Shown here: positions 1 through 64,000 of the stretch, in pieces
How the letters are laid out: the number at the start of each line of letters is the position of its first letter
Position numbering within the stretch: position 1 is the stretch's first letter
Assembly: GCA_008632985.1 (NCBI GenBank)
Contig: QPGO01000036.1
Coordinates: 62,001 to 126,000 of the forward strand
Source of the DNA: Psammoneis japonica
Lineage: Eukaryota
Direction: 5' to 3'
DNA: 64,000 nt
Notes under the pieces: model-generated
What the model saw: the letters and a program-made list of their open reading frames with translations, nothing else
What the model was told of the DNA's origin: nothing
Database searches by the model: none
Made by a program: the position numbers and the translations under genes

Positions 1-1025
1 ATGATGTGATTCTTCGCGAAAGTTACCGTGCGGTGACACTCACGGACTGAATCCAGTCCATGCGTCTACTCGAGCTACTACTCTATGGCATCCTAGTGGG
101 GGTCTAGCTGGTGCCGCTGGTGCCCACACCAAAGAGACAAACCCACAACAAAAGGCAAAAACAATGGTCCTCAACAAAGTTCCTAAGAATGGCCACAGTT
201 AAATGTGGGCAATCTGTGAGTCACACCACCCAAAATGAGAAGCAAGACCCCCCCTCTGGGTGCCCTCCTCCTGCCTGCCTTGTCCCCCTGCCCCCTCCTG
301 ACAACACCATCACCGCAGCTGATCCAACACAACTGAGAATGTTCATTGGTCAAATCAGCTGGAGTTGCAGCATCAAAGATGGGAAGTGGAACATGCCACA
401 TTGCCAAAAACCAAAACACTTGATGAGGATGGCCAGCCAGAGTTTTGGACTTTCTCCGCCAATGCCAAGGGCAGCAACACAACCCCAGTGTCGGGTTTGA
501 TTTGAAGCAAAACAACACAAAGTGTCAACTGCCACCCTTGGAAGAAAAAATTTCAAAAACCATGGTTTGCATCCAAAGAATGTGACGAAAAGAAGGAAAG
601 GAGCCTTGCTGAGTGAATGAGCAGGGACAATGACAACTTCCACACTCTCTGTTGAACAAACCATTGGGGAAGCTTTTGTCAGACAAGGGACAAAATGCAC
701 TCAAAAGAAGGATTTTGCTGAGCTTGTAGAATGTCTCAGCAAAGCACCTGAATGCACGAGCTTGGAGACTTCCATTGATGCCAACATTTGTGGCCCACAA
801 GCTGCGCCATCATTGCACATTGTGAAGGAATGGGGAGGAGGACAGGGCAGCACCTTTGAGGATCTGCTGCATGGTTTTTTGGACTGAGAACTTGGGCATT
901 TGTCTGAAAACTGGTCCTTGATCTCTCAGCTCCTTGGCCCATCATTTTCCTCAAGCTCAAGCTGCCAGGAAAACACTGCAAGGCCAACAAAGGACCACGA
1001 TGAGAGTTTCCACTTGAGGGCCAAC

Positions 1026-1459
1026 TGCAGCATGCATGCAGACAAAAGGTTATTTTTGTCACGCCCTTTGTGACATTTAAACTGTAACACGTCGCCGTGA
1101 TACATTAACTCTTATTAGTAGCTGTATATTGCACTCCTCCCCATGTATCACGCGCAGAACTAATGTGCACTGACACTGCACGTTTTTGGCGGAACAGTGT
1201 GGGTACGTACAAAGGAACATACAGAACTGCACAGAGTTTTACGCGTTCGACAGTGATCAACGTTGCTGCAGACAACTCCCACTCAGGGTTTCGAACCCCT
1301 GGCCTCCTGCCTAATGGTCACGCATTGAACCACTCCGCTATGAATTCATAATGCAGCATGCATGCAGACAAAAGGTTATTTTTGTCACGCCCTTTGTGAC
1401 ATATAAACTGTGACACGTCGCCGTGACACATTGACTCTTGTCAGCAGCTGTGTGTTGCA
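1026..1459 (-). mobile_element. TRIM-like miniature LTR retroelement (108-bp LTRs at 1026-1133 and 1352-1459, 4-bp TSD CAAC)
   Basis: Two 108-bp direct repeats, each TG...CA. CAAC flanks both ends (1022-1025, 1460-1463). Purine tract GGGGAGGAG on the minus strand next to the left LTR. Element absent from copy B, which has a single CAAC. Confidence 0.9.
1277..1348 (-). other. tRNA-derived segment with Pol III A-box and B-box inside the TRIM
   Basis: Minus strand reads TAGCGGAGTGG (A-box, 1340-1330) and GGTTCGAAACC (B-box, 1297-1287) at tRNA-like spacing. A full cloverleaf is not convincing. Confidence 0.7.
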
Positions 1460-2816
1460 CAACCTCTTCATCAGCAGCAACACAGCATCACAGCAACATT
1501 TGGTTTTTTGATGCACATGGGTGCACTCACATGGCACCAACCAGTGAAACAAATGAGCTGTGTTGTGATCTTCCAGCTGTGCAGATTGCTGATTTTAAGG
1601 TTCAGCTCTCCATCTCCAGTTCTCTGAATGGGACAAAGAAGCTGCAGTCTCCTCCAGAAATGCCTCACCTTGATCTGCCTCTTCCAAGCCAGAGCACTCT
1701 ACTTGCTGATGACTTGTTGCATTTTTCAGGTCCATCCTTGGGGTTGCTTTTGTGCGGTGCATCGTGCGGCATGTCACACAAAGCTGCTTCAACCACGACC
1801 AGATTTGAGAAGTTTGTTTTGGTCAATCAGCTCGGAGCCACTCCTTCATCCCAGCAGAGGCCACAGGGCCTCATTTTTCTTCCAATCAAATCATCAACCA
1901 GCAAAAAGCAGCCACAAGTGGCTGACAATGATCTGACCTCAGCAGATGCACTGCACCCGGTGCTTCTGGCATGTCAGAAAATGACAGAACTCCCCTCTTC
2001 TTTGCACCAGATCCTTTGTTGTTGTTTCCTGCTTGCCCTTGTTCTCTGCAATGTTCAGAAGAACAGAGTCCTGACACTGTGGACTGCAACAAACACGGTG
2101 GCTGCATCTTGTTCCATTGCACCCTCCATGATGAAGAAGAACATTGATGTTGTTTGACATGCATTTGGCATGCAGGAAGCATCCACAGGCGGTGTCTTGA
2201 TCATGCACAATGATGGCAATGACAATGAAACATCCCAAGTGCCACAAAAACTGTCCAGTGCTGTGGGCACCTTCTTTTTTGACCCAGGCTGCACCTTGCA
2301 TGCAGCCACGGGCTTTGGCTGTGGCAGGGGCCCAGCATGTGTGCTTGACCAATTTGCCAACCTTGGTGGAATGTGGCATTCAATCCAATTTGCTGTGCAA
2401 TGGGGCTGCATTTGACAGTGATGATGGTGACAACAATGCAAAAGTTGCAACAACCATGTTGGGTTGGACACGCCCGGTGCCAACCCATTCAATGAAACAA
2501 ACATGGGACTCAATTGTTGCCTCCAATTGCCTCTTGTTGCAGCGCTTGTGTCAAAACACAATCTGCACTGTGGATGCATTGCCATCACCTGCAACACAAT
2601 TTCTCTTCACCTCTCAATGCCATGTCTTAAATGAACAACAAACAACTTTGGAACAAGTTTTGTGGGGGTGACTCATGTCAAACACAAATGGCATTGCAAG
2701 TGCCAGGCACACCATGTTGCTTGAATGAGATGGTGCTGACAAGTTGAACAGCTGCAGTGAATTGTTCTTGTGGCATGTGAAGTGGCAGTTGGGGCACCCA
2801 ACTTGAGAGAGCATGT

Positions 2817-2851
<35 letters not shown>

Positions 2852-2884
2852 AGGGAGGGAGAGAGGGAGGGAGGGAGGGAGAGA
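2817..2884 (+). repeat. (GA)n / G-run / (GGGA)n microsatellite (copy B at ~34672-34732)
   Basis: Read directly from the sequence; length differs between the two duplicated copies. Confidence 0.95.
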
Positions 2885-3268
2885 CACACGCTCATTTTGC
2901 AAATTTGCTTTCTTCTTTTTGTGCAAAGAAATGCAACAATGGGCACAGGATGGGGCTTCTTGTTGTAGAAATTTCTTCTGGCATGAATGCACAAGCAACA
3001 AGCATGATCCATTCACTGTCTGGTGACTTTGTTGCAGCAGACAGCAACAAAAGGGGATGTCCATCCATGCAAGTGGCAGAACGTGCGCATCCAAAAGTGT
3101 GGCTTGACTGCTTGGGTGCACTTGCAGACACTGCCAAATGGCCAAAAATGAACAACATTAATCACACTGAAGAGCAGACAGATTTGCAATCAAAAACAGT
3201 GCATGCAAATGCATCAACACAGGAAAGACAAGCATGTGGCACATGGTTTTTAGTTGAAGTCAGTCCAT

Positions 3269-4640
3269 CTAAATGCAATGACACATGGCCCACCCAAGTT
3301 TCCTCCTTTGAAGACACAGCCATTCACAGACTGCACAAAAAGGCCCTGGTGGTGTTGCACCCATGCTGGGTTTGTTTTCACAACTGGCATCACAAAAGGA
3401 TGGGCATGTGCCAATGACTGCATCTGTTGGAAGTTTCAAACCCCAAGCATGCAGATTGTGATTGAATGCTTTGGCACACTCAAAGATGTCGCCAATGTCC
3501 TTCACAGAAGAAACATCCCAGACAGCAATGTTTGCATTGAACTTTTCTGCTTTTCTGAAAGTCCAAGCCATTTCAGTGACACCGCTGACATCCCACTTTG
3601 AAATGTCCATCCCACTTTGAAGTGTCAGTGGTGAAAAAGATGGCCTTGCAGATTGTCCAACTCATTGCAGTCACAGAGGAGAAACATTCCAACCAAAAGC
3701 AAATGTCTCCCTGGACAAAGTGTGGCACTCCACTGAAAAATTGTTCATCTCTGTGACACTTGACACACCCCAGTTGGAGATGGAGCTCCAATTGCCTCTG
3801 TGGTGCTTTGCAGCCTCTTCAGAAATGTCGCTCAAAAATTCTCAACTGAAGAGGTGTCCCAAGTGGAAAGATCACCACCCCAAAGCTGTCTGGCATGGCA
3901 AAATGTGTTTCTCATGACAGTGGTCACACTGGACACAACTGATCTCCATGTCCCTTGAGACCTTGATTGACTTCAGATGATTCAAACATGGAAGACATGT
4001 CTGTAACAGATGCAACATTCCTCTGTTCTCCAATGGGTTGATTGAAAATGGGAAACCACAGAACATGCCAGACATGTCAGTGACTTGAGCATCTTTCCAA
4101 GAAGACAATTCCTCACTGAACTTGGTCCCCCAAAACAAGTTGCTGCTGTCATCAACTGATGAAATGTCCCAATCCTTGAGTGAGAGATTGAATTGGGCTG
4201 CTCTCTTGAACATGGCATGCATTGTGTGCTGGCTTTGGATGCATCCCATTCATCAGTCAATTGACCAAAGAATGCTGCTCCATGGAAAATGCCACTCTCA
4301 TGTCTGTGACTGCACTGGCATCCCAATCACTGATCAATTGATTAAAGCTGGAGGCTTCCCTGAACATTTCAGACATGTCTGTCACCAAACTGACATCCCA
4401 ACCACTGGGGCTTTGAATGAAGGGCTGGGCCTTGTAAAACATGTGTTGCATCAATGTGGCGGCACTCACATCCCACCCCTGCAAGGGTTGGTTAAAAAAA
4501 ATCTGATTTTCAAAGAGATCGTGAAATTTTGTCACCTTGGAGATGTGCCAACCCTTGCCAAGGCTGTGTTGGGCCAAGACAGTGGTGTTGTTGGCACTTT
4601 CAAAGGCACCCAAGACTTGGACAAGTTTTTTGCAAATTTC
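3269..4640 (-). pseudogene. BspA-like / DUF285 repeat surface protein, degraded (copy B ~35117-36490)
   Basis: Repeated WDVSxVTxMxxMF / FNQxLxxWDVS motifs (WDVSGVTEMAWTF, FNQPLQGWDVS, WDVSLVTDMSEMFREASSFNQ) scattered over several frames. Confidence 0.85.
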
Positions 4641-4999
4641 AAAACAAGGACAGCCTTGCAGTCCCACACACAAAGTCTTTGGGATTGATGGCAGTGTCAT
4701 GAAACCTCCATTGTTGCTGTTGCTGTTGTTGGGATCACTGTTTTTGGGGCCACCATTGCCATTGTCTCTGCCACCATTGGGGTCACCATTGCCATTGTTT
4801 TCACCCCTGCTGGAAGGATTCAGTTTCTTTGGTTTGCTGGATTGGACCAAGTCAAAAGTGGAATGGCAGTGTTCACAAGAATGGATGCTCAAGCTGCTCT
4901 TGGATTGTGGCAAAATTGCCAAAAGTCAAGATGAGTGCTCTCCAATCTGGGAAGCAGTGGTGCTGTCAATGGGGTCATGTTGCAGGTGAAAAAGTGTCT

Positions 5000-6819
5000 T
5001 GCTGAACCCACAGATTTTACCATGCTTGCCAAGACACTGGATGCAGCCATGCAGATTTGCAATGTTCTTGCTGTGGACTTTGAGAGCTGACTCAAGGAGC
5101 TGACTCAAGGAGTCACTCAATGGACCCGTGCCACTGAGTGTCATCTTGCTTTTGTCAGGCATCTCTTGGACATGTGTGCCATTCCTGTCATTTGGGATTT
5201 GCGCAATTCACTCACCTCCATTGTTGATCAAGACTTGACGCTGGAATCCAAAGAACACATCATCATTCAAGAGGGCTTTCATGAAGAATTAGATGCCAGC
5301 AGGGAGCAATGCAAAAACCTTGGCAGTGTGCAACTGTGCCATCACAATGTGTCGTGATTTGCACTGACATGGTGCTCACAACCACAGCCATTGCTCTCTT
5401 CTAACATGCAGATCTGCTCATGTTGACTGCGGGCCAAATTGGTGACAAGCACGCTGAAGCAACAAGCATTTGAAACCAGAACACAGTGCAGTTTTCATTC
5501 TGCAAGCAGGATTTCGCACGGAACTTGAAAGACACCACTTGCCACCCCCATGCCCTCACTGAAAGCTGAAGCAAACAACATTTTGTCCCCAGATGCCAAT
5601 GTGCACTTGGATCTGCCACCAGATTTTGATTTTGTCTTTTTCCATTGAACAAAGCTTTGCTTCAAGGATGACAAGGTTTGAACTCTTGATCAAGAGAATG
5701 GGGAGTTGGATGCCACCATCAAGGACTCCATCATTGTGGTCATCACAGAGCTTGAAGAAGACATTCTTGATTGTGAAACAGAAGTTCAAAGTGCCTTTGG
5801 AGCACTTGCTGAACTCAATTGCATTCTTTCCTTTGCATGCTGCACTGCTGACAATGACTGCACTGGGCCCCAGTTGCTCCCCATTGACCAAATGTGTGTT
5901 CAAATCAAGAATGACAGTCATCCGTTGCAAGAACTCATTGTAGATGGAGAATTCATTTGGAACAACACAAGCATGAATGGGGAACAGAGTCATGTCAATC
6001 TCATTGCTGGACCAAACTTTGGTGGCAAGAGTTGCCACACTTGTCAGGTTGGAATGCTTGTGCACATGGCTCACATTGGATGCTGCCTTCCCTGTGACTC
6101 TGCCAGCATTTCCATGGCAGATCAGATTTTTTGTGTGCATTGACACCGCTGAAACTTGCTTGGTGCCCCACAGCAGCTTTCGGGATGATCTGATGCACAG
6201 GTGGCTTCTGTTCTTGGAAGGAGCACCCCTTTGTTGCTTGTGCTCATTGACAAAGTTGGAAAAGGTGGGCACAGACTCTCTGGAGGCATGCTTCTGGCCA
6301 TTTGACACTCAGCCCATCTTGTTTTCCTTGTGTGCTTGCATCGCTGAAGGCACAAGCACAGTTTTGGCAGTGGCAATTGAGAATCTTTCTTGCATGAAAG
6401 GCAAAATCATTTGTGCAACCCATTTCCTGGAAGTCTTTGGCTTGGGATTGCTGCGGGACAGTGCAGACAGAGTTTGTGCCCACCAAATGATGGCACACAT
6501 TCCAGAGTCAAAGAGCAAGGACAAAGAAGAAGACTCTGGTGCAGCACCCTTGTTCAAACTGGAGCAAGGCATTGCTGGGTTGTCTGCAGGGCTTGTGTCT
6601 GCCAAGAAAGCCTCACTCAAACTGGAGCAAGGCATTGCTGAGTTGTCCACAGGGCTTGTGTGTGCCAAGAAAGCCAACACAAACAAGAAAGTCCCAGCTG
6701 GAGCAAAGGACATCCTTGCCACTGCCAAAGATGGGTGCACCACGCAACTGTTTGAAGAAAGCATGAATCTCCCAGAGCCAAAGCCAGAGGTGAAGGATGT
6801 CTTGTGCATGTTTCTGTGA
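5000..6819 (+). pseudogene. MSH5: MutS-family ATPase, most like MSH5, degraded (copy B ~36850-38668)
   Basis: AELNCILSFA, HPLQELIV, Walker A GPNFGGKS, QVGMLVHMAHIGC.LPCDSASI...DQIF, ATHFLE and PLFKLEQG match MutS domains III-V. Frameshifts and stops present. The 5' boundary is approximate. Confidence 0.75.
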
Positions 6820-9499
6820 GTCAACTCATGGGCAAATGCCACAGACAAGCAACTTCACTTGCTGGAATGCATGCTTGCTGCCATTTCCATCCCACAGCAG
6901 GGGCATCACAGTTGGGGGCAGCTTGCGCAGACAACAAGGAGACAGGACCAAGACGTGAACAAGCAAGGTGGGTCAATCAAGGGATTTCCATTTTTTTTTT
7001 TGTGCTTCTTGTGTGGGAAAAGGCAGCACTGGCAGATGAGAATGCTGCAGCCCAGTTTCATAATTGAAGAGGCCTCCCCATCACAACAAGGTGGAGCAAG
7101 GGTGTGCTGAACCTTTTGCACACAGCTTCAATCACAAAAAATGGTGCAGGAGCTCTTGTGATGGTGTGGCATCTCTTGTTCTCTGGCATCAAAGTCAGTG
7201 AATGCAATCAGCAGGCTTCTTGCATGTCAGATGTGAGCAGCAGGTCTTGCATGGTGCTGCCCAGTCAGAGTGCAACATCCACGCACAGCACAAAGTGGGT
7301 CACCTCTCTGTTGAGATTGTGCAATGGTGCAGAGGCTAGAAGATGCGGTGTTGACAACAAGATGCTCAATGCGGTGGTGCCAAATTTGTGGGCAGATTGT
7401 CAACCACACTTGCTGCTGCACTGCAGTTGGCACTCTCATCTTTTTGGTTCCAGCAAAAAACACAAACAAAGCAAGATGTGTGTGAAAAGATTCCAGCATG
7501 GCTGCCGTAAACTGAAAAGCCCTTCACACGCAAGGTGACAATCTGACTTTACATTTTGGGGAGACTGCAGAACAATGTTCTACATCAATGTTTGCAGCAG
7601 AGCACTCTGCCGTCACCAAGAAGATGCCAAATCTGGCATCAACAATTGTGTGTCCCAGGCCAAACATGAGCAACAATGAAGAGAAAGAATGTTCTAAGAG
7701 AGGGGAGCTGTGGCAGCTCCTCTCGTGCTTTCACCATTTGCACGTCAGCTGGGCAATTTGTTGCATTGGTGTGGACAGAGAGAAAGTGGCATCTGCGTCA
7801 TGGAAGGGGCAAGCAAAATGCATGACAGGTGCACTGCCAATCTTTTGGGATGGGCTGTGCTCCTCCAAAACCAATTTGTTCAATTGAGTGACATCTGCCA
7901 TCAGTGTTTGAGTGGGGGCCTGGGTCTGTTTGAGTGGGCTTGGCTCCTTGTTGCAGCCACAAGGTCAAAAGTGTCAGGGGCATGATGTCCAGCTGCAAGG
8001 TTCCAAATGCTGGTTTTGCCACGACAATGATGATTTCTTTCTTCAAGAGCAAAAATGCAGCCCTGCAGTGACTGAAGTGTCTCTTGCATGGTCAACAAGC
8101 ATGTGCTCAGCAGGCCAAAGCCAAGACCAAAGCCAGCCACAACTCACAGCAACAAAGCCAGGCTCAACAGCTTGGGTGTGACAGACAGCCTCACACTTGG
8201 CAGCCACAGAAATGCTTCCATGCCAGGCTGAGTGACAAGAGGGACACACTGCATCTGCAAAGGACATGGTTGAGCCCCCGTGCTGCATGAGAATCCAGAA
8301 CACCTTGCAATGGTTGACAAAAGAAAGAGCTGAGAACAGAAAAAAGCCCAGCGCCAACAACAGACCCCAGACAAAGCTGGTCATCATTGAAAACCACATG
8401 ACAAACCTCACAGTCCCCAAGTGGAAAGAAAGCTTAGAGGATGTTTTGTCTTGTTGACCCTGTGCATTTTCGTCATCTCACGGTGACGCCCCTTCCAGCT
8501 GATCCCAAGAAGCTTCTGCCGCACTTGACGGTGCACTGGAAGTGTGGGCCAGCCGGCACCGGCTTGGCTGGCAAAGGAGTGACAGCACCACAAACACAGA
8601 TTTGGTTTTTTTTTGACCCTGTGCATTTGGTGCACCTCTCAGTTCCTCTGATGGGCAAAAGTGGTGGCAATTGGCACAGCTTGCCACAGCAGGGCAGGGC
8701 AGTTTGGCAACCTCTTTCTGCAAACAGACATCGGCTCAGCTTCTGACCACAAAAAAGCAACAAAAGCATGATGCATCAACAGCCATGGCTTGAACCAGCA
8801 ATGCTTGGGACAGTTGGCCTGTGCAGTCACTGCACAGAAGGAGGCCTCATGCAGGCCAAGCTGGGAGGTGGGCACTGGGCACATTTGCAAAGAGTTTGTT
8901 CCTGTTGTTGACAGCTGAGAGCCATTTCTGAGTCATTGCAGTTTGCTGTTAAACACCTGGTTGCATTGGCTGTGTGCTCACTTTGCACACATGTGTGAAA
9001 GCTCTTGTCCACATGTGAAGAGCTTCTGCTCCAAGCTCATCTTGGTGCTCAGCAAGCATTGCACAGCGCAGAACATTGTGCACACTGCTCACCAGCAACT
9101 TCAGGGGTCAATCAAAGTGCAACCCACCCAATGAGTGCACCTCACTTTCTTGCAGCTGATGCACAGTCATGCCAACATGTCCGCTCAGAAGAATGAGCAC
9201 AAATGATCATGCAGGCTTGAATGGCATGTGCCTTGAGAATGTCACGCATCTCCTCCTGCTGTGGGAGCCCTGCAGCAATGCCTGGTTTTGCTGGTGTCTG
9301 TCAGTTGTCATCAGCACATGCTGCATGGTCCTCCCCCATGACAAGAGCCACAGACCACCAGATGTCCTGCTGGCAATGGGGGGCACAATCTGCCACAGAT
9401 TGGGCACATTTGTCACCCCACCACACCATCTTGCATTCATGGCATGCTGTTGTCATTCACAAGGACAACTCTGACAGAGCCTGCATGACTGCTGTGTCA

Positions 9500-10449
9500 G
9501 CCCTGTGCTTGGGTTTTTGTTTCCATTTGACAAGCATGATGAGTTGCCTCATGGTGGGTGGAACATGTCCTCTGGCAAGCAGCACAACTGGTGCTGTGCA
9601 CGGAGACAGAATGTCCATGCACAGTTGGTGCAGGCAGCTCCATCACTCATCATGCCAAAGAAGGGTTTGACAGCACAAGTTGTTGACAATTTCTGTGGGG
9701 GCTTGAAAAGAGGAGGGCAGAGTGGCTGCCAGCCATGTCCAATTCACCATGTCCAGGATGTGGTGCTCAAGCTCAAAGGTTTCATGTGGACAATGCTGCC
9801 AGATCTCCACTTGGGGTGCCACCACATTGGACTTGACGGTGACAGCCAAAAGTTTTGTGCTGTGCTTGTGTGTCTGATGCAGGTCCCAACAATGGGGGCT
9901 CATCCAATTCACCCGACATCTTTCAAGAAAATGTGCCAGGGCTGTTTGAAGACTTGTTGTTTGCATGTGCATGCCCAGATGATCTTCTGGCAGCCACTGA
10001 AAGTGCTTCTGAAGACCACCACTCAGAGAAGCTGGCAGCCATGCTGCAGCTTGCAAGCAATGCTGGACTCAAGGTCAATGGAGGAAAAAGTGCACTTTTG
10101 AAAAATGCAGCTGGGGTGCCAGAGCCACACAGTCAATCAGGATGGGACACACTTCATGGGCACAATGAGCTGCAGTTGTGACAATGACCAAGACACTCTG
10201 AAATGTTGGACCACCCACCAGACAACTCAGCACAGGCAGGACTTCAAAATGGAGGCAGATGTGTGTCAAGGACAAAGCACTTGAAGCCAAAAAAGTGTGT
10301 TGTCAGACAACTTCTCATTGGCAACTTCAGGTTTCAACAAAGCTGATGCCTCCAAATGTCAACTCAGAGCAGCAACATCACAGGACAACAAACCTGTCAT
10401 TGCACCTTGTTGCAGCAGAAAGCTTGACAGTTGTTTGCAGTTGAACTGC

Positions 10450-10494
<45 letters not shown>

Positions 10495-11100
10495 GAGAAA
10501 GAACTGCTTGCCACTGTGGAGATGTTGAAAGAATTTCAAACAACATCCTTTGGTCAGCACACAACTGCACCTGTTGATCACAAAATTCTTGCATGGAAAG
10601 TGCTCAACAACTCCAAATGTTGTGCACTTTTGCTTGATGTGCAAAAAGTGCAGCTCCAAAGAATTGCAGCACAGCATCATGTTGTGCCACAACCCCCTGG
10701 TTTGCAGATGCCCCCAACTGTCTGGCACTCAAAGTTTGAAGTTTGAGTGTGGTCTGCTGACAGTGCTGGAGATGCCATGTCTGCTGCATGAAGTTTTTGC
10801 ACTGGAGACTGCAATGCCACCAGCAAGCTCCAAGCAAACACACAAAGAACAACAGAAGGACTGGCGCCTGCTGCTGAATGTGTTGTGTGTTCCAGTGTGC
10901 ACTCCATCCATGTGTGCCAGAGACATGATTGAGAAAACACCTGAGTGTGAGCTGCATTGCAAGTGGCTGCACCATCATGAAAAGGCATGCACAGAAGCAT
11001 CTGCTGCCTGGCACTTCCACTGGCTGGCCCAGCATGAGGTCTGCACCCAACATGTGCCAAACATGTGCTGCACAAGAAGATGAAAGACTGGAGGACACAG
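9500..11100 (+). mobile_element. Ty3/Gypsy pol remnant (RT and RNase H), degraded (partial copy B ~39951-41200)
   Basis: AAPSLIMPKK; PCPIHHVQD (PYPIPKIQD); DLHLGCHHI (DLNMGYYHI); SNSPDIFQ; ACPDDLL (AYIDDLL); AGLKVN; DASKCQL...SRKL...CTTT..EKELLA (DASKYQL...YTTTEKELLA). Boundaries approximate. Confidence 0.85.
10450..10494 (+). repeat. (ACA)15 microsatellite inside the Gypsy RNase H YTTTE motif (longer and interrupted in copy B, ~40540-40603)
   Basis: Read directly from the sequence. Confidence 0.95.
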
Positions 11101-11601
11101 TGTGGAAGAAGCTGTCAGAAAAAAGCATCTGAGATGATCCTGTGGGAGACCTCACATGTGTGGATGAAAAGCAGGCCCTTGGAAGCTCAGGCTCAGTGGG
11201 TTGACTGTGTGTGCCAAAGACTGACTTTGGCTGGAGCCTGGGCCACATGATTGAGTGTTCCAACCAAAACTGACCCAGCAGCTTGGCAGCCATTTCCAGA
11301 TCTAGCTTGTTCTTTTCAACTGCATGCTCCACATCAAAATGTGCTGTGAACATCAAAATCTTTTCAATGTGGCTGTGTGATTCTCCATGTGGAATTGCAT
11401 GATGTGTCTCTTGCAAAAGTTGCCACATGGCAGCAGCATGTGGTTCTTTCTGACAACTTCTTTCAACTTTGCAGTTGCAGAAGCAGCACCAGAATCAACT
11501 GTGGGAAATGGGCATGACATGCGTTGTGCAGAAAGTGGCAAATTGTTGTGCACTTCTTGCCAAAATGGGCCTGTTGCATTCAAAGGATTTTGACAGCCAA
11601 T

Positions 11602-12063
11602 GAAGCACCGCCAGAGGAGGAGAGAAAGCCGCTGGCAGAAGTGGCGGTGGTGAGCACTGAAGAAACAACCACTCATGTCATTGTCGTGGATCAAGGAAAC
11701 TGCGGCATGACATGTGCTGCAGCACACGTCACAGTGTCCTTGCTCTTTTTGTGCACACAAAACAGCTCTCAAATGGCTTTTTTTACATCGGCAAATGGAT
11801 TTGTCACCGTGCTGCCAGCACCCTTCATGCTGGTTGACCTTGAGCCTTGTGAAGCACCTTCTGAGGAATCTTTGACTGCTGAAGAAGCGCCGCCAGTGGA
11901 GGAGAGAAAGCTGCCAGCAGAAATGGCAGTGGTGAGTGCTGTGGAAACAGCTCCTTGCATGATTGTCGTGGAGCAAGGATGCTGCGGCATGAGGTGTGCT
12001 CCAGCACATGTCACAGCACCCTTGCTCTTTTGGTGTGTGCAAGACAGCTCAATCAAATGGGCT
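11602..12063 (+). repeat. Diverged ~280-bp tandem duplication; related sequence at ~46190-46480
   Basis: gaagcaccgccagaggaggagagaaagccgctggcagaa (11602) versus gaagcgccgccagtggaggagagaaagctgccagcagaa (11884), with matching downstream blocks. Confidence 0.8.
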
Positions 12064-12782
12064 TCTTTCTGCTTTGTGCTCCTCAATGCAGCCGCCAACC
12101 ACAGTCATGACCGGCGTTGTGGTTTTCAAATTTAGCAGAGGGGGGAAACATGGGGCTGGTGCACCGACTGCAGCTACGAAAAAATGCGGGGAGACTTTGA
12201 AGGAGCTCCAAAAGCGCTGTGTCCTGGGTTGCACTTACACTGTTTTCACTCTTTTGAAACAAGAAAATGAAAAATTGAAAAAGAAGGAGTTGGAGTGGAA
12301 AGTTGCAACTGGTGCTGATGATTGTTGGACCGCATTGTGCTCAGCTGCAAAGGGTTTGGCAACGGAAGAGATGCTCAAGGCACTGCAAACAAAAGAGAGG
12401 AGAGCCAATCCCATGTCCAAGTTTGAGCTGGTGGAAGCACACATGGTGGGGGGAGATGATGTTGTGTGTGACAGTGACTGGTGTGGAGTGGGTGGGGAAA
12501 AATGGGGAAACAGTGTTTCAGTGCATGTCGCGCAGTCAAACAATGTCAACAGTTCCAGCACGTGCACCATGCTGTGTTCTGTTGATTGAATGTTGTTGCA
12601 GGATGTCTGTCAACTGTTGTGCCAGGTGTGCCAAACTGCATTTCATCTGTTGCCCATTGTGGCAAGTGTGACAAACTCCACTCTAATCTGTTGTGGTGCG
12701 TTAAAAATTGAAGTGCCTCTTGCCAGCTGCCACAACAAGCACTTGCCTCCACCGCCTCTTGCACTCTGAGAACAGGCGCCAG

Positions 12783-13596
12783 TCAATGCAACTCATTTTC
12801 CTTCTCAAGAGAGGCCACTGAAGCGCAATGCTTGGAACCGGGGACCTGACAACAATGACAAAATGAGCGAGCCATTGCAGGAGTGACACTGTCAAGAGCA
12901 TCAAGGTGGTGCTCAACCCACCTTGTGCTCCCATGTTGCTCAAAGTGTTTTTTGCAGCAACCAAACATCATTTCAATGGGATTCAAGTCAGGGCAGCATG
13001 GGGCAGTGAAGACAAAAGCAGCTCTCTTTTCTTCAATGATGTCCATGATGCACTGTGAGAGGTGAGTTGATGCATTGTCAAGCACAACAATGGACCTTGG
13101 CTCTCCCTCCTCTTCAAAGTTGTCGGTGCAAGCAGCCAGTTTCTCTTCAAACTAAAGTTCAAATTGCTCCTGATCAACTTCTCCTGTGAGTGGGTTGTTC
13201 TTTTTATCTCTTGCATTGCCCCCAAGGAACAATGTCACAGGCCTCCTTTGCAAATCCATCAATGTCACAAGCCACAAGCAATGAATGCTGAGCCTGTTTG
13301 TTGATCTCAAAGGATGTCAATCAAACAGGAGTTGTGTCTCATTGAGACCACCAGTGCCACCATCTTGATGAGTTTCAATCTTTGTGAGACTCATCCAAGC
13401 ACAGTGGCATTTCAGGTCAATGCACTGCAGCCTTCAATGCTTGGAGATGTGATTCCCTTTCTTTCTTGTCTGTTTCCATGGCCTTGTTTGTCACAACTTG
13501 AAGGGAGCATCCCACTTCCTTTCCAAGTTCCTCATGTGTCTGGGCTGGGCTCCATTTCTTGTGAGCAACCTGGCCCAGCACTTGGGTCACTCGCTC
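12783..13596 (-). mobile_element. Tc1/IS630-like DDE transposase remnant (copy B 42889 to ~43900)
   Basis: LDNASTH...FTAPCCPDLNPIEMMF matches the DNAxxH...PYSPDLNPIE signature of IS630/Tc1 transposases, with Tyr replaced by Cys. Confidence 0.85.
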
Positions 13597-15132
13597 TAAT
13601 CTCGTCCACAGGCTCTTCGACGTACTTAAAGTATCTTTCTTCTGCCCAAATCCATGGCAGCCACACACAAGCCAGTCCTCAAGGATGTCAATGCAGCCGA
13701 CAAATGCTCCGCTCTTAATCCAAAGAGCACGCTGTGCAATTGCTTTATTGGAGCATGCTGCAAAACAGTCCAAGATGTTTCGCCGGATCGAGTTGGCGTC
13801 TGAAACAGAGCAACGAGGTGTGCAGCTGAGAGAACAAATCATCCAGGGAAGGGATGTCGAAGGTCATTTCGACCTGGATCTCTGTTTAATCTTACCTGTT
13901 GCGTTTGTCGTTCTCATTCTCGCACAGCCATTTACTGCATACGTCAAGAGTAGTAATGTTGATGGACGAATCGTAACTGTAGCAAATAACACGTGTGCCG
14001 TAGCTTGACACGCGTTGCAGCCAGTGCAGTTGGCGAGCTTGTCCTTGTACAATCTTGTCATCGCTAACAACCATACATATCGCTACAGGCTTCATCCACA
14101 TAATACCTTGTCCATCCATCATGAGTCTTTTTGTATTTAGATCGATTCTAGTCCTGACGTCGAATGAGATCTGTGTCGCAAAAAATAAAGCCGACGGCAC
14201 CCGAGTTGCTCTGTTGTCGCCTTGCCTTCGCTTGTACCTTCTACTGTACTTGCGTAGCAATTGTTCTGAGTTGATTGCTCCTCTACTAGAAGTTGAAAAC
14301 TATGAAATAAGCCCATTTCAAAACATGGCCGTTTTGTTCAATGCCAAATCGCTGCCGACAACTCGCCGGTCTCGATCACATGTCATTCACGGTTCACGAA
14401 GGAAAAAGGCCGATTCATCATTTCCAACTGGTTCACAGTTTCCTTACCTCATCTTTTTTGTTTCTTATGGACACAAGGACTCATTGATTCTGCTGTTTTG
14501 AGTGAATTGTCCTCCAAACTATCCTTACACTCTAGAGTTGCTTCGTACTTGTTCCAAAAGGGCTCCAGCTCGACTTCACCGTCACGATACCCGTGTCTTT
14601 GTACCCGTTCAAAACGTTTAGCATGATGCAAGGGACACGCATACATGCGATTACCATTCTTATATGGAACAAAGCCCTTTTTACACGGCGTAAAGTCAAG
14701 TGTACGTTTACCGGGAGAAGCAAATTTCAGAGTGGCTTGCACAATCGCTCGGCCTTGAAGTGTGTCACTGCCAGCCGATTCTATGTAGTGACCACCACCA
14801 TACAAGTCCCCGTTCTTCGTTGGATATCCACAAATATAACCCCACGGAACTTGTTCAGTACAACTCGATTTAATTTTATATCATTCACTCGGAAGAATTC
14901 CGAAATCAAGAAACTTGCTCTTGTAAGTGTTGCGTGTTGTTGTTGCAGACTTGATACCTTCTCGCTTAGCTTCTAGTGCTAATAACCTGGCTGAAGAACG
15001 CTTCTTGTTTACGGGTATTACGGGTATTCCTTGGGCACATGTAGCGTGATGTGCCATGACTTGTTGCGGATGTGATGTTGTCTTGGTTGCGGCCGCTACT
15101 TCATCCGCTACTTCATCCAGCACGTTGCTCAT
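13597..15132 (-). pseudogene. Multi-exon gene of unknown function with an in-frame TGA (14883-14881), 3'-truncated at the repeat junction
   Basis: Normal TA/CG composition. ORFs 14881-15225 and 14449-14805 are in the same frame. Candidate GTAAG donors at ~14447 and ~13895 and acceptors near 14290 and 13827 link further ORFs. No domain recognised. Confidence 0.4.
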
Positions 15133-15414
15133 GGTGAATGGCGAGAGCGGTGCGGTGCGGTGCGGTGAAGATGTTGTCTGATGTGTGCGGCGGCGCGCGG
15201 CGCATGGCCGTAGGCATAGGCTCAAGTTGAAGAAATAGGCTGGTATGTCGCCTCAACGGAAAAATCTTTAACATACATCATTTAAGATAATTTTATATGT
15301 GCCGATTTGTAACCTTTTCGCCGAATATTTGGTCCGTCATCTATCCGTCAGATTGTTGATTTTCGTGACCTCTCATGCCTTTTTCACCGCGACATACAAA
15401 GCACGGCACAATGG

Positions 15415-15446
15415 CGCCGTCACGCCGTCACGCCGTCACGCCGTCA
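15415..15446 (+). repeat. (CGCCGTCA)4 tandem octamer between two divergent gene remnants
   Basis: Read directly from the sequence. Confidence 0.9.
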
Positions 15447-15530
15447 CGATTTTGAGCACAAGCGACCGATGCCCCACCTTCCTTTGTGAAAATGCCGTCT
15501 CTTTTACGCCATGGCCGGGGATCAGGCTCA

Positions 15531-16294
15531 ATGTCGGAAGACCGGATTAAGCAGCTAGAATCGGTGGGTTTTGTATGGAATGTGCACGAACAATCCTGGG
15601 ATAAGCATTATCGAGAGCTCGAACAGCTTTACAAAGAACGTGGACATACGCTTGTACCGAATGTAAATGTATCTCCTCTTGGAAAGTTTGTGGCTGGAAC
15701 AACTCAACAAGCTCGAATTCGTTTGGGATGCACGCGAAGCGACTTGGATGGAACGCTACAATGAGCTCTGCAAATATCGAGATAATCACGGTAATTGGTG
15801 AGTAATACTTGGAAGAACCGTATTTGTTTCGGTTGTTGGTATCTGCATGCAAGAGTTGAGTCGAGCTGACTATTATTTCTGTTGTCTCTTGTATGCATCT
15901 CAGTTCGGTTCCAAAAGCATACGATTCTAATCCTGAACTCGGACGCTGGGTGGATAACCAACGATTTCAATATAGGCTTCTCAAAGCAAATAAAAAAGGT
16001 GGTGGGAACAAAACAGTCTCGTTGTCAAAAGAGCGCATTAAGTTATTGAACAAGATTGATTTCATCTGGAATGCCTATGATGTCGCTTGGGTGCAAAAAT
16101 ATCTGAGATTATCGGAATTTGTAAGAATAAATGGTCCGGTCAGTGGTGGAAGTGTTCCTAAAGACCCATCGCTTGCGAACTGGATCCGGAAACAGCGGCA
16201 GCTATATAGAAAACGAATCGAAGGAGAAAAGGTGAGCTTGACGCAAGAGCGCATTGAAGAACTGGAGAAGCTTGGGTTTTCCTGGGAAATGTGA
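15531..16294 (+). pseudogene. Helicase-associated (HA) domain repeat protein; intron 15798-15903; internal deletion/frameshift near 15690
   Basis: RIKQLESVGFVW...WDKHYREL...GHTLVP; LEFVWDAREATWMERYNEL...HGNC|SVP...LGRWVDNQR; LANWIRKQR...RIEELEKLGFSW. GTGAGT...CAG intron. The first repeat jumps frame after GKFV. Confidence 0.8.
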
Positions 16295-17699
16295 GAAAGT
16301 CTCTTGAAAAGCTGTTTTCAGTGTCTTGAAGGGTATGACCGAGTCGATCGGAGTACGAGTTGCATGTGGACGGAAACGATTGCCATGCTTTATTGGTGTC
16401 ATCAGTCTTTCGAAGGCCTTCTTGCTAGTGGCACTTATGCCGCACTCTAAGTGTGCTGCAAGTGCGGGTTAGGCGGCTCCGGCTCTAAATAATGTAGATC
16501 TGTTTTTTTTTTGTTAAAGCGACTGTAGCCACAAGAAAATCTCCAACTTCTTGACGCAAAAGCAATCTGTGCCGCATTGACCAAGCGCAAAGGCAGTCAG
16601 CAAGGCACAAGCTTTCAGCTGCTGGAAATCCACATTGCGCAAAATGAGGGAAACATTCAAGGTTTTGAAGGTCGGCACCCAACAAATTGCGATGGAAAAG
16701 ACACCCATGCAATGGTGCTCCACAAAGGCAAGGCATGGCAGCGCCATGTCCATTTGAGGACAGTTCATACAAACATCAATCAAGTCTCACCCAAGTGCAT
16801 CCTCAAACAGTGTCATTGTCTGACCTGCTTCCACCACATCCTCTTGCACTGCAAGTGGGGAAAGGAACTCAAATTCTGTGCAAGGTTGCATCCTTGTGCA
16901 GCTTGCTCCAACTTTGTGGTCATTGTTCATGAACACCACATCAATCAAGTGGCATGCAGCACATTTTCATCCCAGTTGGGCAACTCAAAGCCATTGACAA
17001 ACACCTCATGCCAACTGTTGCACTGCTCAATGTGCACCAGGGAAAGCCACCATGAGACTTGCTGCCCCATTTCAAAAGCCACAAGAGCTCAGATGCTGCA
17101 CAGTGGAACAACAAATGCAAGGCATCTGCCAGGAAACAGCAGCTTGTTCATTTCTGTGAGGGTTTCTTGGACAGTTTCTGCTGGTTCTGTGGTGGTGTGC
17201 CAACTCTTCTTGCAGGGCCATGAGCACCAGATTGCTGTGCAAAGCCTCTGACAAAGCAGTTGCCTTCTTCCAAGTCAGCATGCAAGTGTGCCTTAAAGAC
17301 TCACCATTTTCACTTTTGCTGTGCAACTGTGATCATTCTGGCAGCAGTGTTTCTTTTCTTGAACATTGACTGAGAGGTGTTCAACCATGTGATGTGCTGC
17401 ATTGCTGGCTTTGCTTTTATCCCTGCCAGGTTTGGGTCAGAATCAAGGTGCAAGTGTTGTCACAGCTGGTTTGTGCACCACTTCCCTTTTTCCATGGTGG
17501 CACATGAGCTGGTGCTGCAATGACATGTTGTGAAGGGCAGTGAAGCAGACCAGTCTTCTGCTGCTCCAGCTGGCCTCACAGTGTTCTGACAGCTTGGTGC
17601 CTCAGTGTGGTGCAGGTGAGTGTGGTTGGGACACAAGTGAGGGCTTTCCACCACTTGAGCATCAACCACCTTGAAACCTGCTAGTGTAGTTGACAAGAA

Positions 17700-18640
17700 C
17701 TCAGTTGTGATGTTGGCATCAGAAGCAGCTCTGGTTGTTTAGCATTGAGCAATGATGAGATCCATTGGAACAAGAAATCAGTGTGGGCACGAGATGTTGT
17801 GTGACTCCATCAGACCATTTTCAGTTTGGTGCATCATGGACATTGACTGACATCTCACAGCACTCTCTCCAGATTTATTTTCTCTGATGCCTTCATTCTT
17901 GAGCAAATCCAGAGCATGTCACAGCCAGCTGTTTTGCAATTGAGACAGCTTGAACAGCCACCAGGCAAGCTGGCAATTGGCATTGCAACAGTCCAGCAAA
18001 TGTCAATGACAAGCCTTGTGGCATCCTGCAATGAAAAAACAAACACCCCAGTGTGGACCCCATCCAAAAAAAAGAGAAGAGCAGTGCAGTGCTGAAACAA
18101 AAACAACAATGTCAAAGCATGCAATGATGCTGCAAGCTCTGCAACCACCATTGCAGTCCATTGATGCACATGATGCAGAACACCTTTCACACAATTGAAG
18201 ATTGCTGTGTTGTGCTTTTGGCATTTCCATTTCTGTTGCAAAGGTTCAAATGTTGAAAATTGCCATTGAAGTTGGTTGCATGGGGTGATGTTGCCTCAAG
18301 ATCCCATCAAAGGATGGAGCTCTCAAGCCTTTGCTGTCTTCAGAGTGAAGTGTCACTAAAAAAAAAGGGGGGGGGGGGGGGGGGCACACTTGAGGAGACA
18401 AAAAGAAAACTTGCAAGTCATGCCAAATCAAAGCTCTGCACAAGTGAAGACTTGCCACACCATGTTGCTGATGTGACGGAGCCCCAAACCTTGCATTCCA
18501 TCAATGGCATGATCTGCTTGGCAAGCTTCTTTTGCTGTTTTGCAGATGAGTGCTGCTGTCTGTTTCAACAAAACCATGACCTTGGGGTCAAGCAAACAGG
18601 CAACTTGTTCCTGTGGTCAAAAACAGCAAGATGGCACTGC
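17700..18640 (+). repeat. Hypermutated copy of the repeat that is intact at ~29560-30500
   Basis: Colinear blocks, e.g. gttggttgcatggggtgatgttgcctcaag versus atcggttgcgtagggtgacgttgcctcaag, and ccatcaatggcatgatctgcttggcaagc versus ccgtcaacggtatgatctgcttggcaagc. Confidence 0.9.
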
Positions 18641-21600
18641 TGACCAACAAAATCCAGACAAAGAAGAGATTGAAGTGGGGCTGCTCAATGACTGTGTGAA
18701 AAATGGCCAAATTAAATGACCAAAATGAAACTCATGAAAAAGAATCTGCCTCCTCTGAATAAAAAAAATGAACCCAGTTTTCCTGCTGGGCATCAGACCT
18801 CTCTCTTCAGCCAACACAATGATCAAAGGCTCTTTCCTGCAATTTCCCACCTGGGACAATCCAGTGCCAGTGCCCAAATGAGCCATCTCTGGCAACTTCA
18901 ACATCAGCAAGAGCCAAGCATCATTTGATGATGCAATGTGTGCATCTTTGGCACCACACACCAATCATTTCTAGGGGAAAATGTGGCCAATCTCAGATTT
19001 CAGCAGAGTCAACAAAAGAAAGCATTGGTTGCTCATTTGCTTGTTGGGTGTGCTTGTCAACTTGCACAGAATCTAAGGGATGATGGGCTCACACTTCAGA
19101 CAATCTTGATTCCCAGACAAATCATCACACACCACATCCCAGCTGTGGCCATCCCAGATTCCCAGATTAAATTAAAGAATGGTGGACAAAAGATCCTCAA
19201 GCCTCTTGGAGGGGCTCACAACTGAAGAAATGAAATTGGTAGATGGTGCCAGAACATGGGGTGGTTGATCTCTTCTGGGTTGAGTGGCAAAGCAAGAACA
19301 AGCTTCCACTGGCAGAAATGATGCACTCTGCATCTGGAACCTTTGTCACAGAACATTGGTGCTTGGGAATGGCACACACAAGGTGGAGCTTTCAGCACTT
19401 GGGGCAGACACGTGCCTTGCTGCTGCTGCTGCTTGATTGACAAAATGAGGTGATCTCCTTTTGCACCTTTTTCTCTTTTTTGCTGGTGACAGATGGGACA
19501 CACATGCCAGAAAACCCCAACAATTGGATGACAAGCACTGCCGTGCATGCCGTGTGGCTCTGTGTGGCACTGTGTGGTGCACAGCACATGAATGTCACAA
19601 AAAAAATGACACCAACTGTGAAAGATGATGCAACACTTGCTCAGATGCAAAGGTTGTTGTTGAGTTGACAAATCAATCACAGGAATGACTTGACTTTTGA
19701 TCACACTGACACATCAACATCAGGCACACAGCATGACAGACCACCACACATGAGGCACAGGGCACTGTGCGCAGGAGACAGACGTCTGGACTTTTTGAAC
19801 AAAGTTGCAACTTGGTGTGGCACCATTTTGCTGTGCCTGAAGAGCAAGAAGTTTGTCATGACAAGCCACACAAAACACATGTCCACCCCCCAGCCTGCAA
19901 GCAATGTCAGCCAAAAACAAATGCAACCAACAAGAAGTGTGGGGCTTGAAGGTTTGAGTGAGCTGTTTTTTTTTTCTTTCAAAAAGGCTCTTGTTTGAGA
20001 CGCTGCTCTGTCTTCTTTTGTCCATCTTCCTCACCATCTGCTGTTTGAATCTTCTCTGATCTCTTGAAAATCCAAAAACAGAGCAATGAGCTTCTGTTGG
20101 TGGTGAAAACAATGTGCTCTGCATCTTTGTCACAGAGTTTGGTGCCTGGCACTGTGCTGTGTGAAGTTGCTGGACTTTTGGTGGAGTGAGCAAGTCAGAC
20201 ATTTTCCATTCTTTGCAAGTGATGGATGGAGCACACACACCAGAAAACTTCAAAAGTTGGACCATGTGGTGTGGCACACACCCATGTGGCACACAAACAC
20301 AAAATGAGGTGTGCACATGTGAAATGACAAATGACAGTGGAGTCCAAGCTGCAGAGTGCAGCATCAAGACTGGTGCGCAGCTGTCAGCACACCCATTGAC
20401 ACTGGACAGTGTTGTTGAGCTCTTTTGTCTCTCTCTTTTTTGTGATGCAGCTGCACTCAATCCACCTGATCCACCCAAGCATTGCAATGTGGATGTTGGC
20501 ACAAGTTCCTCTTCCCAATCAGCATGCTCTTCAGTGCCAAGAAGGGTGGGCCAGTCATTGTTTTGCAACACAGCACATGATGGCCAAGCAAACAAAGCCT
20601 TCCTCAGCATGCAATGAAACTCCTGTCAGCTTGGGCCACACATCAGGAAGCCCTGATGCCAAGAGCCAACCCAATGTTCAGCTGAGTGCACCTGCAAGCA
20701 CTCACACACACAAAGAGAAGAAGAGTGACCATGGAGACATCTCAGTTTGTGGCTGGTGAGAAAGAGCAGCCAATGCCATCATGACAAGTCATGCTTGTCC
20801 AAAATGCCAAAAAAGCTTCTGCCAGACTGCCAAAAAAGCAACTTCAAGCCACACCCTGAGCAACACCACACACCTTTTGCAGCACTGGACATGCAATGAA
20901 TGGCTCAGCAAAGAGGCCAAGGCAACCCCACATGTGATGGCAGCATGACCAACAGACAAACGGCAAAAGCCACACTCAGAAGCATGCAGCTTTGTCAGTG
21001 TTGGTTCATGAGCGAGCATCACAGCAGTGGGGGCAATGCACGTTGTCCTGCAAGGCATGCAAGCATCCCATCCTCTCAGCAAACAACAAACAAGTGCCAG
21101 GAAACATGCGCAGCAGCCAGCAATGTGTGCAGGTGCAGTGCACAGGCAGTGGGGAAACAGCACTGGTCTGTTCCTGGTGTGGAGGAAGCAGTGACAGAAG
21201 GGGGGAGTTTGCCATGACAAACCACACAAAACCCACCAAAACACACCCATCACTCCCAATGACCTAAAAATCAACTAAAAAATGCAACCAACACATGTGG
21301 GGCTTGAAGCCTTGGGCAAGTCATTTTGCTTAAAATGACAGTGAGATGGTGCTCAACACCAGAAAGGCAACCTGTTGCAAGAGGATGTCATGCAACACAG
21401 GAGCACAAGGAAGATTGTCATTTTAACCAGAGCTCATTCCACATTGAACACAAGCTTGCTGTTGTCCAAAGAGAACAGTTTGCTGTTGACACCTCTGTTG
21501 GAAACAAAGAAGTTTGCAGAGTTTGATGACCCCCCTAAAGCTGTCAGTCACAATGAGCTCCGGCATGGCTTCAAGACAATGTGAGTCTAACTCACTGCTC

Positions 21601-24379
21601 TGAAGCACAGAAAATCCAGCTCTGGGTTATGGGTTCTTTCTGCTTCAGCAGAGCATGTGCAGAAAATTCCCGTGCCTGGATTTCAGCAGACAAATGGCTG
21701 TTGAACAAGGAAGAACACACTCAGAAAGGCATTGTCTGCAATGGGATTGGCACGTGTCTGTTGTTGCACCAGAACTCCTCCCAAACAATTGTCTCAGGGT
21801 GGTGCAATTCCTGGAGATGTCTCTGCTGGCCTCTCCACTGGCAAAGTTGAATCTGCATGATGACTCACTCACAAATGGCAGAGATGACAGGCAACAGTTT
21901 CTTCCAAGAGGTGAAGAACCTGTGTTGCTTGAACATTGGCTCAAATGACTTCATCTGCAAAGGCATCCTGCTCCAGTTTGCCAAGCTGGTGCAATTGTTT
22001 GTCATGGACATTTTGAGCTTGGGCTGCACAGGAGAGTTCAAAGAAAAGGCAATCCAGGGGTTGCATGTTCTAAAAACTCTGAGAGAATCAGGAGGAACTG
22101 CAATGGCCAGGATGGCTTTGTGCATGCTGGTCAGCACCAGGAAAATGTTGCACAGAGAGTTTCTGAGCAACAAAAATGTTGCTCACCTGTTGCTGCATGC
22201 ATCCAATTGCTCATGGATCTGAAGACTTGCTGACAACTCACAGAATGTTCTCGGTGTCCTGACAGACTGTCATCCCACCAAGCTTCTGACCATGTGTGTG
22301 CACTCATCAATGCATGGGTGGATGACTCACCAAATTTTTGCACTGTCACAATCATGTTGGATCAGCAATTTGCTGATCTGGTGCTCTTTCATTGAATTTG
22401 CTCCTCCATGGCACCAACTGGCACACAAGTGTCAAACATGTCTGTGATGCCAACTGGCACTCAAGTGTCAAACACACATGCAATGCATGCTTTCATGCAC
22501 TTCAATGACTTGGCTCTGCTGCTGCGTGTGTGCCAGCTGCTGTGAGACAAAATGTCCCTGTCATTCACTCCTGCATGCTTTGACAATTGCACAATTTTTG
22601 CTGTTGCAACTGTTTGGTGTGACCACATTCTGGGCAATTGATGCTGTCAAATAAAAACTCAGGGGTTGACACACTCTCTGAACCACAACAGCCACATGTT
22701 GTCAACCACAAAAACAAGAACAGCAACAAAAAATCAGCACTTTGTGCAGGCAATTCTGATCCCCACCTTGAGTTTTGTTTTGCCCCCCCCCCCGTGCACC
22801 ATGACCATTGCACACAGCCCACCCAAGAGGTCACTTCCTTGGTTGGTTGGAAGTTGCTGATTTTTTGTGAACTCAGGTGCTGCCCTGTCTGGGAAGCAAC
22901 ATTGAGCAACTCCCAATGCAGGCAAGCAACACCTTTGCCAATTGTGCTTTCACTCCTGGAGACAATGCTTGCTGCAATTCTGTGCATCCTTTGAGGTTTG
23001 GCCCTGCACTTCAACTGTGCCAACTTGTTTCTTGTGACAGACAGAATGCCTCAGAAAAGGAAAGCAGCAGAGACCCTCAAGATCAGCTGTTGGTGGTGGT
23101 TGAGTCTTGCACTCATTGTGCTCCCCTTGGCAATCCACAGCAGAAATGTTCTCTGTGGAGGTGTTCAAGAAGGCTCTTCAGAATCTGTCACTTGTGGAGC
23201 CCCTCAACACAAAGGTTGAGCTGTTTTTGGCAGCTTGCATTTGCCTCCACCCAAGTCAGGTTTAAAGCTCTTGCTGCTGTTCCCAGGAGGGGCATGTTGC
23301 ATGAAGAGTGTGGGGGCTTTCACCTCACATTGAAGGAAATGGCTGCAACTGCATGGGTGTCATTTGCTTGAGGCTTGTCCAGATTTTTTATTTTGTGCTC
23401 AAGTTTGAGTGTGGGGGTGGCTGTGTTCACTGGTGGCACCCCCCTTTTAACTTCATTCCTGGACAGACTTCAAGCATCTGGACCGTTTGTGATTCAATTT
23501 GTCAGCACCACAAACACTCTTTCATTGGCTGGCATTGAGGCTTTGCTCCAAGCTTTGCAGCACAGAGACCATCTGTTTCTTTCACCCTCTCAGAGGTTTT
23601 GCTCATGACCAGTTTGTGGGGTCCTGTTTTTCATCTGATGGTGTGTGTTGTTCCATGCACCTGATTGTGTCTAATTTAACATGTGGGCCCTCAGTTGTTC
23701 TTCAAATCCTTTTTGATTTTTCCTTTTCCTGTTTGTGTGCAGGTGGCTTTTCCCTTTGCCTTCTTCTTTGATGGACTCTTTCCTTTTTGAGCCAGCTGCC
23801 TTGTCAACTGCTTCCAACAGATCCTCTCCATGGTCAGCTTCTTCTTCTGCCAGCTCCTCTCTGTGGTCAGCTTTGCAGTCTCAGCTTCTTTTTTTAGAGG
23901 TTTTGCCAACAACTGGGTTTTAGGATCCTTTTTTCACTTGATGTTTTAGGATGTTCTGTGTGCCTGAATGTGTTTGATTTAAATTGTTTTCCCTTTCTTC
24001 CCAGTCTTTTCTTTCTCTTGGTGGTCTGCTCATGACTTGTCTTGTGTCTGTCCTTTTGCATCATTGACTCATCCTTTTTGGACCCAGCTGCCTTGTCAAC
24101 TGCTTCTGCAGCTCCTCTCTGTCATCACTTGTGTTGATCTTTTCAGTTGGATCCACCAAAGCCTCTTCGTCCTCCAGCTTTTGCTGGTCATTGCTTTTTG
24201 CAAACTGCACAGCTGCACCTTTTCACTCATCTGCTGCCTCAACTGGTTTGCCTTCCTGGCTGAGATCTTGTCCTTGTTGCACTTCACAATTTCACAGCCA
24301 GGGTTTTTCATTGAGTGGCTTTTCTCATGAGGCCCATTTCAATTGCAATCACAGTGAAAAACTTGCCTCACTTCAACTC

Positions 24380-25590
24380 CCACTTTTCCCATTTAAATGC
24401 AAGAGTGAATGTCAGAGCGGATCGACTTGCTGGCGCCCATCAAGGTCGCTATGATTGGGACACATCACGTGTTCTCCCGTTTCCTCACTGCCATTCTTGC
24501 TTGTCACTTGCAGACGGCACCTTGACCTCTGGTCACAAGCAACAGCTTCGAAATGCAGCCACTGCTCCCCAGCTGTTGGAGTGCACAGTCGAGCGCAATC
24601 AATGGCGACGAGAGGTTGTTGACCTCGTGAACTGGGACGCCCACGCAGTTTTGATCAAGCGTCATTCCAAGCAACACGTTGGCACGGTGAAACTCGCACA
24701 CGATCTCCTTCCTGCCAACAAGATGGCACACCGGTACAATCCGGTTCGCCCTCATCACTGCCTTGAGTGTGAGCATCCCATGGAAGACAGGGATCACATC
24801 CTTCGATGTCCAGAAAACGAAGCATGGCGCCGGAAGTTTCTACAAGGCCTTCGGAAATGTTGCGACTGCATCGATGCAATGCCAACTCTACGAGACTTCC
24901 TCATCAATTCTCTTCAAGCCTGGTTTAACGAAGAGATCATTTACACGGACGATGTTGATTGCCGCTGTCAGGAGCTGTGGCGCGCGCAATCAGATGTTGG
25001 TTGGAGACAGATTTTTAGTGGCCGCCATTCAACTTTGTGGAACCTGATTCAGTCGGGACATTTGCGGGATTCGGGCATCCTTCGCCAACACAAAGCTGAA
25101 GACAAGCATCCACCAGATTGGACGGCACAGATCGGGTCATTCATCTGGAGACAATGGTGGGAACTGTGGGAGGAACACAATGCATTCATGCACGGCCACG
25201 ATGCGGATTCATGCAAGTCATCCCAATGGCGAATGGCAGAAGCAGAACTGACCGCAATGCATGACAAACAACAAGAGCACCTTGCGAAAGATTGAGCAGC
25301 CCTTCTTGATTCAGTGGAAGAACACAAGACGTTCACAACGGTTCGAATTCAGAATTGGATTGCTGTGGTTCGTCCCCGATTAAAAGAAAGTTTGAAGGAA
25401 GCCAGGAAACTGGCGCGTCGTGGCACACGCACCATTGCCAGTTATTTCCGTCGGGCGTCTCCTCCGGGAGGCGCCGTTTCAGGCTAATCGCATCCACTTC
25501 TGCCGCACTTGCAAGTCAAGTGCACTGGAGGTGTGGGTCAGCCGGCGCCGGTGTTGCTGGGCAAAGGTGCAACAGCACTTTAAATTAGGA
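24380..25590 (+). mobile_element. 5'-truncated non-LTR (LINE-like) retrotransposon, 3' part
   Basis: NVRADRLA (end of RNase H), then VNWDAH, VKLAHDLLP, CLECEHPMEDRDHILRCP (Cys/His finger), QSDVGWRQIFSGR and WELWEEHNAFMHG. Ends at cactttaaattag. TA depleted, CG retained. Confidence 0.8.
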
Positions 25591-27539
25591 TTGGGTTTTT
25601 TTTTCCCACTTTTCCCATTTGGTGTTTGCATTTCCCAACTGCAACAATCCCACATGTGTCTTGGACATGTGGCTCCCTTGTGCTGTGTTTCCCATGTTGT
25701 TTGCAACTTCTGCTTTTCACACATGCTCAGCCGACTTTTTGCAGATCATGCTTGCAGCCTGTTTGCACTTTGTCTTTTCTTCAACACACCCACAGTGCAT
25801 TGGGTCTTTGCATCAACAACAGCATCTGATGGATGGAATGCCTCTCTGAAAATGGCTTTCACTGCATCACTGCTCACAGCCAAATGAAGGGTTGGGGCTC
25901 ATTCTCCTCTTCCTCCTCCTCCATGGTCTCTTCCTCCTGCTCCAAGCAAGTGACTGAGCATCCTCAACAGTTTTTCTCCAGGGTGAACTTCCTTTTCTGA
26001 TGACTCCTCCTTGCCCAAATTGTTTGGCGCATCATTGCCACTCCCTTTCTGGGGTCACTGGCACCATCTGCTGACATTGCTGTGCTGTTGACTTCAGTCA
26101 GTTAATGTGTCAATCATTGCACTCCCTGCACCTGTGCGGCATTGGCTTGGTGAATTTTTGTGATGTTTTTCCAAATGTCAGTGAAACCATGCCATGTGCC
26201 AGATCAGGTTGGTTGTTGCTGATCTGGCACATGCAGTTGCAGAACCCAATGTAACAAGGAAATTGAAATGATTGATTTGCTTTCTTTTCTGTAGAAAGTT
26301 CATTTCCAATCTTGCAGGTGACTGGGCATTTACAATGATTTGCACAAGAAATGACTCTGTGTGTGTGCTGAGTCAGCAATGTCCTTGTCAAATGCAGAAG
26401 GTGGGGTGACTCCACTCTTCCACCCAAGGACTGCAAAGGCTGCCTCCAATCACAGAGGGAGTGCATGAGAAGTTTTGATGAAAAGGCCATCCTGTTCTCT
26501 GCTTGACAACTGAGCAAACATTTGCAAAAAAGCCATGTCAGGTGAGAGAATCCTTCAAATTGAAGCTCAGAAGATGAAGAAGGACCCAGAACAAGATGAT
26601 CCTGAAGCCATTGTTGATCAGTTGTTTGGCATGCTTGAATGTCTGAGGCACAGCTCCAAAGATGAAGCCTGCAACCACTTTGTTGTTTGCAGGTTGCCTT
26701 TTCATCAACACATCACCAACCAAAGCTTGAGGGTTGTCCTGTCAGCCTGTCAGAGATTCACCTCTCCGGCTTCACTGCAAGATGCTTGTTGAAAGGTTCA
26801 AAGGCAGAACAGAAAACCTGGAAGTGACTCTTGATGCAAAGTCAAACATGCCATTGTTTGATGGTCTAAATTTTTTGCAAGAACATTTCAATCTGTCAGT
26901 TGCCAACATGTTTGTTTCCACTTAAGGCAAATCTGGTGAGCACATGTGGAGTGAAGTGCAAGTGAATCTTGGCAACACTTGGCCAACTGCCAGGTTTTTT
27001 ACAAGTTGTTTGACTTGATCAGTGCAACACATGTGGTGCCATGAAGTCTGTGGTGGTTTGTGCTGGAACACAGAATGATGCAGCTGTTGTTTTAAAGTTG
27101 ATTTGCACCTTTTGACAAACACCAACTGTGTCAACTTTTTTTGTGCCATGGTGAAGGAAAGGTTGCCATCAGCTGGAATTCTTTGTGGCCCTTTGAAAAG
27201 AGACAATGAGTTTTCTAAGAAGGGGAAATTAAAAAAGCCAGAAAAAGAGGTTCCCATTTGGGTGAACAGGTGACAGCTGTCCATGAAAGCTCCTCCATTG
27301 ACTGTTGTGGAATGGACATCAACTCTGACTTTCCCAATGCACCACACCTGTCCAACTTTGTGAAAAGGCCAAGAAAGATGAAATTGATGGAAGTTCATCT
27401 TGGCTTTGAGGACTGCAATGATGAAAACTCACAGGCAACAGTGTGTTTTCCAGAAGTGTTGGCAGACAACCAATGCTGATGTGCTGTTTTTCAAACACTC
27501 CTTTTTGTTAGATTGTTCCTGCAGCTGGACAAACATGGC

Positions 27540-27995
27540 AAAATCTGGTTTGCCAAGACAACAAGGTGCTGCACCCACCCATGACAAGGCTTGCACTGCC
27601 CAACCACAGTTCTTGGCATGCCCCCAGGGACCCAACTGAGCCCACCATCACCATTTGCCAGGCAACTTTGGACTTGCCCCATCGTGCCATTGTCCACCTT
27701 GTTTCTGCAACAGGGCTGATGTGGGGCAAAATCCTGGTCTGCCAGGACAACAAGGTGCTGCATCTGCCCAAGACAAGGCTTTCACTGCCCAACCATGGTT
27801 CTTGGCATGTCCCCAGCAACCTGACACAGCTCTTCGTCAGCCGCCACATTGCAGTGCAACTGTGGACTTGCGCACTGTCTCATCATTGTCTGCCTTGTTT
27901 CTGCAGCATGACTGATGCGGCACAATCTTGGTCTGACAACAAGGTGCTGTGTCCACCCAAGGCAAGGCTTGCATTGCCCAACCACAGTTCTTGTT
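27540..27995 (+). repeat. Three diverged tandem units with 189-bp period
   Basis: acaacaaggtgctg...caaggctt.cactgcccaacca..gttctt starts at 27558, 27747 and 27936. Confidence 0.85.
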
Positions 27996-28794
27996 GTGTC
28001 ATCGCCAGAAACCCCCAACAGAGTCCACAACCACCGTCCCAGCCAAAGCAGCTGCACAATTTCTTTGTCACTTTTTTGTGACACCCAAGGCTCTGCAGCT
28101 GGGAATCTCCACTGTGCCAAAATGATGATGAGGGACAGGCGGGGCTTCCTGTTCTTCCAGCCACCAAAGACAACACACTCAACCATCCAACCATGGTTGG
28201 TTGGTGGCGCAAGTCCAATGAGAAGTTCCATCCTTCTTTGTTCTTTGTTTCTCCCGAATCGCGCGCACGCGCATAATTTTTGCCCACACACAACACACAA
28301 CATCAACAGCCACAATGACATCAGAAGCCGCACTGCTCCAGCGTCGCAACCACAGCGTCTCATCTTGCAGTTCCTTTTGAAACATAAACTTCAATACACC
28401 CTTGACACAAGCTTGGCGTTTTGTTTTTTTGGAATTGATCAGGTGAAGAGGTGTGCAAATGCAAATTCGAATGTGAGATTGGTGCTGCATGCAGCGATTT
28501 GTGCGCGTGGTTTCGGTATTTTTCGAGTTGGGGGAGTTTCAAGTTGTGTTATTGCGTTTCTCACACGTTTTGCCGACGTTGTATGAATATTCAGGATTTA
28601 TTCTGTTTGTTTAACATATAAGGGATACTTCAGTCATTTGTTGGTGCTCCTGGAGATGTTCATACCGTGATGTAAGGGGGGTGCGCTATCACAGCTGCGC
28701 CATGACGCTGCGAATGAATCCTATGTTTCGAAGCTTTCTCCGTACTTGAGCGACCCTTGTATTTTATGACACCCACCAAAGTCGAGAATACGAC

Positions 28795-29652
28795 TTAATG
28801 CTGTTGTGCTCTGTGTTCTGGGAATTGTTTTGCAAGCATAAGGGTGCTTTGTTTTGACGCACCGACCGACAAATCTTGTGTTGCGCTGGTCTCGTTAGGC
28901 GCGGCTCCATGTGTCGCACGATATTGGCAACTGGTAAGTGACTGTTTCAAGTTTTCAAATATGAAATTGAATTTTATCGCATTACTCAATGTCGTGATTG
29001 TAGTCCGGCCAACAGGATTCGCAAATGGCCGCTCCGTGCGTCCCGCAAGCGCTGCACCAGAGTCTCGTCTTGTGACAATGTGCATCAAGCTGGGCCGAGG
29101 GAACGTCGCCATCGGTATTGTCCCGAATCTTGCTGTAACACGATCTACATCATCTAGGATGAGTTGCTGCAGTGCTTCTTTCCTTCTGGCAAACAACTGC
29201 TGCTGCGTCATGAGGAGTCGGTCGTCGCTTCCACCGATGCCATGGGTAAGTCCCTCTTTACATAAGAAGCATTCTTTGCAGTCGCATGGAATGTACCCAA
29301 GTTTCCTCATCCGTTTTGGTTTTGATTCTTCAATTCCCGTGTCTTTCCAATCAAGCTTGATCCATTGGCTCATCATCTCTAGCGCTAAGTCCATTTGGAA
29401 CTTGTACCGCCCTTGGTTTTTTGAAGAATACCTGTGCCACGGATGATTTGCATCATGCTCAGCAATGTATTTCACAATGACATACATCGCGTGGAGGATG
29501 CCATCAACATTCAAAAAGAATATTGAATCGCCCACCATCTCTTCCGAAAGTGGGTTGGCGTAGTTGAGATACCGGTATCGGAAGTAGCTCTGGTTTGGAC
29601 AACATCCATTGGAACTAGAAATCGGCGTGGACACGACGTTGCGTGACTCCAT
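28795..29652 (-). mobile_element. C-terminal fragment of a putative piggyBac-like transposase, in an unmutated repeat island (~28570-31180)
   Basis: SIFF..DGILHAMYVIV...GRYKFQMDLA...DW...KPKRMRK.GYIPCDCKECFLCKEGLTHGI resembles C-termini of piggyBac-type transposases with a Cys-rich finger (from memory, not searched). No catalytic core or TIRs found. Confidence 0.5.
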
Positions 29653-30589
29653 TAGACTTTTTTCAGTTTGGTGTATTGCGGGTGTTGACTGCTATCTCAT
29701 AGCACTATCTCTAGATTTGTTTTCTTTACTGTCTTCATTCACGAGCAAAACCCGGAACGCTCGGGAATTTCGAATATTACGTTCCTGTCTACAGAGCATC
29801 GTAGCTAGCTACTTTGTAATTGAGATGGCTCGCATAACCCCGAGGGAAGCGGGCGATTAGCGTCGCAATAGTCCAGCACATATCGATGACAAGCCTGGGG
29901 GCATCCCGTAATGACCACCCCAGCGTGGACCCCATCTGAAAGAAAGAGGGGAGCGGTGTAGTACTAAAACAGAAACAACGACATCGCAAGCGCTACGACC
30001 GCCATCGTAGTCTATTGACGTACGTACGGAATACAATACGCAAGAATAAAGATTGCTATCTTGTACTTTTAGTCTTTCTACTTGTATTGGAATAGTTTCA
30101 AAGAGTGTTTCAAAATTTGAAACACACCAACGTCAAAAGTTGATATAGAAATCGGTTGCGTAGGGTGACGTTGCCTCAAGAGCGCCATCAGAAGATAGCG
30201 CTCAAGCTTTTTCCTATTTTCGGGGTGGATCAACATCCCAAAAAAAGAAAAAGGGGGGACGTACTACGGAGACAGCAAGAAAACTTGCGAGTCAACCGCG
30301 TTCTAAATCAACACTCCCTACGAGTGAAGACTTACCGCATCATGTCAATGACACGACAGAACCCCAAACCTGTGTTCCGTCAACGGTATGATCTGCTTGG
30401 CAAGCTTTTGCTGCTTCACAGACGAACGCTGCTGTCTGTTTCAACAGCCGTGACCTGACGGGTCAAGCGAACAGGCAACTTCCTACGCTCAAAGACACGA
30501 GAGTGACATGGACTCAAGGCCGGAGAGACGCATTCGATTTGCCCCGACCTCTGGACTTAACTGGCAACACCTACGCCGCCGATTGAGAA

Positions 30590-30882
30590 AACACGCCATC
30601 AAGCAAAATGATTTGTGGAATTCCAAACAAGAGCGAGCAATCTATTCCAGAAGAAGGGCGAGCCATCCTCGGCGATCGCGGCATTCGTTGCTTGGCAAAC
30701 AACAAACACATCGTGCGAGACGACTAGTTTTAAAAGAGAGACAACACGCCATCAAGCAAAATGAGTTGTATAACTGCCAAGCAAGAGAAGACTTTCTATT
30801 ATCCACAGGAAGGGTGAGCCATCCTGGGCGATCGCCTGCGTTCCTGCTTGGCAAACAACAAACACATCGTGCGAGACGACGA
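30590..30882 (+). repeat. Two ~153-bp-period direct repeats
   Basis: aacacgccatcaagcaaaatga...gcttggcaaacaacaaacacatcgtgcgagacgac occurs twice. Confidence 0.9.
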
Positions 30883-31717
30883 GTTGTGAGCGAAAGAAGG
30901 CGCGAAAGAAAAAAGCGTTCGAGAGTTTTGGTTTGTGTCGTGACCGTTGCCAATTTTCTCAATCACTATCATTTTTGTGTATGTTTGTATAATCGATACC
31001 ATCACTTCGTATGTAGAACATTCGTGAGATCTTGGTACTTTCAAAAATATTACGAATTCCTACGTACGCTTCACGGTAACCGTAGAAAACGCAAAAACCG
31101 CCGTCGCCGCCACCAAACTCGTCAACGGTAGCCGTACGCAAGTACAGACGCAGAAAACTACCGCCGAGCGAGCGAGCGAGCGCAAGCCCATTTGGAGATC
31201 GAGGTCATCACACTTCGAAGCAGCTCAAACATCAAACATGCCGACAGTTCACACTGCACCGCAGTTGCAGTTTGCAGTGTTGATCGATCGCCATGACAGC
31301 AAAGATGGATGTGAACGACAGTGGCAACTCCAATCCAACAGCAACACATGACTTGTCAGGGTTTCGAAAGAAAGCATCGAAGATCCCATCAGAGTTCTTG
31401 GATGAAGAAATCAAAACCCAAGAAACTGAAACAGCAACAGGGTGCAAGTCTTGGCTTTGTGGCCACATCAATCTTGCACAAGAACAAGAGCTTTCAACAG
31501 AGTCATGTCATTTCTTTGATTTGAGTGGGTTTGCAATGTTGAAGAATCTGTGGGGTGTTTGCAGCAACTGCATCTGTCGGGCATGCAGAAGAGGATGCTC
31601 AAAAACGTGACAGCATGCATGACTAAATTTTGACCAATGATGCACTCCTTTCCAAAGTCAGAAATGCACACCACATCAAATTGTCTTCATTCAGACAGCA
31701 ACTGACACTGAGACAAG

Positions 31718-31875
31718 ATGGCCGGAGTTCTTCTGCTGGCAACAGATCAAGCCGGAGAAACAATGTGGCTGCAAGGTGTTGTGGCAGCTGTCAAGATGGG
31801 AGCAACCAAGGCAGACTTTGACAATGTGATTGGAATCCACCCCACACAAGCAAAAAAACTGGCAACAATGCAAGT
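31718..31875 (+). pseudogene. Glutathione reductase C-terminal fragment
   Basis: [32 protein letters not shown] matches the GR dimerisation-domain motif [20 protein letters not shown]. Confidence 0.8.
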
Positions 31876-32099
31876 GCTGCTGTGTCATTTTACAAGAATG
31901 ACAAAAGGGTGGAAGAGAGTGGCCTTGCAGTGTCCTCAGCTCCAGGTGTGCACCAACCTTGTCCCACAGCCTCTTGGGCTGGCCCATTGAACAATCAATG
32001 CCAGAAGCAACTTTGGACATGTGCATTTTACAGTGTGTCATTGCAAGTCAGGGTGCAATGAATCCACAAAAAACACACAGGAGGCGATCCGTGCCTGAA

Positions 32100-32300
32100 T
32101 GGTCCTGTGCACATGCCAACCACAAACCTTGGGACATGCAGCACCAAACACCACACCGTGGGCCCCAGACAAGAAAAAAACTCTTGAGAGATGACATCTG
32201 AAAGAAAGAGAGCAGCAGTGTGGTGCAAAAACAGAAATGATGACATGAAAGCATGCAACAATGCTTCAAATGCTGCTGCAGTCATTGCAGTCCATTGACT
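32100..32300 (+). repeat. Third, hypermutated partial copy of the 29850-30020 repeat
   Basis: catctgaaagaaagag...gtgtggtgcaaaaacagaaa...gtcattgcagtccattgac versus catctgaaagaaagag...gtgtagtactaaaacagaaa...gccatcgtagtctattgac. Confidence 0.75.
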
Positions 32301-32381
32301 GGCTTGTGCACAAACAAAGCGTTCGCATTCCCTCTCGGGCTTCTTCATTTTTTGAGCCTTGTCATCTCGCTCGTTTTTTAG

Positions 32382-35300
32382 ATGATTGTGATTTCTTCGC
32401 GAAAGTTGCCGTGCAGTGACACTCACGGACTGAATCCAGTCCATGCGTCCACTCGAGCTGCTCCATCCTGGCAGCTGGTGCCGCTGGTGCCCACACCAAA
32501 GAGACAAACCCACAACAAAAGGCAAAAACAATGGTCCTCAACAAAGTTCCTAAGAATGGCCACAGTTAAATGTGGGTGGTCTGTGAATCACACAACCCAA
32601 AATGAGAAGCAAGACCCCCTCTGGGTGCCCTCCTCCTGCCTGCCTTGTCCCCCTGCCCCCTCCTGACAACATCATCATTGCAGCTGATCCAACACAACTG
32701 AGAATGTTCATTGGTCAAATCAGCTGGAGTTGCAGCATCAAAAATGGGAAGTGGAACATGCCACATTGCCAAAAACCAAAACACTTGACATGAGGATGGC
32801 CAGTGTCAGCTGCCACCCTTGGAAGAAAAAATTTCAAAAGCCATGGTTCACATCCAAAGAATGTGACAAAAAGAAGGAAAAGAGCCTTGCTGAGCAAATG
32901 GGCAGGGACGGCGACAACTTCCACACTCTCTGTCAAACAAACCATTGGAAGCTTTTGTCAGACAAGAGACAAAATGCACTCAAAAGAAGGATTTTGTTGA
33001 GCTTGTAGAATGTCTCAGCAAAGAACCCAAATGCATGAGCTTGGAGACTGCCATTGATGCCAACATTTGTGGCCCACAAGCTGCATCATCATTGGACCAT
33101 TCTCTTCCACATTGTGTGAAGGAATGGGGAGGAGGACAGGGCAGCACCTTTGAGGATCTGCTGCATGGTTTTTTGGACTGGGAACTTGAACATTTGTCTG
33201 AAAACTGGTCCTTGATCTCTCAGCTCCTTGGCCTGTCATTTTCCTCAAGCTCAAGCTGCCAGGAAAATGCTGCAAAGCCAACAAAGGACCACGATGAGAG
33301 TTTCCACTTGAGGACCAACCTCTTCATCAGCAGCAACACAGCATCACAGCAACATTTGGTTTTTTGATGCACATGGGTGCACTCACATGGCACCAACCAG
33401 TGAAACAAATGAGCTGTGTTGTGATCTTCCAGTTGTGCAGATTGCTGATTTTGAGGTTCAGCTCTCCATCTCCAATTCTGTGAATGGGACGAAGAAACTC
33501 CAATCTCCTCCAGAAACGCTTCACCTTGATCTGCCTCTTCTAAGCCAGAGCACTCTGCTTGCTGATGACTTGTTGCATTTTTCAGGTCCATCCTTGGGGT
33601 TGCTTTTGTGTGGTGCATCATGCGGCATGTCACACAAGGCTGCTTTAACCATGACTGGATTTGAGAAGTTTTTTTTTGTCGATCAGCTCGGAACTCACTC
33701 CTTCATCCCAGCAGAGGCCACAGGGCCTCATTTTTTCCAATCAAATCATCAACCAGCAAAAAGCAGCCACAAGTGGCTGACAATGATCTGGCCTTGGCAG
33801 ACGCACTGCACCCGGTGCTTCTGGCACATCAGAAAATGACAGAGCTCCTCTCTTCTTTGCACCAGATCCCTTGTTGTTGTTTCCTGCTTGTCCTTGTTCT
33901 CTGCAATGTTCAGAAGAATGGAGTCCTGACACTGTGGACTGCAACAAACATGGTGGCTGCATCTTGTTCCATTGCACCCTCCATGATGAAGAAGAACATT
34001 GATGTTGTTTGACATGCATTTGGCATGCAGGAAGCATCCACAGGCGGTGTCTTGATCATGCACAATGATGGCAATGACAATGAAACATCCCAAGTGCCAC
34101 AAGAACTGTCCAGTGCTGTGGGCACCTTCTTTTTTGACCCAGGCTGCACCTTGCATGCAGCCATGGGCTTTGGCTGTGGCAGGGGCCCAGCATGTGTGCT
34201 TGACCAATTTGCCAACCTTGGTGGAATGTGGCATTCAATCCAATTTGCTGTGCAATGGGGCTGCATTTGACAGTGATGATGGTGACAACAATGCAAAAGT
34301 TGCAACAACCATGTTGGGTTGGACACGCCCGGTGCCAACCCATTCAATGAAACAAACATGGGACTCAATTGTTGCCTCCAATTGCCTCTTGTTGCAGCAC
34401 TTGTGTCAAAACACAATCTGCACTGTGGATGCATTGCCATCACCTGCAACACAATTTCTCTTCACCTCTCAATGCCATGTCTTAAATGAACAACAAACAA
34501 CTTTGGAACAAGTTTTGTGGGGGTGACTCATGTCAAACACAAACGGCATTGCAAGTGCCAGGCACACCATGTTGCTTGAATGAGATGGTGCTGACAAGTT
34601 GAACAGCTGCAGTGAGTTGTTCTTGTGGCATGTGAAGTGGCAGTTGGGGCACCCAACTTGAGAGAGCATGTGAGAGAGAGAGAGAGAGAGAGAGGGGGGA
34701 GGGAGGGAGAGAGGGAGGGAGGGAGGGAGAGACACACGCTCATTTTGCAAATTTGCTTTCTTCTTTTTGTGCAAAGAAATGCAACAATGGGCACAGGATG
34801 GGGCTTCTTGTTGTAGAAATTTCTTCTGGCATGAATGCACAAGCAACAAGCATGATCCATTCACTGTCTGGTGACTTTGTTGCAGCAGACAGCAACAAAA
34901 GGGGATGTCCATCCATGCAAGTGGCAGAACGTGCGCATCCAAAAGTGTGGCTTGACTGCTTGGGTGCACTTGCAGACACTGCCAAATGGCCAAAAATGAA
35001 CAACATTAATCACACTGAAGAGCAGACAGATTTGCAATCAAAAACAGTGCATGCAAATGCATCAACACAGGAAAGACAAGCATGTGGCACATGGTTTTTA
35101 GTTGAAGTCAGTCCATCTAAATGCAATGACACATGGCCCACCCAAGTTTCCTCCTTTGAAGACACAGCCATTCACAGACTGCACAAAAAGGCCCTGGTGG
35201 TGTTGCACCCATGCTGGGTTTGTTTTCACAACTGGCATCACAAAAGGATGGGCATGTGCCAATGACTGCATCTGTTGGAAGTTTCAAACCCCAAGCATGC

Positions 35301-38300
35301 AGATTGTGATTGAATGCTTTGGCACACTCAAAGATGTCACCAATGTCCTTCACAGAAGAAACATCCCAGCCAGCAATGTCTGCATTGAACTTTTCTGCTT
35401 TTCTGAAAGTCCAAGCCATTTCAGTGACACCGCTGACATCCCACTTTGAAATGTCCATCCCACTTTGAAGTGTCAGTGGTGAAAAAGATGGCCTTGCAGA
35501 TTGTCCAACTCATTGCAGTCACAGAGGAGAAACATCCCAACCAAAAGCAAATGTCTCCCAGGACAAAGTGCGGCACTCCACTGAAAAGATTGTTCATCTC
35601 TGTGACACTTGACACACCCCAGTTGGAGATGGAGCTCCAATTGCCTCTGTGGTGCTTTGCAGCCTCTTCAAAAATGTCACTCAAAAATTCTCAACTGAAG
35701 AGGTGTCCCAAGTGGAAAGATCACCACCCCAAAGCTGTCTGGCATGGCAAAATGTGTTTCTCATGACAGTGGTCACACTGGACACAACTGATCTCCATGT
35801 CCCTTGAGACCTTGATTGACTTCAGATGATTCAAACATGGAAGACATGTCTGTAACAGATGCAACATTCCTCTGTTCTCCAGTGGGTTGATTGAAAATGG
35901 GGAACCACAGAACATGCCAGACATGTCAGTGACTTGAGCATCTTTCCAAGAAGACAGTTCCTCATTGAACTTGGTCCCCCAAAACAAGTTGCTGCTGTCA
36001 TCAACTGATGAAATGTCCCAATCCTTGAGTGAGAGATTGAATTGGGCTGCTCTCTTGAACATGGCATGCATTGTGTGCTGGCTTTGGATGCATCCCATTC
36101 ATCAGTCAATTGACCAAAGAATGCTGCTCCATGGAAAATGCCACTCTCATGTCTGTGACTGCACTGGCATCCCAATCACTGATCAATTGATCAAAGCTGG
36201 AGGCTTCCCTGAACATTTCAGACATGTCTGTCACCAAACTGACATCCCAACCACTGGGGCTTTGAATGAAGGGCTGGGCCTTGTAAAACATGTGTTGCAT
36301 CAATGTGGCGGCACTCACATCCCACCCCTGCAAGGGTTGGTTAAAAAAAATCTGATTTTCAAAGAGATCGTGAAATTTTGTCACCTTGGAGATGTGCCAA
36401 CCCTTGCCAAGGCTGTGTTGGGCCAAGACAGTGGTGTTGTTGGCACTTTCAAAGGCACCCAAGACTTGGACAAGTTTTTCACAAATTTCAAAACAAGGAC
36501 AGCCTTGCAGTCCCACACACAAAGTCTTTGGGATTGATGGCAGTGTCATGAAACCTCCATTGTTGCTGTTGCTGTTGTTGGGATCACTGTTTTTGGGGCC
36601 ACCATTGCCGTTGTCTCTGCCACCATTGGGGTCACCATTGCCATTGTTTTCACCCCTGCTGGACGGATTCAGTTTCTTTGGTTTGCTGGATTGGACCAAG
36701 TCAAAAGTGGAACGGCAGTGTTCACAAGAATGGATGCTCAAGCTGCTCTTGGATTGTGGCAAAATTGCCAAAAGTCAAGATGAGTGCTCTCCAATCTGGG
36801 AAGCAGTGGTGCTGTCAATGGGGTCATGTTGCAGGTGAAAAAGTGTCTCACTGAACCCACAGATTTTACCATGCTTGCCAAGACACTGGATGCAGCCATG
36901 CAGATTTGCAATGTTCTTGCTGTGGACTTTGAGAGCTGACTCAAGGAGCTGACACAAGGAGTCACTCAATGGACCCGTGCCACTGAGTGTCATCTTGCTT
37001 TTGTCAGGCATCTCTTGGACATGTGTGCCATTCCTGTCATTTGGGATTTGTGCAATTCACTCACCTCCATTGTTGATCAAGACTTGATGCTGGAATCCAA
37101 AGAACACATCATCATTCAAGAGGGCTTTCATGAAGAATTAGATGCCAGCAGGGAGCAATGCAAAAACCTTGGCAGTGTGCAACTGTGCCATCACAATGTG
37201 TTGTGATTTGCACTGACATGGTGCTCACAACCACAGCCATTGCTCTCTTCTAACATGCAGATCTGCTCATGTTGACTGCGGGCCAAATTGGTGACAAGCA
37301 CGCTGAAGCAACAAACATTTGAAACCAGAACACAGTGCAATTTTCATTCTGCAAGCAGGATTTCGCACGGAACTTGAAAGACACCACTTGCCACCCCCAT
37401 GCCCTCACTGAAAGCTGAAGCAAACAACATTTTGTCCCCAGATGCCAATGTGCACTTGGATCTGCCACCAGATTTTGATTTTGTCTTTTTCCATTGAACA
37501 AAGCTTTGCTTCAAGAACAACAAGGTTTGAACTCTTGATCAAGAGAATGGGGATTTGGATGCCACCATCAAGGACTCCATCATTGTGGTCATCACAGAGC
37601 TTGAAGAAGACATTCTTGATTGTGAAACAGAAGTTCAAAGTGCCTTTGGAGCACTTGCTGAACTCAATTGCATTCTTTCCTTTGCATGCTGCACTGCTGA
37701 CAATGATTGCACTGGGCCCCAGTTGCTCCCCATTGACCAAATGTGTGTTCAAATCAAGAATGACAGTCATCTGTTGCAAGAACTCATTGTAGATGGAGAA
37801 TTCATTTGGAACAACACAAGCATGAATGGGGAACAGAGTCATGTCAATCTCATTGCTGGACCAAACTTTGGTGGCAAGAGTTGCCACACTTGTCAGGTTG
37901 GAATGCTTGTGCACATGGCTCACATTGGATGCTGCCTTCCCTGTGACTCTGCCAGCATTTCCATGGCAGATCAGATTTTTTGTGTGCATTGACACCGCTG
38001 AAACTTGCTTGGTGCCCCACAGCAGCTTTCAGGATGATCTGATGCACAGGTGGCTTCTGTTCTTGGAAGGAGCACCCCTTTGTTGCTTGTGCTCATTGAC
38101 AAAGTTGGAAAAGGTGGGCACAGACTCTCTGGAGGCATGCTTCTGGCCATTTGACACTCAGCCCATCTTGTTTTCCTTGTGTGCTTGCATCACTGAAGGC
38201 ACAAGCACAGTTTTGGCAGTGGCAACTGAGAATCTTTCTTGCATGAAAGGCAAAATCATTTGTGCAACCCATTTCCTGGAAGTCTTTGGCTTGGGATTGC

Positions 38301-40539
38301 TGCGGGACAGTGCAGACAGAGTTTGTGCCCACCAAATGATGGCGCACATTCCAGAGTCAAAGAGCAAGGACAAAGAAGAAGACTCTGGTGCAGCACCCTT
38401 GTTCAAACTGGAGCAAGGCATTGCTGAGTTGTCTGCAGGGCTTGTGTCTGCCAAGAAAGCCTCGCTCAAACTGGAGCAAGGCATTGCTGAGTTGTCCACA
38501 GGGCTTGTGTGTGCCAAGAAAGCCAACACAAACAAGAAAGTCCCAGCTGGAGCAAAGGACATCCTTGCCACTGCCAAAGATGGGTGCACCACGCAACTGT
38601 TTGAAGAAAGCATGAATCTCCCAGAGCCAAAGCCAGAGGTGAAGGATGTCTTGTGCATGTTTCTGTGAGTCAACTCATGGGCAAATGCCACAGACAAGCA
38701 ACTTCACTTGCTGGAATGCATGCTTGCTGCCATTTCCATCCCACAGCAGGGGCATCACAGTTGGGGGCAGCTTGCGCAGACAACAAGGAGACAGGACCAA
38801 GACGTGAACAAGCAAGGTGGGTTAATCAAGGGACCTCCATTTTTTTTTTGGTGCTTCTTGTGTGGGAAAAGGCAGCACTGGCAGATGAGAATGCTGCAGC
38901 CCAGTTTCATAATTGAAGAGGCCTCCCCATCACAACAAGGTGGAGCAAGGGTGTGCTGAACCTTTTGCACGCAGCTTCAATCACAAAAAATGGTGCAGGA
39001 GCTCTTGTGATGGTGTGGCATCTCTTGTTCTCTGGCATCAAAGTCAGTGAATGCAATCAGCAGGCTTCTTGCATGTCAGATGTGAGCAGCAGGTCTTGCA
39101 TGGTGCTGCCCAGTCAGAGTGCAACATCCATGCACAGCACAAAGTGGGTCACCTCTCTGTTGAGATTGTGCAGTGGTGCAGAGGCTAGAAGATGCGGTGT
39201 TGACAACAAGATGCTCAATGCGGTGATGCCAAATTTGTGGGCAGATTGTCAATCACACTTGCTGCTGCACTGCAGTTGGCACTCTCATCTTTTTGGTTCC
39301 AGCAAAAAACACAAACAAAGCAAGATGTGTGTGAAAAGATTCCAGCATGGCTGCCGTAAACTGAAAAGCCCTTCACACGCAAGGTGACAATCTGACTTTA
39401 CATTTTGGGGAGACTGCAGAACAATGTTCTACATCAATGTTTGCAGCAGAGCACTCTGCCGTCACCAAGAAGATGCCAAATCTGGCATCAACAATTGTGT
39501 GTCCCAGGCCAAACATGAGCAACAATGAAGAGAAAGAATGTTCTAAGAGAGGGGAGCTGTGGCAGCTCCTCTCGTGCTTTCACCATTTGCACGTCAGCTG
39601 GGCAATTTGTTGCATTGGTGTGGACAGAGAGAAAGTGGCATCTGCGTCATGGAAGGGGCAAGCAAAATGCATGACAGGTGCACTGCCAATCTTTTGGGAT
39701 GGGCTGTGCTCCTCCAAAACCAATTTGTTCAATTGAGTGACATCTGCCATCAGTGTTTGAGTGGGGGCCTGGGTCTGTTTGAGCGGGCTTGGCTCCTTGT
39801 TGCAGCCACAAGGTCAAAAGTGTCAGGGGCATGATGTCCAGCTGCAAGGTTCCAAATGCTGGTTTTGCCACGACAATGATGATTTCTTTCTTCAAGAGCA
39901 AAAATGCAGCCCTGCAGTGACTGAAGTGTCTCTTGCATGGTCAACAAGCATGTGCTTGTGTGTCTGATGCAGGTCCCAACAATGGGGGCTCATCCAATTC
40001 ACCCGACATCTTTCAAGAAAATGTGCCAAGGCTGTTTGAAGACTTGTTGTTTGCATGTGCATGCCCAGATGATCTTCTGGCAGCCACTGAAAGTGCTTCT
40101 GAAGACCACCACTCAGAGAAGCTGGCAGCCATGCTGCAGCTTGCAAGCAATGCTGGACTCAAGGTCAATGGAGGAAAAAGTGCACTTTTGAAAAATGCAG
40201 CTGGGGTGCCAGAGCCACACAGTCAATCAGGATGGGACACACTTCATGGGCACAATGAGCTGCAGTTGTGACAATGACCAAGACATTCTGAAATGTTGGA
40301 CCACCCACCAGACAACTCAGCACAGGCAGGACTTCAAAATGGAGGCAGATGTGTGTCAAGGACAAAGCACTTGAAGCCAAAAAAGTGTGTTGTCAGACAA
40401 CTTCTCATTGGCAACTTCAGGTTTCAACAAAGCTGATGCCTCCAAATGTCAACTCAGAGCAGCAACATCACAGGACAACAAACCTGTCATTGCACCTTGT
40501 TGCAGCAGAAAGCTTGACAGTTGTTTGCAGTTAAACTGC

Positions 40540-40576
<37 letters not shown>

Positions 40577-43500
40577 ACAACAACAACAACAACAACAACA
40601 ACAGAGAAAGAACTGCTTGCCACTGTGGAGATGTTGAAAGAATTTCAAACAACATCCTTTGGTCAGCACACAACTGCACCTGTTGATCACAAAATTCTTG
40701 CATGGAAAGTGCTCAACAACTCCAAATTTGTGCACTTTTGCTTGATGTGCAAAGAGTGCAGCTCCAAAGAATTGCAGCACAGCATCATGTTGTGCCACAA
40801 CCCCCTGGTTTGCAGATGCCCCCAACTGTCTGGCACTCAAAGTTTGAAGTTTGAGTGTGGTCTGCTGACAGTGCTGGAGATGCCATGTCTGCTGCATGAA
40901 GTTTTTGCACTGGAGACTGCAATGCCACCAGCAAGCTCCAAGCAAACACACAAAGAACAACAGAAGGACTGGCGCCTGCTGCTGAACATGTTGTGTGTTC
41001 CAGTGTGCACTCCATCCATGTGTGCCAGAGACATGATTGAGAAAACACCTGAGTGTGAGCTGCATTGCAAGTGGCTGCACCATCATGAAAAGGCATGCAC
41101 AGAAGCATCTGCTGCCTGGCACTTCCACTGGCTGGCCCAGCATGAGGTCTGCACCCAACATGTGCCAAACATGTGCTGCACAAGAAGATGAAAGACTGGA
41201 GGACACAGTGTGGAAGAAGCTGTCAGAAAAAGCATCTGAGATGATCCTGTGGGAGACCTCACATGTGTGGATGAAAAGCAGGCCCTTGGAAGCTCAGGCT
41301 CAGTGGGTTGACTGTGTGTGCCAAAGACTGACTTTGGCTGGAGCCTGGGCCACATGATTGAGTGTTCCAACCAAAACTGACCCAGCAGCTTGGCAGCCAT
41401 TTCCAGATCTAGCTTGTTCTTTTCAACTGCATGTTCCACATCAAAATGTGCTGTGAACATCAAAATCTTTTCAATGTGGCTGTGTGATTCTCCATGTGGA
41501 ATTGCATGATGTGTCTCTTGCAAAAGTTGCCACATGGCAGCAGCATGTGGTTCTTTCTGACAACTTCTTTCAACTTTGCAGTTGCAGAAGCAGCCCCAGA
41601 ATCAACTGTGGGAAGTGGGCATGACATGCGTTGTGCAGAAAGTGGCAAATTGTTGTGCACTTCTTGCCAAAATGGGCCTGTTGCATTCAAAGGATTTTGA
41701 CAGCCAATGAAGCACCACCAGAGGAGGAGAGAAAGCCGCTGGCAGAAGTGGCGGTGGTGAGCACTGAAGAAACAACCACTCATGTCATTGTCGTGGATCA
41801 AGGAAACTGCGGCATGACATGTGCTGCAGCACACGTCACAGTGTCCTTGCTCTTTTTGTGCACACAAAACAGCTCTCAAATGGCTTTTTTTACATCGGCA
41901 AATGGATTTGTCACCGTGCTGCCAGCACCCTTCATGCTGGTTGACCTTGAGCCTTGTGAAGCACCTTCTGAGGAATCTCTGACTGCTGAAGAAGCGCCGC
42001 CAGTGGAGGAGAGAAAGCTGCCAGCAGAAATGGCAGTGGTGAGTGCTGTGGAAACAGCTCCTTGCATGATTGTCATGGAGCAAGGATGCTGCGGCATGAG
42101 GTGTGCTCCAGCACATGTCACAGCACCCTTGCTCTTTTGGTGTGTGCAAGACAGCTCAATCAAATGGGCTTCTTTCTGCTTTGTGCTCCTCAATGCAGCC
42201 GCCAACCACAGTCATGACCGGCGTTGTGGTTTTCAAATTTAGCAGAGGGGGGAAACATGGGGCTGGTGCGCCGACTGCAGCTACGAAAAAATGCGGGGAG
42301 ACTTTGAAGGAGCTCCAAAAGCGCTGTGTCCTGGGTTGCACTCACGCTGTTTTCACTCTTTTGAAACAAGAAAATGAAAAATTGAAAAAGAAGGAGTTGG
42401 AGTGGAAAGTTGCAATTGGTGCTGATGATTGTTGGACCGCATTGTGCTCAGCTGCAAAGGGTTTGGCAACAGAAGAGATGCTCAAGGCACTGCAAACAAA
42501 AGAGAGGAGAGCCAATCCCATGTCCAAGTTTGAACTGGTGGAAGCACACATGGTGGGGGGAGATGATGTTGTGTGTGACAGTGGCTGGTGTGGAGCGGGT
42601 GGGGAAAAATGGGGAAACAGTGCTTCAGTGCATGTCGCACAGTCAAACAATGTCAACAGTTCCAGCACGTGCACCATGCTGTGTTCTGATGACACATGTT
42701 GTTGCAGGATGTCTGTCAACTGTTGTGCCAGGTGCACCAAACTGCATTTCATCTGTTGCCCATTGTGGCAAGTGTGACAAACTCCACTCCAATCTGTTGT
42801 GGTGCGTTGAAAATTGAAGTGCCTCTTGCCAGCTGCCACAACAAGCACTTGCCTCCACCGCCTCTTGCACTCTGAGAACAGGCGCCAGTCAATGCAACTC
42901 ATTTTCCTTCTCAAGAGAGGCCACTGAAGGGCAATGCTTGGAACCGGGGACCTGACAACAATGACAAAATGAGCGAGCCATTGCAGGAGTGACACTGTCA
43001 AGAGCATCAAGGTGGTGCTCAACCCACCTTGTGCTCCCATGTTGCTCAAAGTGTTTTTTGCAGCAACCAAACATCATTTCAATGGGATTCAAGTCAGGGC
43101 AGCATGGGGCAGTGAAGATAAAAGCAGCTCTCTTTTCTTCAATGATGTCCATGATGCGCTGTGAGAGGTGAGTTGATGCATTGTCAAGCACAACAATGGA
43201 CCTTGGCTCTCCCTCCTCTTCAAAGTTGTCGGTGCAAGCAGCCAGTTTCTCTTCAAACTAAAGCTCAAATTGCTCCTGATCAACTTCTCCTGTGAGTGGG
43301 TTGTTCTTTTTATCTCTTGCATTGCCCCCAAGGAACAATGTCACAGGCCTCCTTTGCAAATCCATCAATGTCACAAGCCACAAGCAATGAATGCTGAGCC
43401 TGTTTGTTGATCTCAAAGGATGTCAATCAAACAGGAGTTGTGACTCATTGAGACCACCAGCGCCACCATCTTGATGAGCTTCAATCTTTGTGAGACTCAT

Positions 43501-43702
43501 CCAAGCACAGTGGCATTTCAGGTCAATGCACTGCAGCCTTCAATGCTTGGAGATGTGATTCCCTTTCTTTCTTGTCTGTTTCCATGGCCTTGTTTGTCAC
43601 AACTTGAAGGGAGCATCCCACTTCCTTTCCAAGTTCCTCATGTGTCTGGGCTGGGCTCCATTTCTTGTGAGCAACCTGGCCCAGCACTTGGGTCACTCGC
43701 TC
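32382..43702 (+). repeat. Segmental duplication, copy B; lacks the 1026-1459 insertion and the 8108-9866 segment of copy A
   Basis: Direct sequence match. Empty site ggaccaacctctt at ~33312-33324. Junction tcaacaagca-TGTGCT-tgtgtgtc at ~39941-39964 joins copy A positions 8107 and 9867 through a 6-bp microhomology. Confidence 0.96.
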
Positions 43703-44435
43703 ATGTTTGGACAAAGGCCAGCAGGCTCTTGATCAACAATGTTCCTTGGGACAAAGGCACCCCACTGAGTCCACAAATGTTGCTTGTGTCCAGTGCAAGA
43801 TCTGGTCATCCACTCATGAGTTTGGGCTGGAGCCTTGCCACAAAAAAGACAGCATCAAAATGTCGTTGACATCTTGAAGAATCACATGGGCACCCACTGG
43901 CAGATGGAGATCACTCACTTGCTGACATGGGTTTGAGTGCTGAGTTTTGGCACTGGCTCCAACATGGACAACATCTTTGCCAAGGCCAACAAGAACAAAC
44001 AAAATGGTTGCCTGCCAAAAACCTTGGTGACTGCGCCAGTGTGGAGTGGGGCCAATCTACATGGAAAAGCAGTCCATTGGGGTCACTCTTTTGTTTGGCC
44101 AATGATGAGAAAGAAGAAATCCATGCTCAGAAGGTCTCTGAGCATCATTTTCAGCCCATCATTGCTTCAACAATGCAAAGTGCACAATGTTGTTCAAGAC
44201 ACAAAAGGTGGTTGTCAGACAGTGGGCAACATTGGGGAAAAGAGGCAATTTTTGCCAACTCTCATTGTCAGCGTGTGTGTTGTTCACTTTTTTGCATCAC
44301 AGCCTTGTCAAGCATTCAAAGACATTTGCAAAACACCCCTGCATGTCTCTGGGCATGGCTCAGCTGCTGAGAAATGAGATGCAGACTGTTGCAGTGGCAA
44401 AAAATGCAGTTGTGAACAAAAAAGAATCTTTTGCA

Positions 44436-44439
<4 letters not shown>

Positions 44440-44482
<43 letters not shown>

Positions 44483-44666
44483 NNNNNNNNNNNNNNNNNN
44501 NNNNNNNNNNNNNNNNNNNNNNNNNNNNNNNNNNNNNNNNNNNNNNNNNNNNNNNNNNNNNNNNNNNNNNNNNNNNNNNNNNNNNNNNNNNNNNNNNNNN
44601 NNNNNNNNNNNNNNNNNNNNNNNNNNNNNNNNNNNNNNNNNNNNNNNNNNNNNNNNNNNNNNNNNN

Positions 44667-44717
<51 letters not shown>
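44440..44717 (+). repeat. (TG)n microsatellite spanning an assembly gap (N at 44483-44666)
   Basis: Read directly from the sequence. Confidence 0.98.
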
Positions 44718-44718
<1 letters not shown>

Positions 44719-45279
44719 ACTTGGAACTTTTTTGTGGAATGCCAACATGACTCTGCACAGCGCACATCACTCTCCATCATGAGTCCATGTGTCAACCACA
44801 CCATGCACACTTTTCATGCCCCAGATTTCCTTGCATTGACTGTCTTGCAGAAGCAAGAAAGGTGATGCACAAGGGCTGCATTCAGGTGGTTTGTTGCAGC
44901 GCCGTTGCTTGTTTTTTCCACTCATGATGCTCTTGCGTGCTTTCCTTCTGACGGAAGCACCTTGGTGCTTCAACCAATGCTGTTGGACCTTGCATGTGTC
45001 ATGTCTGCACAACAAGTGGTGTCTGGATCAACAGAACACAACTTGACTTTCTTGATTTGCACACAAATCTCCATCCAAAGGACTCAAACTCTGACCGCAA
45101 TGTCAAAATTGCTCATGAAGAAGCTCACTTCATGTGAAACATTTGCTTGCATTCATGTTTTTGCCCCAACTCAAGCAAGACCAAGCCAACTCAAATGTGC
45201 AGTCAAACAAACAATGACCCATTGAGCACAAAAACTGGCAAGGCACCTCATTTGGAGTTCAAGACATGCTGCTCAATCC

Positions 45280-46183
45280 ACAAAAATGTGGTGGTTCAGA
45301 GCCAAGGAGCATTGATGGTGGAAGACTTGCTTCATGTCAAGCAGGTGAATGATGTTGTTGCATGCTGCGTGCAACACAGAAAACAGGATCACATTCTTAG
45401 ATGCCCCAACAATGAAGCTTGGCATCAAAAATTTCTGCATGGCCTCCGCAAGTGCTGTGACAAGCTTGATGCAATGCCTCCATTGCGCAGCCTCCTTTTG
45501 TCTTCCATTGAAGCATGGTTCCAAATTGGGATGAGATGCACTGCAGACATTGTCCCCATGCTTCATTCGCTGTGGCAAGCACAGACTGAAATCAGATGTT
45601 GTCAGTTTTTCAATGGCAGTTTCTCCACACTGTTGAATGCCTTTCAAGAAATGCACCTCAGTGAGTCAGGCCCACTGGAGCAGTGTTGAAAAGAAAGCCA
45701 ACCTCTTCTGGTTTGGGTGGTTCAGACAAGTGCTCCCATTTGGAAATCATGATGGGGGCTGTGAGAAAAACACAATGAGGAAGTGCATGGACATGATGCT
45801 GACTCCAGGAAGTCATCTCAGTGCATGCAGGCTGAGGCTGAACTCACAGCTGTTTGCAACAAAAGACAGGAGTGTCTTGCCAAGGACAGAGAAGTGTTGC
45901 CACCAGATGCCATTGAAACTCACATGCCCCACTTTGCTTCCAGGATCCTCAATTGGATTGCCATGGCAAAACCATGCCCAAAGAACAGCATCAAGAAGGC
46001 AAAGCACTCTGCGCTTTGTGGCACTCACTCTGTTGCTGGCCATTTCGGTGGGGTGTCAATTCCCAGTGACACCCATCCTGGCTGATCCCCGACAACTTCT
46101 GCTGCACTCAACTGTGCACTGGATGTGTGGGTCAGCCTGCACTGGCCCAGCTGGCAAAGAAGTGATGGCACTTAAAATTTAGA
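45280..46183 (+). mobile_element. Older, fully decayed relative of the LINE-like element at 24380-25590
   Basis: DHILRCPNNEAWHQKFLHGLRKCCDKLDAMP and MHGHDADSRKSSQ match the first copy. Similar 3' end (cacttaaaatttag). Both TA and CG depleted. Confidence 0.8.
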
Positions 46184-47959
46184 TTTGTTTTTCTTTGTGC
46201 TCCTCAGTGCAGCTGCCAGTCATGGTCCCAATGCCTTGGCCAAAAGATTTGTCACCATGCCACCAGTGCCCTCCATGCTGGTTGACATTGACTTCTTTCT
46301 AAAGAAGCACCTCCCAAGGAATCTTGGTCGACCACCTGTGGAAGAGAGAAAGCTGCCAGCAGCAGCAAAAGTGGCAGCAGTCAGCACCAAAGAATCAACC
46401 GTGTGCTGTCTTGGTGTGTGTCCAAAAGCTCTCACTTGACTTTTTTGCTTTGTGCCCCTCAATGCAGCTGCCAACCATGATCCCCGCAATGGCTGCCGGC
46501 CAAACCTTTTGCTGCTGCACTGCCAAATTTCTCCACACTGGTTGACAATGTCAACTGCACTTCACTTGATGTTGCCCCTCCAGCACCCATTGGTGCATCA
46601 GCAGGAAAAAGAGTGCTGCACCTGCAACAAAAGCTCCTGAAGTCTGCCAAGAGATCAGAGGAGCAAGAAAGGCATTTTGACAGATTGGAAGCTGCACATC
46701 AACTCCTTGCAGAGACAAACAATGAGAGCAGTTTTGTGACTCAAAGATCTCAGGCCAAGGCCACAGAGATTTTCAATTGTTGCTCAAGATTTCCAGGAGA
46801 CAAGCAAAGATTTGTGTTGGACCAATGGCAGCTTGCAAAGAGAGTTGTGCAACAATCAGAAGCACAAAATGGACAACATGAGAACAGCAATGGTCTCACT
46901 GCTCAATTGATGATGAGCTTGAAACCAGCAGGGTTTTCTCTGCAATGAGGCAACTGGGGAGACAGCGCTGCCACCATTAGAAGCAGATTCAAATCTCCAT
47001 GTTTTGACCAATGGGGGAAGAACAACATCGTTGAAGCACTCCCAAGAAGCGCTGCACAAATCATGACTCTTGTTGCATCATGCTGGGTCAAGAGTCAGGC
47101 ATCTTGGAAAGACTTGATGCCTGCACTCACTCCCTTCAGCTAGAACATGAAACTTTGGATGGAAAGTTTGGAACCACACCAATTGACTTTTGTGGCAGCA
47201 AAGGCTCAGGAAGCATGAGCAACTTTGTCATTGAAAACGTCATTGATGCTGACCCCACTCTTGCCAGGTGCTCAGCAATCTGTTGGGAAGAAAGAGAAGC
47301 CATCCCTCAATTGATCATCCCTGATTGTTTCATTTGGGTGGGGCCATCTGACCCATGCAATTTCATCCTTGAGTTCCATTTTGCCAACTTGAACCACCGT
47401 CAACTCCACATTCTTTGGACAGCGGCAAATTTGGAAGCCTCATTTTTCACAAGCACAGGTTCTTAGACCATGAGGAGCAGTCTTTCTTTGAGAATGTGTG
47501 GACAATGGGAGGCTCCTTGAGAGTTTCACATTTGTCCATTGGCACTCCAGCTTTGCTGTCCTCAAACACACTGTCAAGAGTCGAGCCGTCAAAGCCCTCT
47601 TCCTGAGTGATGCTGTCCTTCAAGAAGTGGATCTAGGTGCACTTGCTGAACTGGCTGCCACCACCCATTTTTGCAATTGCACCACTGAAGACTGCAAAAG
47701 GTTTGGCAAGAAGTGAGCTGCCCACAAAGCTGCAAGAGTGTGGGATTGCTGTCAGCACCAGTGAGAGTCAATGGCGCTTGAGATCTCTGAACCTTTGTGC
47801 TGGTTTTTTGTGCAGGCAGTGTCACAAATTCTTTCTAAACAACTTTGGCAGGGGTGGGTCAAGCAGATTTTCTTAATTTTTTCCAGCTTTGGCTGGAGCA
47901 TGCATCATTGACTGAAAAAAAAAAACACTCTCACAAATGCTCGTGTAAGACCCTCTCAG

Positions 47960-48200
47960 TGGGTTGCAGATTGCAGAGTGTTTGAAGCTTGTGCCAGAGG
48001 CATCACACAAGAGCACTTGGAGTCAGAGGATGCTCTTGAACTTGAGCATGTTGGAAGCAATGCACAGTGCTTTTTGGAGGACAAGATCCTTGTTGGGCAT
48101 GCACTCAAGAAAGATTTGCATGTGCTTGACATCACTCACCCATGGTGTGTGACCTTCGTGACACCAGCAAGTGCAAGTGGCTCATGTGGCATGGTTTGAA
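47960..48200 (+). pseudogene. DEDDh RNA exonuclease (REX4-like) fragment
   Basis: GITQEHLES...LEDKILVGHALKKDLHVLDITHPW matches the ExoII motif ILVGHALxNDLxVLxIxHP. Confidence 0.7.
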
Positions 48201-48619
48201 AACAGCATTTTGTGGCCATGCAAGTTAAAGGAGCATTGCCAAGTGCCCCAGAAGAAGCATTGTGCCACTCGTTTGCTGCTTCTGATGATGTCGACACCAG
48301 CAAGACATCATTTCAACCACTCGGAACCTCAGATCTGCCAACATTGACAAAAAAAAAACAAAGCAGCCACCCAAACAGAAATGGATCACTTGCTCTTCAC
48401 TGAGAGAGCTGGTCCACACCATTCACAAGGTCACAAGGTTGTGCAGCCAGAGGATTGTGTGGCTGAGCTCAGAGCTCAGCTGCTCAACGATGTCTCATCT
48501 GCTTTTGGTGAGCAAGCTGAGTCTGCAGTTTTGGTGGACATTGAGCAAAAACTTCCAAAAAAAGCCAGTGCCAAAGAGGAAGAAAAGACAAGGACAAGAA
48601 CAATGTGATGACCAGGACA

Positions 48620-49451
48620 TCACCATGGGTTTTGTCCAAAGTTTGCCACTTTTGTGGAAATCAGTTGCCTGGATGATTGGAGAAGAGCCTTTCTCAAACA
48701 TTGCGGCAATGAATGAGAAGAATTTTGACTCACTCATGTTGCATGTGAATGCAACAATCAGAAACAATCTAGAGTGGATGTCCTTGGGGTCAGTTTGGGA
48801 ATTTGTTGCCCTCTTTGACAGCCTTTGCATGGCACTGGCAAAGTCAGAAGCCCTCAACCAATGGGCTGCTCACATGGTGCATGTGCAATGCTGGACAACT
48901 GGAGCAGCAAATGGGCCCAGGAATCATGGAGGCAGAGCTGTCAAGTCACCAAAGGCTGTTGTCACTGTCGGCATAAAAGACTGTCGTCAGACTGTTGCAA
49001 ACTCTGTCAGGCCAGGTGATGCGGCACTTGAAGTGGGCTGTCATTTTGGTGCCACCACGGCACTGCTGCACAAAGCCGCTGCTGCAGGAGCTTCAGGTGG
49101 CCACGCCGTTGGAGTGGACGTGAGTCCCAAAATCATTGGTGGAGCCAAACACAAAAACCCAGAGGTTTTCTTTGCTGTCGGAGATGCGTGGAAGACGGCA
49201 AAGCCATTTAGAATTCAAAGAGAGTTCCTTGAAACAAAGTTTTCGTCTGAGCCAAATGATCGAGTTGGGTTTGATGTCGTCTGTGTTGACGTTGGTGGCT
49301 TGTCGGGAGGTGATGGGCTTTTGGAAGCCCTCTCGCTAATATGTTGGCATTGATGAATGCGCTAGAACCAAGATGTCTCGTGATTAAGAGTCTCTGTATG
49401 AGACAGTTGTCGTCAAGTCTAATCCCACACTGGAGGAAAACAAGAGATTAA
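48620..49451 (+). pseudogene. Class I SAM-dependent methyltransferase-domain gene, eroded from the 5' side
   Basis: LEVGCHFGATT (motif I), VGVDVS, GDAW, FDVVCVDVGGLSG. Frameshift near 49340, then ALEPRCLVIKSLC...stop at 49449-49451. The 5' boundary is uncertain. Confidence 0.7.
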
Positions 49452-49670
49452 TGATGGCGACAAAGAAAAACATGAGATAACCTTTGCGTCGTCAGAGATC
49501 TCAAGTTTTGCGAATACAGCTCCTCATCTGAACGAAGTACAGCCTTTCGTGTCCCTTTACGGAATGCCGCAGAGGATTTCATTTGTTAACTGAAGCAACA
49601 AAATTTCGGCGTAGTGTTCAGAAGAAACGAAATAAGTCTTGCGATAGTAACAGCGTTACGTTGATTCATA

Positions 49671-50881
49671 CTACCAATTAAGCCAGGGTGTCTGCGAATC
49701 ATCAACCGGATAACCCCAAATACCCATGGCTTCCTTCATGTCGGCACAAGGATGATCCCTTGTGAGTTCGTCTTCAGAAACAAATTTGCCAGTAACGTCC
49801 AAATTGTTGTAAAAATGCACCCTAATATTTCCGTAGAGCCCCGCAAGAGCGTAAGGATCATTTTCTGCAAACTCAACGGCATCGGTCCTGTTTGGCGCAT
49901 TATACAGAACGAGACTGCCGACAGCCAAACTCGAAGGATCGTCTTTGAACTCGGTAGGAAGATGTATCGGCCCGGCAGCAATCACGCGTTCGGAGCGAAT
50001 CAAGTACTCCAAATGAGAGTCCCACAAGTCCTCTCTTACTTGTTCAGCTTCGCTCATTTCTTCAGGGGAATTGTCCAAGGCCAGCAAGAGTACGGGTGTA
50101 CCGGTCCGTCCATCATCTTGTCGAAGAGTATAATCGCGAATGTGACGCCACCTGTAAAGCGGTACGTTGGATATGTCGCCGCCAGTCAGCGATTGAATAA
50201 TTGGCTCCCGAGACATGAGCTCATACACATACTCCAATTTCGTCGACTCCATGCACATTGCATGGCCAATGATCCGTTGTAAGTCAACCGAGAGACTTGA
50301 GTTTCAACAATTGAGGTTCGAGCGTGAGAAAACCGATTGAAAGAGCGAATCATAGCCAAAGAAACTTGAAGCTTCACTTACATTGGATAACTCCAGAGGA
50401 CATCGACCATGCTATCATAGTTAAATGTCTCATTATAAAGATTTGCCTTGCGGCAAAACAAGACGTGTTCTTCAGTAAGCTCCTGACGATCGTAAAACAG
50501 TTTCAGTACATCTCGATCTTTGGTATCCAGCGCCTTGTCCCAACAAAACGCCACAAACCGGTTTCCGCTGTTCTTGGACATGGGTACCGGTTTCAATTCG
50601 ATTGTTGGAGCATCCAGACCCTCCTTGTAGCCGCGGCCAGAACGAATGTCCTTGTTGTCGTCGTCGTCTGTATCGTAATCCGATTTCTTTGAAGAATACT
50701 CCGACCCATCGTTCACAAACGAAGACATATGCAGCCGCGATGATTCACTGACAAGAGCATGTTCATTTCTATCTTGAAGGAATGGAAGCTTACCAAGAGA
50801 GTGTGCTGGTAAAAAGGCTGCATCGCCGGTCGAAAGACCCATCATACCACAGACAAAGAAAGCACAAGCCAGCTGCATCAT
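49671..50881 (-). CDS. Probable plastid-targeted YCII-related domain protein; intron 50296-50381
   Basis: Signal peptide followed by GDAAF (ASAF-like cleavage motif). The GTAAGT...AAG intron joins YPI|LSVDLQRIIGH in frame. HLEYL...VIAAGP...GSLVL...FAENDPY..AGLY is YCII-like. Confidence 0.8.
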
Positions 50882-51377
50882 GTTGTTCTTTATCGCAGAG
50901 GAAAACAAATAATTTTGATTTTTGTCGCAATTCACAAGGACCCAAGAACACTGAACTACCGTAAATGCGACAAAGAGCAGACAAAGAGGCGAAATCACTC
51001 AGAAAAAGAAGGTTACCTATTATTCCAACAACAACAGCATCGCGAATGCGATGATGGGTAGTATGATGGGTGATGCGATGGGTGATGGCTGGTCGACGCA
51101 CGCTTCGCGCGCTGCATTTTTTGTGGAAGGAGACGCACAGACGACAAGAAGCATTCGCGCGCCCGGCCGGCCGTATACGGTACGTGCGCTTTGTCGCGCG
51201 CCGGCTTGAATGCATGATGGCTATGATGAAGATATGGTGATGAATTGAGAATGAACAAAAACAACCCGGCCGTCACCGCTCATCTTACTTCTATGAATGG
51301 AAGGAGGGAATGCCTAGACTATAGGCGGTGTGCGGTGTCCATCCATTCACCCCTACCGGTAATATTTTGGCACACGC

Positions 51378-52954
51378 ATGTCAACACACGGCAAGAAATG
51401 TGACATAGCTGAGGAGGACGAAGGAGAAACGTTTGATCTGTTCAGAGAGACGAAGTTGTGGTTTCACATTGCTCTTCCGACCGTGGCGGTTCAATTCAAT
51501 GTTTATTTTATATTTCCACAGACGGCATCTACTGTCGGACGTCACTTGGGTGTCGAAGCCCTTGCCAGCTTTTCCTTGGCTTCCTTGACTGGAAACCTAC
51601 TGGTTCTCTCAATTATTATGGGCGTTCTGACTGCAGCTGATACTCTAATGCCACGAGCTTTTGGGAATGGCCAATACTCTGAAGTGGGACGATTGGCTGT
51701 GCGAGGATTCGTGGCGTCCATACTTGTCTGATCGTTCCCTTGTTTCTCTTGACGTTCAGTATGGGTTCAATTTTTGAAAGTCTTGGGCAAGATCCGTTCG
51801 TCTCAATCGCCGCATCGTTGTGGCTACGAATTTATGTTGTCGGCGTTGGCTTTGTTTTGGTTTTCAGAATTATGCAGAGATTCCTAGCTTGTCAGCATAT
51901 TGTCTTTCCAATGGTACTAGCCAGTGGTTTAGCTTGCTTCTTGATACACCCTTTCCTGCTTTTGTGGTTGATTCCCAGTTTGGGTTTCATGGGTTCTGCT
52001 GTCGCTATCGTTGCGACACAGGTGGCGTGCATCGTGCTTGTGTTGACAATTCTCAAGCTTCGCCCAGTCTATAATGCAGCTACTTGGCCAGGGCTCTCTA
52101 TGTCTTTCATTCTAGAGTCCATACAGCCAGAAGGTATGCTACAATTCTTGAGGCTGAGTTTGGGAGGAGTCTTGTCCTTCACGGTATGTAATGCAAAAGG
52201 TCTGGCGTTCGTGGTATTAACGTTTCAAGACGACATTTTGTGTCATTTTCACGTATTTGTATCCTTTTCGGTATCAGGAATGGTGGTTCTGGGAAACAAA
52301 TGCTTCATCGCCGGGCACATAGGTGTTATCCCACTCTGCATTCATACTGTTGCATACAACTTGATTCCGGTCACATTCATGTTTCCGCTGGGGATGAGCA
52401 TTGGATTGAGCGTTAGAATGGGTCACGTTATCGGGAATAACGTTGCAGCTGCAAAGAAACTGGCAATTTTATGCATGAGCTTTACGCTTGTGGTTGCATT
52501 TATCGTTTCATTAACCTTGTATCGCATGCAACACATTGTTGTTGGTCTCTTCACACACGACCAAAAGGTAGTCGAGGGGTGCCGTGGTATCTGGGTCAAG
52601 TTTTGCATCTACATTGTATTACTCTATATGTATGGTATCAATAGTGGCATAATGCGTGCATTGGGACTGCAGTGGCGCATGGGAGGGATTGTTCTGGTGG
52701 TGCTGTGGGGTTTGACGTTACCCACGTTGATTCATGTAGGGGTTCGGAAAGGAGGCGGCATTGACGGAGTGTGGTCGATATTGCCTTGCGCGTATCTCAT
52801 CTTGAATGTTCTCTTGACCTTGACCTACACCAGGATCGACTGGAATGCCATTAGTCACGAAATTCGACAGCGAGCCAATCAGAAAGATCAAGTCGAAATT
52901 GGGGAAGGCTCCGAGCACACACCCCTCAACAGAACACGGCGACTGAATGTTTAG
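51378..52954 (+). CDS. MATE family efflux transporter; intron 52184-52277; two apparent 1-nt frameshifts (~51725, ~52300)
   Basis: VGRHLGVEALASFSLA, DTLMPRAFG, QRFLACQ, LGFMGSAVA, EWWFWE (after splicing), FMFPLGMSIGLSVRMG, GIMRALG; many hydrophobic helices. Confidence 0.85.
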
Positions 52955-52993
52955 TTAAAAACAATAACAACAACACAGAATGATCGCGTCGTC

Positions 52994-54379
52994 TTAATCG
53001 ACAAAACAAGAATTGAAACCACTGCGTAGCTGCTCTTGTTGTAGGTGCCTTCCAATAAACACGACCTTGCATGAACGTTCAACAGCATCCCCCGTGTAAC
53101 CTTGGTTGTCCCATCTCAATTCATCGCCTGCTGGATGTATCTCCCACAAATCGAAAACAGCCTGAACAATAAACCGTCGTGGATCCAAACCATTCTCGTC
53201 GGCAAGAACTTCATTTCCTTCATCGACACTGTCGTCACTTTCACACGTCACGGAAAGTATGCCCTTGATTCGAAAGATTTGCATGTCGCTGTCGCTAGTG
53301 GGTGGTTCCTCGGCCATCTCAACACGGTCCTCCTGCATACGAGCCTTTAGCACACTATTGGCTTCATCCTGATTTGGCCATAGCAGTGAGGCTAACCAGG
53401 CATTCATTTTTCGAAGATTTACAGAGCCGGTACGTACAAGTGCAAGTGTCCCGACGGCTTCTGTATGGCGGTGATTTTCCAGGTCATCAATGGTGTGATG
53501 GTGGCTGCATTCTTGACATAACAAGTCCGTACACGAATGATGAGAATTTTCCTTTCTCTCCGAAAGTAGCAAGTCGATTCCCTTTGAATCTCCAGTCCCA
53601 GTAAAGCAGTCTGTATCCAAAATCCACGACAAATCGGGCACCTCAGAATAGGTTGTTGAACGAATCATTGCTGTTGGGTGTATCCTTCTTATCCGTTTCA
53701 ACAAGTGTTGCTCCATATCCGAGTCCACAAGATCGATTTTGTTTAGCAGTATTCGATCGGCGTACGCAATTTGTTGAATAGCCTCTGTTGTTTGTTTCAG
53801 TTGCACGTCAATGTTGAGTGCATCCACCAGCGTCACAACCCCGTGCAACTGCAGTCTCGACTCCAACGCATCATCCAACCAAAACAAACTCGCAATCGGT
53901 CCAGGGTTTGCCATGCCACTGGCTTCAATCAAGATATAATCCAAGTCGCGTCTCTTTTGCAACAAATTTTCGAGCGTGGCAACAAGGGAGTCCTTAACGG
54001 TGCAACAGATACATCCGTTTGGCAATTCAATTAGATCCGACAGCGATTCTTGATTTGCACCGTCGCGAGCAATAATGGACTCGACTGACAGACCCTCACT
54101 GCCGCCTCCGTATTCATTCTCAATCACAGCAATTCTTTTTCCATGTTCGGGCGATCGAAGAATGTATTGGATGAGAGTAGTTTTCCCGCTCCCTAGGAAC
54201 CCAGACAAGATTGTTACTGGAACGGGCGGGAGAGAAACTTCGTCATGACCACGCGGAATCCCGGTGTTTGTTTCCTGTGCATCTGATAACTCGCCTTTAA
54301 TTTTATCGATATTGACAAGCACCGGAACTTCCTCCTCATCGTCGCTGTCAGGTATGCGGTTGTCGTTGTAAGTGTCCAT
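52994..54379 (-). CDS. cobW: COG0523/CobW-family (ZNG1-like) G3E P-loop GTPase, putative metallochaperone
   Basis: VPVTILSGFLGSGKTT, IENEYG, LPNGCICCTV (CxCC), IEASGMANP, LNKID, His-rich linker, RIKG and VFIGR in the C-terminal domain. First ATG at 54379. Confidence 0.93.
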   Translation of the reverse strand: MDTYNDNRIPDSDDEEEVPVLVNIDKIKGELSDAQETNTGIPRGHDEVSLPPVPVTILSGFLGSGKTTLIQYILRSPEHGKRIAVIENEYGGGSEGLSVESIIARDGANQESLSDLIELPNGCICCTVKDSLVATLENLLQKRRDLDYILIEASGMANPGPIASLFWLDDALESRLQLHGVVTLVDALNIDVQLKQTTEAIQQIAYADRILLNKIDLVDSDMEQHLLKRIRRIHPTAMIRSTTYSEVPDLSWILDTDCFTGTGDSKGIDLLLSERKENSHHSCTDLLCQECSHHHTIDDLENHRHTEAVGTLALVRTGSVNLRKMNAWLASLLWPNQDEANSVLKARMQEDRVEMAEEPPTSDSDMQIFRIKGILSVTCESDDSVDEGNEVLADENGLDPRRFIVQAVFDLWEIHPAGDELRWDNQGYTGDAVERSCKVVFIGRHLQQEQLRSGFNSCFVD

Positions 54380-54466
54380 CGTTGTGCATCTCACTCCATC
54401 GTTTGCCTCTCTTTTGTGTTGTGTCCGTCTTCGTCTGGTGGTTCGTGGTGTCAAAACAGAAGAGCA

Positions 54467-54710
54467 ATTAGACCTCGAGGTCTGAGGTCAAAATAAATGA
54501 AAACCATTGGAGGTCTATGGACCTCGAGCTCTGAGGTCCAAATAAAAACCATTGGAGGTCCATAACACCGGTAAGGTTGCATACTACTTTTTTTGAAAAA
54601 TCCATTAGACCTCGAGGTCTGAGGTCCAAATAAAAACCATTGGAGGTCTAATACTTTTTTTCAAAAATCCATTAGTCCTCGAGGTCTGAGGTCCATAAAC
54701 CATTAGAGGT
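54467..54710. repeat. Four-unit repeat array with the palindrome AGACCTCGAGGTCT in the divergent intergenic region
   Basis: Units of (att)agacctcgaggtctgaggtc(c)aaataaaaaccattggaggtc at ~54467, 54519, 54604 and 54671, with small variants. Confidence 0.92.
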
Positions 54711-54762
54711 TAAGTGTTAAAGTCGCCGCAATAACAACAATCGCTTTTTTGCCGCTGCCACC

Positions 54763-55916
54763 ATGGAGACAGTCCCCGAGAAGAGCCGTGCAAGAGCTCA
54801 AATGGTACATGAAGAGACACTCGAGCCCATGCGAGTTTCTCATGCGTACGATGGTCCTTCGCGAAACCTTTACGAGTCCATCATCACTGAACGCAAGCCC
54901 CACCTTTTGCTGGTTCTTGTCGTCGTAGTTCTTGTCGTGGCGCTGCTTCCAACCCGCGAAAGCGACAGCATTTTGTTTCTTCAGTGCCCACCACAAGTTC
55001 CCAAAGCTCCTAACGATGATGGGTATCACATAAATGTTGACTATTTGACAATAGAGGCTGGCGAAGGAAATCTGGTGCTGGGAAGAAACATTACACATTT
55101 TCTGGAGAACAGAACAATGCATTACGATAATTGGGGCCACTCCTACGAAGAAGTCAAGGAGGGAATGTACCATTGGAAGTCAACCATGTATGCCGACAAT
55201 GTCGAAAACGGGGACCGCATATATGAAAGCGCCTGTGGAATCGGTCTCAATCTATACATGACGCTTGAAATCCTTAACGAGGTCAAAGGCATCGATACGC
55301 TCTTTGTCTATGGGAACGATTATCTTCCGCAAAGCACAGCTTTAGCCAATCTGATTTTTGATCAGATGCCACCATTTCATTCGAAAAAGGGTTCATTGTG
55401 CACTGCCGACTCGACAAATCTGGAATTTGTCCCATCCGATACATTTGACGTCGTCTTTACTGGATACATAACGTAAGTTGCTCATTTCTTTTGCTGATCG
55501 GCGAGCCGTGGACCTTTGACTTAACCTCGATTACGTTGTTCAGTCCAATCTATGATCCCATTCAAATAGGAAATGGCACAATAAAAGAGAATTACAGACT
55601 GTATCGGGAAGTATGCGAAGAAACAGATTGGAAGAGCGAAAAACTAAAAGCTTTGTCGCAGGAAGCTCAAGAAGACTTCTACGCTGCTTGGGTGGGCGAA
55701 ATGATTCGTATCGCCAAACCAGGCAAGCCAGTAATTGTAGAGCAAGTCTCAAATCCTTATTGTGACGAATACAGAGATTGGGGTGGTGTTGCGAGAGAGT
55801 GGTGGGAACCGGCGATTCAGAAATATGGTTGGAATGTTGACCCGGATTCAATCGTGATGGAATATGACACGATTTTCTTTAATAGATATCATGTTTTCTT
55901 GCGGAAGAATCCATGA
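54763..55916 (+). CDS. Membrane-anchored SAM-dependent methyltransferase-like protein; intron 55473-55543
   Basis: N-terminal TM helix (LLLVLVVVVLVVALL), IYESACGIG (motif I), YGND, FDVVFTG, EMIRIAKPGKPVIV. The GTAAGT...CAG intron joins the two ORFs in frame. Confidence 0.85.
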
Positions 55917-56421
55917 CGGAGCTCAGTATGAACGATTGATGAAGCGACTGTGTTTCTTCTCTTCGTGTGAGGGTAGCTCGCTCGACATCGCAACCAAAGG
56001 CTCGACATACTCAAACTATTGATGATAGTAATTCTGAAGCTAACTACAGGTTGTCATCTTTAGTGATACTATACTTTGAACTACTCTGCCTACCATCAAT
56101 CTACAACAAATCAAGCATGCAGGTGTGGATAGTTGCCCTACTCTTTCTGCCCTCTAGCTCATTGCGTTGCCTCTTTGGGGTTGAACTTGACAACTCTGTT
56201 TACACCCTGACACCTCTTGAGAGTTGGACTTGGGGCGCCTGTAAAATGGCTAGCCCCAACATTTTGTGCAGAATCGCTCAGGTAGATCTATCATCCTCTG
56301 CCGCTCTGAACTCTGCATTTTCTCTGGCTGCTACGATCAACTCTCAACTCTGGGCTAGTGCAAGATTGACAGATGAGATCTTTCAACCGGGCCTTCCCAA
56401 TTCTGTGCTATGGTATGCTTT

Positions 56422-56666
56422 TGACAGGGATCCCACATGACCCTTTTATATTGGAACCTCATGTTCGAAGATAGCATATATATTCAGTCGGGTTTATGAC
56501 TGAAATTTACTGATCTTTCGGAGTGTTTCAACAACCTGTCGGAATCTATCCGTTCTGACAGCCACATCGATTCTGAGACTAGCTCAGAATCTCTCACAAC
56601 TTCTAGACAAAGCATTATCGCAAGGTACTGTTTCTAGATTAGGCTCTAGCTTACTCTCTCCTGTCA
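56422..56666 (+). repeat. 5' LTR of the copia element (245 bp)
   Basis: Begins TGACAGG and ends CCTGTCA (7-bp inverted termini). The same TGACAGG follows the PPT at 63994. Confidence 0.85.
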
Positions 56667-56676
56667 GTGCACGGAC

Positions 56677-59600
56677 TTGATCACCCAAGACACTCTCAGG
56701 CGAGTGCCCAGCTCTCACCCATTTCCCATCATGGTTGCAACACTTCCGGTTCGGTCCAACACGACCGCTTCTTTCAAGCCGAGTGCTGCTCATGCGTCTC
56801 GCAATGCTTCCTCTCCCAAGCCGTCTTCGCACGCACTTTCTTCGCATGAAGCTTTCACGGTCCACGGATGCTCCGTCGATGACGTCCCCATGGCCGACCC
56901 TCGTGACCGTTGTCACAATGTTGATGCTGGCTCCATTGTTCAGCATGCTGGCATGTACACCGCACGTCGTCGTCGATCTCGTCGCGTGACCCAGGGCGTG
57001 CACCACCCTGCCACCCGTTGCATCAAGCGCGCATCTGCGCCACGCTCCAAGCCGCCTTCCAAGCCCTCGCAGCAGGCCCCCAGGCGCAACAAGGTCTCCA
57101 CCCGTCGCTCTCAACGTGCTGTCAACCGCACGCTCTCTAGCTCTACCGACACTGTGGATTTTGAGCGCCGTGTTTGCTCATCTGTTCGTGGCCTTCGCAA
57201 CGGCAAACCCGCCACTTTGCCCAGGACCCTTCATGCTGTTTCGCAGCCGACTCGCAAGCGCACCAAGACCGCTCGCCGTCGCACCAAACGTGCTCTTCGT
57301 CGCTCTGTTGCTTCGGTCAAAGGCACCCCGGCTCCTGCTCTGCCTGCACCTGACGAGCTCCGTCTCTCTCGTGTCAAAGCTGACGTCCGCGCCGCTCTCA
57401 GCGAACGTCTTGCTCAGGCCCAGGCCCGAGTTGATCATCTCCAACTCGAGACTGAAAAGATCTGCTCCAACTTTCACATTGTCAAGCACTCTCGTGCTCG
57501 ACTTGACACGTTGTTGGAACAATCCACTCACGATGAATCCAAGTTTTTCGACCCCGAGCACAATCTCTGTGACCGCGCGATCCGCGACCAATTGACAGAT
57601 GTCGACTCATCCCTTGACATTTTACATGTCGATTTGGACACTTTGCATGACCGCATTCCGAAACCTTCCGCACGCGATAACCCCGCGCCCTCTGCTCACT
57701 TTTCTGGGCCGCGCCCCCGAAAACGTCAAACCAAATCACGCTCGCGGCAATCACTCCGGATGACTCCCAACCAGGAACACCATGCACTACGATCCTACCG
57801 TCTCCGCCATGGCATGTCCCGCTCCGAACCCTTTTATCATCCAGACGCCGACTCCTTCTTTCGGCCTGAAACAAGAAAGTGTCAAGACAGTGGCCCACAG
57901 CAGTCTCCGCACCCCTCTTCCGATCACTTCATCTACGTCACCGTTGAAACTGTACACTCCGACGATGCGGACGATGCATCAGCTCAAGGGGCGTCTCAAC
58001 CCATTGCTGACGACCCGCCACCCACTGTCACTGCACCACTGGGGTCCCCTGAGGAATTCCCCCCGCTTTCATCTCCAACGGATCAAGCCACTCCTGCTCT
58101 CTCCCATGTCGACCCATCATCAACCTCCGCGACTCCGCTTTTTGATGTTGTCACTCCCACGTTGAATGAAATGGATGAAGCACTTGACAAGGCTCTTGCC
58201 TCTCCTGCTCACACTCCTGCAGTCAACTCACCTTCTCCAGCTTCGCCCGACACCTCTGACGCGCCTGATCTGTCCGTCGACCAAGACATCAACGTCCAGG
58301 TTCGTCTCGTCACCTTCGAGGCTCTCTTCGACACCCAACAAGCTCTCGCACCGTTTTTCCATCGTGAGAATGAACGTGCCGCTGAGCTTTGCGACACTGT
58401 CGATTCGGCGAAAACGTCTTTCGAGCGCCTCCTTCGTCGACACCCTGCTTGCGAAGCAAGCACTCTCGCACTTTGTCGTTTTCAGGACATGATGCGCGAA
58501 GCCGAGTCCCTTTACTTGGAACTCATGTTCCGCCTTGCCCTCACCCCACGACCACACCCCGCTTCCCCGTCCGCTCACCACTCATCAGTTGACGACACTG
58601 TTTTCTCTCATGTCGCAAGCGAGCGCACCTCGGAATCCTTGTCAAATTCACTGATGAAGCATGCATCTCACACAAATTTGCGCACTCTGAAGCACCATCA
58701 GAATCCGCACACACGACGACAAAAATTTCATGCATTCTTGAATGACTTGCGTGGGACCTTCGCATCATTTCCGGAATTCAATGGTGCACTCGATGATTTT
58801 CCCTCTGTCCCTCTCCGCCCACTTCCAGACCATGCCGACAGCACCCTCTGTGCCCTCCTCTGGACGCATGTGGACGCAACGTGCCAATCTGACATTTCTG
58901 ACCTTGGATCTCGTTCCGGCAAACTTGCTCTCGAAGAACTCCAGCTGCGCTGTGCGCCCATCACTCAGGAACACAGCAACCACTGTTCAAACGACTACCT
59001 CCAAGTCTTTCGCAACTCGGATGAGTCCGCCAGCAGCTTCATCCAACGGTTTGAACGAAAACTCCGGAGCCACAAGAACGCCGGCCTTCCCGTCAAGACT
59101 GATGCGGATGTCAGTGCCCATTTTCTTGGCCAAATGGGCAGCCATCCCCGCTGTGATGCTGCCATCAAGCAATTCGAATCCGAATTTCGCACTGCTGCTC
59201 GTCTCTCCTCTGCCACCGCTCCTCGATTTAAGGACATCCGGCAAACGTTTTATGATGTCGACGAGCAGCATCACAACCAACAGCATCGTGATCGGCTCTC
59301 GCATGGCTCCCGCTCCCGCTCTCACAACAACCATGCTCACCTTGCCACCGTCAAACGCGCTCCTCGGAATGCACAACGACAGCAACAGCAGCACCGTTGC
59401 CCAAACCAACCTAACGCCACCGAGATCTGCGACTGCTGTGGCAAACGCAACCACAACGCCTCCGAATGTCGCTCTCGGCTCCGTGATCTGAAGAAGGGCA
59501 CACCCAAGGATCAACCTGCTGCCAAACCTCCTCGCGACCTCAGCGAAGTCACGTGCCATAACTGCAGAAAAAAGGGGCACCTTCGTCCCGACTGTCCCGA

Positions 59601-62600
59601 ACTCGCCAAGGACTCCAAACAGACCGCTCTCGCAGCCACTGCACCCACCATGCACTGCCGCGCAAAGGCACCTCCCCCGAAGGACCAAATCATTTTCTGC
59701 GCTGCTCGAGCTGATGTGGAGGACACTCACTCTTGTTGTCCCTCCTCTTCTGACTCTATCCCAACCCTGGTGCCATGCCACGTCTCCTTTGATGACGACT
59801 CATCGGCCTGCTGCTCCACGAGTGACTCGATCGCATCTTCCTCTGCTCATGGAACAATGCCTGCCATCACTCTCCAGGACCTCCTTGATGACACCTCTTC
59901 GATTGATGGCAACAACACTCTCTCCGCCAACTCGCACTCTGCTGGTCCTCCGCCCCTTGCACATCATGATTGCGACTCCAGCACGGAATCATCATCCACC
60001 ACGCCGTTTTTGGTCCGTCGCCCACGCAAACCGGATGACACTGCGGCCTGCCCTTTTGATGAACCGCCCCCCGGGAACTCTCCCGCGGAATCACCAGTCT
60101 GCTTCGACTTCCACGACGCTTTCACCACGGCATCTTACGCCTCCAGGCACACTGCCATCTCTGACGATGATGTCGACTCCGTCACATCTGATCTCAGCTG
60201 TGACTCCATCGACACGGTCCACACCATCCCCCGTTTCTCATGCGACACCGCTGACTGTCACGTTCAAGTTGCATGCATGGCCGACGATCCCAACCAGTGC
60301 CGACCTCACCAACAACCACGCGACTCCGACCTCACGGACATCAGCAGTTGGTTTGTCGACTCTGGTGCCTCTTCCCATTTCGTTCATCATGACTCACTTG
60401 ACGACAGCACCCCCTGTCACGTCCCTGTTGTCATTGCAGACGGCACCACCGTTCATGCCACGAAAGTTGGATCCGTCACCCTCCGTTTTCAAGATGACCA
60501 AGGACATCCGGTCAACCTTGTTCTCGATCGCGTCCATTGTGTCCCCGGCCTCAACTGGAACTTGTTTTCGGTGCCCTCCTTCACGGCCAATGAACTCTTC
60601 AATGTCCGAATCACTGCCAATGTCACGACACTTGATTTTGGCGACGGACACACATTCAGCTTCCCGATTCTCCATCACAAGCGCTCCTGTCACGATGTCA
60701 CCGCTGCCACAGAACCGGAACCCACTTCCGACCTCCCGTTGACGGAAGCAACCAACGCCCAAGGCTCATCGAAACCAGCGACACATGCAATCGACCTTGA
60801 CCTTGCAGGTCGCCGTTTCGGTTGTCGCTCCTCTCAGAGCCTTTTGGCGGGCACAGTTGGCGAAGTTTGGCGCGACTGCCATGTTGCCCCCGGGACTGAC
60901 GACTGTCTCGACAACGCGCGCATCGCCATCTCCCGAAAGCGCAACCGCGTCAAGTGTGACCCAACTGAACCAACACACACATTTTCACGTGTGTTTGTGG
61001 ACACAATTCCCAACCCTCACACAGTCGCACTCACCCCAAAAACGTCCTTTCCCTGCCACCTCTTTTTGGCAACCCACAAAGGACACTGCTGCGGTGTTCG
61101 TGGCCTCAAGAGCCCATCATCTGGCAACATCATCGCCGCCTTTAAATCATGGATGACCGAAGTGCAATCCCAGGGACAAATCCAAGACACAAACTTCATC
61201 CGCGCGGACTCCGCAACATGTTTTCTGTCCTCCGAATTTCTTGCATTTGGTGAAGACAATGGAATCAAGGTCGAAGTTGCCACTCCACGTCACCAGGAGC
61301 AGAACGGGGTTGCGGAACGCATGTGGCAAGTCGTCAGCCGGATGATTCGTTGCCTCCTTGTCAACGCAAGACTCTCGGCACACTTCTGCCATCATGCATT
61401 TGTTCATGCCGTCGCCATCCTGAACGTTCTCCCAGCCAAAGGCACGCGGCTCCCTGATGGCTCACTGGCTACACCGTGCTTCCATGCATTCAACAGACTT
61501 CCAAAGATTGGCAACTTTCGGGTCTTCGGATGTCCCGTCACTTTTGACAGATGCCAACCCCTCAACCCGGCAACTCGTTGCCCGACCACCACCCAACAAC
61601 AGATTCAACATCGATCTTGTGGCATTCATGTGGGTTTCGCACCAAACCAGGCTGGTTGCCTCATCTGTGTTCCTGAGGGCATCGGCACCAAGAATCTGAT
61701 TGTCGCGCATGACGCTGTCTTCGACGAACTTTTCGAATCATCACTCGTGCACGACCACGTCCCCTTCTCTGGCGCACTCCCGATCCGGAACATCTCCAAC
61801 GACGCCTCCGGCCTTGAGACATGCAACGAGAATCCTGTGGATGAACATGCGGGTGCCATTCAAGATTTCCTTGACGTTGACTCACCCCCTTGTCCCTCCA
61901 CTCTCACCGAAGCGCCTCCGGAATCCGATGAATCCGATTCAGAGCCACCATCCCCTGCACCCACTACAACCGGTCTCAGACGATCCACTCGCACCAACGC
62001 TGGCCTCCGCACTTCCGTGCGCTTCGCGGACGAGGAGCAACTCTACGCCATAACCTCCTCCACTCCCCCAGTCGATCTCCTCGAACAAACTCTCTTCGAC
62101 GACTCCCTCGCCATGGAATCTGCGTACAGCGCCTCCGTCAAATCTCCTTGGCCTGACTGCAATTGGCACAAATGCCCGGATCCTTTACAACAGGCCTTGG
62201 AAGCCGTCCAGGCCACCTCTTCATTTCCCATTGATGACTGCTCACCCGTTCCCCGCTCTTTTCGAGCCATCCTCAGACAACCTCCTGCGATTCGCGACGC
62301 CTGGCTTCGTGCCGTCCGATCTGAGCTCAAGAACCTCATCGTGGACAATGAAACCTTTGCTCTTCATGAATGTCCCGTCCAGACGATGAGATCATTGGCG
62401 CCACACTTGCTCTACGTGCCAAGGAGAAATCCGACGGCTCTCTGGAGAAACTCAAGGCTCGACACTGTGCGCGCGGCGACATGCAACGCAAATCAGCCGA
62501 TGACGACAATTGGTCACCAAACGCATCCTCTTGTGCCATCAAGCTCTTCCCAGCTTTTGCAGCAAAGGCCAAACGGCACGTCAAGAATGGTGATTTTGTT

Positions 62601-63956
62601 GGTGCTTGCCTTCAAGCCCCCGCTCGCGGCCGCCTCTTTGTTCGATTCGACCCGATTCTGAAGCAACATTTTCCTGAATGTGCTGAATGTTTTGGTGTGC
62701 CCCTTCGTCTCAAGAAAGGCATGTGCGGGACCATCCGCAGTGGTCTTTGGTGGTCCACCGAGCTCTCCGAATTTTTGCTTGCCCAAGGACACACCAATTC
62801 CAAAGCAGATCCCACCTTCTTTGCCAAGCACTTCCCCGACGGCTCATGTCTCAAGCTCATTTTCTACACGGATGACATCATCTACTTTGGGTCTCACGAC
62901 AGAGTCGAGAAGGACTTTGAGAACCTCACACGATCCAGGTGCAACATCACATTCAACAGTGACGTCACCTGGTTCTTGCAAATGTGCATCCACCGACATT
63001 CCGACGGCTCCTTCTCTCTCGACCAACATCGACATGTGCGCAATCTCCTCAAGCGGTTCCTTGCTCCCACCTCGCCTTGGGGCAGCCCCAGCTTTCAGGA
63101 TGCCCCAGCCCCCGTTGATTGTGTGTGCTCCAAAGCGAATCAACCCAAGGACGCCGCCGAATCCAAGCAAATCGCGAACAAGTATCCTGGTCTCCATTTT
63201 CGATCCGCTGTCTGCTCCATCCTTTATCTCGCCTGCAACACTCGCGCTGACATTCTCTGGATCACCTGCAAACTTGCAAAGGCTTGCACCAACCCTGGTG
63301 TGAAGGATTTTGATGCTCTCGTCCACCTTTTTGGCTGTCTCCGCAAACATCAAGACCTCGCCATCAAATTTTATTCTGATCCCACCGCGAGCCCTGTTCA
63401 CGCTATTTGCGAAGCTCACGACATCAGCCATTCTGAATTTGTGGTCTTCGCCGATGCCAGCTGGCAGGATTGTCCGGACACCGCCAAGTCAACCGTTGGA
63501 TTTATGGTCTACTTCAATGGGGCAACAGTGGAAGCCAATTCCACTGTCCCAACCCCTGTTGCAATGTCCACTGCCGAATCCGAGTGGATGGGTGCCTGCA
63601 CTGGCGCCATGGCTGTCGCTCACCTGCGCATGTTGGCCTGCGACTTCACCTTCCTTGGCACTCGCCACTGCTCCATTGACTCCCAGCGACTGTCCACTGC
63701 TCCCACAATCCTCATGTTGGACAACCAAGCCGCAGTCCAAATGGCCCAAAACGACCAACAAACTCGACGAACCCGACATGTTGAGCGACGCTTCCAATGT
63801 GTCCGCGAAGGGCAGCGACTCGGTCATCACTTGCTTGTTTGGGTTCCCGCGGAAAGTCAATTAGCGGACTGCCTCACCAAAACTCAATGTGCAGACAAAA
63901 TTTGGGTCATGGTCGACCGTGTCCTGTGGCGCCTACCTGCACACATGCTGTCATGA
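56677..63956 (+). pseudogene. Copia gag-pol polyprotein; one frameshift near 62375; conserved Tyr replaced by Cys/His
   Basis: Zn knuckles CDCCGKRNHNASEC and CHNCRKKGHLRPDC; protease WFVDSGASSH; integrase IRADS...TPRHQEQNGVAER; RT LKARHCARG, DFVGACLQ, LKKGMCG, FYTDD; RNase H FADASW, STAESE, DNQAA, QLADCLTK. True start unknown. Confidence 0.92.
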
Positions 63957-64000
63957 GCCCCTTCTCATCTTCCCTCATTCGGTTCAAGGGGGGTGACAGG

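Follow-up and report, generated by a model that had tools for sequence, protein, structure and literature searches.

TpA-depleted repeats in a diatom contig suggest targeted TpA to TpG/CpA hypermutation

Repeats, transposon remnants and pseudogene copies in the DNA analyzed here have probably undergone a process that converts TpA to TpG or CpA and spares adjacent expressed genes, a reading to which we assign a probability of roughly 0.7. The window (the whole stretch, 64 kb in length) appears from its genes to be nuclear DNA of a diatom; its CobW protein shares 46-63% identity with homologues, and all of the named organisms among the matches listed are diatoms. An initial annotation had proposed such a process as a repeat-targeted genome defence. 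The features of the window are listed in Table 1.

Table 1. Features of the 64-kb window
Feature	Position	Strand	Evidence
TA-/CG-depleted repeat block, duplication copy 1; Gypsy, DDE_3, gene fragments	1..13596	.	composition, Pfam
DUF285 (BspA-like) gene fragments in depleted DNA	3272..4925	-	PF03382, E 2.5e-27, 1.1e-17, 1.6e-13
Ty3/Gypsy reverse transcriptase and RNase H remnant, TA O/E 0.00	9843..10743	+	RVT_1 8.7e-5, RT_RNaseH 1e-6
DDE_3 transposase remnant (DNA transposon), depleted	12786..13151	-	PF13358, 5.4e-13
Island 1, genes with normal TA and CG	13597..16526	.	TA O/E 0.46-0.80
HA domain, island 1	15860..16291		Pfam, 3e-25
TA-depleted repeat block	16527..28384	.	composition, edges
Hypermutated partial copy of island-2 gene	17698..18637	+	74.5% identity to 29557-30509
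Repeat, TA O/E 0.14-0.18, CpG intact (about 0.9-1.0)	24315..25600	+	composition
Island 2, spliced gene or family, normal TA; unmutated counterpart at 29557-30509	28385..31159	+	
TA-/CG-depleted repeat block with duplication copy 2 (32382-43702) and (TG)n tract	31160..49336	.	
DDE_3 remnant, second copy	42892..43257		PF13358, 2.8e-13
Assembly gap, 184 N, at the (TG)n tract	44483..44666		
Gene block, normal TA and CG: YCII, MatE, CobW/G3E GTPase	49337..56652	.	Pfam
Ty1/Copia running off stretch end; TA O/E about 0.07, CpG about 1.0	56653..64000	+	Pol_BBD, zf-CCHC, RVT_2

TpA composition of the window

Over the whole window, the observed/expected (O/E) ratios from dinucleotide counts were 0.187 for TA, 0.445 for CG, 1.68 for TG and 1.60 for CA. 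The 500-bp TA profile was bimodal, with O/E values of 0.00-0.13 in nearly all repeat windows and of 0.41-0.86 at 13.6-16.5 kb, 28.4-31.2 kb and 49.3-56.65 kb. The repeat compartment (50,795 bp) held 210 TA (4.1/kb, O/E 0.06) versus 581 (44.6/kb, O/E 0.61) in the three gene islands (13,021 bp), a difference in TA frequency with a Fisher p of 5e-229; the initial claim that TpA is nearly absent from decayed repeats and normal in the gene block and two islands was thus borne out. Depleted DNA had about 10-fold less TpA, CpA and TpG were raised to 1.7-1.8, and the O/E of AA was 1.23. DNA of this kind gives rise to many spurious long ORFs, because neither TAA nor TAG can exist there.

LTR elements (Gypsy and Copia), a DNA transposon and gene fragments, the last including MutS_V and Methyltransf_16 fragments, were located by Pfam inside depleted DNA, as had been claimed; LINEs, which had been named as well, were dropped from the list, none being identified by Pfam. 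The ORF at 24315-25292 had no family match in the Pfam search.

The boundaries of depletion are abrupt and were resolved to tens of bases. The last TA upstream of the Copia element is at position 56652, and at the start of island 1 TA returns 1 bp past the end of the duplication. CpG is also missing from most of the depleted DNA (O/E about 0.1), but at four edges the zone of TA depletion extends 200-350 bp beyond that of CpG depletion, and in two elements (56653-64000 and 24.3-25.6 kb) TA is depleted without CpG loss. The initial annotation mentioned neither this CpG loss, nor the two elements with TA loss alone, nor the 184-N gap. TpA loss is therefore separable from CpG loss, in space and in time.

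Polarised substitutions and sequence context

The decayed copy at 17698-18637 was compared with the intact copy in a spliced gene at 29557-30509, and the island copy was used as the reference. A purine/pyrimidine-collapsed self-comparison gave mostly chance matches at 73-78%, and pairs of at least 80% alone were used. None of the 51 TA of the island copy was kept in the decayed copy, where 26 were CA, 19 were TG and 6 were other dinucleotides. Both of the relevant claims of the initial annotation were upheld by this pair: a TA of one copy appears as TG or CA in its partner (45/51), and both outcomes occur on the same strand, here at 26:19 (binomial p 0.37). The 47 CG of the reference were likewise all lost, 20 to TG and 20 to CA, whereas 481 of 763 (63%) of the other 14 dinucleotides were kept (p 1e-21 against TA). 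The island copy retains a TA O/E of 0.67-0.86, and only its decayed partner is mutated.

A>G changes were found at 21/51 adenines of TpA versus 24/192 other adenines (p 2e-5), and T>C changes at 26/51 thymines of TpA versus 14/158 other thymines (p 7e-10). The enrichment at TpA over other A/T contexts, a contrast singled out in the initial annotation, is thus present in both directions. Error-prone Pol eta synthesis (WA>WG), which had been offered as a candidate mechanism, was rejected: its signature predicts A>G at both ApA and TpA, but the change was seen mainly at TpA, with A>G at only 9/71 ApA, 74% of ApA kept versus 0% of TpA, and AA in excess in depleted DNA. Adenines following A, C or G were mostly spared, which argues against Pol eta. 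A further pair (24756-25614 and 45353-46205) is, at 59% identity, too diverged for context counts; its commonest class of double difference is CA/TG (18).

Among the 210 surviving TA, the context RTAY accounts for 14 (7%), versus 33% in the islands and 25% at CA/TG source sites, and YTAR for 103 (49%), versus 17% and 24% (p 1e-24 and 1e-20, respectively). As RTAY is lost and YTAR is spared, the target of the mutator looks, judging by these contexts, like the A within 5'-T-A-Y-3', and the contexts could partly reflect the birth of new TA sites rather than mutator preference.

In sequence, A>G on one strand is T>C on the other, and T-A-Y for the adenine is R-T-A for the thymine, which is also what a thymine-modifying enzyme would leave. 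If TET/JBP-type enzymes oxidised the thymine of TpA in silenced DNA to 5hmU or 5fU, mispairing with G would give T>C, and the mutations would be by-products of an epigenetic mark with no dedicated mutator. In the DNA of dinoflagellates, 5hmU is concentrated at TpA and TpC, and 5-formyluracil forms mispairs with G. A sharp-edged effect on one compartment resembles a chromatin mark, thymine and 5mC are both 5-methyl bases, and the palindromic YpR steps TA and CG both go to TG/CA in old repeats. However, the separability of the two losses weakens a single-enzyme picture, and the sole published case, in the part of its text available, favours a deaminase, itself unproven. We consider thymine modification unlikely.

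Duplicated copies and sequencing reads

The two duplication copies (the 1-13596 block and 33316-43702) are 98.4-98.5% identical. They carry 11 TA-versus-CA/TG differences, which per YA/TR site are no commoner than other transitions and could equally be new TA sites arising; this pair is therefore no evidence of current mutator activity.

Contigs of 908, 737, 3500, 2515 and 2194 bp, obtained by k-mer re-assembly of the public run X1, had 0, 1, 2, 1 and 1 substitutions relative to depleted DNA, and X1 contigs of 0.7-3.5 kb reproduced the 16527-28384 block with 0-2 differences. The pattern, for which the initial annotation had looked to the raw reads, is accordingly present in read contigs, a check that is not independent in that X1 may be the source sample of the assembly and its platform is not on record. 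That provenance, together with the 184-N gap, is what a technical artefact would need, in which modified bases, or errors of assembly or polishing, cause TA to be read as TG/CA in repeats. Such an artefact is nevertheless extremely unlikely, since the depleted stretches were recovered nearly unchanged by re-assembly, the changes are protein-coherent (Tyr to Cys/His, open frames) and differ between paralogous copies, and the two 98.5% identical copies have CA/TG states in common.

Contigs of run X2, which is not on record as RNA, bridge 96- and 106-nt stretches with CT..AC or GT..AG ends in island 1, and in island 2 they have joints of 70-152 nt with GT..AG ends. X2 cover is absent over 16.7-27.3 kb, which, given the same record, has no bearing on repeat expression. 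At 29.8-31.1 kb the summed X1 contig depth is about 2,850, approximately 45x that of the neighbouring depleted stretch, and the expressed multi-copy family in island 2 keeps its TA despite this depth; repetition alone is therefore not the trigger. X1 depth is about 60 on depleted DNA and 140-220 on island 1, values that are not read as copy number.

The Copia element and its relatives

The frame of the Copia element is open for 2003 codons and its Tyr content is 0.5%. Of the 10 Tyr columns with conservation of at least 75% among 11 Copia relatives, 3 were kept (five are Cys, one His and one Trp), versus 147/179 for all other residues (p 7e-4). In two other Copia protein alignments Tyr was kept at 0/14 and 4/15 positions, and the changes across them comprised 12 to Cys and one to His (p 0.003). 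These protein outgroups and the gene-copy pair show the direction of change to be the one proposed earlier, from TA to TG/CA, with TA not the derived state. The element has 5 TA/kb versus 34-66/kb in its relatives, so that about 90% of its TA is gone; relative to them, TG is up by about 20/kb and CA is unchanged. A bookkeeping of TG and CA against the relatives by flanking class is unbalanced, lineage compositions differ, and it was not used for strand bias.

The Cys excess departs from strand symmetry and may reflect an RNA-, cDNA- or transcription-linked part of the process, or the T-A-Y rule only. It would suit A-to-I editing of transposon RNA by an ADAR- or ADAT-like enzyme, fixed by reverse transcription during retrotransposition, as would the one-sided rise of TG, the sense-strand A>G behind the Tyr to Cys changes, a depletion edge that coincides with the Copia start within a few bases, and the preference of ADAR and ADAT for U 5' of the edited A, as given in the available part of a preprint (bioRxiv 10.64898/2026.01.13.699255). 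However, every Tyr codon reads T-A-Y, and the context rule alone can therefore produce the Cys bias; depletion is just as strong in non-coding repeat DNA and in the DDE_3, DUF285, MutS and methyltransferase fragments; and the sense strand of the gene/pseudogene pair has both CA and TG. RNA editing is improbable as the explanation and was rejected as sole marker, given the depleted DDE_3 and gene fragments and the sense-strand T>C at 26/51 TA. Since the affected sequences include a DNA transposon and gene fragments as well as retroelements, a DNA-level process is likelier than RNA editing alone, in keeping with the initial view of a chromosomal process.

In the Copia frame, 126 transition sites could yield a stop, each by C>T or G>A, and all remain unused. 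A>G and T>C changes make no stops and destroy TAA and TAG, and hypermutated elements therefore keep long open frames. Such frames are full of missense changes, replacement of Tyr by Cys or His among them.

Copia relatives at 29 metagenome loci had TA O/E values of 0.30-0.94, with none of the 29 below 0.30 in a search that requires conserved peptide motifs. Seven of these loci had CpG loss alone, with TA O/E of 0.30-0.82. Tyr content was 1.67-6.1% (median 3.58%) in the best 150 representative proteins; none of these cluster representatives fell below 1.67%, and no second hypermutated organism was found in either search. Intrinsic transposon composition was rejected as the cause, the Copia relatives not being TA-poor. 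Slow, untargeted removal of TA from non-genic DNA by a mutational equilibrium bias or by selection would fit the 20-40% divergence of old repeats at non-TA, non-CG sites and their parallel loss of CpG. It is very improbable, however: the Copia element lost most of its TA with CpG intact, its frame open and its possible stop transitions unused, within the same genome TA is retained in islands and genes, the edges are sharp, and the seven CpG-poor relatives elsewhere retain TA.

Proposed mechanism

The net change would be A>G at the adenine of TpA, on either strand, at a rate that the open Copia frame indirectly bounds at no less than about 50-100x background. The agent is probably an enzyme working on chromosomal DNA, and the likeliest candidate would be an adenine deaminase of the TadA/ADAT type, whose product inosine is subsequently read as G. 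Candidate cues for targeting are homology, small RNA and chromatin state; homology guidance, raised in the initial annotation, gains no support from the expressed family that keeps its TA or from the gene/pseudogene pair, in which one member alone is mutated. The CpG loss in older repeats may be ordinary 5mC deamination, which would accumulate more slowly.

Significance

To our knowledge, hypermutation-based genome defence is almost unknown beyond fungi and animals. Natural DNA adenine deaminases attract great interest, for their biology and as tools for base editing. The saturated footprint over all repeat classes in a diatom suggests that such a system is widespread in major phytoplankton lineages, and diatoms include genetically tractable species. 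Repeat TA O/E, Tyr-poor open transposon frames and the T-A-Y rule provide a genomic read-out for screening genomes, with which the responsible gene could be sought by phylogenetic profiling. TpA-depleted DNA also hides transposon homology from ordinary searches.

Comparison with known systems

The process had been presented as undescribed, a description that gave way to a precedent from Bigelowiella natans, in which viral DNA that is integrated and silent shows A>G/T>C hypermutation restricted to TpA (bioRxiv 10.64898/2026.01.13.699255). According to the available part of that preprint, two viral regions carried 231 mutations, of which 230 were A>G or T>C, all of these on TpA; they arose de novo in some mutation-accumulation lines only, at about 6e-7 per site per generation or about 1000x background. 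The same part of the text describes TpA-poor, CpA- and TpG-rich clusters, with TpA-poor CDS enriched in RT and DDE domains, and proposes defence by an ADAT-like DNA adenine deaminase, with an ADAT2-like candidate. In our literature search this preprint was the sole related report, and nothing was found on TpA loss in the repeats of diatoms; a term search of its available text did not return CpG, flanking, trinucleotide or diatom. What is new is the near-saturated diatom case of a kind of hypermutation known from one 2026 preprint on an unrelated alga.

The process acting here may be of the same sort as that in the B. natans lines. In both, A>G and T>C fall on TpA and not on other A/T contexts, TpG and CpA are both produced with either strand used, and host genes are spared, the affected DNA being foreign there (one of the two regions transcriptionally silent, in the text available) and repeats here. 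The hosts differ, a chlorarachniophyte (Rhizaria) versus, by gene homologues, a diatom. De novo events were caught there, whereas a footprint is seen here, and TpA depletion of the viral region is only mild (Rho 0.45 in the same text) versus 0.06 here over all repeat classes seen.

5mC deamination accounts for the CG to TG/CA half of the changes in old repeats, but it is unable to remove TpA, and the domains of CpG and TA depletion are offset from each other; it was rejected as the whole cause, TA being gone as completely as CG and alone in two elements. Deaminase restriction, by APOBEC3 on cDNA or ADAR on dsRNA, resembles the present case in its enzymatic transition signature, its neighbour-base rule and its action against mobile or foreign nucleic acid. 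However, APOBEC makes C>T, and ADAR, as an RNA enzyme, would leave its mark on one strand of retroelements only, whereas the marks here extend to a DNA transposon and gene fragments and lie on both strands.

RIP shares with the present case a transition hypermutation that is confined to repeats, inactivates transposons and leaves a sharp-edged dinucleotide footprint. It was rejected as the cause: RIP, as described in the sources available, makes C>T mainly at CpA and creates TpA and stops, whereas here TpA is destroyed, being about 10-fold down instead of raised, and stops are impossible; RIP also strikes both copies of a duplication, whereas here the expressed island copy is spared and unmutated. 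Tentatively, and with somewhat less than even confidence, a TpA-directed chromosomal mutator, either a T-A-Y adenine deaminase or a thymine-modifying enzyme, might be common to diatoms and chlorarachniophytes and perhaps ancient in the SAR supergroup; it would be saturating here, with about 90-99% of TpA erased from every silenced repeat, independently of cytosine methylation. If so, eukaryotes would have in this shared TpA mutator a second RIP-like genome defence, one with a different chemistry.

Islands and depleted DNA

Over the whole window, the observed/expected ratio (O/E) was 0.187 for TpA (TA), 0.445 for CG, 1.68 for TG and 1.60 for CA. The 500-bp profile of TA O/E was bimodal: nearly all repeat DNA had values of 0.00-0.13, and three regions referred to here as islands (13.6-16.5 kb, 28.4-31.2 kb and 49.3-56.65 kb) had values of 0.41-0.86. 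A total of 210 TA were counted in the 50,795 bp of depleted DNA (O/E 0.06) and 581 in the 13,021 bp of islands (O/E 0.61; p 5e-229), in agreement with the initial annotation, which had described TpA as nearly absent from repeats and normal in a gene block and two islands. The edges of depletion were abrupt: TA resumes at 13597, one base past position 13596, where a duplicated block ends, and stops at 56652, at the start of a Ty1/Copia element (hereafter Copia). As TAA and TAG are impossible without TA, long ORFs arise in depleted DNA that are mostly not genes; the window contains 90 stop-to-stop ORFs with a length of 150 aa or more, which in depleted DNA often overlap and occupy both strands. 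The features of the window are listed in the table.

Features of the window and their coordinates
Feature	Position	Strand	Remark
Duplication copy 1, compared part	1460-13596		
Piece in copy 1 only	8108-9860		1.75 kb
Island 1	13597-16526		
Edge strip	16527-16742		without TA, with CpG
Depleted copy of island 2 sequence	17698-18637		
Repeat	~24.3-25.6 kb		TA lost, CpG ~1.0
Edge strip	28140-28384		without TA, with CpG
Island 2	28385-31159		
Island copy of the pair	29557-30509		spliced, TA-normal
Multi-copy stretch	29825-31072		within island 2
Tandem duplication	30585-30885		150 bp, within multi-copy stretch
Edge strip	31160-31378		without TA, with CpG
Duplication copy 2, compared part	33316-43702		
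(TG)n microsatellite	44440-44717		broken by gap
Sole gap of window	44483-44666		184 N
Edge strip	48969-49336		without TA, with CpG
Gene block	49337-56652		
CobW/G3E GTPase	52997-54487	minus	Pfam; gene block
MatE transporter, YCII protein			Pfam; gene block
Copia	56653-64000	plus	TA lost, CpG ~1.0
Copia reverse transcriptase (RT)	62370-63953		
DUF285, MutS_V, lysine-methyltransferase-like fragments			Pfam; depleted DNA, long open frames
Ty3/Gypsy, Ty1/Copia, DDE_3 transposase remnants			Pfam; depleted DNA, long open frames

The homologues listed for the CobW protein showed 46-63% identity, and the organism names among them were all diatoms (Fragilaria, Cylindrotheca, Seminavis, Nitzschia and Epithemia); the window is thus diatom nuclear DNA, without a close sequenced relative in the homologue database. 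Contigs were rebuilt from k-mers of two public sequencing runs of the same sample, X1 and X2. X1, a run of 2019 whose platform is not on record and which is possibly the assembly's own source, contained 90% of the sampled words from 48-58 kb, and its contigs of 908, 737, 3500, 2515 and 2194 bp recovered depleted DNA (16.1-27.8 kb) with 0, 1, 2, 1 and 1 substitutions, respectively, which reproduces in this one run the pattern that the initial annotation had proposed to confirm in reads from two platforms. An assembly artefact is unlikely. X2, labelled 'DNA?', acts like RNA: its contigs lie on islands only (13691-16219 and 27867-30577) and skip segments of 70-152 nt bounded by GT..AG or CT..AC, and the islands therefore hold spliced genes. 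One part of island 2 had a summed X1 contig depth of ~2,850 versus ~60-200 nearby and was therefore assigned to a multi-copy family; its TA and CpG are normal.

Direction and context of TpA loss

A 74.5%-identical pair of sequences, one in island 2 and one in depleted DNA, was compared. None of the 51 TA of the island copy was kept in the depleted copy, where 26 were CA, 19 TG and 6 other, and none of the 47 CG was kept (20 TG and 20 CA); the remaining 14 dinucleotides were kept at 481 of 763 sites (63%). A>G changes were found at 21/51 TpA versus 24/192 other A, and T>C changes at 26/51 TpA versus 14/158 other T. The statement that TA in one copy is TG or CA in the other therefore holds for 45 of 51 sites, with both outcomes on one strand as had been claimed. 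Polymerase eta, proposed earlier for its WA>WG signature, was rejected because ApA is largely untouched while TpA is lost. Since only one member of this pair is mutated and the multi-copy stretch (29.8-31.1 kb) is TA-normal, repetition alone is insufficient as a trigger. Homology guidance, named in the initial annotation, gained no support from these data. The view that LTR, LINE and DNA transposons and captured genes are all affected was borne out for LTR elements (Ty3/Gypsy and Ty1/Copia), a DNA transposon (DDE_3) and gene fragments; it was not for LINEs, none being recognised by Pfam in the window.

RTAY accounted for 14 of the 210 TA surviving in depleted DNA (7%), versus 33% in islands and 25% at CA/TG source sites, and YTAR for 103 (49%), versus 17% and 24%, respectively (p 1e-24 for the comparison with islands and 1e-20 for that with source sites). 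On an additive reading, the changed A would prefer a 3' pyrimidine (5'-T-A-Y) or, equivalently, T a 5' purine.

Most depleted DNA is also poor in CpG (~0.1), with TG/CA at ~1.9. Two elements have lost TA and retain CpG, and at four edges the CpG-poor zone stops 200-350 bp inside the TA-poor zone, leaving strips without TA yet with CpG; the two losses are therefore separable. The CpG-poor domain is nested within the TA-poor domain. The CpG loss of older repeats would be ordinary 5mC decay.

Copia and its relatives

The Copia frame contains 0.5% Tyr, 3.3% Cys and 5.2% His, with Tyr at 3.3-3.7% in four relatives, and none of the best 150 representative proteins had Tyr below 1.67%. In the protease-integrase region, the 14 columns with Tyr in at least three of the four relatives read 0 Tyr, 5 Cys, 1 His, 4 Phe and 4 other in the window; 15 RT columns that are all Tyr in relatives read 4 Tyr, 7 Cys, 3 Phe and 1 Leu; and 10 columns of at least 75% Tyr in an 11-relative alignment read 3 Tyr, 5 Cys, 1 His and 1 Trp, with 147/179 other conserved residues kept (p 7e-4 versus Tyr). 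By these outgroups, TA is ancestral rather than derived. Together with the pair and context counts they uphold directional loss and TpA specificity; the DNA-level reading also holds.

Conserved Tyr in Copia became Cys 12 times and His once (p 0.003), which could point to a step tied to one strand (at the level of RNA, cDNA or transcription) acting on this element; TG is also ~20/kb above relatives with CA unchanged, but the gains and losses counted by flank do not add up, and the excess of Cys may follow from the T-A-Y rule, since Tyr codons are always T-A-Y. All three Tyr codons kept in the RT alignment have a preceding pyrimidine. Tyr is kept in the F-Y-T-D-D and I-Y-F-G motifs of RT, and 16 of the 36 surviving TA of Copia are in-frame Tyr codons; this pattern may hint at earlier selection on a lineage exposed to mutation pressure, or may result from the context rule only.

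TA O/E was 0.30-0.94 in 29 related metagenome Copia loci. Seven of these (L011, L016, L017, L018, L023, L024 and L028) are CpG-poor (CpG O/E 0.00-0.23) and keep TA (0.30-0.82), so that in other organisms CpG has decayed with TpA retained; the lowest TA is that of L024 (TA 0.30, TG/CA 1.6).

Rate of TpA loss

The Copia frame is open over 2003 codons. Among its 6009 possible transitions 126 would give a stop, all of them C>T or G>A and none A>G or T>C, and 0 occurred; if selection was not acting, background transitions at these sites would be below ~2.4%. With TA at 5/kb versus 34-66/kb in relatives, TA loss would thus be at least ~100x faster than background. CA+TG exceeds TA by 53:1 in depleted DNA (11,106 vs 210), and per-TA loss would exceed back-mutation ~53-fold if this ratio is an equilibrium.

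Comparison of the two duplication copies (98.5% identity, 10,362 aligned positions) gave 24 shared TA and 11 TA-versus-CA/TG differences, and 61 shared CG and 36 CG-versus-CA/TG differences; these counts are unpolarised and alone no proof of current activity. CA in one copy faced TG in the other at 10 sites, versus 3.3 expected if shared TA and CG had decayed uniformly, which suggests a fast-decaying site subclass or a post-duplication burst. The piece present in copy 1 only has no counterpart in copy 2, where 39956 directly adjoins 39951, and is likewise completely depleted of TA (O/E 0.00-0.03).

Mechanism and comparison with known systems

The initial observation is confirmed and its interpretation partly supported. 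DNA adenine deamination seems the best reading of the observed footprint: an enzyme acting on chromosomal DNA would convert the A of T-A(-Y), whichever strand carries it, to inosine, which would then be copied as G. The substrate loop of bacterial TadA is U-A-C-G. A rival reading is that T at TpA is oxidised (to 5hmU or 5fU), which would give T>C; the sequence data do not separate it from A deamination. None of 5mC, APOBEC, Pol eta or RNA editing alone explains the pattern.

In a full-text literature search the sole relevant precedent was a preprint on Bigelowiella natans (bioRxiv 10.64898/2026.01.13.699255). Two integrated viral regions accounted for 231 of the 302 nuclear mutations in its mutation-accumulation lines; 230 of the 231 were A>G or T>C, those all on TpA, at a rate of ~6e-7 per site per generation and in some lines only. 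RT and DDE domains were enriched in TpA-poor CDS, and the authors proposed a defence by an ADAT2-like DNA deaminase (bioRxiv 10.64898/2026.01.13.699255). The T before the changed A in the diatom footprint matches the TadA/ADAT and ADAR preferences given in that preprint. The words diatom, CpG, flanking and trinucleotide are absent from the text searched. With the same signature on record there, the term 'undescribed' has to be given up. The finding described here is not of a new kind; it is the B. natans signature in a different major lineage. Compared with what is reported for B. natans, the diatom case is near saturation and extends across all repeat classes seen, and it adds three points: TA loss that is independent of CpG decay, edges sharp to the base and the T-A-Y rule. 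RIP makes TpA and stops, and the diatom process is the opposite.

Follow-up and report, generated by a model that had tools for sequence, protein, structure and literature searches.

The terminal repeats of a 434-bp element differ almost only by TA versus TG/CA in a 64-kb window depleted of TA

The element and its insertion site

The DNA analysed here is a single stretch of 64,000 nucleotides, referred to as the window. A repeat search of the window revealed, near its beginning, a direct repeat at 1026-1134 and 1352-1460, with 92% identity and the two units 326 nt apart. After alignment with MAFFT, the pair was trimmed to its TG..CA ends, which left two LTRs of equal length enclosing a non-coding internal part (Table 1). 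A purine run, GGGGAGGAG, was read by eye on the minus strand at 1134-1142. Because this run abuts the left LTR, the element is probably located on the minus strand, and in that orientation the left LTR would be the 3' LTR. No primer-binding site was seen beside either LTR, the window carrying no tRNA for comparison. In addition, ARAGORN predicted 0 tRNA genes in the element, and Rfam gave no tRNA match there even at E<=10. In the element interior, at 1287-1341 on the minus strand, the motifs TAGCGGAGTGG and GGTTCGAAACC are found about 32 nt apart; they resemble the consensus A and B boxes of the Pol III promoters in tRNA genes. Within the 64-kb window no other copy of the LTR was detected by blastn (word size 7, E<=10).

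Self-comparison of the window showed that the DNA around the element is present twice (host segments A and B). The region 1-1025 matches 32382-33319 at 91%, 1460-8107 matches 33316-39956 at 98.5%, and 9861-13596 matches 39951-43702 at 98.4%; over 11,091 aligned columns the two copies present 1.53% mismatch. Copy B reads GAGGACCAACCTCTTC at the place that corresponds to the element, with one CAAC, while in copy A there is a CAAC on either side of the element. The blast segments of the two flanks overlap by 4 nt at 33316-33319, and one contig of a public sequencing run (X1, see below) skips from 1021 to 1460 with 4 shared letters, which is the empty site of copy B. The 434-bp element was therefore genuinely inserted here, as the preliminary description of this DNA had assumed, and its insertion duplicated 4 bp of the target. 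A second difference between the host segments is a TA- and CpG-depleted block of 1,753 bp at 8108-9860, present only in copy A and with TGTGCT on both sides, which arose either by an insertion that duplicated 6 bp or by a microhomology deletion in copy B.

The same description had counted eight TA>TG/CA changes and one T/A transversion between the LTRs, had noted that all four CpG steps were kept in both, and had placed the changes in the outer ~50 bp of the right LTR. Our recount gave the same nine differences, and the changes occupy about 45 nt. The TA steps of the left LTR and their TG or CA counterparts in the right one are located at 1085-6/1411-2, 1101-2/1427-8, 1106-7/1432-3, 1113-4/1439-40, 1116-7/1442-3 and 1119-20/1445-6, and at the double site 1125-8/1451-4; the T/A transversion is at 1077/1403. 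Under a model of random substitution with transitions favoured (kappa 4), the probability that at least eight of nine differences are TA>TG/CA is 4e-7, and 0 of 200,000 simulations reached this value. In the right LTR, 2 of the 10 TA steps are kept, and these are the innermost ones (1377 and 1404), the eight outermost being gone; the chance that a specified 8 out of 10 are hit is 1/45. The last retained TA is at 1404-1405 and the conversion begins at 1411-1412. Read along the patch, the conversions follow the order TG, CA, TG, TG, CA, CA, TG, TG. The CpG steps (1062/1388, 1090/1416, 1093/1419 and 1096/1422) are the same in both LTRs, three of them inside the converted stretch. As a separate observation, the transversion gives rise to a further TA (ATAT) at 1402-1403, which is unconverted and is separated by 8 nt from the place where the conversions begin. 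By this single change TTTAAA becomes a TATAAA-like motif at the patch border.

Table 1. Coordinates of the features in the 64-kb window (o/e, observed/expected)
Feature	Position	Strand	Description
Target-site duplication, left copy	1022-1025		CAAC; paralogous copy B has one CAAC
Left LTR	1026-1133	minus (probable)	108 nt, TG..CA; 10/10 TA intact
Internal part, non-coding	1134-1351	minus (probable)	218 nt
Right LTR	1352-1459	minus (probable)	108 nt; 9 differences from left LTR
Converted stretch in right LTR	1411-1454		8 TA of left LTR read as 5 TG and 3 CA; 3 CpG unchanged
Target-site duplication, right copy	1460-1463		CAAC; from comparison with copy B
Empty site in copy B	33316-33319		single CAAC, element absent
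Host segment, copy A	1460-13596 (with 1-1025)		TA/CpG-depleted; paralogous to 32382-43702
Host segment, copy B	32382-43702		from self-comparison of the window
Depleted tracts	201-1050, 1405-13596, 16527-28516, 31160-49336		TA o/e 0.02-0.07, CG o/e 0.14-0.19
Depleted tract	56653-64000		TA o/e 0.10, CG o/e 0.98
Normal stretches	1-200, 1051-1404 (element), 13597-16526, 28517-31159, 49337-56652
Fringe	16527-16690		164 bp, TA lost, CpG kept
Fringe	28255-28516		262 bp, TA lost, CpG kept
Fringe	31160-31378		219 bp, TA lost, CpG kept
Fringe	48969-49336		368 bp, TA lost, CpG kept
Depleted copy of homologous pair	17760-18625		TA/CpG-depleted; pair of 29604-30497
Normal-composition copy of homologous pair	29604-30497		homologous to 17760-18625
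MutS domain V relic	5682-6140	plus	in depleted tract; Walker-A region GKSCHTCQ
Ty1/Copia-type element	56653-64000	plus	TA o/e 0.10, CG o/e 0.98
Copia RT open frame	62370-63953	plus	within 56653-64000

Loss of TA and CpG in the window

Over the whole window, the o/e ratios were 0.19 for TA, 0.45 for CG, 1.68 for TG and 1.60 for CA. The depleted tracts were called by a two-state model on TA, which was rerun on CG. Altogether, the TA-depleted sequence amounts to 50,557 of the 64,000 bases (79%), with o/e values of 0.02-0.10. The element differs clearly from its surroundings, since 1051-1404 has a TA o/e of 0.81 and a CG o/e of 0.93 versus a TA o/e of 0.02-0.04 in the flanks; the earlier statement that its interior keeps the TA steps is thus borne out. 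The tracts are local and sharp-edged. They cover relics of mobile elements (RT RNase H, DDE/IS630-type transposase) but also relics of MutS, DUF285 repeats and a methyltransferase. The stretch 49337-56652, with intact CobW, MatE and YCII frames, was spared from TA depletion. The nearest named relatives of CobW are diatoms, at 56% identity at most, other matches reaching up to 63%. Were this DNA part of the sequenced Bigelowiella natans genome, a match close to identity would be expected, and none was obtained. No terminal repeats were found at the islands 13597-16526 and 28517-31159, so these islands provide no additional dated insertions. An assembly gap of 184 N is present at 44483-44666, inside a depleted tract.

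The losses of TA and CpG are nested in an almost strict way: depletion of TA with normal CpG extends over 9,516 bp, versus 140 bp of the opposite kind. To the first class belong the Copia element, a block of 1.1 kb (24418-25549), 18 bases at the edge of the LTR, and the four fringes listed in Table 1. Because of this nesting, TA loss either precedes CpG loss or reaches further. The patch in the right LTR, where 8/8 TA steps are gone and 0/3 CpG steps, is the smallest example of TA loss before CpG loss. Exact direct repeats of 17 nt at 24378-24394 and 25604-25620 surround a 1.2-kb block that is TA-depleted and CpG-normal, and the block between 24378 and 25620 may be another insertion, of intermediate age.

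The comparison of the paralogous host segments added further differences. Between copies A and B, 11 of the 36 TA sites differ, compared with the overall mismatch of 1.53%, and all of them (11/11) are paired with TG or CA; four of these eleven lie at 1596-1790, beside the insertion. Among the CG sites, 44 of 106 differ. In part, the differing sites may represent TA or CG steps newly made from the abundant TG and CA, and no direction was read from them. When positions 1-110 were compared with 32382-32480, copy B presented TG or CA at three clean sites where copy A has TA, with the CpG steps intact in both copies. This region is a second post-duplication conversion patch, situated in two-copy DNA.

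Other copies of the family and the direction of change

Of the words sampled from 1-10000, 82% are present in one public sequencing run, X1. This run probably comes from the very sample that was assembled, and hence its support is non-independent. Two further runs from the sample of X1 contain next to none of these words, and no RNA run containing them was found in the sequencing-run search. A single AT-rich metagenome contig that matched a 20-nt word of the LTR proved to be unrelated and was discarded as a chance match. Contigs of X1 were placed on 800-1700 (901 bases) at a likeness of at least 80%, and 893 contigs were obtained. The summed depth, an uncalibrated figure which does not represent copy number, was 8,000-170,000 over the element vs ~70-190 over the flanks. 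Contigs with unlike loose ends were observed at 1026 (9 contigs), 1134 (6) and 1459 (8); these ends show other insertion sites and, probably, also solo LTRs. Clearly, the family is abundant and dispersed, with varied flanks. Over 831-985 the placed contigs cover only the copy-B version, a hole that carries no evidential weight. The right flank appears in two versions with depths of 67.7 and 79.4, vs 156.6 in the shared stretch. For this reason, the flank that the preliminary description had called an already-mutated host repeat is a two-copy segment: the depletion in TA stands, but by contig depth it is not high-copy DNA.

Relative to the window, the changes in the X1 contigs were A>G 17, T>C 9, C>T 6, G>A 5 and transversions 5. 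In the left LTR, the family variants were 1085 T>C in 18 contigs, 1102 A>G in 35, 1107 A>G in 33, 1113 T>C in 26 and 1114 A>G in 26, and in the right LTR 1427 C>T in 45 and 1428 A>G in 37. The loose-end consensus at 1450 reads CACA, vs TATA (left) and TGTG (right) in the window. At these same LTR sites the other letter represents 37-68% of the summed depth in X1. Furthermore, the internal TA steps at 1204-5, 1208-9, 1240-1, 1312-3, 1339-40 and 1349-50 are converted in many other copies. At the two TA steps kept in the right LTR (1377 and 1404) no family variant reached 5% in X1, which may reflect a dilution by a much deeper subfamily. Since no variant at these two steps reaches 5% in the family, the inner limit of the patch may be placed at 1405-1411 at the tightest and at 1350-1411 at the loosest.

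The change runs from TA to TG/CA, as had been proposed from the two LTRs, and in the family TG/CA is not fixed at these sites. At five of the eight LTR sites (1085/6, 1101/2, 1113/4 and 1125-8, the call at 1125-8 resting on the loose-end consensus) the states TA, TG and CA all occur, so TA must have been the starting state. The same direction is observed in the homologous pair of normal and depleted composition: from the 47 TA sites of the normal copy 0 are kept in the depleted one, where they are found as 23 CA and 18 TG (41 TG/CA), and from the 43 CG sites 0 are kept, with 19 CA and 19 TG (38 TG/CA). The TG and CA steps of the normal copy, for their part, are kept at 81% and 70%.

Coding sequences lead to the same conclusion. 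A TAY codon yields Cys when it changes to TGY and His when it changes to CAY. For the Copia element, with domain matches to RVT_2, Pol_BBD and zf-CCHC, the RT was aligned with the top 35 of 89 homologues, and Tyr columns were defined as those with Tyr in at least 60% of the 35. In the 17 conserved-Tyr columns the window has Y in 3, C in 8, H in 1, F in 3, L in 1 and W in 1; as controls, Asp was retained in 16/17 columns and Gly in 17/20. The MutS relic reads GKSCHTCQ where solved MutS/Msh3 proteins read GKS[TS]Y[MI][RK]Q, and the Tyr residues of Msh3 covered by the alignment number four, in place of which the relic has C, F, H and C. The nearest named relative of the Copia RT is from the diatom Fragilaria crotonensis, and no relative of this frame was found in PDB at E<=0.01. 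Residues 900-2003 of the long Copia open frame gave one weak fungal match and no usable alignment. The ratio of Tyr>Cys (8) to Tyr>His (1) in the Copia RT is a possible sense-strand bias, unlike the old tracts.

The saturation of the patch could also be explained by ectopic gene conversion, in which a hypermutated family copy served as the template for the right LTR, or for its outer part, and the mutator acted elsewhere. This very abundant family includes many copies with conversions at the same sites, which could serve as donors. Moreover, the patch is saturated (8/8) while TA steps remain close by in the flank, at 1596 and 1700, it stops where homology stops, and the lone transversion is located at its border. 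Against this, the intact CAAC duplication rules out an inter-element crossover, no donor was found, and the patch abuts depleted DNA, an arrangement also seen at four other tract edges with their TA-free, CpG-normal fringes; the comparison of 1-110 with copy B revealed similar patchy conversions, after duplication, in two-copy DNA. We regard gene conversion as unlikely. Slightly less credit is given to an assembly chimera, in which only the flank-anchored bases would belong to this locus, and the interior together with the variable half of the left LTR would be threaded from unmutated copies; because of this threading, the contrast between the LTRs would be an artefact, the mutator still being real. 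The 184-N gap suggests scaffolded short-read contigs, the X1 contigs over the element are 84-226 nt long, with 217/893 fitting two places, and the stretch is spanned by no listed piece of X1. However, 158/893 contigs are at least 99% like the window, the first variable site of the left LTR is only 60 nt from unique flank, which should fall within ordinary reads, and the element should be short enough to be anchored by read pairs.

Two further explanations concern the nature of the change itself. A reverse polarity, with RIP-like C>T changes at CpA/TpG creating the TA steps of the left LTR and the right LTR being the original one, is suggested by the fact that the direction cannot be read from two sequences alone and that RIP, in the accessible part of the source, prefers CpA (PMC2621366). 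The three-state TA/TG/CA sites of the family, the Tyr>Cys/His replacements in the Copia RT and the MutS relic, and the tracts being TA-free instead of TA-rich all speak against it; besides, by eye only 8 of the 15 TG/CA steps of the stretch would have been hit, vs 8/8 TA steps under TA>TG/CA. This reverse direction is extremely improbable. If the transcript of the element had undergone ADAR-like A-to-I editing at the RNA level, with a preference for 5' U, before reverse transcription, the context would match, and the predominance of Tyr>Cys over Tyr>His in the Copia RT (8 vs 1) could be taken as a sense-strand bias. Nevertheless, a new copy derives its two LTRs from a single template, and editing before integration cannot therefore make them differ; in addition, the patch was hit on both strands (5 TG, 3 CA), and DNA that is not of retroelement origin was converted too (MutS, DUF285 and transposase relics, and gene fringes). 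Editing of the transcript is consequently a very improbable origin of the patch. A modification-dependent base-calling artefact was also judged unlikely, given that one LTR sequence yields two different readings at places 326 nt apart and that conserved proteins carry the predicted amino-acid changes.

A possible process and its relation to known systems

We consider it probable that a young TRIM-like element was inserted into a depleted segment and that, after the insertion, the edge of its right LTR underwent a conversion of TA only. In this best explanation, the 434-bp element would be a non-coding, miniature LTR retroelement of a very high-copy family. It would have been inserted into one of two paralogous segment copies already depleted in TA and CpG; afterwards, a DNA-level A:T->G:C process acting at 5'-TA-3' steps only would have converted every TA in the outer ~45 nt of the right LTR, so that the differences between the LTRs would have originated in place. 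The same process would have removed TA from 79% of the window. It would hit either strand, yielding TG or CA, and would work in sharp-edged tracts, earlier or faster than CpG decay. The likeliest chemistry would be the deamination of adenine to hypoxanthine in a TpA context, by a candidate enzyme at silenced or foreign chromatin, with a slower deamination of 5-methylcytosine following it; the deaminating enzyme, the adenine chemistry and the targeting to silenced chromatin are all putative.

In the old tracts the numbers of TG and CA are equal (1419/1419, 884/907 and 2005/1998), and along the depleted copy of the homologous pair their order is random (22 runs vs 21.2 expected). It follows from these equal counts and this random order that at each individual TA step the hit can fall on either strand. 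If the changes are fixed by replication, the order observed in the LTR patch would need at least two replication rounds. The surviving TA steps of the old tracts are followed by A in 52% and by G in 28% of the cases, vs 22% and 20% in normal DNA, and 25 of the 36 TA sites are common to both paralogs, a pattern that points to refractory YTAR steps as a secondary context effect. The preliminary description had further suggested a clustered event or a spreading inward from the flank; if there was such a spread, it did not follow a simple gradient. In copy A, TA survives in the flank at 1596, which sits in the refractory YTAR context, and at 1700, while the LTR edge lost 8/8, and the left LTR is untouched although it too abuts depleted DNA. 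The survival of these two flank steps beside the complete loss at the LTR edge would be unexpected if the change had simply spread inward.

The most similar system known is that of Bigelowiella natans, a chlorarachniophyte (Rhizaria). According to the accessible text of a preprint (10.64898/2026.01.13.699255), mutation-accumulation lines of this species acquired de novo TpA>TpG/CpA changes, with T/A>C/G only at TpA, in two integrated viral regions, at ~6e-7 per site per generation vs 3.5e-10 elsewhere; clusters of TpA-poor windows enriched in TE-type domains were also described, and its authors proposed adenine deamination at TpA. At such rates, saturation would take about a few million generations and be accompanied by ~0.2% of background divergence, which would be compatible with the one non-TA change in ~100 LTR positions. 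As far as that text goes, the hypermutation of NCLDV and virophage DNA in B. natans resembles what we observed in that A/T>G/C changes take place only at TpA, giving TpG or CpA, in local regions of foreign or TE-like DNA, with TpA-poor, CpA+TpG-rich windows clustered. The window differs in that the nearest named relatives of two of its proteins are diatoms, and in its coupled later CpG loss, sharp edges and dated insertion. Furthermore, a Rho(TpA) of 0.45 was given for the viral region, vs 0.02-0.10 in the tracts over 79% of the 64 kb. In the main text of the preprint the words 'diatom' and 'stramenopile' do not occur (10.64898/2026.01.13.699255).

As in RIP of ascomycete fungi, context-specific transitions ruin repeats and mobile DNA in place. 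RIP changes can leak into neighbouring unique DNA; they make TA and create stop codons. The process in the window is chemically and compositionally the opposite, and it cannot create stop codons. It also differs from RIP in that the copy of a high-copy element is unmutated (TA o/e 0.81) while two-copy DNA is saturated. In the part of the source available, RIP proceeds as C:G>T:A at CpA (PMC2621366). RIP was ruled out, both by its polarity, with C:G>T:A expected at CpA, and because the target rule 'all duplicated copies' fails.

The CG>TG/CA changes of the old tracts (38/43 sites) are like CpG decay by 5-methylcytosine deamination. Such decay does not touch TA; in the window it trails the loss of TA throughout, and the LTR patch shows none of it. 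Cytosine methylation takes part in the control of transposable elements, and diatoms are named among the lineages studied, at least in the text available to us (PMC9998398). The clustered transitions are of deaminase type, like those of ADAR hyperediting and APOBEC editing of retroelements, and a preference of ADAR for 5' U is stated in the accessible text of the B. natans preprint (10.64898/2026.01.13.699255). ADAR and APOBEC, however, act on RNA or cDNA, before integration and in a strand-specific manner, whereas the changes in the window are post-integration, on both strands and in non-retroelement DNA too. With regard to the element itself, the likeness is to TRIMs. These are terminal-repeat retrotransposons in miniature. 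Shared features are the 434-bp length, the TG..CA LTRs of ~100 nt, the short target duplication, the many copies, and no coding capacity, to which the candidate polypurine run may be added; unlike a TRIM, the primer-binding site is not recognised and there is a tRNA-like stretch in sense orientation inside the element.

In full-text literature searches we found no report of TpA-specific hypermutation in diatoms or other stramenopiles. So far as the accessible sources show, TpA hypermutation has been reported once before, in the 2026 preprint on one chlorarachniophyte (10.64898/2026.01.13.699255). The window presents the same TpA signature in a diatom-like genome, near saturation. Beyond what that preprint gives in its accessible text, it adds a dated insertion with LTRs that differ almost only by TA>TG/CA, the order of TA and then CpG loss, and tract edges resolved to a few bases.

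A more general interpretation, possible but somewhat doubtful, is that of a chromatin-domain-guided DNA editing defence that removes TpA, probably by adenine deamination, and is common to distantly related SAR algae of the Rhizaria and of the diatom-like stramenopiles. Such a defence would precede cytosine methylation and be independent of it, it would be saturating, and its edges would advance tens to hundreds of bases into new DNA with near-nucleotide sharpness. If this were true, the LTR pairs of a high-copy miniature element would constitute a built-in clock for its rate and reach. If the observations are confirmed genome-wide, this would be a second RIP-like, chemically opposite genome defence, testable in a group with genetic tools, and it would also explain the long open frames in the dead DNA of such genomes. 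Because TA>TG/CA destroys TAA and TAG and creates no stop, the length of an open frame is no sign of function in this genome: the window contains 143 stop-to-stop frames of at least 120 codons, the longest of them with 2,003 codons at 56650-62658.

Follow-up and report, generated by a model that had tools for sequence, protein, structure and literature searches.

The question raised by this locus is why the dinucleotides TA and CG have almost disappeared from long stretches of it, and have been kept in others nearby. In the window (the whole 64-kb stretch of DNA analysed here), TA is near-absent over about 49 kb, and CG is also near-absent over about 40 kb nested within these 49 kb (both lengths are summed over segments). 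We consider that the probable explanation is hypermutation of TpA to TpG/CpA, targeted to delimited and probably silenced domains, combined with ordinary decay of methylated CpG.

Domain structure of the window

The doubly erased blocks (38.8 kb) have observed/expected ratios of 0.11 for CG, 0.05 for TA and 1.86 for CA/TG, against 1.03, 0.61 and 1.18 in the normal blocks. The TG/CA-saturated texture remarked on in an earlier reading of the sequence alone is thus real, and is explained, as that reading proposed, by convergence of CG and TA on TG and CA. The borders are sharp, at 13597, 16527, 28517, 31159, 49337 and 56652, and are precise to tens of bases.

Doubly erased domains are found at 1500–13592 (duplicated at 33316–43702), 16742–24418, 25549–28140 and 31378–48969. 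In the last lie the second copy of a 13.6-kb duplication and, at 44483–44666, a run of N. Erased DNA contains transposon relics (copia, gypsy RT/RNase H, DDE_3) and gene remnants. In 1500–13592 the remnants are BspA-like DUF285 genes, MutS domain V, a methyltransferase, a gypsy-type RT/RNase H and a DDE_3 transposase. The DUF285 homologues come from mixed taxa, and two scans for viral contigs gave nothing. The erased domains have no TAA or TAG stops, long open frames and low DNA identity, which confuses repeat finders and gene callers; recoding the sequence as purines and pyrimidines restores homology detection.

Normal blocks lie at 13597–16527, 28517–31159 and 49337–56652. The last of these is a block of host genes (YCII, MatE, CobW/G3E GTPase and others), in which CG is about 1 and TA about 0.6 of expectation, non-coding DNA included. 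Normal blocks in general consist either of host genes or of insertions that look young. This, together with the degraded gene remnants in the erased DNA, is what would be expected if TpA and CpG were hypermutable throughout the genome without any targeting, so that erased DNA is simply old and neutral, and normal DNA selected or young. However, the non-coding spacers of the host-gene block keep TA at 0.44–0.85 and CG at about 1 in all bins save one, and the sharpness of the borders also argues against it. With the two elements described below, these observations make an untargeted process very unlikely.

The erased pattern is not an assembly artefact. Six listed short contigs (577–3500 bp) of a public run, separately built, cover 16.1–27.7 kb with 0–2 differences each, and one of them (16118–17025) spans a border between normal and erased DNA. 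These contigs of erased stretches each have a depth of 60–70, which is single-copy-like, although depth is not equivalent to copy number. The run was probably made from the same sample, and therefore gives no independent biological support. Errors of base-calling or polishing at modified bases, or foreign DNA poor in TA and CG, have nothing to recommend them beyond the odd composition, and we regard both as scarcely credible: the contigs match erased stretches with 0–2 differences per 0.6–3.5 kb, the two copies of the segmental duplication agree on TG or CA at 2,371 sites with flips at 10, as for an inherited state and not a random call, and the homology of copies A and B described below demonstrates conversion within one sequence family.

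A repeat family in normal and erased DNA

The normal block 28517–31159 encloses a repeat of about 0.9 kb (copy A, 29562–30512, forward strand), which has 46 CG and 50 TA in its aligned core. A second copy (copy B, 17702–18640, forward strand) lies inside the doubly erased domain 16742–24418. The three strings of letters quoted by the sequence-only reading, which aligned A with B, were all found where it had placed them, and self-BLAST confirms the homology (17760–18625 against 29604–30497, 66.6% identity over 944 columns, E 2e-85). The pairwise MAFFT alignment has a core of 869 ungapped columns, of which 651 are identical, 162 are transitions and 56 are transversions.

Not one CG or TA of copy A is kept in copy B. 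The 46 CG have become TG (20), CA (20) or something else (6), and the 50 TA have become CA (25), TG (19) or something else (6). Of these 96 sites, 84 thus have TG or CA in B, in even shares, which bears out the proposal that CG and TA converge on these two steps. A wider count of the same pair gives CA 26 and TG 19 from TA, and TG 22 and CA 21 from CG. The single CG and two TA remaining in copy B all lie where A reads neither CG nor TA. The remaining 14 dinucleotides are conserved at 480 of 756 positions (63%; 42–82% for each). The comparison set beforehand as a refuting test was that of TA with AA, AT and TT: TA is kept at 0/50 sites and the other three at 129/180 (Fisher p = 1.6e-22), and the attempt at refutation clearly fails. 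The corresponding figures for CG against CC, GC and GG are 0/46 and 77/126 (p = 2.6e-15).

A third decayed copy had been proposed at about 32100–32300. It exists (copy C, forward strand, in the doubly erased domain 31378–48969), but only as a fragment some 110 bp long, at 32195–32300. Copies B and C share an 18-bp segment that is absent from A. In a three-way alignment, at the CG and TA sites of A, B and C have the same outcome five times and opposite outcomes (TG in one, CA in the other) twice, as an ancestral CG/TA state would predict. The contig of another family member retains TA where B and C both read CA. These comparisons, the normal composition of host genes and the copia elements of metagenomes (below) support a direction of change in which CG and TA would be ancestral and lost later.

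Copy A attracts many variant contigs; its family appears to be multi-copy, and A itself is not necessarily pristine. For TA and CG alike, the description of A and B as states before and after is supported, in the sense that, within a single repeat family, A is young and B is old, although the word intact, as first applied to A, may claim too much.

Separation, timing and speed of the two losses

Several parts of the window have lost TA but not CG. The block at 24418–25549 (1.1 kb) has CG at about 0.9 and TA at 0.14–0.18 of expectation, and a diverged relative of it at 45375–46196 has lost both. Four margins of about 200–380 bp each are also TA-only: 16527–16742, between the normal block 13597–16527 and a doubly erased domain; 28140–28517 and 31159–31378, to the left and right of the normal block holding copy A; and 48969–49337, to the left of the host-gene block. 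In the window there is no extended CG-only state, the reverse pattern being found in a single 500-bp bin (56001–56500). Together with the copia element and the repeat arm described next, these regions demonstrate that TA loss is separable from CG loss. Both erasures are real, as the sequence-only reading had them, but they are two separable processes rather than one.

The copia-type retrotransposon (gag, protease, integrase and RT) occupies 56653–64000 on the forward strand, 7.3 kb in all, and runs past the end of the window. Dense TA ends at 56652, adjoining it. Its observed/expected TA is 0.41 in the border bin and 0.00–0.27 per 500-bp bin from 57001, and its CG is 0.68–1.28, mostly about 1. 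More than 85% of its TA has gone and yet a 1994-codon open frame is kept, which also argues against an untargeted process. Its TA frequency is 0.007, compared with 0.036–0.069 in 12 relatives. To judge from its 22 conserved tyrosine columns, the element is damaged by the TA-loss process, with most of these tyrosines replaced (3 kept, 11 Cys, 1 Trp and 3 His). On the sense strand, the tyrosine changes are A>G in 12 cases and T>C in 3 (p = 0.035), and the gain in TG exceeds the gain in CA. The whole-locus TA observed/expected stays at or above 0.47 in all of 80 related copia loci from metagenomes. In 322 kb of environmental copia relatives, a ratio below 0.25 is found in a single patch of about 1.5 kb, which indicates that the phenomenon is not general, bearing in mind that the search relied on conserved peptides and would miss mutated copies.

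Information on timing is provided by a young terminal-repeat element at 1026–1460 (forward strand). It has TG..CA ends, 109-bp arms at 1026–1134 and 1352–1460, and a target duplication of 4 bp. The arms have nine differences, and eight of these are TA to TG/CA. All eight TA of the right arm within a 44-bp tract (1411–1454) are lost (Fisher p = 2e-9), with all four CG of the arm kept, and outside the tract the element is untouched. A fully erased tract in so young an element, with the rest intact, again argues against untargeted decay. Since two arms of one element differ, the TA loss came after integration and acts on DNA in place.

The insertion site of this element is empty (at about 33316) in the duplicate copy, the segmental duplication having copies at 1–13596 and 32382–43702. 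This duplication helps to date the process, which would still be under way. Outside pyrimidine-purine columns, the two copies differ at 59 of 10,372 aligned columns (0.57% at ordinary positions). The element is younger than the duplication, and yet its tract has lost every TA, so TA loss appears to be fast; the resulting bound on its speed, 8/8 TA lost within the time of 0.57% ordinary divergence, is indirect. Double flips, with TG in one copy and CA in the other, number 10 in the duplicates; in two erased tandem repeats they make up 11 of the 60 and 9 of the 43 pyrimidine-purine columns that are paired. They are the trace that short-lived CG or TA intermediates would be expected to leave. Of the residual TA in the duplicates, 24 are common to both copies and 11 are in one only. 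They thus appear stable, and the process may be limited by context or no longer active everywhere.

Editing before integration, by A-to-I conversion of retroelement RNA or of cDNA during reverse transcription, would account for the sense-strand A>G bias of the copia element, and also for its TA loss starting about 11 bases or less from a possible terminal TGT and sparing the host flank. We give it very little credence. It would leave the arms of one element alike, and would not produce the 3 sense T>C among the 15 tyrosine changes, the symmetric outcomes of A and B, or the erasure of non-retroelement remnants (DDE transposase, DUF285, MutS). TAG, the best ADAR triplet, with the 3' G that ADAR prefers, is moreover among the most persistent contexts.

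Flanking context, known systems and a proposed mechanism

The flanks of the surviving sites differ for the two dinucleotides. Surviving TA favour TTAA, include CTAG and TTAG and are never seen as RTAY, from which an order of erasure can be read, with RTAY first and YTAR last. Among surviving CG, TCGA is depleted (0.2–0.25x) and GCGC enriched (1.9–3.3x). These distinct preferences make it distinctly unlikely that one dual-specificity DNA deaminase, or one targeting machinery, attacks both the A of TpA and the C or 5mC of CpG, and so does the frequency of TA-only states (the copia element, the 1.1-kb block, the four margins and the arm). Such a system would fit the occurrence of both losses in the same domains with symmetric TG/CA outcomes, and amphioxus and Trypanosoma have ADAT2 enzymes active on A as well as C in DNA (work cited in 10.64898/2026.01.13.699255, in the part of that text available).

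For TA, the symmetry of the outcomes makes attack on A and attack on T indistinguishable. Strand runs in the A/B pair number 40, against 44.7 +/- 4.7 in shuffles (p = 0.18), and there is thus no sign in A/B of a processive single-strand enzyme. The sole strand asymmetry is that of the copia element. TET/JBP enzymes make oxidised or hypermodified thymine in other protists, and if thymine in TpA were attacked by such an enzyme, giving a base of the 5-hydroxymethyl- or formyl-uracil type that mispairs with G, the T to C change would have a double-stranded outcome identical to that of adenine deamination. The palindromic RTAY, missing from the survivors, would fit an enzyme that reads the duplex. 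The copia bias points weakly the other way, to adenine, if it reflects non-template exposure or transcription-coupled repair, and overall we think attack on thymine unlikely.

We return to the reading given at the outset, which has two processes. The first would be a rapid hypermutation in which TpA becomes TpG or CpA through A:T to G:C transitions on one strand or the other, most likely by conversion of adenine to inosine by a DNA-acting deaminase of ADAT/TadA type, as proposed for Bigelowiella natans. The second, slower process would convert methylated CpG to TpG/CpA. Both may act on DNA in place, within domains that are rich in transposon relics and probably silenced; the CpG-loss domain is nested in the TpA-loss domain, and together the processes would push all four of the pyrimidine-purine steps, self-complementary and transition-related, towards TG/CA. 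Demonstrated here are the substitutions with their context, the borders of the domains, the separability of the two losses and action after insertion; enzyme, methylation, silencing and any role in defence are inferred.

The literature searched holds one earlier report of TpA hypermutation, the 2026 preprint on B. natans (Mettrop et al., bioRxiv 10.64898/2026.01.13.699255), and the present case would thus be a second eukaryotic lineage, diatom-like (stramenopile) where B. natans is rhizarian. According to the part of the preprint available, mutation-accumulation lines show an approximately 1000-fold hypermutation of TpA alone to TpG/CpA in two integrated viral regions, giant-virus and virophage DNA, and the candidate enzyme is ADAT2-like. 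In both genomes the changes are TpA to TpG/CpA (here in 44 of 50 TA of the A/B pair and 8 of 9 arm differences) and are confined to delimited regions next to normal sequence (here within one 64-kb window), and in both there is TpA depletion with a gain of CpA and TpG, in B. natans enriched in transposon-type domains (DDE, RT). The differences are that the B. natans rate was measured directly in the lines, far above background, whereas here it is inferred from paired copies; that depletion there is mild (rho TpA 0.45 in a viral region) and here is 0.02–0.1 over tens of kb; that the targets here are transposon relics and gene remnants without demonstrated viral origin; and that here CpG loss is nested in TpA loss and survivors are never RTAY. 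CpG, flanking context, diatoms and stramenopiles each have 0 occurrences in the accessible portion of the preprint.

In vertebrates and plants, the methylated CpG of silenced transposons is known to decay to TpG/CpA. The CG loss here resembles this decay in producing TG and CA equally (20 and 20 of 46), in being restricted to repeat-rich, non-genic domains, and in being slower than the TA loss. It differs in the very low CG ratio (0.04–0.15), in the depletion of TCGA and enrichment of GCGC, and in that methylation here is presumed. In diatoms, 5mC is described as restricted to transposons in the available parts of two sources (PMC9998398; 10.1101/2025.04.15.648976).

RIP of fungi, including a TCG-directed variant in basidiomycetes (PMC3318451, as far as its accessible text goes), likewise hypermutates transposon DNA by context-specific transitions, with degraded relics left behind and a possible leak across borders, and the DNMT4 enzymes found in diatoms are relatives of the fungal RID protein (PMC9998398, accessible part). 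However, classical RIP turns CpA into TpA, whereas here TpA is destroyed; the rise in TpA predicted by fungal RIP is contradicted by observed/expected ratios of 0.05 for TpA and 1.86 for CpA/TpG. Nor is there a clear sign of duplication dependence: erased contigs have single-copy-like depth, with the limit on depth already noted, and the multi-copy-like family of copy A is intact.

ADAR and APOBEC editing share with this locus deaminase-driven clusters of transitions directed against selfish elements, and ADAR prefers U before the edited A (10.64898/2026.01.13.699255, available part). Here, unlike in such editing, both strands change, sequences other than retroelements are hit, change follows integration and TAG persists. 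ADAR-type RNA hyper-editing does not fit, since both strands are hit (TA to CA 26, to TG 19), the arms differ, and CTAG and TTAG survive. No C>T signature in TC/CC context stood out as dominant.

A wider and more tentative possibility is that TpA hypermutation is an old, SAR-wide arm of genome defence, coupled in diatoms to chromatin, with an adenine deaminase that reads the duplex at RTAY palindromes and reaches one nucleosome-sized step beyond the methylated core. If this were so, the tyrosine and other TA codons of transposons would be scrambled irreversibly without a stop codon ever being created, and in combination with CpG decay the result would be a heterochromatin state free of YR palindromes and legible from sequence alone.

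If a diatom-like genome provides a second and far more extreme case, the process would no longer be the oddity of one species, and would be tied to CpG loss as well as to silent domains rich in transposons. The natural experiments of the window, namely young and old repeat pairs, arms and TA-only margins, give tract length, context, strand bias and speed. Because diatoms are open to genetic manipulation, knock-outs could reveal which enzyme is responsible, and a natural DNA adenine deaminase would be relevant both to the biology of genome defence and to base-editing technology.

Two copies of a repeat before and after erasure

The sequence-only reading had proposed that the two long copies of a ~0.9-kb repeat, copy A (29562-30512, +) and copy B (17702-18640, +), represent the states before and after erasure of both TA and CG, and the letter strings that it quoted are found at the positions it gave. 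Self-BLAST aligns 17760-18625 with 29604-30497 at 66.6% identity (E 2e-85). In a global alignment 651 of 869 ungapped columns are identical; transitions number 162 and transversions 56. Copy B has lost all 46 CG of copy A (TG 20, CA 20, other 6) and all 50 TA (CA 25, TG 19, other 6). The remaining fourteen dinucleotides are conserved at 480 of 756 sites. TA is decisively less stable than AA, AT and TT together (0/50 kept vs 129/180, p = 1.6e-22), and the alignment counts support A and B as a before/after pair for the erasure of both dinucleotides. A third decayed copy had also been claimed; it exists, as copy C, but is merely ~110 bp long (32195-32300, +). Purine/pyrimidine-recoded BLAST at a loose threshold gives uncalibrated noise, from which only the strong matches and 32195-32300 were retained.

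TG is exchanged for CA, or the reverse, in 13 columns of the A/B pair. Clustering of the changes by strand was considered and rejected (40 runs vs 44.7 +/- 4.7, p = 0.18), the outcomes being symmetric and unclustered, and in the mixed contexts (YTAY) an edited strand was not significant (TG 17 vs CA 9). A search for protein-level homology in the flanks of copies A and B found none. Copy B carries a run of ~20 G (18360-18386), a homopolymer expansion within the repeat; its counterpart in copy A (30243-30267) is a short A-run followed by six G.

The direction of change can be considered from all three copies. Where copy A has CG or TA, copies B and C show the same outcome five times and opposite outcomes (TG vs CA) twice; the opposite outcomes take a single change in each lineage if the CG/TA state came first. 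An 18-bp segment is common to B and C and missing from A. Another family member, known from a contig, also has the segment, and reads TA in place of the CA seen in B and C. TA is ordinary both in the host-gene blocks and in 80 environmental relatives of the copia retrotransposon described below, whose whole-locus observed/expected ratios are 0.47-1.0; when these relatives are cut into 1001 one-kb windows, just 3 lie below 0.25. The sole such patch among the 80 metagenome loci is L052:251-1750 (TA 0.16-0.25, CG ~0.6), which may be a milder instance of the same process in another organism.

Erased domains, and TA loss without CG loss

The A/B pair is a single instance of a state that occupies most of the window. 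In the doubly erased blocks (38.8 kb counted) observed/expected ratios are 0.11 for CG, 0.05 for TA and 1.86 for CA/TG, against 1.03, 0.61 and 1.18 in the normal blocks. With segments summed by hand, TA depletion covers ~49 kb and CG depletion ~40 kb of the 64-kb window. The borders are sharp, dense TA ending or beginning at 13597, 16527, 28517, 31159, 49337 and 56652. The normal blocks consist of host genes and spacers (YCII, MatE, CobW and an HA-domain gene), or else of apparently young insertions. Relics of a gypsy-type RT/RNase H and of a DDE_3 transposase occur in the erased DNA, together with three BspA-like DUF285 frames, a MutS domain V fragment and methyltransferase fragments. The DUF285, MutS and methyltransferase remnants, which include two methyltransferase-like frames, were noted at 3272-4925 (-), 5682-6140 (+), 2201-2668 (+) and 48289-49350 (+). 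The last of these frames straddles a TA-only margin, where TA loss may be encroaching on a host gene. The homologue list for DUF285 is of mixed taxa, with query coverage of only ~40%, and scans of viral contigs found no relatives of the MutS and DUF285 frames. ARAGORN and Rfam gave zero matches within the window. A run of N (44483-44666, within 44440-44717) is flanked by a simple dinucleotide-type repeat with self-matches at offsets of 2, and this assembly gap probably sits in a microsatellite.

TA can be lost where CG is not. In the copia, which runs from 56653 (+) to the window end, TA is 0.00-0.27 per 500-bp bin from 57001 while CG is mostly ~1 (0.68-1.28), and the 1.1-kb block 24418-25549 has likewise lost TA and not CG. 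At four of the six borders between blocks, the CG border is displaced outwards from the TA border by 215-380 bp (TA/CG at 16527/16742, 28517/28140, 31159/31378 and 49337/48969). The reverse state is confined to one 500-bp bin, 56001-56500. CG loss is therefore nested within TA loss, and this argues for two processes, not one.

An attempt to use 24700-25650 and 45300-46250 as a CG-only before/after pair was abandoned, as the two are too diverged and partly misaligned, making the count of 46 of 49 CG changed unreliable. The block 24418-25549 contains a 326-codon frame without Pfam match, and has relatives at 45375-46196 and 8471-8613. It draws many contigs from the public sequencing run X1, with summed depth up to ~3200 (a depth, and not a copy number). 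TA/TG changes and TG<->CA flips set these contigs apart from the window, so erasure in this family may proceed one copy at a time.

Timing, sequence context and strand of the changes

A 435-bp element at 1026-1460, with 109-bp terminal direct repeats, TG..CA ends and a 4-bp target duplication, gives information on timing. In the segmental duplication of ~13.6 kb (1-13596 vs 32382-43702), the second copy lacks the element and has an empty site, which places the insertion after the duplication. The two arms are expected to have been identical at insertion, and their differences thus arose later. Nine positions differ, eight of them TA in the left arm and TG or CA in the right, and one other. All eight TA losses lie within 1411-1454, adjoining the erased flank (p = 2e-9), and CG is kept at 4 of 4 sites. 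TA loss thus hits integrated DNA, in tracts, and independently of CG loss. The duplication copies differ at 59 ordinary positions among 10,372 aligned columns, which would make TA loss hundreds of times faster than ordinary substitution, as a rough bound, given that the tract could be a single burst.

Transitions account for 111 of the 126 differences between the duplicates. Among their pyrimidine-purine columns, 2,371 have an identical TG or CA in both copies, 61 have CG in both and 36 in one only, 24 have TA in both and 11 in one only, and 10 pair a TG with a CA. Two erased tandem repeats show such flips in 11 of 60 and 9 of 43 paired pyrimidine-purine columns. Double flips would be the expected trace of short-lived CG or TA intermediates. 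Identity is 98.5% over most of the duplication, but ~91% in the first 1 kb. Besides the 435-bp element, copy 1 has 1.75 kb extra (8108-9860). The end of the duplicated part coincides exactly with the erased/normal border at 13596.

The TA that survive in erased DNA (n = 90, with the duplicate copy dropped) are never found in RTAY (ATAT, ATAC/GTAT, GTAC) or ATAG/CTAT, for which the expected share is 44% by normal blocks and 36% by TG/CA source contexts (p <1e-17). TTAA, TTAG/CTAA and CTAG are enriched 1.6-3.6 fold, and the 24 TA common to both duplicates comprise 12 YTAR, 12 mixed and no RTAY. Two readings fit: RTAY could be the preferred target, with YTAR refractory, or TA may be newly formed chiefly in YTAR contexts. 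YTAR is not immune, seven having been lost in the A/B pair and two in the repeat arm. Among surviving CG, TCGA is depleted (0.2-0.25x) and GCGC enriched (1.9-3.3x), a hierarchy unlike that of TA, which again argues for two processes.

The copia, where outcomes are not symmetric as they are in the A/B pair, also bears on the strand attacked. Of the 22 tyrosine columns conserved in integrase and RT alignments, the copia retains 3, and the rest have become Cys (11), Trp (1), His (3), Phe (3) or Leu (1). Cys and Trp correspond to A>G on the sense strand and His to T>C (binomial p = 0.035). The RT region has gained G relative to that of the three closest relatives (0.223 vs ~0.16), and its gain in TG exceeds its gain in CA. 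These biases fit, if thinly, adenine as the attacked base, with the non-template strand partly exposed. A change of TA to TG or CA cannot make a new in-frame stop, and this is why a 1994-codon frame remains open in the copia while being barely recognised by Pfam. Seven surviving TA are clustered at 57623-57953, in otherwise TA-free copia; this could be a protected or later-acquired segment.

Sequencing support, host and relation to known systems

Short contigs assembled separately by Logan from a public run agree with the window across 16.1-27.7 kb. The six pieces listed are 577-3500 bp long, with 0-2 differences and depth 60-70 each, and one of them bridges a normal/erased border. As the run probably derives from the sample used for the assembly, these contigs exclude polishing errors without speaking to the biology. 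The TG/CA choices common to both duplicates exclude random base calls.

Judged by its sequence, the window is eukaryotic and diatom-like; the analysis drew on its 64 kb together with public collections. The best named relatives of its CobW/G3E GTPase (52994-54454, -) are from Fragilaria crotonensis, Cylindrotheca and Seminavis (48-56% identity; best unnamed match 63%), and the copia reverse transcriptase has Fragilaria relatives. None of the sequencing runs listed for the window is an RNA run. In run X2, cover is limited to 16.0-16.5 kb and 28.3-31.0 kb, plus traces in three bins, and its missing cover over erased blocks is no evidence of silence. Its contigs skip 28473-28594, 28933-29002 and 29245-29354 (GT..AG) and 30578-30650 (GC..AG). 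The skips resemble introns of a + strand transcript, and X2, not recorded as RNA, may be cDNA-like; joining the four stretches between the skips on the + strand yielded no long open frame.

Two known processes can be ruled out. RIP makes TpA, which is here destroyed. ADAR-type RNA editing does not fit, since both strands are altered, the change follows integration, and TAG persists. Searches of the open-access PMC and bioRxiv literature gave no account of TpA hypermutation in diatoms, and the sole report of TpA-specific hypermutation among their results was a 2026 preprint on Bigelowiella natans (bioRxiv 10.64898/2026.01.13.699255). Its mutation-accumulation lines carried 231 mutations in two integrated viral regions, of which 230 were A>G or T>C, all at TpA; the rate was ~1000 times background, and an ADAT2-like enzyme was proposed. 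Its text mentions neither CpG nor flanking context nor diatoms. The window shares the defining TpA signature and its restriction to particular regions. It differs in the extent of depletion (rho TpA 0.02-0.1 vs 0.45 there), and also in lineage, nested CpG loss, TA-only margins and targets. Diatoms possess DNMT4 enzymes related to fungal RID, which have no known function (PMC9998398).

The original observation is confirmed and its interpretation supported, the descriptive part being well supported within the window. We infer that an enzyme, methylation and silencing lie behind the erasure, for which the best explanation would be TpA hypermutation targeted to domains, together with decay of methylated CpG.

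Follow-up and report, generated by a model that had tools for sequence, protein, structure and literature searches.

Two nested, step-edged losses of CG and TA dinucleotides at a border inside a methyltransferase pseudogene

The window, a stretch of 64,000 nucleotides of Psammoneis japonica, contains a methyltransferase gene along which the dinucleotides CG and TA are first nearly missing and then return, at two different positions. This raises the question of which processes removed them and what placed the two edges. A sequence-only reading had described a mutation gradient spilling from a repeat block into a unique host gene, comparable to RIP leakage. The features concerned are as follows (positions refer to the window).

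32483..48968: depleted core, low in CG and TA (118 CG and 46 TA in 16486 bases), with relics of host-type genes and retroelement pieces
48307..49451, plus strand: copy A, pseudogene of a diatom-type class I SAM-dependent methyltransferase, TAA end at 49449-49451
48606..48611, plus strand: two in-frame TGA, where homologues have Arg-Arg (M-R-R-P-G)
48969..49336: shoulder, 368 bases with 17 CG and 2 TA (48974, 49209), 3' half of the pseudogene
49337..49343: TA step, with 49340 as the earliest TA kept in the sensitive class R-T-A-Y
49337..56652: normal gene island (376 CG, 318 TA) with the YCII-domain gene, a MatE-like gene, a CobW-like gene, and others
49671-50303, minus strand: YCII-domain gene inside the normal island

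The two fronts in a dead methyltransferase gene

As had been read from the letters, CG and TA are both nearly missing upstream of the fronts, with a single CG (48704) and a single TA (48770) in 48600-48968. CG is dense from 48969 (48969, 48985, 49022, 49058, 49077, 49104, 49107 onward) and TA from 49337 (49337, 49340, 49363, 49385, 49397, 49420, 49449, 49478), so that the front of TA loss indeed lies past that of CG loss. In a two-state segmentation, with rates chosen by us from the window itself, CG changes state at 48968/48969 and TA at 49336/49337. Within 150 bases past each front the density is normal (7 CG and 8 TA) and before each front it is almost nil; the fronts are two sharp steps, and the term gradient has to be given up.

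The shoulder between the fronts contains 2 TA compared to 16.0 expected at the rates found in the 7.3 kb of normal DNA next to it (P(<=2)=1.6e-5), and 17 CG compared to 2.6 expected at the rate of the depleted core (P(>=17)=3.3e-9). In the orthologous coding segment of 57 metagenome loci (2 of 59 were left out due to a match of less than 80 residues), 3.3 to 31.8 TA occur per 368 bases. None of the 57 is as low as 2, and the two segments with the lowest TA content have a G+C content of 0.69-0.74. Eight TA>TG/CA changes at conserved columns were deduced from the orthologue consensus, the listed differences to a second form of the gene (see below) including none from the shoulder: 48982 (Y>C), 48994 (I>V), 49024 (V>A), 49051 (T>A), 49054, 49102 (Y>H), 49204 (L>P), and 49282 (Y>C). 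Seven of the eight depart from the consensus and their reversal restores it, 49054 being weaker with a synonymous codon upon reversal; three strike Tyr (Y>C, Y>H, Y>C). All 17 CG are retained and a single CG-type change (48973) is presumed, in agreement with the earlier claim of TA mutation where CG is intact. The Tyr residues suspected at the window's DCRQT and DVVCVD sites are present in 14/14 and 11/14 homologues, respectively (Phe in 3/14 for the latter), and Cys occurs in none. Judged by the orthologues, the shoulder is mutated and not just unusual in composition.

Within a few bases of the TA step, the reading frame shifts by 2 bases relative to the homologues (49336-49343), and no contig among those listed spans 49186-49643. 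A recombination, conversion or assembly junction at 49336-49343 may therefore be involved, which is a caveat on the TA step. Possible changes past the TA front were noticed at 49404 (R>Q by CG>CA) and 49431 (Y/F>H), a hint of a thin tail.

Copy A has 75 homologues of 330-420 aa, with E values down to 4e-65 and a best identity of 54%. Family homology and a Rossmann-type SAM-binding motif, the invariant E-V-G-C-H-x-G, were found, and the Pfam match to Methyltransf_25 reaches 21.1 bits, under the cut-off of 27. A profile of 14 homologues matches frame 0 with 267 bits and frame 2 in two pieces with 72 and 44 bits. Frame changes are located near 48424-48432, near 48702-48712, and at 49336-49343. 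At the 48606 TGA, the consensus is R in 93% of the homologues and reversal yields CGA, and by this comparison CGA>TGA accounts for the first of the two TGA. With three frameshifts and two in-frame TGA the predicted reading frame is not intact, and copy A is classified as a pseudogene on these grounds. A YCII neighbour gene beside the methyltransferase orthologue is absent in all 61 metagenome loci.

Direction, sequence context, and nesting of the two losses

Further features of the window bear on the nature of the two losses.

1026..1459, plus strand: LTR-type insertion of 434 bases with TG...CA ends and target duplication caac (1022-1025 and 1460-1463)
16527..16690: second shoulder, 6 CG, 0 TA (P for TA 8e-4)
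17760..18625: depleted relative of the normal sequence 29604-30497, transposon pair of 66.6% identity
24418..25549: 1.1 kb block with CG kept and TA lost, 71 CG, 10 TA
28255..28384: third shoulder, 10 CG, 1 TA (P for TA 0.023)
31160..31378: fourth shoulder, 15 CG, 0 TA (P for TA 7e-5)
32320..32482: islet that has lost TA but retains CG, 12 CG, 1 TA
56653..64000, plus strand: Ty1/copia-type retroelement, cut by the window end, with Pol_BBD and RVT_2

In depleted DNA, CG occurs at 0.13 and TA at 0.04 of expectation, with the G+C content unchanged at approximately 0.47; in the core, TG/CA reaches about 1.9 times its expected frequency. TA loss is the more complete, since 6% of TA survive in the core compared to 14% of CG. 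Open frames of the core match Methyltransf_16, DUF285 (twice), MutS_V, and RT_RNaseH of Pfam.

The direction of the changes is given by the transposon pair. For the 53 CG of the normal copy, 37 appear as TG/CA in the depleted relative (CG>CA 20, CG>TG 17), a strand symmetry as found in methylation-driven CpG decay. The 48 TA of the normal copy were converted to TG/CA in 39 cases (TA>TG 17, TA>CA 22) and none was kept. C>T per strand amounts to 58% for TCG, 47% for ACG, 33% for CCG, and 32% for GCG, with a preference for TCG, and is at background (approximately 10%) outside CG. Among the surviving TA of the core, R-T-A-Y is reduced to 1/129 (33% in normal DNA) and Y-T-A-R accounts for 83/129 (17% in normal DNA), and TCGA makes up 4/262 of the surviving CG (1.5% versus 9.6% in normal DNA). 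As far as survivors and paired copies indicate, the context of the TA process is R-T-A (equal to T-A-Y) and that of the CG process W-C-G, TCG above all.

CG loss and TA loss are separable processes, since there are zones in which TA loss has advanced to 55-78% of its extent in the core and CG loss has not occurred. In CG-kept zones other than the copia element, TA survival by context class is 3%, 14%, and 36%, compared to 0.2%, 5%, and 27% in the core, which corresponds to a TA exposure of 55-78% of that of the core; the CG density of these zones is 61 per kb, compared to 55 for normal DNA and 6.4 for the core.

TA loss outreaches CG loss at every soft border in the window. Segments with CG kept and TA lost are 1412-1459, 16527-16690, 28255-28384, 31160-31378, 32320-32482, and 48969-49336, and whole blocks of this kind are 24418-25549 and 56653-64000. 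The TA-loss domain always encloses the CG-loss domain with an overhang of about 50 to 370 bases, that is 48 bases into a young insertion and 130-370 bases into CG-normal DNA. The sole segment of reverse polarity (116-200, 85 bases) contains two TA, both of the resistant Y-T-A-R class and both kept in its sister copy. In case of the islet 32320-32482, the sister copy at 1-115 retains its TAs, and the pair displays four TA>TG/CA and one CG>CA. A strand polarity of TA>TG versus TA>CA that would follow the direction of spread was also considered and dropped due to inconsistency between the shoulders. The spatial ordering of the two processes proposed earlier holds as an arrangement, the order being the same at every soft border and in the LTR; its cause may be spatial, with TA loss spreading further, or temporal, with CG loss starting later.

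The 434-base insertion is missing from a 98%-identical sister copy at approximately 33316. Its LTRs (1026-1133 and 1352-1459) differ at 9 of 108 positions; 8 of these differences are of the TA>TG/CA type, and the right LTR carries all 8. There, 8/8 TA between 1412 and 1454 were lost, 2/2 earlier TA were kept, and the CG are retained in 4/4 cases (1388, 1416, 1419, 1422). ARAGORN identified no tRNA in the window for the tRNA-like core of the insertion. Depleted DNA flanks the insertion left and right, yet the greater part of the insertion (1026-1411) is free of these mutations.

The copia element has a normal CG content (527) and TA at 0.10 of expectation (36); its 2003-codon frame is still open and contains 11 Tyr, 104 His, and 67 Cys. 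It is preceded by approximately 230 TA-rich bases (56422-56652) of already repeated DNA. This stretch and the unmutated 1026-1411 are contrary to a simple model in which the whole domain is mutated. A search for terminal repeats flanking the two normal islands (13.6-16.7 kb and 28.3-31.4 kb) or the beginning of the copia element found none.

Sister copies of 98.5% identity differ by TG in one and CA in the other at 10 sites. Together with the mutated LTR insertion, which postdates the duplication, these sites suggest that mutation was still active after recent events. One-sided CG and TA differences between sister copies (36 and 11) were rejected as proof of ongoing mutation, since back-mutation at the 2372 TG/CA sites could account for a similar number.

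A second copy and the placement of the fronts

An unmutated second form of the gene (form B) is present in the same sample at equal depth (63.5 versus 66.9), as judged, like copy number, from the contigs of this one sample. Its alignment extends from 48307 to 49513 with 146 differences and resumes from 49570 to 49909 with 9 differences in 340. The gap of 56 bases (49514-49569) is not an intron but a copy indel, since it has AT..CG ends and the gap is also present in run X1. Homology of A and B passes both fronts, at least 570 bases beyond the TA front, to at least 49909; the summed depth is approximately 120-166 up to about 50677 and 58 thereafter. Among the 38 A/B differences listed (from 40 of 547 difference rows), B has CG/TA and the window TG/CA in 22 cases, and the reverse was observed in 0.

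The sequence-only reading had assumed a unique host gene, which does not hold for a pseudogene with an unmutated second form, and had named as refutation an intact paralogue with homology stopping precisely where the gradient lies; this case does not apply, since homology continues to at least 49909. Fronts inside the segment shared by A and B speak against both pure homology targeting and leakage into single-copy DNA. By the alignment, sequence homology does not determine where the fronts lie.

The window sequence is not a consensus artefact, since one X1 k-mer contig reproduces 45495-49186 with 2 differences in 3692, and this contig reaches from the core across the CG step and 218 bases into the shoulder; X1, whose library type is unrecorded, may be the sample behind the assembly. 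Run X2 also contains form B, has very uneven depths (5 to 367), and looks transcript-derived due to one contig without the 71-base GT...AG intron (55473-55543). The X2 contigs listed, of a kind that is unrecorded, cover neither 44700-47688 nor the window form of 48307-49186.

The best explanation, which we consider probable, is that two nested, step-edged transition processes are limited by a chromatin-type domain and not by homology. About 45 kb of the window would represent silent, repeat- and pseudogene-rich, diatom-like DNA, mutated in place almost to completion by two separable, context-specific processes, each with a step-like edge. The first would convert W-C-G to W-T-G, TCG being worst affected, probably by deamination of 5-methylcytosine. 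The second would convert R-T-A to R-C-A (T-A-Y to T-G-Y on the other strand), and its chemistry could be deamination of an adenine preceded by T, or the reading of a modified thymine as C. The methyltransferase edge would be one such border inside the dead duplicate A, with the unmutated copy B elsewhere in the genome, and most likely marks the place where a silent chromatin domain meets the adjoining block of intact genes.

An unlikely alternative is a single silencing domain creeping outward, with very fast TA loss and slow or late CG loss, so that shoulders represent the newest silenced DNA and the order is temporal. This is in agreement with the copia element, which belongs to a family of copies at least 80% alike (summed contig depth about 700 versus 58 for single-copy DNA), looks young for this reason, and has lost TA with CG intact, with the young LTR insertion displaying TA loss only, and with the more complete loss of TA in the core. 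However, a creeping domain should leave graded TA loss, yet both fronts are steps, and the shoulders have no CG loss at a TA exposure already 55-78% of that of the core. Furthermore, over the unmutated right part of A the two copies diverge by 2.6% and the 56-base indel, which is above the background of 1/108 in the LTR pair. The TA front thus seems long stationary, since that LTR pair has already lost 8/8 TA at the lower background.

Less probable still, and improbable overall, is a mosaic of fully mutated, TA-only, and unmutated patches, with the fronts as tract ends of gene conversion, recombination or assembly. Copy B is available as donor, the TA front lies at the 2-base frame change, and the fronts are step-like. 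In addition, changes outside CG/TA constitute approximately 42% of the 38 listed differences which, scaled to 117/880 bases, gives about 5-6% on the left compared to 2.6% on the right. On the other hand, the right part is not copy B (9/340 bases and the 56-base indel, with the window form present in separate contigs of its own), the CG step is crossed unbroken by one X1 contig, and the polarity of the shoulder is repeated at five other places, one of which lies in an LTR and requires no junction.

Homology-directed, RIP-like mutation of the A/B duplication, with the fronts as pairing limits, is very improbable. The mutated gene does have a duplicate, repeats are abundant in the depleted blocks, and DNMT4 enzymes of diatoms are relatives of the fungal RIP factor RID, their function being given as unknown in the parts of the source available to us (PMC9998398). 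Against this, B kept its CG/TA (22 of the 38 listed differences, with no case of the reverse), homology of approximately 97% identity extends unmutated beyond the TA front for 570 bases or more, and three examined boundaries of TA-lost segments do not lie at a repeat boundary. The depleted DNA 46408-47688 has a single-copy depth of 66.9, although heavy mutation might conceal old copies below the identity limit of 80%.

Chance, compositional selection, and sequencing artefacts caused by modified bases can practically be dismissed: some base callers are misled by heavily modified DNA and the library types of the runs are unrecorded, but the Poisson P values range from 1.6e-5 to 3e-9, 0/57 orthologous segments are equally poor in TA, the changes ruin conserved residues and create stops, mutated and unmutated forms occur at equal depth within one run, and the orthologue loci of other organisms are not depleted, none of their 6 flagged windows among 1228 (500 bases each) coming near the level found here.

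Relation to known systems

RIP is known as a fungal speciality and works by C>T alone. The domain-limited processes favoured here resemble it in that silent, repeat-rich DNA is mutated almost to saturation, by transitions only and at specific dinucleotides, and that genes are inactivated. In contrast, RIP changes C to T at CpA and thereby creates TpA and AT-rich DNA, whereas here TA is erased at a G+C content of 0.47 and the second process changes A:T to G:C. RIP also mutates both copies over their shared length, while copy B is untouched and the fronts are located inside the duplication. RIP leakage is described for Neurospora and for the AvrLm6 region of Leptosphaeria maculans; at least 930 bases are cited for Neurospora, as well as a mutation density proportional to repeat proximity, in the parts of that account available to us (PMC2973834). 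A short-range spill past the primary target appears to be shared with this account (PMC2973834); the edges observed here, unlike a decay with distance, are steps. Of the RIP-like leakage in the sequence-only reading, the short-range spill holds, as seen at the end of the LTR insertion, and the comparison with RIP is otherwise loose, since RIP makes TA, the partner copy is untouched, and the steps are not graded.

Repeats of Pucciniomycotina carry a RIP-like hypermutation of TpCpG (PMC3318451), which is similar in C>T at CG, the preference for a 5' T, and the occurrence in transposon-like DNA. This account, in the portions accessible to us, contains no TA loss and concerns fungi, not stramenopiles (PMC3318451). 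In diatoms, transposons are reported to be CG-methylated by DNMT5a, according to the available part of the source (PMC9998398). CpG decay of methylated transposons is alike in its symmetric CG>TG/CA limited to silent, transposon-rich DNA with gene islands spared, but covers only half of the pattern. Ordinary CpG decay is about tenfold over background in mammals, and the near-complete CG loss (0.13 of expectation) in a copy with few other paralogue differences appears faster than that.

Adenosine deaminases with a preference for 5' U/T include the tRNA deaminase TadA (U-A-C), the TadA-derived adenine base editors, and ADAR. They are similar in changing A to G after T with a following pyrimidine favoured, which matches the T-A-Y context; however, TadA and ADAR have RNA targets, with DNA only if engineered, and here both chromosomal strands are equally affected (TA>TG 17, TA>CA 22). 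Retro-copies edited by ADAR or APOBEC before integration were rejected, since both strands are changed (17 versus 22) and a resident gene copy is mutated over a part only. To our knowledge, no natural system performs thorough A:T>G:C hypermutation at TA. The literature searched contains no description of TA-directed hypermutation or joint CG and TA loss, nor of 5-hydroxymethyluracil or TA-context 6mA in diatoms; papers beyond the searched set may exist.

It is tempting to speculate, with considerable doubt, that diatoms of this lineage possess an enzymatic, chromatin-targeted DNA-editing defence, its chemistry without a known counterpart among genome-defence systems, in which a strict T-A deaminase or thymine modifier turns TA into TG on both strands of silenced DNA. 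This activity would work alongside, or be the same 5'-T-preferring enzyme as, an activity converting T-C-G to T-T-G, would act within the time of approximately 1% background divergence, and would have sharp limits lying about one or two nucleosomes beyond the CG-loss domain. Reading frames would be left open by it, since TA loss alone cannot create stop codons.

The window, from a stramenopile, displays region-limited hypermutation as thorough as RIP, half of it A:T>G:C at TA. The two-step front, which offers the best hold on the mechanism, points to separate control of the processes, a spatial order, and a limit other than homology. Under the domain model, it also gives the exact coordinates at which maps of methylation, base modification, and chromatin would be expected to change. 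Natural DNA adenine editors are suggested by the T-A-Y context as a class worth seeking. Such DNA is nearly without TAA/TAG stops and Tyr codons; as a result, gene finders will report long spurious ORFs, and dead genes and transposons will escape homology searches.

Among the 1228 windows from the 61 metagenome loci (329 kb), four of the six flagged are merely rich in G+C. The other two, in locus L041, display a mild double depletion that is also present in the overlapping L042, and are noted as a lead only.

Composition of the depleted DNA

About 45 of the 64 kb are depleted, with CG at 0.13 and TA at 0.04 of expectation, TG and CA at 1.92 and 1.82, respectively, and an unchanged G+C content of ~0.47. 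By composition, islands of normal DNA (CG 1.02 and TA 0.57 of expectation) are located at 13.6-16.5 kb, 28.4-31.2 kb, and 49.3-56.7 kb; in the final 7.3 kb of the window CG is normal and TA is at 0.10 of expectation. The window is eukaryotic; for its genes, the best relatives are proteins of diatoms, among them an Entomoneis transcriptome entry and a Thalassiosira protein, and the TA-normal island at 49337-56652 carries intact YCII, MatE-like, and CobW-like genes.

In case of a transposon pair with 66.6% identity (depleted 17760-18625, normal 29604-30497), the 53 CG of the normal copy correspond to 20 CA, 17 TG, and 1 retained CG in the depleted copy, and its 48 TA to 22 CA, 17 TG, and no retained TA. 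These changes are mutations with known direction.

Host-type gene relics of the depleted block (33.9-38.0 kb, 40.5-41.2 kb, 47912-48232) comprise a lysine methyltransferase (Methyltransf_16), two DUF285 pieces, MutS domain V, RT_RNaseH, and an exonuclease-like piece. Two sequencing runs of one sample, X1 and X2, were available; an unmutated paralogue of 47998-48232 is present in this sample, at high depth in X2 (367). The block contains a scaffold gap of 184 N (44483-44666). Due to several alternative joins of X1 contigs at 44.9-46.1 kb (depth about 30-60), this region is repeated and may be imperfectly assembled.

The methyltransferase copy and its paralogue

The methyltransferase copy of the window (copy A, 48307-49451) spans the right end of the depleted core (32483-48968), and just one CG and one TA occur at 48600-48968. 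CG is dense from 48969 on; right of this step, TA is restricted to 48974 and 49209 before it becomes dense from 49337. A two-state segmentation with rates taken from the window itself places the steps at 48968/48969 for CG and 49336/49337 for TA. This confirms that CG returns before TA, as noticed in the sequence-only reading, but both fronts are steps and not the gradient described there. The 368 bases in between, termed the shoulder, contain 17 CG (2.6 expected at the core rate, P=3.3e-9) and 2 TA (16.0 expected at the normal rate, P=1.6e-5). Intergenic DNA does not inflate this TA expectation, since coding DNA of adjacent genes contains TA at 0.032-0.044 per base. Across 57 metagenome loci (2 of 59 were left out due to too short matches), the orthologous segment has 3.3-31.8 TA per 368 bases, and as few as 2 in none.

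According to a profile from 14 homologues, matched to three reading frames of the window, copy A is a pseudogene with frame changes near 48424-48432, near 48702-48712, and at 49336-49343, and with two in-frame TGA codons at Arg-Arg of the homologues. Every column was considered in which the window departs from a residue shared by 60% or more of the 14 homologues. There, single reversed transitions were required to recreate CG or TA and to give this consensus residue or, as a looser option, a residue that three or more of the homologues have. CG-type reversals occur at 48418-48871, with one more at 48973, and TA-type reversals left of the CG step at 48633-48958. Those of the shoulder are located at 48982 (Y>C), 48994, 49024, 49051, 49054, 49102 (Y>H), 49204 (L>P), and 49282 (Y>C), 49054 being a weak candidate due to the synonymous codon that its reversal yields. 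Right of 49337 there are one CG-type candidate (49404, R>Q) and, by eye, one TA-type candidate (49431), with H in the window and Y in 8 and F in 6 homologues. The presumed Tyr origin of the DCRQT and DVVCVD sites is borne out by Tyr in 14 of 14 and in 11 of 14 homologues (Phe in the other 3), respectively, and Cys in none.

A second form of the segment, copy B, was found among contigs of one sample only, possibly the assembly's own source (X1 has 96% of the sampled words), aligned to 44700-57500 at 80% likeness. One X1 contig equals the window at 45495-49186 with 2 differences (depth 66.9), and another, of depth 63.5, shows 117 differences and 17 gaps over 48307-49186. Since these depths match the single-copy flanks (56-62), with haplotype-specific pieces at about 30, the two forms are paralogues and not alleles. 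X2 carries copy B as a 1885-base contig with 146 differences to the window at 48307-49513, a 56-base deletion, and then 9 differences at 49570-49909. This indel (49514-49569) is located in the methyltransferase-YCII spacer and is present in contigs of both runs. The summed depth is ~120-166 as far as ~50677 and 58 beyond. Of 547 difference rows, 40 were listed, all from outside the shoulder, and two of them concern another contig. Among the other 38, which are A/B differences, 22 have CG or TA in B and TG or CA in the window, none shows the reverse, and the rest are 9 other transitions and 7 transversions. The window thus holds the mutated copy A of a ~2.4-kb segment with B being intact; the mutated part of A is the left 1030 bases only. 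Contrary to the earlier assumption, the damage does not concern a unique host gene. The refuting case of the sequence-only reading, a paralogue with homology up to the gradient only, does not apply either: copy B is such a paralogue, but homology to it continues past both fronts.

The TA front coincides exactly with a 2-base frame change, which keeps a junction alive as its explanation. Since A and B diverge by 2.6% and the indel over the unmutated right part, more than the background change in the TA-stripped LTR pair at 1026-1459, the front at 49337 looks long-standing and not like a fresh conversion.

Further borders with overhanging TA loss

TA loss overhangs CG loss at other borders as well, where CG is kept and TA is lost:
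16527-16690: 6 CG, 0 TA
28255-28384: 10 CG, 1 TA
31160-31378: 15 CG, 0 TA
32320-32482: 12 CG, 1 TA
24418-25549: larger block
from 56653: larger block, copia element

Two of the elements concerned are:
1026-1459: LTR-type insertion of 434 bases, TG...CA ends, caac target duplication
56650-63956: Ty1/copia-type element, 2003-codon open frame, frame change, then 528-codon frame

The 434-base insertion is missing from the 98.5%-identical sister copy. Its LTRs (108 bases each) could be polarised without an outgroup, since both were identical at insertion. They now have 9 differences, 8 of which are TA>TG/CA changes of the right LTR, located at 1412-1454, where 8 of 8 TA are lost, the preceding 2 TA are retained, and CG is retained at 4 of 4 sites. 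This insertion is the cleanest case, the finding at 49 kb in miniature. A single segment (116-200) shows the reverse order, with just two TA, both of the resistant class and both retained in the sister copy.

The insertion interior (1134-1351) has a tRNA-like T-arm motif, and no tRNA was called there by ARAGORN; possibly, the insertion is a miniature terminal-repeat retroelement whose core derives from a tRNA. The sister copies are a direct duplication of ~12 kb of already depleted DNA (1-13596 and 32382-43702, 98.4-98.5% identical), with extra segments in copy 1 at 1026-1459 (the young insertion) and 8108-9860. The two long blocks have 126 substitutions, 111 of them transitions, and at 10 sites TG in one copy faces CA in the other; both copies were therefore mutated independently after the duplication. 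Between 1460-13596 and 33316-43702, transitions are enriched in R-Y-T (AYT 2.1%, GYT 1.4% of sites; 0.1-0.6% in most other contexts), and GCT/GTT differences also occur between copies A and B. RCT/RTT may be a third, weaker target.

The copia element is dead yet resembles a giant gene. Its 2003-codon frame (Tyr 11, His 104, Cys 67) stays open because TA loss alone makes no stop codons; its RT scores only 54.8 bits, and the integrase core was not found by Pfam at E 0.001. High-copy DNA begins near 56422 (contig depth ~700) with ~230 TA-rich bases, and TA loss begins with the body at 56653. This sharp front inside the repeat unit is possibly located at an LTR/internal boundary.

Sequence context, borders and relation to known systems

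Among 129 surviving TA of the core, R-T-A-Y accounts for 1 (33% in normal DNA) and Y-T-A-R for 83 (17%). Due to this near absence of R-T-A-Y and dominance of Y-T-A-R, the target of TA loss is R-T-A, equivalently T-A-Y on the opposite strand. Among surviving CG, TCGA is rarest (4 of 262, 1.5% vs. 9.6% in normal DNA), and GCGC and CCGC are enriched; in the transposon pair, C>T per strand amounts to 58% for TCG, 47% for ACG, 33% for CCG, and 32% for GCG.

TA survival by context (R-T-A-Y, mixed, Y-T-A-R) and CG density
CG-kept zones outside copia: 3%, 14%, 36%; 61 CG per kb
Core: 0.2%, 5%, 27%; 6.4 CG per kb
Normal DNA: 100%, 100%, 100%; 55 CG per kb

The CG-kept zones received 55-78% of the TA exposure of the core. 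A parallel CG process at fixed ratio predicts that at least two thirds of their CG were removed, but none was. Because of this exposure without CG loss, the two processes are switched separately, in space or in onset.

Homology does not set the border, since the TA front falls within the segment shared by A and B, inside the copia-end repeat (~230 bases within repeated DNA at the left end), and inside the LTR insertion (48 bases). In our best reading, a silent domain meets a block of active genes at this border; TA loss would go with the silent state, and CG loss with a narrower core that is presumably CG-methylated. Two observations fit poorly with a simple domain model: most of the LTR insertion is free of mutations though embedded in depleted DNA, and TA-rich 56422-56652 adjoins the TA-poor copia body.

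Regarding chemistry, CG>TG/CA with TCG preference would fit deamination of methylated cytosine, and TA>TG/CA may arise by deamination of adenine at T-A-Y or from a thymine at R-T-A that is modified and pairs with G. Adenine deamination would have a context like that of TadA-type deaminases. A full-text literature search revealed no counterpart to a TA>TG/CA change that affects both strands of resident DNA, no joint CG and TA erasure, and no TA-directed hypermutation. The TCG-preferring CG loss is similar to TpCpG hypermutation in rust and smut fungi (PMC3318451). According to PMC9998398, diatom transposons are CG-methylated and diatoms possess RID-related DNMT4 enzymes without an assigned function. 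RIP leakage, the comparison made in the sequence-only reading, is the nearest concept for the spill beyond the depleted core (PMC2973834), but RIP itself fails two defining tests: it makes TA, which is destroyed here, and it mutates both copies, whereas here only copy A is mutated. Judging from sequence, the finding may represent a new form of point mutation linked to repeats or heterochromatin; a natural defence by DNA adenine or thymine editing is a bolder, still conceivable reading.

Patches of 0.5-1 kb with CG at 0.11-0.17, TA at 0.18-0.33, and TG/CA at 1.5-1.8 of expectation occur in two overlapping microbial-mat metagenome contigs with a distant methyltransferase homologue (L041 501-1000 and 4501-5500; L042 5001-5500 and 9001-9832). 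They appear to show this double depletion, in a milder form, in a different organism.

Follow-up and report, generated by a model that had tools for sequence, protein, structure and literature searches.

A copia-type retrotransposon copy in a diatom marked by loss of TpA dinucleotides

The copia locus

The window analysed here is a 64,000-nucleotide stretch of a Psammoneis japonica contig, and its right-hand end (56422-64000) is occupied by a Ty1/copia-type LTR retrotransposon of this pennate diatom. The 245-bp 5′ LTR (56422-56666, forward strand, as for all parts of the element) has perfect 7-bp terminal inverted repeats, TGACAGG ... CCTGTCA, and therefore TG...CA ends. It is directly preceded by a candidate target-site duplication, GCTTT (56417-56421), which the first-pass annotation had predicted and which does stand before the LTR start at 56422; the 3′ flank lies outside the window. 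The boundary is also visible in DNA run X1, where the contig of the unique flank ends at 56451, with a loose end at 56422, and word depth climbs from 56 in the flank to about 1000-1400 in the LTR. The internal region (56667-63993, 7327 bp) closes with a polypurine tract (63986-63993) just before the 3′ LTR, of which only seven bases (63994-64000) fall inside the window, all seven identical to the start of the 5′ LTR. Downstream of the 5′ LTR no primer-binding site could be recognised; ARAGORN predicts no tRNA gene in the window that might serve for comparison.

Two open reading frames fill the internal region. ORF1 (56677-62661, 1994 codons) opens with a long N-terminal part, followed by two zinc knuckles, the protease, the integrase and the first portion of reverse transcriptase (RT). 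Both Gag knuckles (59428-59469 and 59554-59595; residues 918-931 and 960-973) keep the CX2CX4HX4C pattern intact, scoring 17.7 bits with Pfam zf-CCHC, under the 20.8 cut-off. The protease is marked by the Pol beta-barrel domain (Pol_BBD, PF22936, E 3e-11; 60349-60591, residues 1225-1305) and an intact D-S-G motif (60355-60378). The integrase and SH3-like region (60802-61746) is recognised by homology to diatom copia polyproteins and retains its acidic core residues; its N-terminal HHCC finger fails to align with relatives (H>G, H>C, C>L, C>A). ORF2 (62370-63956, 528 codons) encodes RT and RNase H. Its RT matches RVT_2 (PF07727) at 54.8 bits against a cut-off of 31.6, relatives scoring 60-88 bits, and retains the Y-x-D-D motif; the RNase H part can be aligned to relatives.

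The order protease, integrase, RT, RNase H agrees with that of relatives (knuckle, Pol_BBD, rve, SH3, RVT_2). With Pol_BBD, RVT_2 and 94 homologues, the first-pass assignment to a diatom copia polyprotein is confirmed. The closest homologues come from Fragilaria crotonensis, the source of the named ones, and from marine and freshwater metagenomes. The element shares a diatom copia-type polyprotein with the CoDi diatom copia-like retrotransposons, but its best match in the databases searched is only 52% identical.

The same annotation described a polyprotein that stays open, which is not fully the case. In a run of C (62371-62377) the copy is one base short relative to most family copies, and this 1-bp deletion near 62373 parts ORF1 from ORF2, splitting RT from the rest. 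An extra C behind 62373 is carried by two contigs holding 464.2 of 749.9 depth, and the rest of the family has a single frame of about 2427 codons.

Loss of TpA and of tyrosine

The internal region is depleted of TpA and intact in CpG, with 36 TpA (observed/expected, o/e, 0.10) against 527 CpG (o/e 0.99). TpA is absent from its first stretch (56667-56955); of the surviving sites, 10 fall in the initial 1.3 kb, 8 in the 3 kb that follow and 18 in the final 3 kb. Roughly 85-90% (about 87%) of the original TpA is gone, and it has been lost in every codon phase and every frame of the element. The depletion begins at the first internal base: the 5′ LTR has 17 TA (o/e 0.82) and 7 CpG, and the contrast between LTR and internal region is strong (Fisher P = 3e-13). 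The sparing of this 245-bp LTR is absent from the first-pass annotation.

Related copia loci have TA o/e of 0.39-0.97 in 80 of 80 cases (0.49-0.96 in the closest 17), and these relatives also have a C-rich coding strand. The C-richness is therefore native to the element and the TA loss is not. Per kb of the RT region, relatives average 45 TA, 61 TG and 91 CA, and the present copy has 7, 82 and 94. At conserved columns, single-step changes comprise 11 TA>TG and 4 TA>CA, so both strands have been affected, and along a single strand TG and CA products lie intermingled within 10-20 bp of each other. Read from conserved tyrosines in the aligned sequences, the direction is shown to run from TA to TG or CA.

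The effect on the protein is a deficit of tyrosine. ORF1 has 11 Tyr in its 1994 codons (0.55%), none of them in residues 1155-1789 (protease and integrase), which bears out the first-pass count, and ORF2 has 6 in 528 codons. In the comparison with relatives, Tyr makes up 4.9% of residues in them and 1.1% here. Host genes, raised in the first-pass annotation as possibly sharing the deficit, do not: across six host ORFs of the window, 55 of 1598 residues (3.4%) are Tyr. Among 15 conserved Tyr columns, 3 retain Tyr and the others read Cys (8), His (3) or Trp (1), in keeping with the proposed recoding of TAY to TGY or CAY. Ten of these columns lie in the RT/RNase H part (35 relatives), where 3 still have Tyr, 5 have Cys and one each has His and Trp; among those changed is the Tyr that follows the motif-A Asp of RT (AY>AC). 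The other five lie in the protease-integrase part (35 relatives; none kept, 3 Cys, 2 His). Non-Tyr conserved columns are altered in 79 of 364 cases, a rate at which the probability of at least 12 altered Tyr columns in 15 is 2.5e-6. Four of the seven individual tyrosines named in the first pass hold up (AYLQ>ACLQ, MYG>MCG, QHRY>QHRH and HY/FVRE>QCVRE). ARHCARG does not, relatives having Val or Ile there. The two zinc-knuckle examples could go either way: their positions vary among 34 knuckles of relatives, and CHNC is also the reading of one relative.

That these changes disabled the polyprotein, as the annotation held, goes beyond the counts. TA-type changes account for only 15-18 of 91 conserved-column mismatches, the others being transversions or multi-step changes relative to proteins at about 50% identity. 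The copy is probably non-functional; with its catalytic Asp/Glu residues and Y-x-D-D intact, loss of function is plausible, not proven. The annotation also made a point of inactivation by missense, not nonsense. The damage is indeed missense, with no stop in the ORF1 frame and 19-81 TGA in each of the other five. However, TA>TG/CA cannot make a stop codon and removes TAA and TAG, so the open frame is automatic and unremarkable.

Other family copies were seen as contig differences in run X1, and the 40 best-supported of 1703 variable places were considered. This run contains 56% of the sampled 31-mers of the element, has a word depth of 56 on the unique flank with no differences from the window there, and yields 869 contigs, 228 of them at least 99% alike. 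At 59256/7 and 63299/300 family contigs have CA where the copy has TG; at 59346, 59557 and 62689 they have TA where it has CA or TG; and at 63863 the copy retains a TA that is TG in family contigs. CpG>TpG/CpA in the copy makes up 12 of the 40 differences, indicating that CpG decay has begun.

Depleted DNA in the rest of the window

The loss is not a property of one element, as had been supposed. About 70% of the window is TpA-poor, and most of this is CpG-poor too. Composition is bimodal: gene islands are normal (TA about 0.6, CG about 1) and all else has TA of 0.00-0.2. The depleted DNA includes gypsy, LINE-like and DDE transposase fragments, and its non-retroelement content comprises a DDE_3 fragment, MutS-like and DUF285 sequences and two methyltransferase-like pseudogenes.

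A duplicated block of roughly 12 kb is present at 1-13596 and again, 98.5% identical, at 32382-43702. Its gene fragments are MutS-like, DUF285 and methyltransferase-like, its mobile-element fragments gypsy RT/RNase H and DDE_3 transposase, and it is depleted of both TA and CG (CG o/e about 0.1 in the old repeats). Some conversions are shared between the two copies. Others are not: 11 TA<->TG/CA and 36 CG<->TG/CA differences separate them, along with 10 and 7 TG<->CA swaps (for the 10, about 1.5 adjacent double differences are expected by chance). Relative to the residual sites these are similar per-site rates, 11 of 35 for TA and 36 of 97 for CG.

A 434-bp miniature LTR element (1026-1459, forward strand; LTRs 1026-1133 and 1352-1459; target-site duplication CAAC) arrived after the 12-kb duplication. 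Its LTRs differ at nine sites, eight of which are TA in the 5′ LTR and TG (5) or CA (3) in the 3′ LTR; the ninth is a transversion, and none of four CpG has changed. This element was hit in part, its 5′ LTR and 218-bp interior being untouched. The duplicated block and the miniature element thus show that conversions took place after duplication and after insertion, and that sequences other than retroelements were involved.

A second stretch depleted of TA only (24400-25550, forward strand; TA o/e 0.16, CG 0.88) contains an ORF ending in a Cys/His motif that by eye resembles those of non-LTR elements; Pfam found no family in this stretch. At the edge of a depleted domain, a methyltransferase-like pseudogene (48289-49350, forward strand) has no Tyr in 354 codons. 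Its four conserved Tyr columns read C, C, H and F, and 66 of its 179 conserved columns are altered. At the fringes of depleted domains TA is lost over 200-400 bp and CpG is retained. The first-pass view that TA loss is separate from, and ahead of, CpG decay is upheld by these fringes, by the 24400-25550 stretch and by the copia element, with the reservation that CpG decay has begun in the last.

Candidate processes

Since conversions continued after the 12-kb duplication and after insertion of the small LTR element, we favour TpA-specific A:T>G:C hypermutation of silenced DNA, acting at the DNA level, with the copia locus a recent insertion from a multi-copy family, dead by now; as a whole we give this account a slightly better than even chance. 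A:T pairs in 5′-TA-3′ would become G:C on either strand, turning TA into TG or CA. The protein would suffer Tyr>Cys/His, and also Ile>Val/Thr, Val>Ala and Thr>Ala, losing conserved residues with its frame open. The activity would be one of the host on DNA, most likely in place on integrated, silenced or repeated DNA. It would be separate from, and much faster than, the CpG>TpG/CpA decay that later wears the same DNA. We infer a dedicated enzyme acting in place on the copia copy; guesses at its nature are a DNA adenine deaminase or an activity that modifies T at TpA in a mutagenic way. The absence of stops in 1994 codons and the intact CpG despite about 87% TA loss suggest that the process was fast. 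The copia element is the one locus that points to such a fast regime; in the old duplicates residual TA and CG seem to decay alike. Our literature search found no description of TpA-specific hypermutation of this kind, and the text of Maumus et al. 2009 on CoDi elements (PMC2806351) has no mention of dinucleotide, RIP, hypermutation or deamination. If correct, the proposal hints that silenced DNA can be mutated by a route not described before.

In logic the proposed process parallels repeat-induced point mutation (RIP) of filamentous fungi. RIP likewise makes dinucleotide-specific transitions in repeated or duplicated DNA, including duplicated host genes, with ordinary genes exempt; it acts on integrated DNA and both strands, inactivates mobile elements, and seems to spill over into flanking DNA for a few hundred bases. 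Its timing is premeiotic and it depends on a cytosine methyltransferase of the RID/Dim-2 type. The polarity is opposite: RIP changes C:G to T:A (CpA>TpA), leaving TA-rich DNA with many stop codons, whereas A:T goes to G:C here, leaving DNA free of TA and richer in G+C, and stops cannot arise. RIP is moreover known from fungi and the present case is a diatom. RIP proper was rejected, TA having been lost (o/e 0.10), not gained. RIP targets duplicated sequence along its full length and leaves single-copy genes alone. In the window gene islands are spared and repeats and pseudogenes hit, yet the 245-bp 5′ LTR, which at about 20 times flank depth is the most repeated part, is spared, and this tells against targeting of repeats in place.

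Sparing of the LTR, unpredicted by an in-place repeat process, fits editing of a replication intermediate and makes editing before integration the main rival, one we consider unlikely but to be taken seriously. A TpA-specific deaminase would act on single-stranded reverse-transcription intermediates, with the logic of APOBEC3 but aimed at adenine; the copy would arrive hypermutated, and TA loss in old non-retroelement DNA would reflect a separate, slower process or rare action on the genome. LTRs spend the least time single-stranded and are the least edited parts of APOBEC3-mutated proviruses, and depletion here sets in exactly at the LTR/internal junction. The copy looks otherwise young, with no stop in ORF1 and CpG o/e of 0.99, the other TA-only stretch (24400-25550) is also retroelement-like judging by its motif, and at shared sites family copies show the other of the two products, which independent events would explain. 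The locus resembles APOBEC3 hypermutation in that an otherwise young retroelement copy, to all appearance dead on arrival, has hundreds of context-specific internal transitions and a spared LTR; APOBEC editing of LTR retrotransposons is reported to be the subject of one paper (PMC4866542). Editing of one strand should however yield one product, and the sense strand has both TG and CA, in the ratio 11:4 over conserved columns and 8:3 over Tyr codons, nor do surviving TA sites form a monotonic gradient along the element. Also against it, the LTRs of the miniature element, identical at integration, are now eight TA-type changes apart, TA sites were still changing after the segmental duplication, and the DDE_3 fragment and the MutS-like, DUF285 and methyltransferase-like pseudogenes are TA-poor. 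APOBEC enzymes themselves deaminate C on the minus strand and so give G>A on the plus strand. Here both strands show A>G and T>C at TpA, and conversions also persist after integration and extend to non-retroelement DNA. Cytosine deamination of one strand, as by an APOBEC, was rejected, both TpA products being found on the sense strand.

We regard as improbable a slow regional bias, in which CpG and TpA would both decay spontaneously in methylated or heterochromatic DNA and the copy would be an old, unmethylated insertion. The similar frequencies of changed TA and CG sites in the 12-kb duplicates suit it, as does the tapering of TA over 200-400 bp at domain fringes. Yet about 87% TA loss at roughly 60 times background would be accompanied, by our estimate, by about 3% divergence and several stops, of which there are none; the miniature LTR pair has eight TA-type changes and one other; the adjoining LTR and unique flank are unaffected; and the pattern occurs in none of 80 related loci of other diatoms. 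CpG decay by deamination of 5-methylcytosine does resemble the TpA process in turning a self-complementary dinucleotide into TG or CA in silenced DNA, and the two co-occur in the old repeats of the window. It targets C, and the TpA process A or T; the copia element, the LINE-like fragment (24400-25550) and the domain fringes are TA-poor yet CpG-intact, and CpG decay can make stops (CGA>TGA) where TA loss cannot.

A-to-I editing of the transcript by an ADAR- or ADAT-like enzyme, on A after U, fixed by reverse transcription, is very improbable. Such editing is A>G with a preference for a preceding U/T, and ADAT-type enzymes favour an A preceded by U. At informative sites A>G after T is indeed the commoner change (11 of 15), and in the RT region the excess over relatives is about 20 per kb for TG and no more than about 4 for CA. 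Sense RNA cannot, however, give TA>CA on the sense strand, which is seen at 4 of 15 columns, as 3 His at Tyr columns and in 3 of 8 miniature LTR changes; LTR sequence is within the RNA yet spared; and sequences with no RNA intermediate are affected. The change is in genomic DNA and near-complete, and to our knowledge conversion of one dinucleotide to this extent far exceeds RNA editing levels. The sense-only A>G that this candidate requires was not found, with TA>CA at 4 of 15 columns and His in 3 of 11 Cys/His replacements.

Native composition, in which the family was selected against UpA/TpA, Cys and His are tolerated and the element works, is already largely refuted, and we give it next to no credence. 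The frame is open over 1994 + 528 codons, and the catalytic Asp/Glu residues, Y-x-D-D, D-S-G and both zinc knuckles are intact, but relatives have a TA o/e of 0.39-0.97 and more Tyr (4.9%, here 1.1%), Tyr is replaced in 12 of 15 conserved columns, family copies show either TA or the other product at sites converted here, and TA is lost in all phases and frames and in unrelated pseudogenes while the element's own LTR is not TA-poor. A sequencing or assembly artefact, such as systematic misreading of a modified base at TpA and CpG, deserves equally little: the pattern is limited to repeats, which are likely to be modified, run X1 has no recorded platform and may come from the sample behind the window's assembly, but at a depth of 56 with no flank differences it contains 56% of the 31-mers, nearly all of which would span a converted site, misreading on both strands would give reads all TG or all CA and not the two interleaved within 10-20 bp, and the conversions are common to 98.5%-identical copies and have a coherent reading in the protein, Tyr>Cys/His.

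Identity and boundaries of the copia element

The interior of the element contains two open reading frames on the plus strand, ORF1 (56677-62661, 1994 codons) and ORF2 (62370-63956, 528 codons). In Pfam, ORF1 matches a protease beta-barrel (PF22936, E 3e-11) and, weakly, a zinc knuckle, while ORF2 matches the copia-type reverse transcriptase (PF07727, 54.8 bits with a cut-off of 31.6). A word-indexed search of 5.8 billion proteins, a database without the host diatom's own, yielded 94 homologues of the reverse transcriptase (RT)/RNase H ORF, with a top identity of 52%; the named homologues within the best 72 of these 94 are all from the diatom Fragilaria crotonensis. With 1200 residues of ORF1 as the query, exhaustive searching by HMMER produced 3563 matches, 43 of them at E <= 1e-30. 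Seven long relatives share the domain order knuckle, Pol_BBD, (rve), SH3-like, RVT_2, and on sequence grounds the element is assigned to the Ty1/copia type with a long N-terminal region, like relatives of 2100-2700 residues. The relatives' own Pfam scores are low (RVT_2, 60-88 bits; rve, 21-44 bits or none), and absence of an rve match in the element was therefore rejected as a sign of decay.

The window closes with a polypurine tract, AAGGGGGG (63986-63993), and, directly behind it, the seven bases TGACAGG. These seven recur at 56422, and CCTGTCA, which repeats them exactly in inverted orientation, has its last base at 56666. The element was compared with contigs of a public DNA sequencing run, where other contigs stand for other copies of the family. 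A contig of the unique flank, with depth 56 and no differences, ends at 56451, and at 56422 there are loose ends of three contigs. The loose end, the contig end and the 7/7 terminal match place the 5' LTR at 56422-56666 and the interior at 56667-63993, replacing a model (56556-56666) based on a 6/7 match. The five bases directly preceding 56422 are GCTTT, the candidate target-site duplication predicted in the first-pass annotation. Contig depth is ~1000-1400 across the LTR and 250-1080 across the interior, which puts the family at several to some tens of copies besides solo LTRs. With tblastn no further copia fragments were found in the window, as all 311 matches lie inside the element.

The host is a pennate diatom. 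A CobW-type GTPase gene (52994-54379, minus strand) has 56% identity to a Fragilaria protein and 48-52% to those of other pennate diatoms. The unique flank just 5' of the LTR (56001-56421) has an observed/expected ratio (o/e) of 0.33 for CpG and 0.81 for TA, the reverse of the combination in the element interior.

Loss of TA and of tyrosine

The interior retains 36 TA (o/e 0.10) and 527 CG (o/e 0.99). The first-pass annotation had described a polyprotein recoded from Tyr to Cys or His through loss of TA; the observation is real and the direction of change is right. ORF1 has 11 Tyr in 1994 codons, with none at residues 1155-1789, and ORF2 has six in 528. That host genes might share this deficit was the alternative proposed at the time, and 55 of the 1598 residues encoded by six host ORFs of the window are Tyr (3.4%).

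Conserved positions were examined in alignments with 35 relatives. In RT/RNase H, 10 conserved Tyr columns read 3 Tyr, 5 Cys, 1 His and 1 Trp, and overall composition is 1.1% Tyr and 4.5% Cys here against 4.9% and 1.8% in the relatives. None of five conserved Tyr columns is kept in the protease-integrase region (3 Cys, 2 His). Among non-Tyr conserved columns 79 of 364 have changed, a rate at which the probability of changing at least 12 of 15 Tyr columns is 2.5e-6. The alignments bear out four of the proposed examples of Tyr loss (AYLQ, MYG, QHRY and H(Y/F)VRE). A fifth, ARHCARG, falls away, since relatives carry Ile/Val-Val at that site. The two zinc-knuckle examples concern positions that are variable among 34 knuckles from relatives, and one relative also has CHNC.

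Altogether 91 of 379 conserved columns depart from the consensus of the relatives. Single-step TA-type changes account for 15 (11 TA>TG, 4 TA>CA), three more include such a step, and 10 are of the CpG type. All others are transversions or multi-step changes and may reflect lineage divergence. The element keeps the catalytic D-S-G, Y-x-D-D and the acidic residues of both integrase and RNase H, and the N-terminal HHCC finger of the integrase fails to align with the relatives. One lost Tyr directly follows the motif-A Asp of the RT, a position that we take to be the sugar-selecting residue. The element has likely lost function.

That the frame stays open, as also noted initially, applies to ORF1, which has no stops, but ORF1 and ORF2 are in different frames. 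In a C run near 62373, contigs with 464 of 750 depth units have one extra C, which would join the two. By the genetic code itself, TA>TG/CA never makes a stop from a sense codon; the sole stop outcome of a TA change is TAA>TGA, stop to stop, and TAA and TAG are otherwise removed. The frame stays open simply as a consequence of this process. Each of the five frames other than that of ORF1 holds 19-81 TGA, and the lack of any stop in the ORF1 frame thus indicates very little ordinary mutation in this copy.

TA loss is not native to the copia family. Among 80 related copia loci from metagenomes TA o/e is 0.39-0.97 (0.49-0.96 in the closest 17), and the depletion pattern was found in none of the 80. 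Per kilobase of the RT region, TA, TG and CA number 7, 82 and 94 in the element against a relatives' mean of 45, 61 and 91. The closest relatives are also C-rich on the coding strand (C 0.23-0.34, G 0.15-0.23), so the strong GC skew of the element is native. Five of the metagenome relatives (L006, L011, L023, L024 and L027) have a CpG o/e of 0.17-0.69 with raised TG/CA and normal TA, a state of ordinary CpG decay from which the TA process is absent.

Differences from other copies were drawn, with Logan contigs, from the best 40 of 1703 variable places. Within these, the element has TG where other copies have CA at 59256/7 and 63299/300, CA or TG where they have TA at 59346, 59557 and 62689, and TA where they have TG at 63863. 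CpG>TG/CA changes in the same 40 places number 12 private to this copy and four in other copies.

TA depletion across the window

In 500-bp bins the window is bimodal for TA and CG. Gene islands at 13.5-16.5, 28.5-31.5 and 49-56.4 kb have TA of about 0.4-0.9 and CG of about 0.8-1.3. Outside them nearly all DNA has TA of 0.00-0.2, and most of that also has CG of 0.0-0.3, with TG and CA near 1.9. The element is a local instance of this window-wide mutational process, which probably extends genome-wide.

The doubly depleted DNA includes fragments of an RVT_1 and RNase H retroelement (9843-10743) and a DDE_3 transposase (12786-13151). It also includes DUF285 repeats (3272-4925), a lysine-methyltransferase-like fragment (2201-2668) and a MutS domain V fragment (5682-6140) that matches MutS, MSH2 and MSH3 structures (E 3e-14). 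The ORF at 5977-6816 has no PDB relative. A methyltransferase-like gene conserved in diatoms (48289-49350) spans the edge of a depleted domain, with CpG lost in its 5' part only. It has no Tyr in 354 codons, four conserved Tyr columns reading Cys, Cys, His and Phe, and 66 of 179 conserved columns (37%) are changed; its relatives include a Seminavis robusta protein at 36% identity.

CpG is kept despite TA loss in a second stretch, 24400-25550 (TA 0.16, CG 0.88), which is LINE-like and unrelated to the copia element. Its 326-codon open frame (24315-25292) has no Pfam family; by eye, the C-terminal Cys/His motif resembles that of non-LTR retrotransposon ORF2. At the fringes of depleted domains TA loss extends 200-400 bp beyond CpG loss.

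Two minor features were also recorded. ORFs with helicase-associated HA domains (PF03457) lie at 15456-16291, in a TA-normal gene island. An assembly gap of 184 N (44483-44666) falls within 44440-44717, where flanking short-unit repeats match exactly over 37-43 bp with 2-base offsets.

Change after integration and candidate mechanisms

We lean towards an enzyme-driven system of genome defence or retroelement restriction in the diatom, in which A:T>G:C transitions erase TpA from DNA that is mobile or duplicated. Such a system would change TA to TG or CA, create no stop codons and leave DNA richer in G+C, and it would act ahead of, and independently from, CpG methylation decay. As to its mode, hypermutation of DNA in place is ranked first and mildly favored.

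Two copies of a 12-kb block (1-13596 and 32382-43702) are 98.5% identical, with 1202 TG and 1169 CA in common. Decayed genes of host type (MutS-like, DUF285, methyltransferase-like) lie in the block together with gypsy and DDE_3 fragments. An additional 1.75 kb present in copy 1 (8108-9860) is likewise depleted in TA and CG. The copies differ by TG versus CA at 10 sites, against an expectation of ~1.5 for adjacent double differences of all kinds, with seven further swaps in the first, more divergent kilobase. These swaps imply an ancestral TA or CG resolved independently in each copy. Other differences are CG versus TG/CA at 36 sites and TA versus TG/CA at 11.

Copy 1 also contains a 434-bp miniature LTR element (1026-1459) with 108-bp LTRs, TG...CA ends, a 218-bp interior and CAAC as target-site duplication; in copy 2 the site is empty, near 33316. 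A tRNA-like sequence suspected by eye inside it was rejected, as ARAGORN and Rfam found nothing. The two LTRs were identical at integration, so their nine present differences arose later. Eight of the nine are TA in the 5' LTR versus TG (five) or CA (three) in the 3' LTR, and all eight lie in the 3' half of the 3' LTR. All four CpG are unchanged in both LTRs, and TA and CG are normal outside that half. Interleaving of TG and CA products on one strand excludes strand-specific editing as the only mechanism, and likewise a misread modified base, which would read all-TG or all-CA.

The alternative that ranks second, editing of reverse-transcription intermediates before integration, is possible but rather doubtful. 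The 5' LTR of the copia element, its most repeated part, keeps 17 TA (o/e 0.82), whereas the first 289 bases of the interior have none (Fisher P = 3e-13). Repeat recognition in place does not predict this sparing, nor the untouched 5' LTR and interior of the miniature element. LTRs are single-stranded for the shortest time in reverse transcription, and pre-integration editing would accordingly spare them; it would also account for a young but fully converted copy. However, it accounts neither for both products on one strand, nor for TA-depleted pseudogenes that are not retroelements, nor for changes that postdate duplication and integration.

RNA editing, slow regional bias, native composition and artefact are, even taken together, unlikely. 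The public DNA run, which may be the source of the assembly itself, contains 56% of the element's sampled 31-mers (word depth on the unique flank, 56), and 228 of the 869 contigs compared are at least 99% like the element. TA at the converted sites, which fall about every 25 bases, would have prevented such matching.

To our knowledge, every process that hypermutates mobile DNA in a programmed or semi-programmed way (RIP, APOBEC editing, 5mC decay) proceeds via cytosine and towards A+T. Fungal RIP is the closest in logic to the TA process but is defined by a C:G>T:A polarity that the TA process lacks, and the definitions of APOBEC and ADAR editing do not fit it either. The proposed system would be an adenine- or thymine-directed counterpart of RIP and APOBEC editing. 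The process is of a kind lacking earlier description, for any organism, in the literature searched: no account of repeats hypermutated specifically at TpA, whether from diatoms or from other organisms, was found in full texts that cover few subscription journals and no supplements, nor in the parts of a 2009 diatom retrotransposon paper and a 2025 diatom transposable element preprint reached by term look-up.

If real, TpA removal by A:T>G:C would be a DNA-editing chemistry new in nature and a novel form of genome defence in a major algal group. It could rest on a naturally occurring, TpA-specific deaminase of adenine in DNA or on a mutagenic modification of thymine. Dead transposons would persist in the form of long open reading frames, which gene finders will annotate as proteins, the extent of TpA loss compared with CpG loss would provide a new internal clock for dating insertions, and the sparing of LTRs would show how targets are recognized. 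With so extreme a signature, and with the organism's DNA reads public, the case can be tested directly.

One further pattern separates the 12-kb copies. Between 1460-13596 and 33316-43702, 23 of 125 substitutions are AAY<->AGY (or the complement, RTT<->RCT), which may mark a second hot context, whether of the TA process or of a different one.
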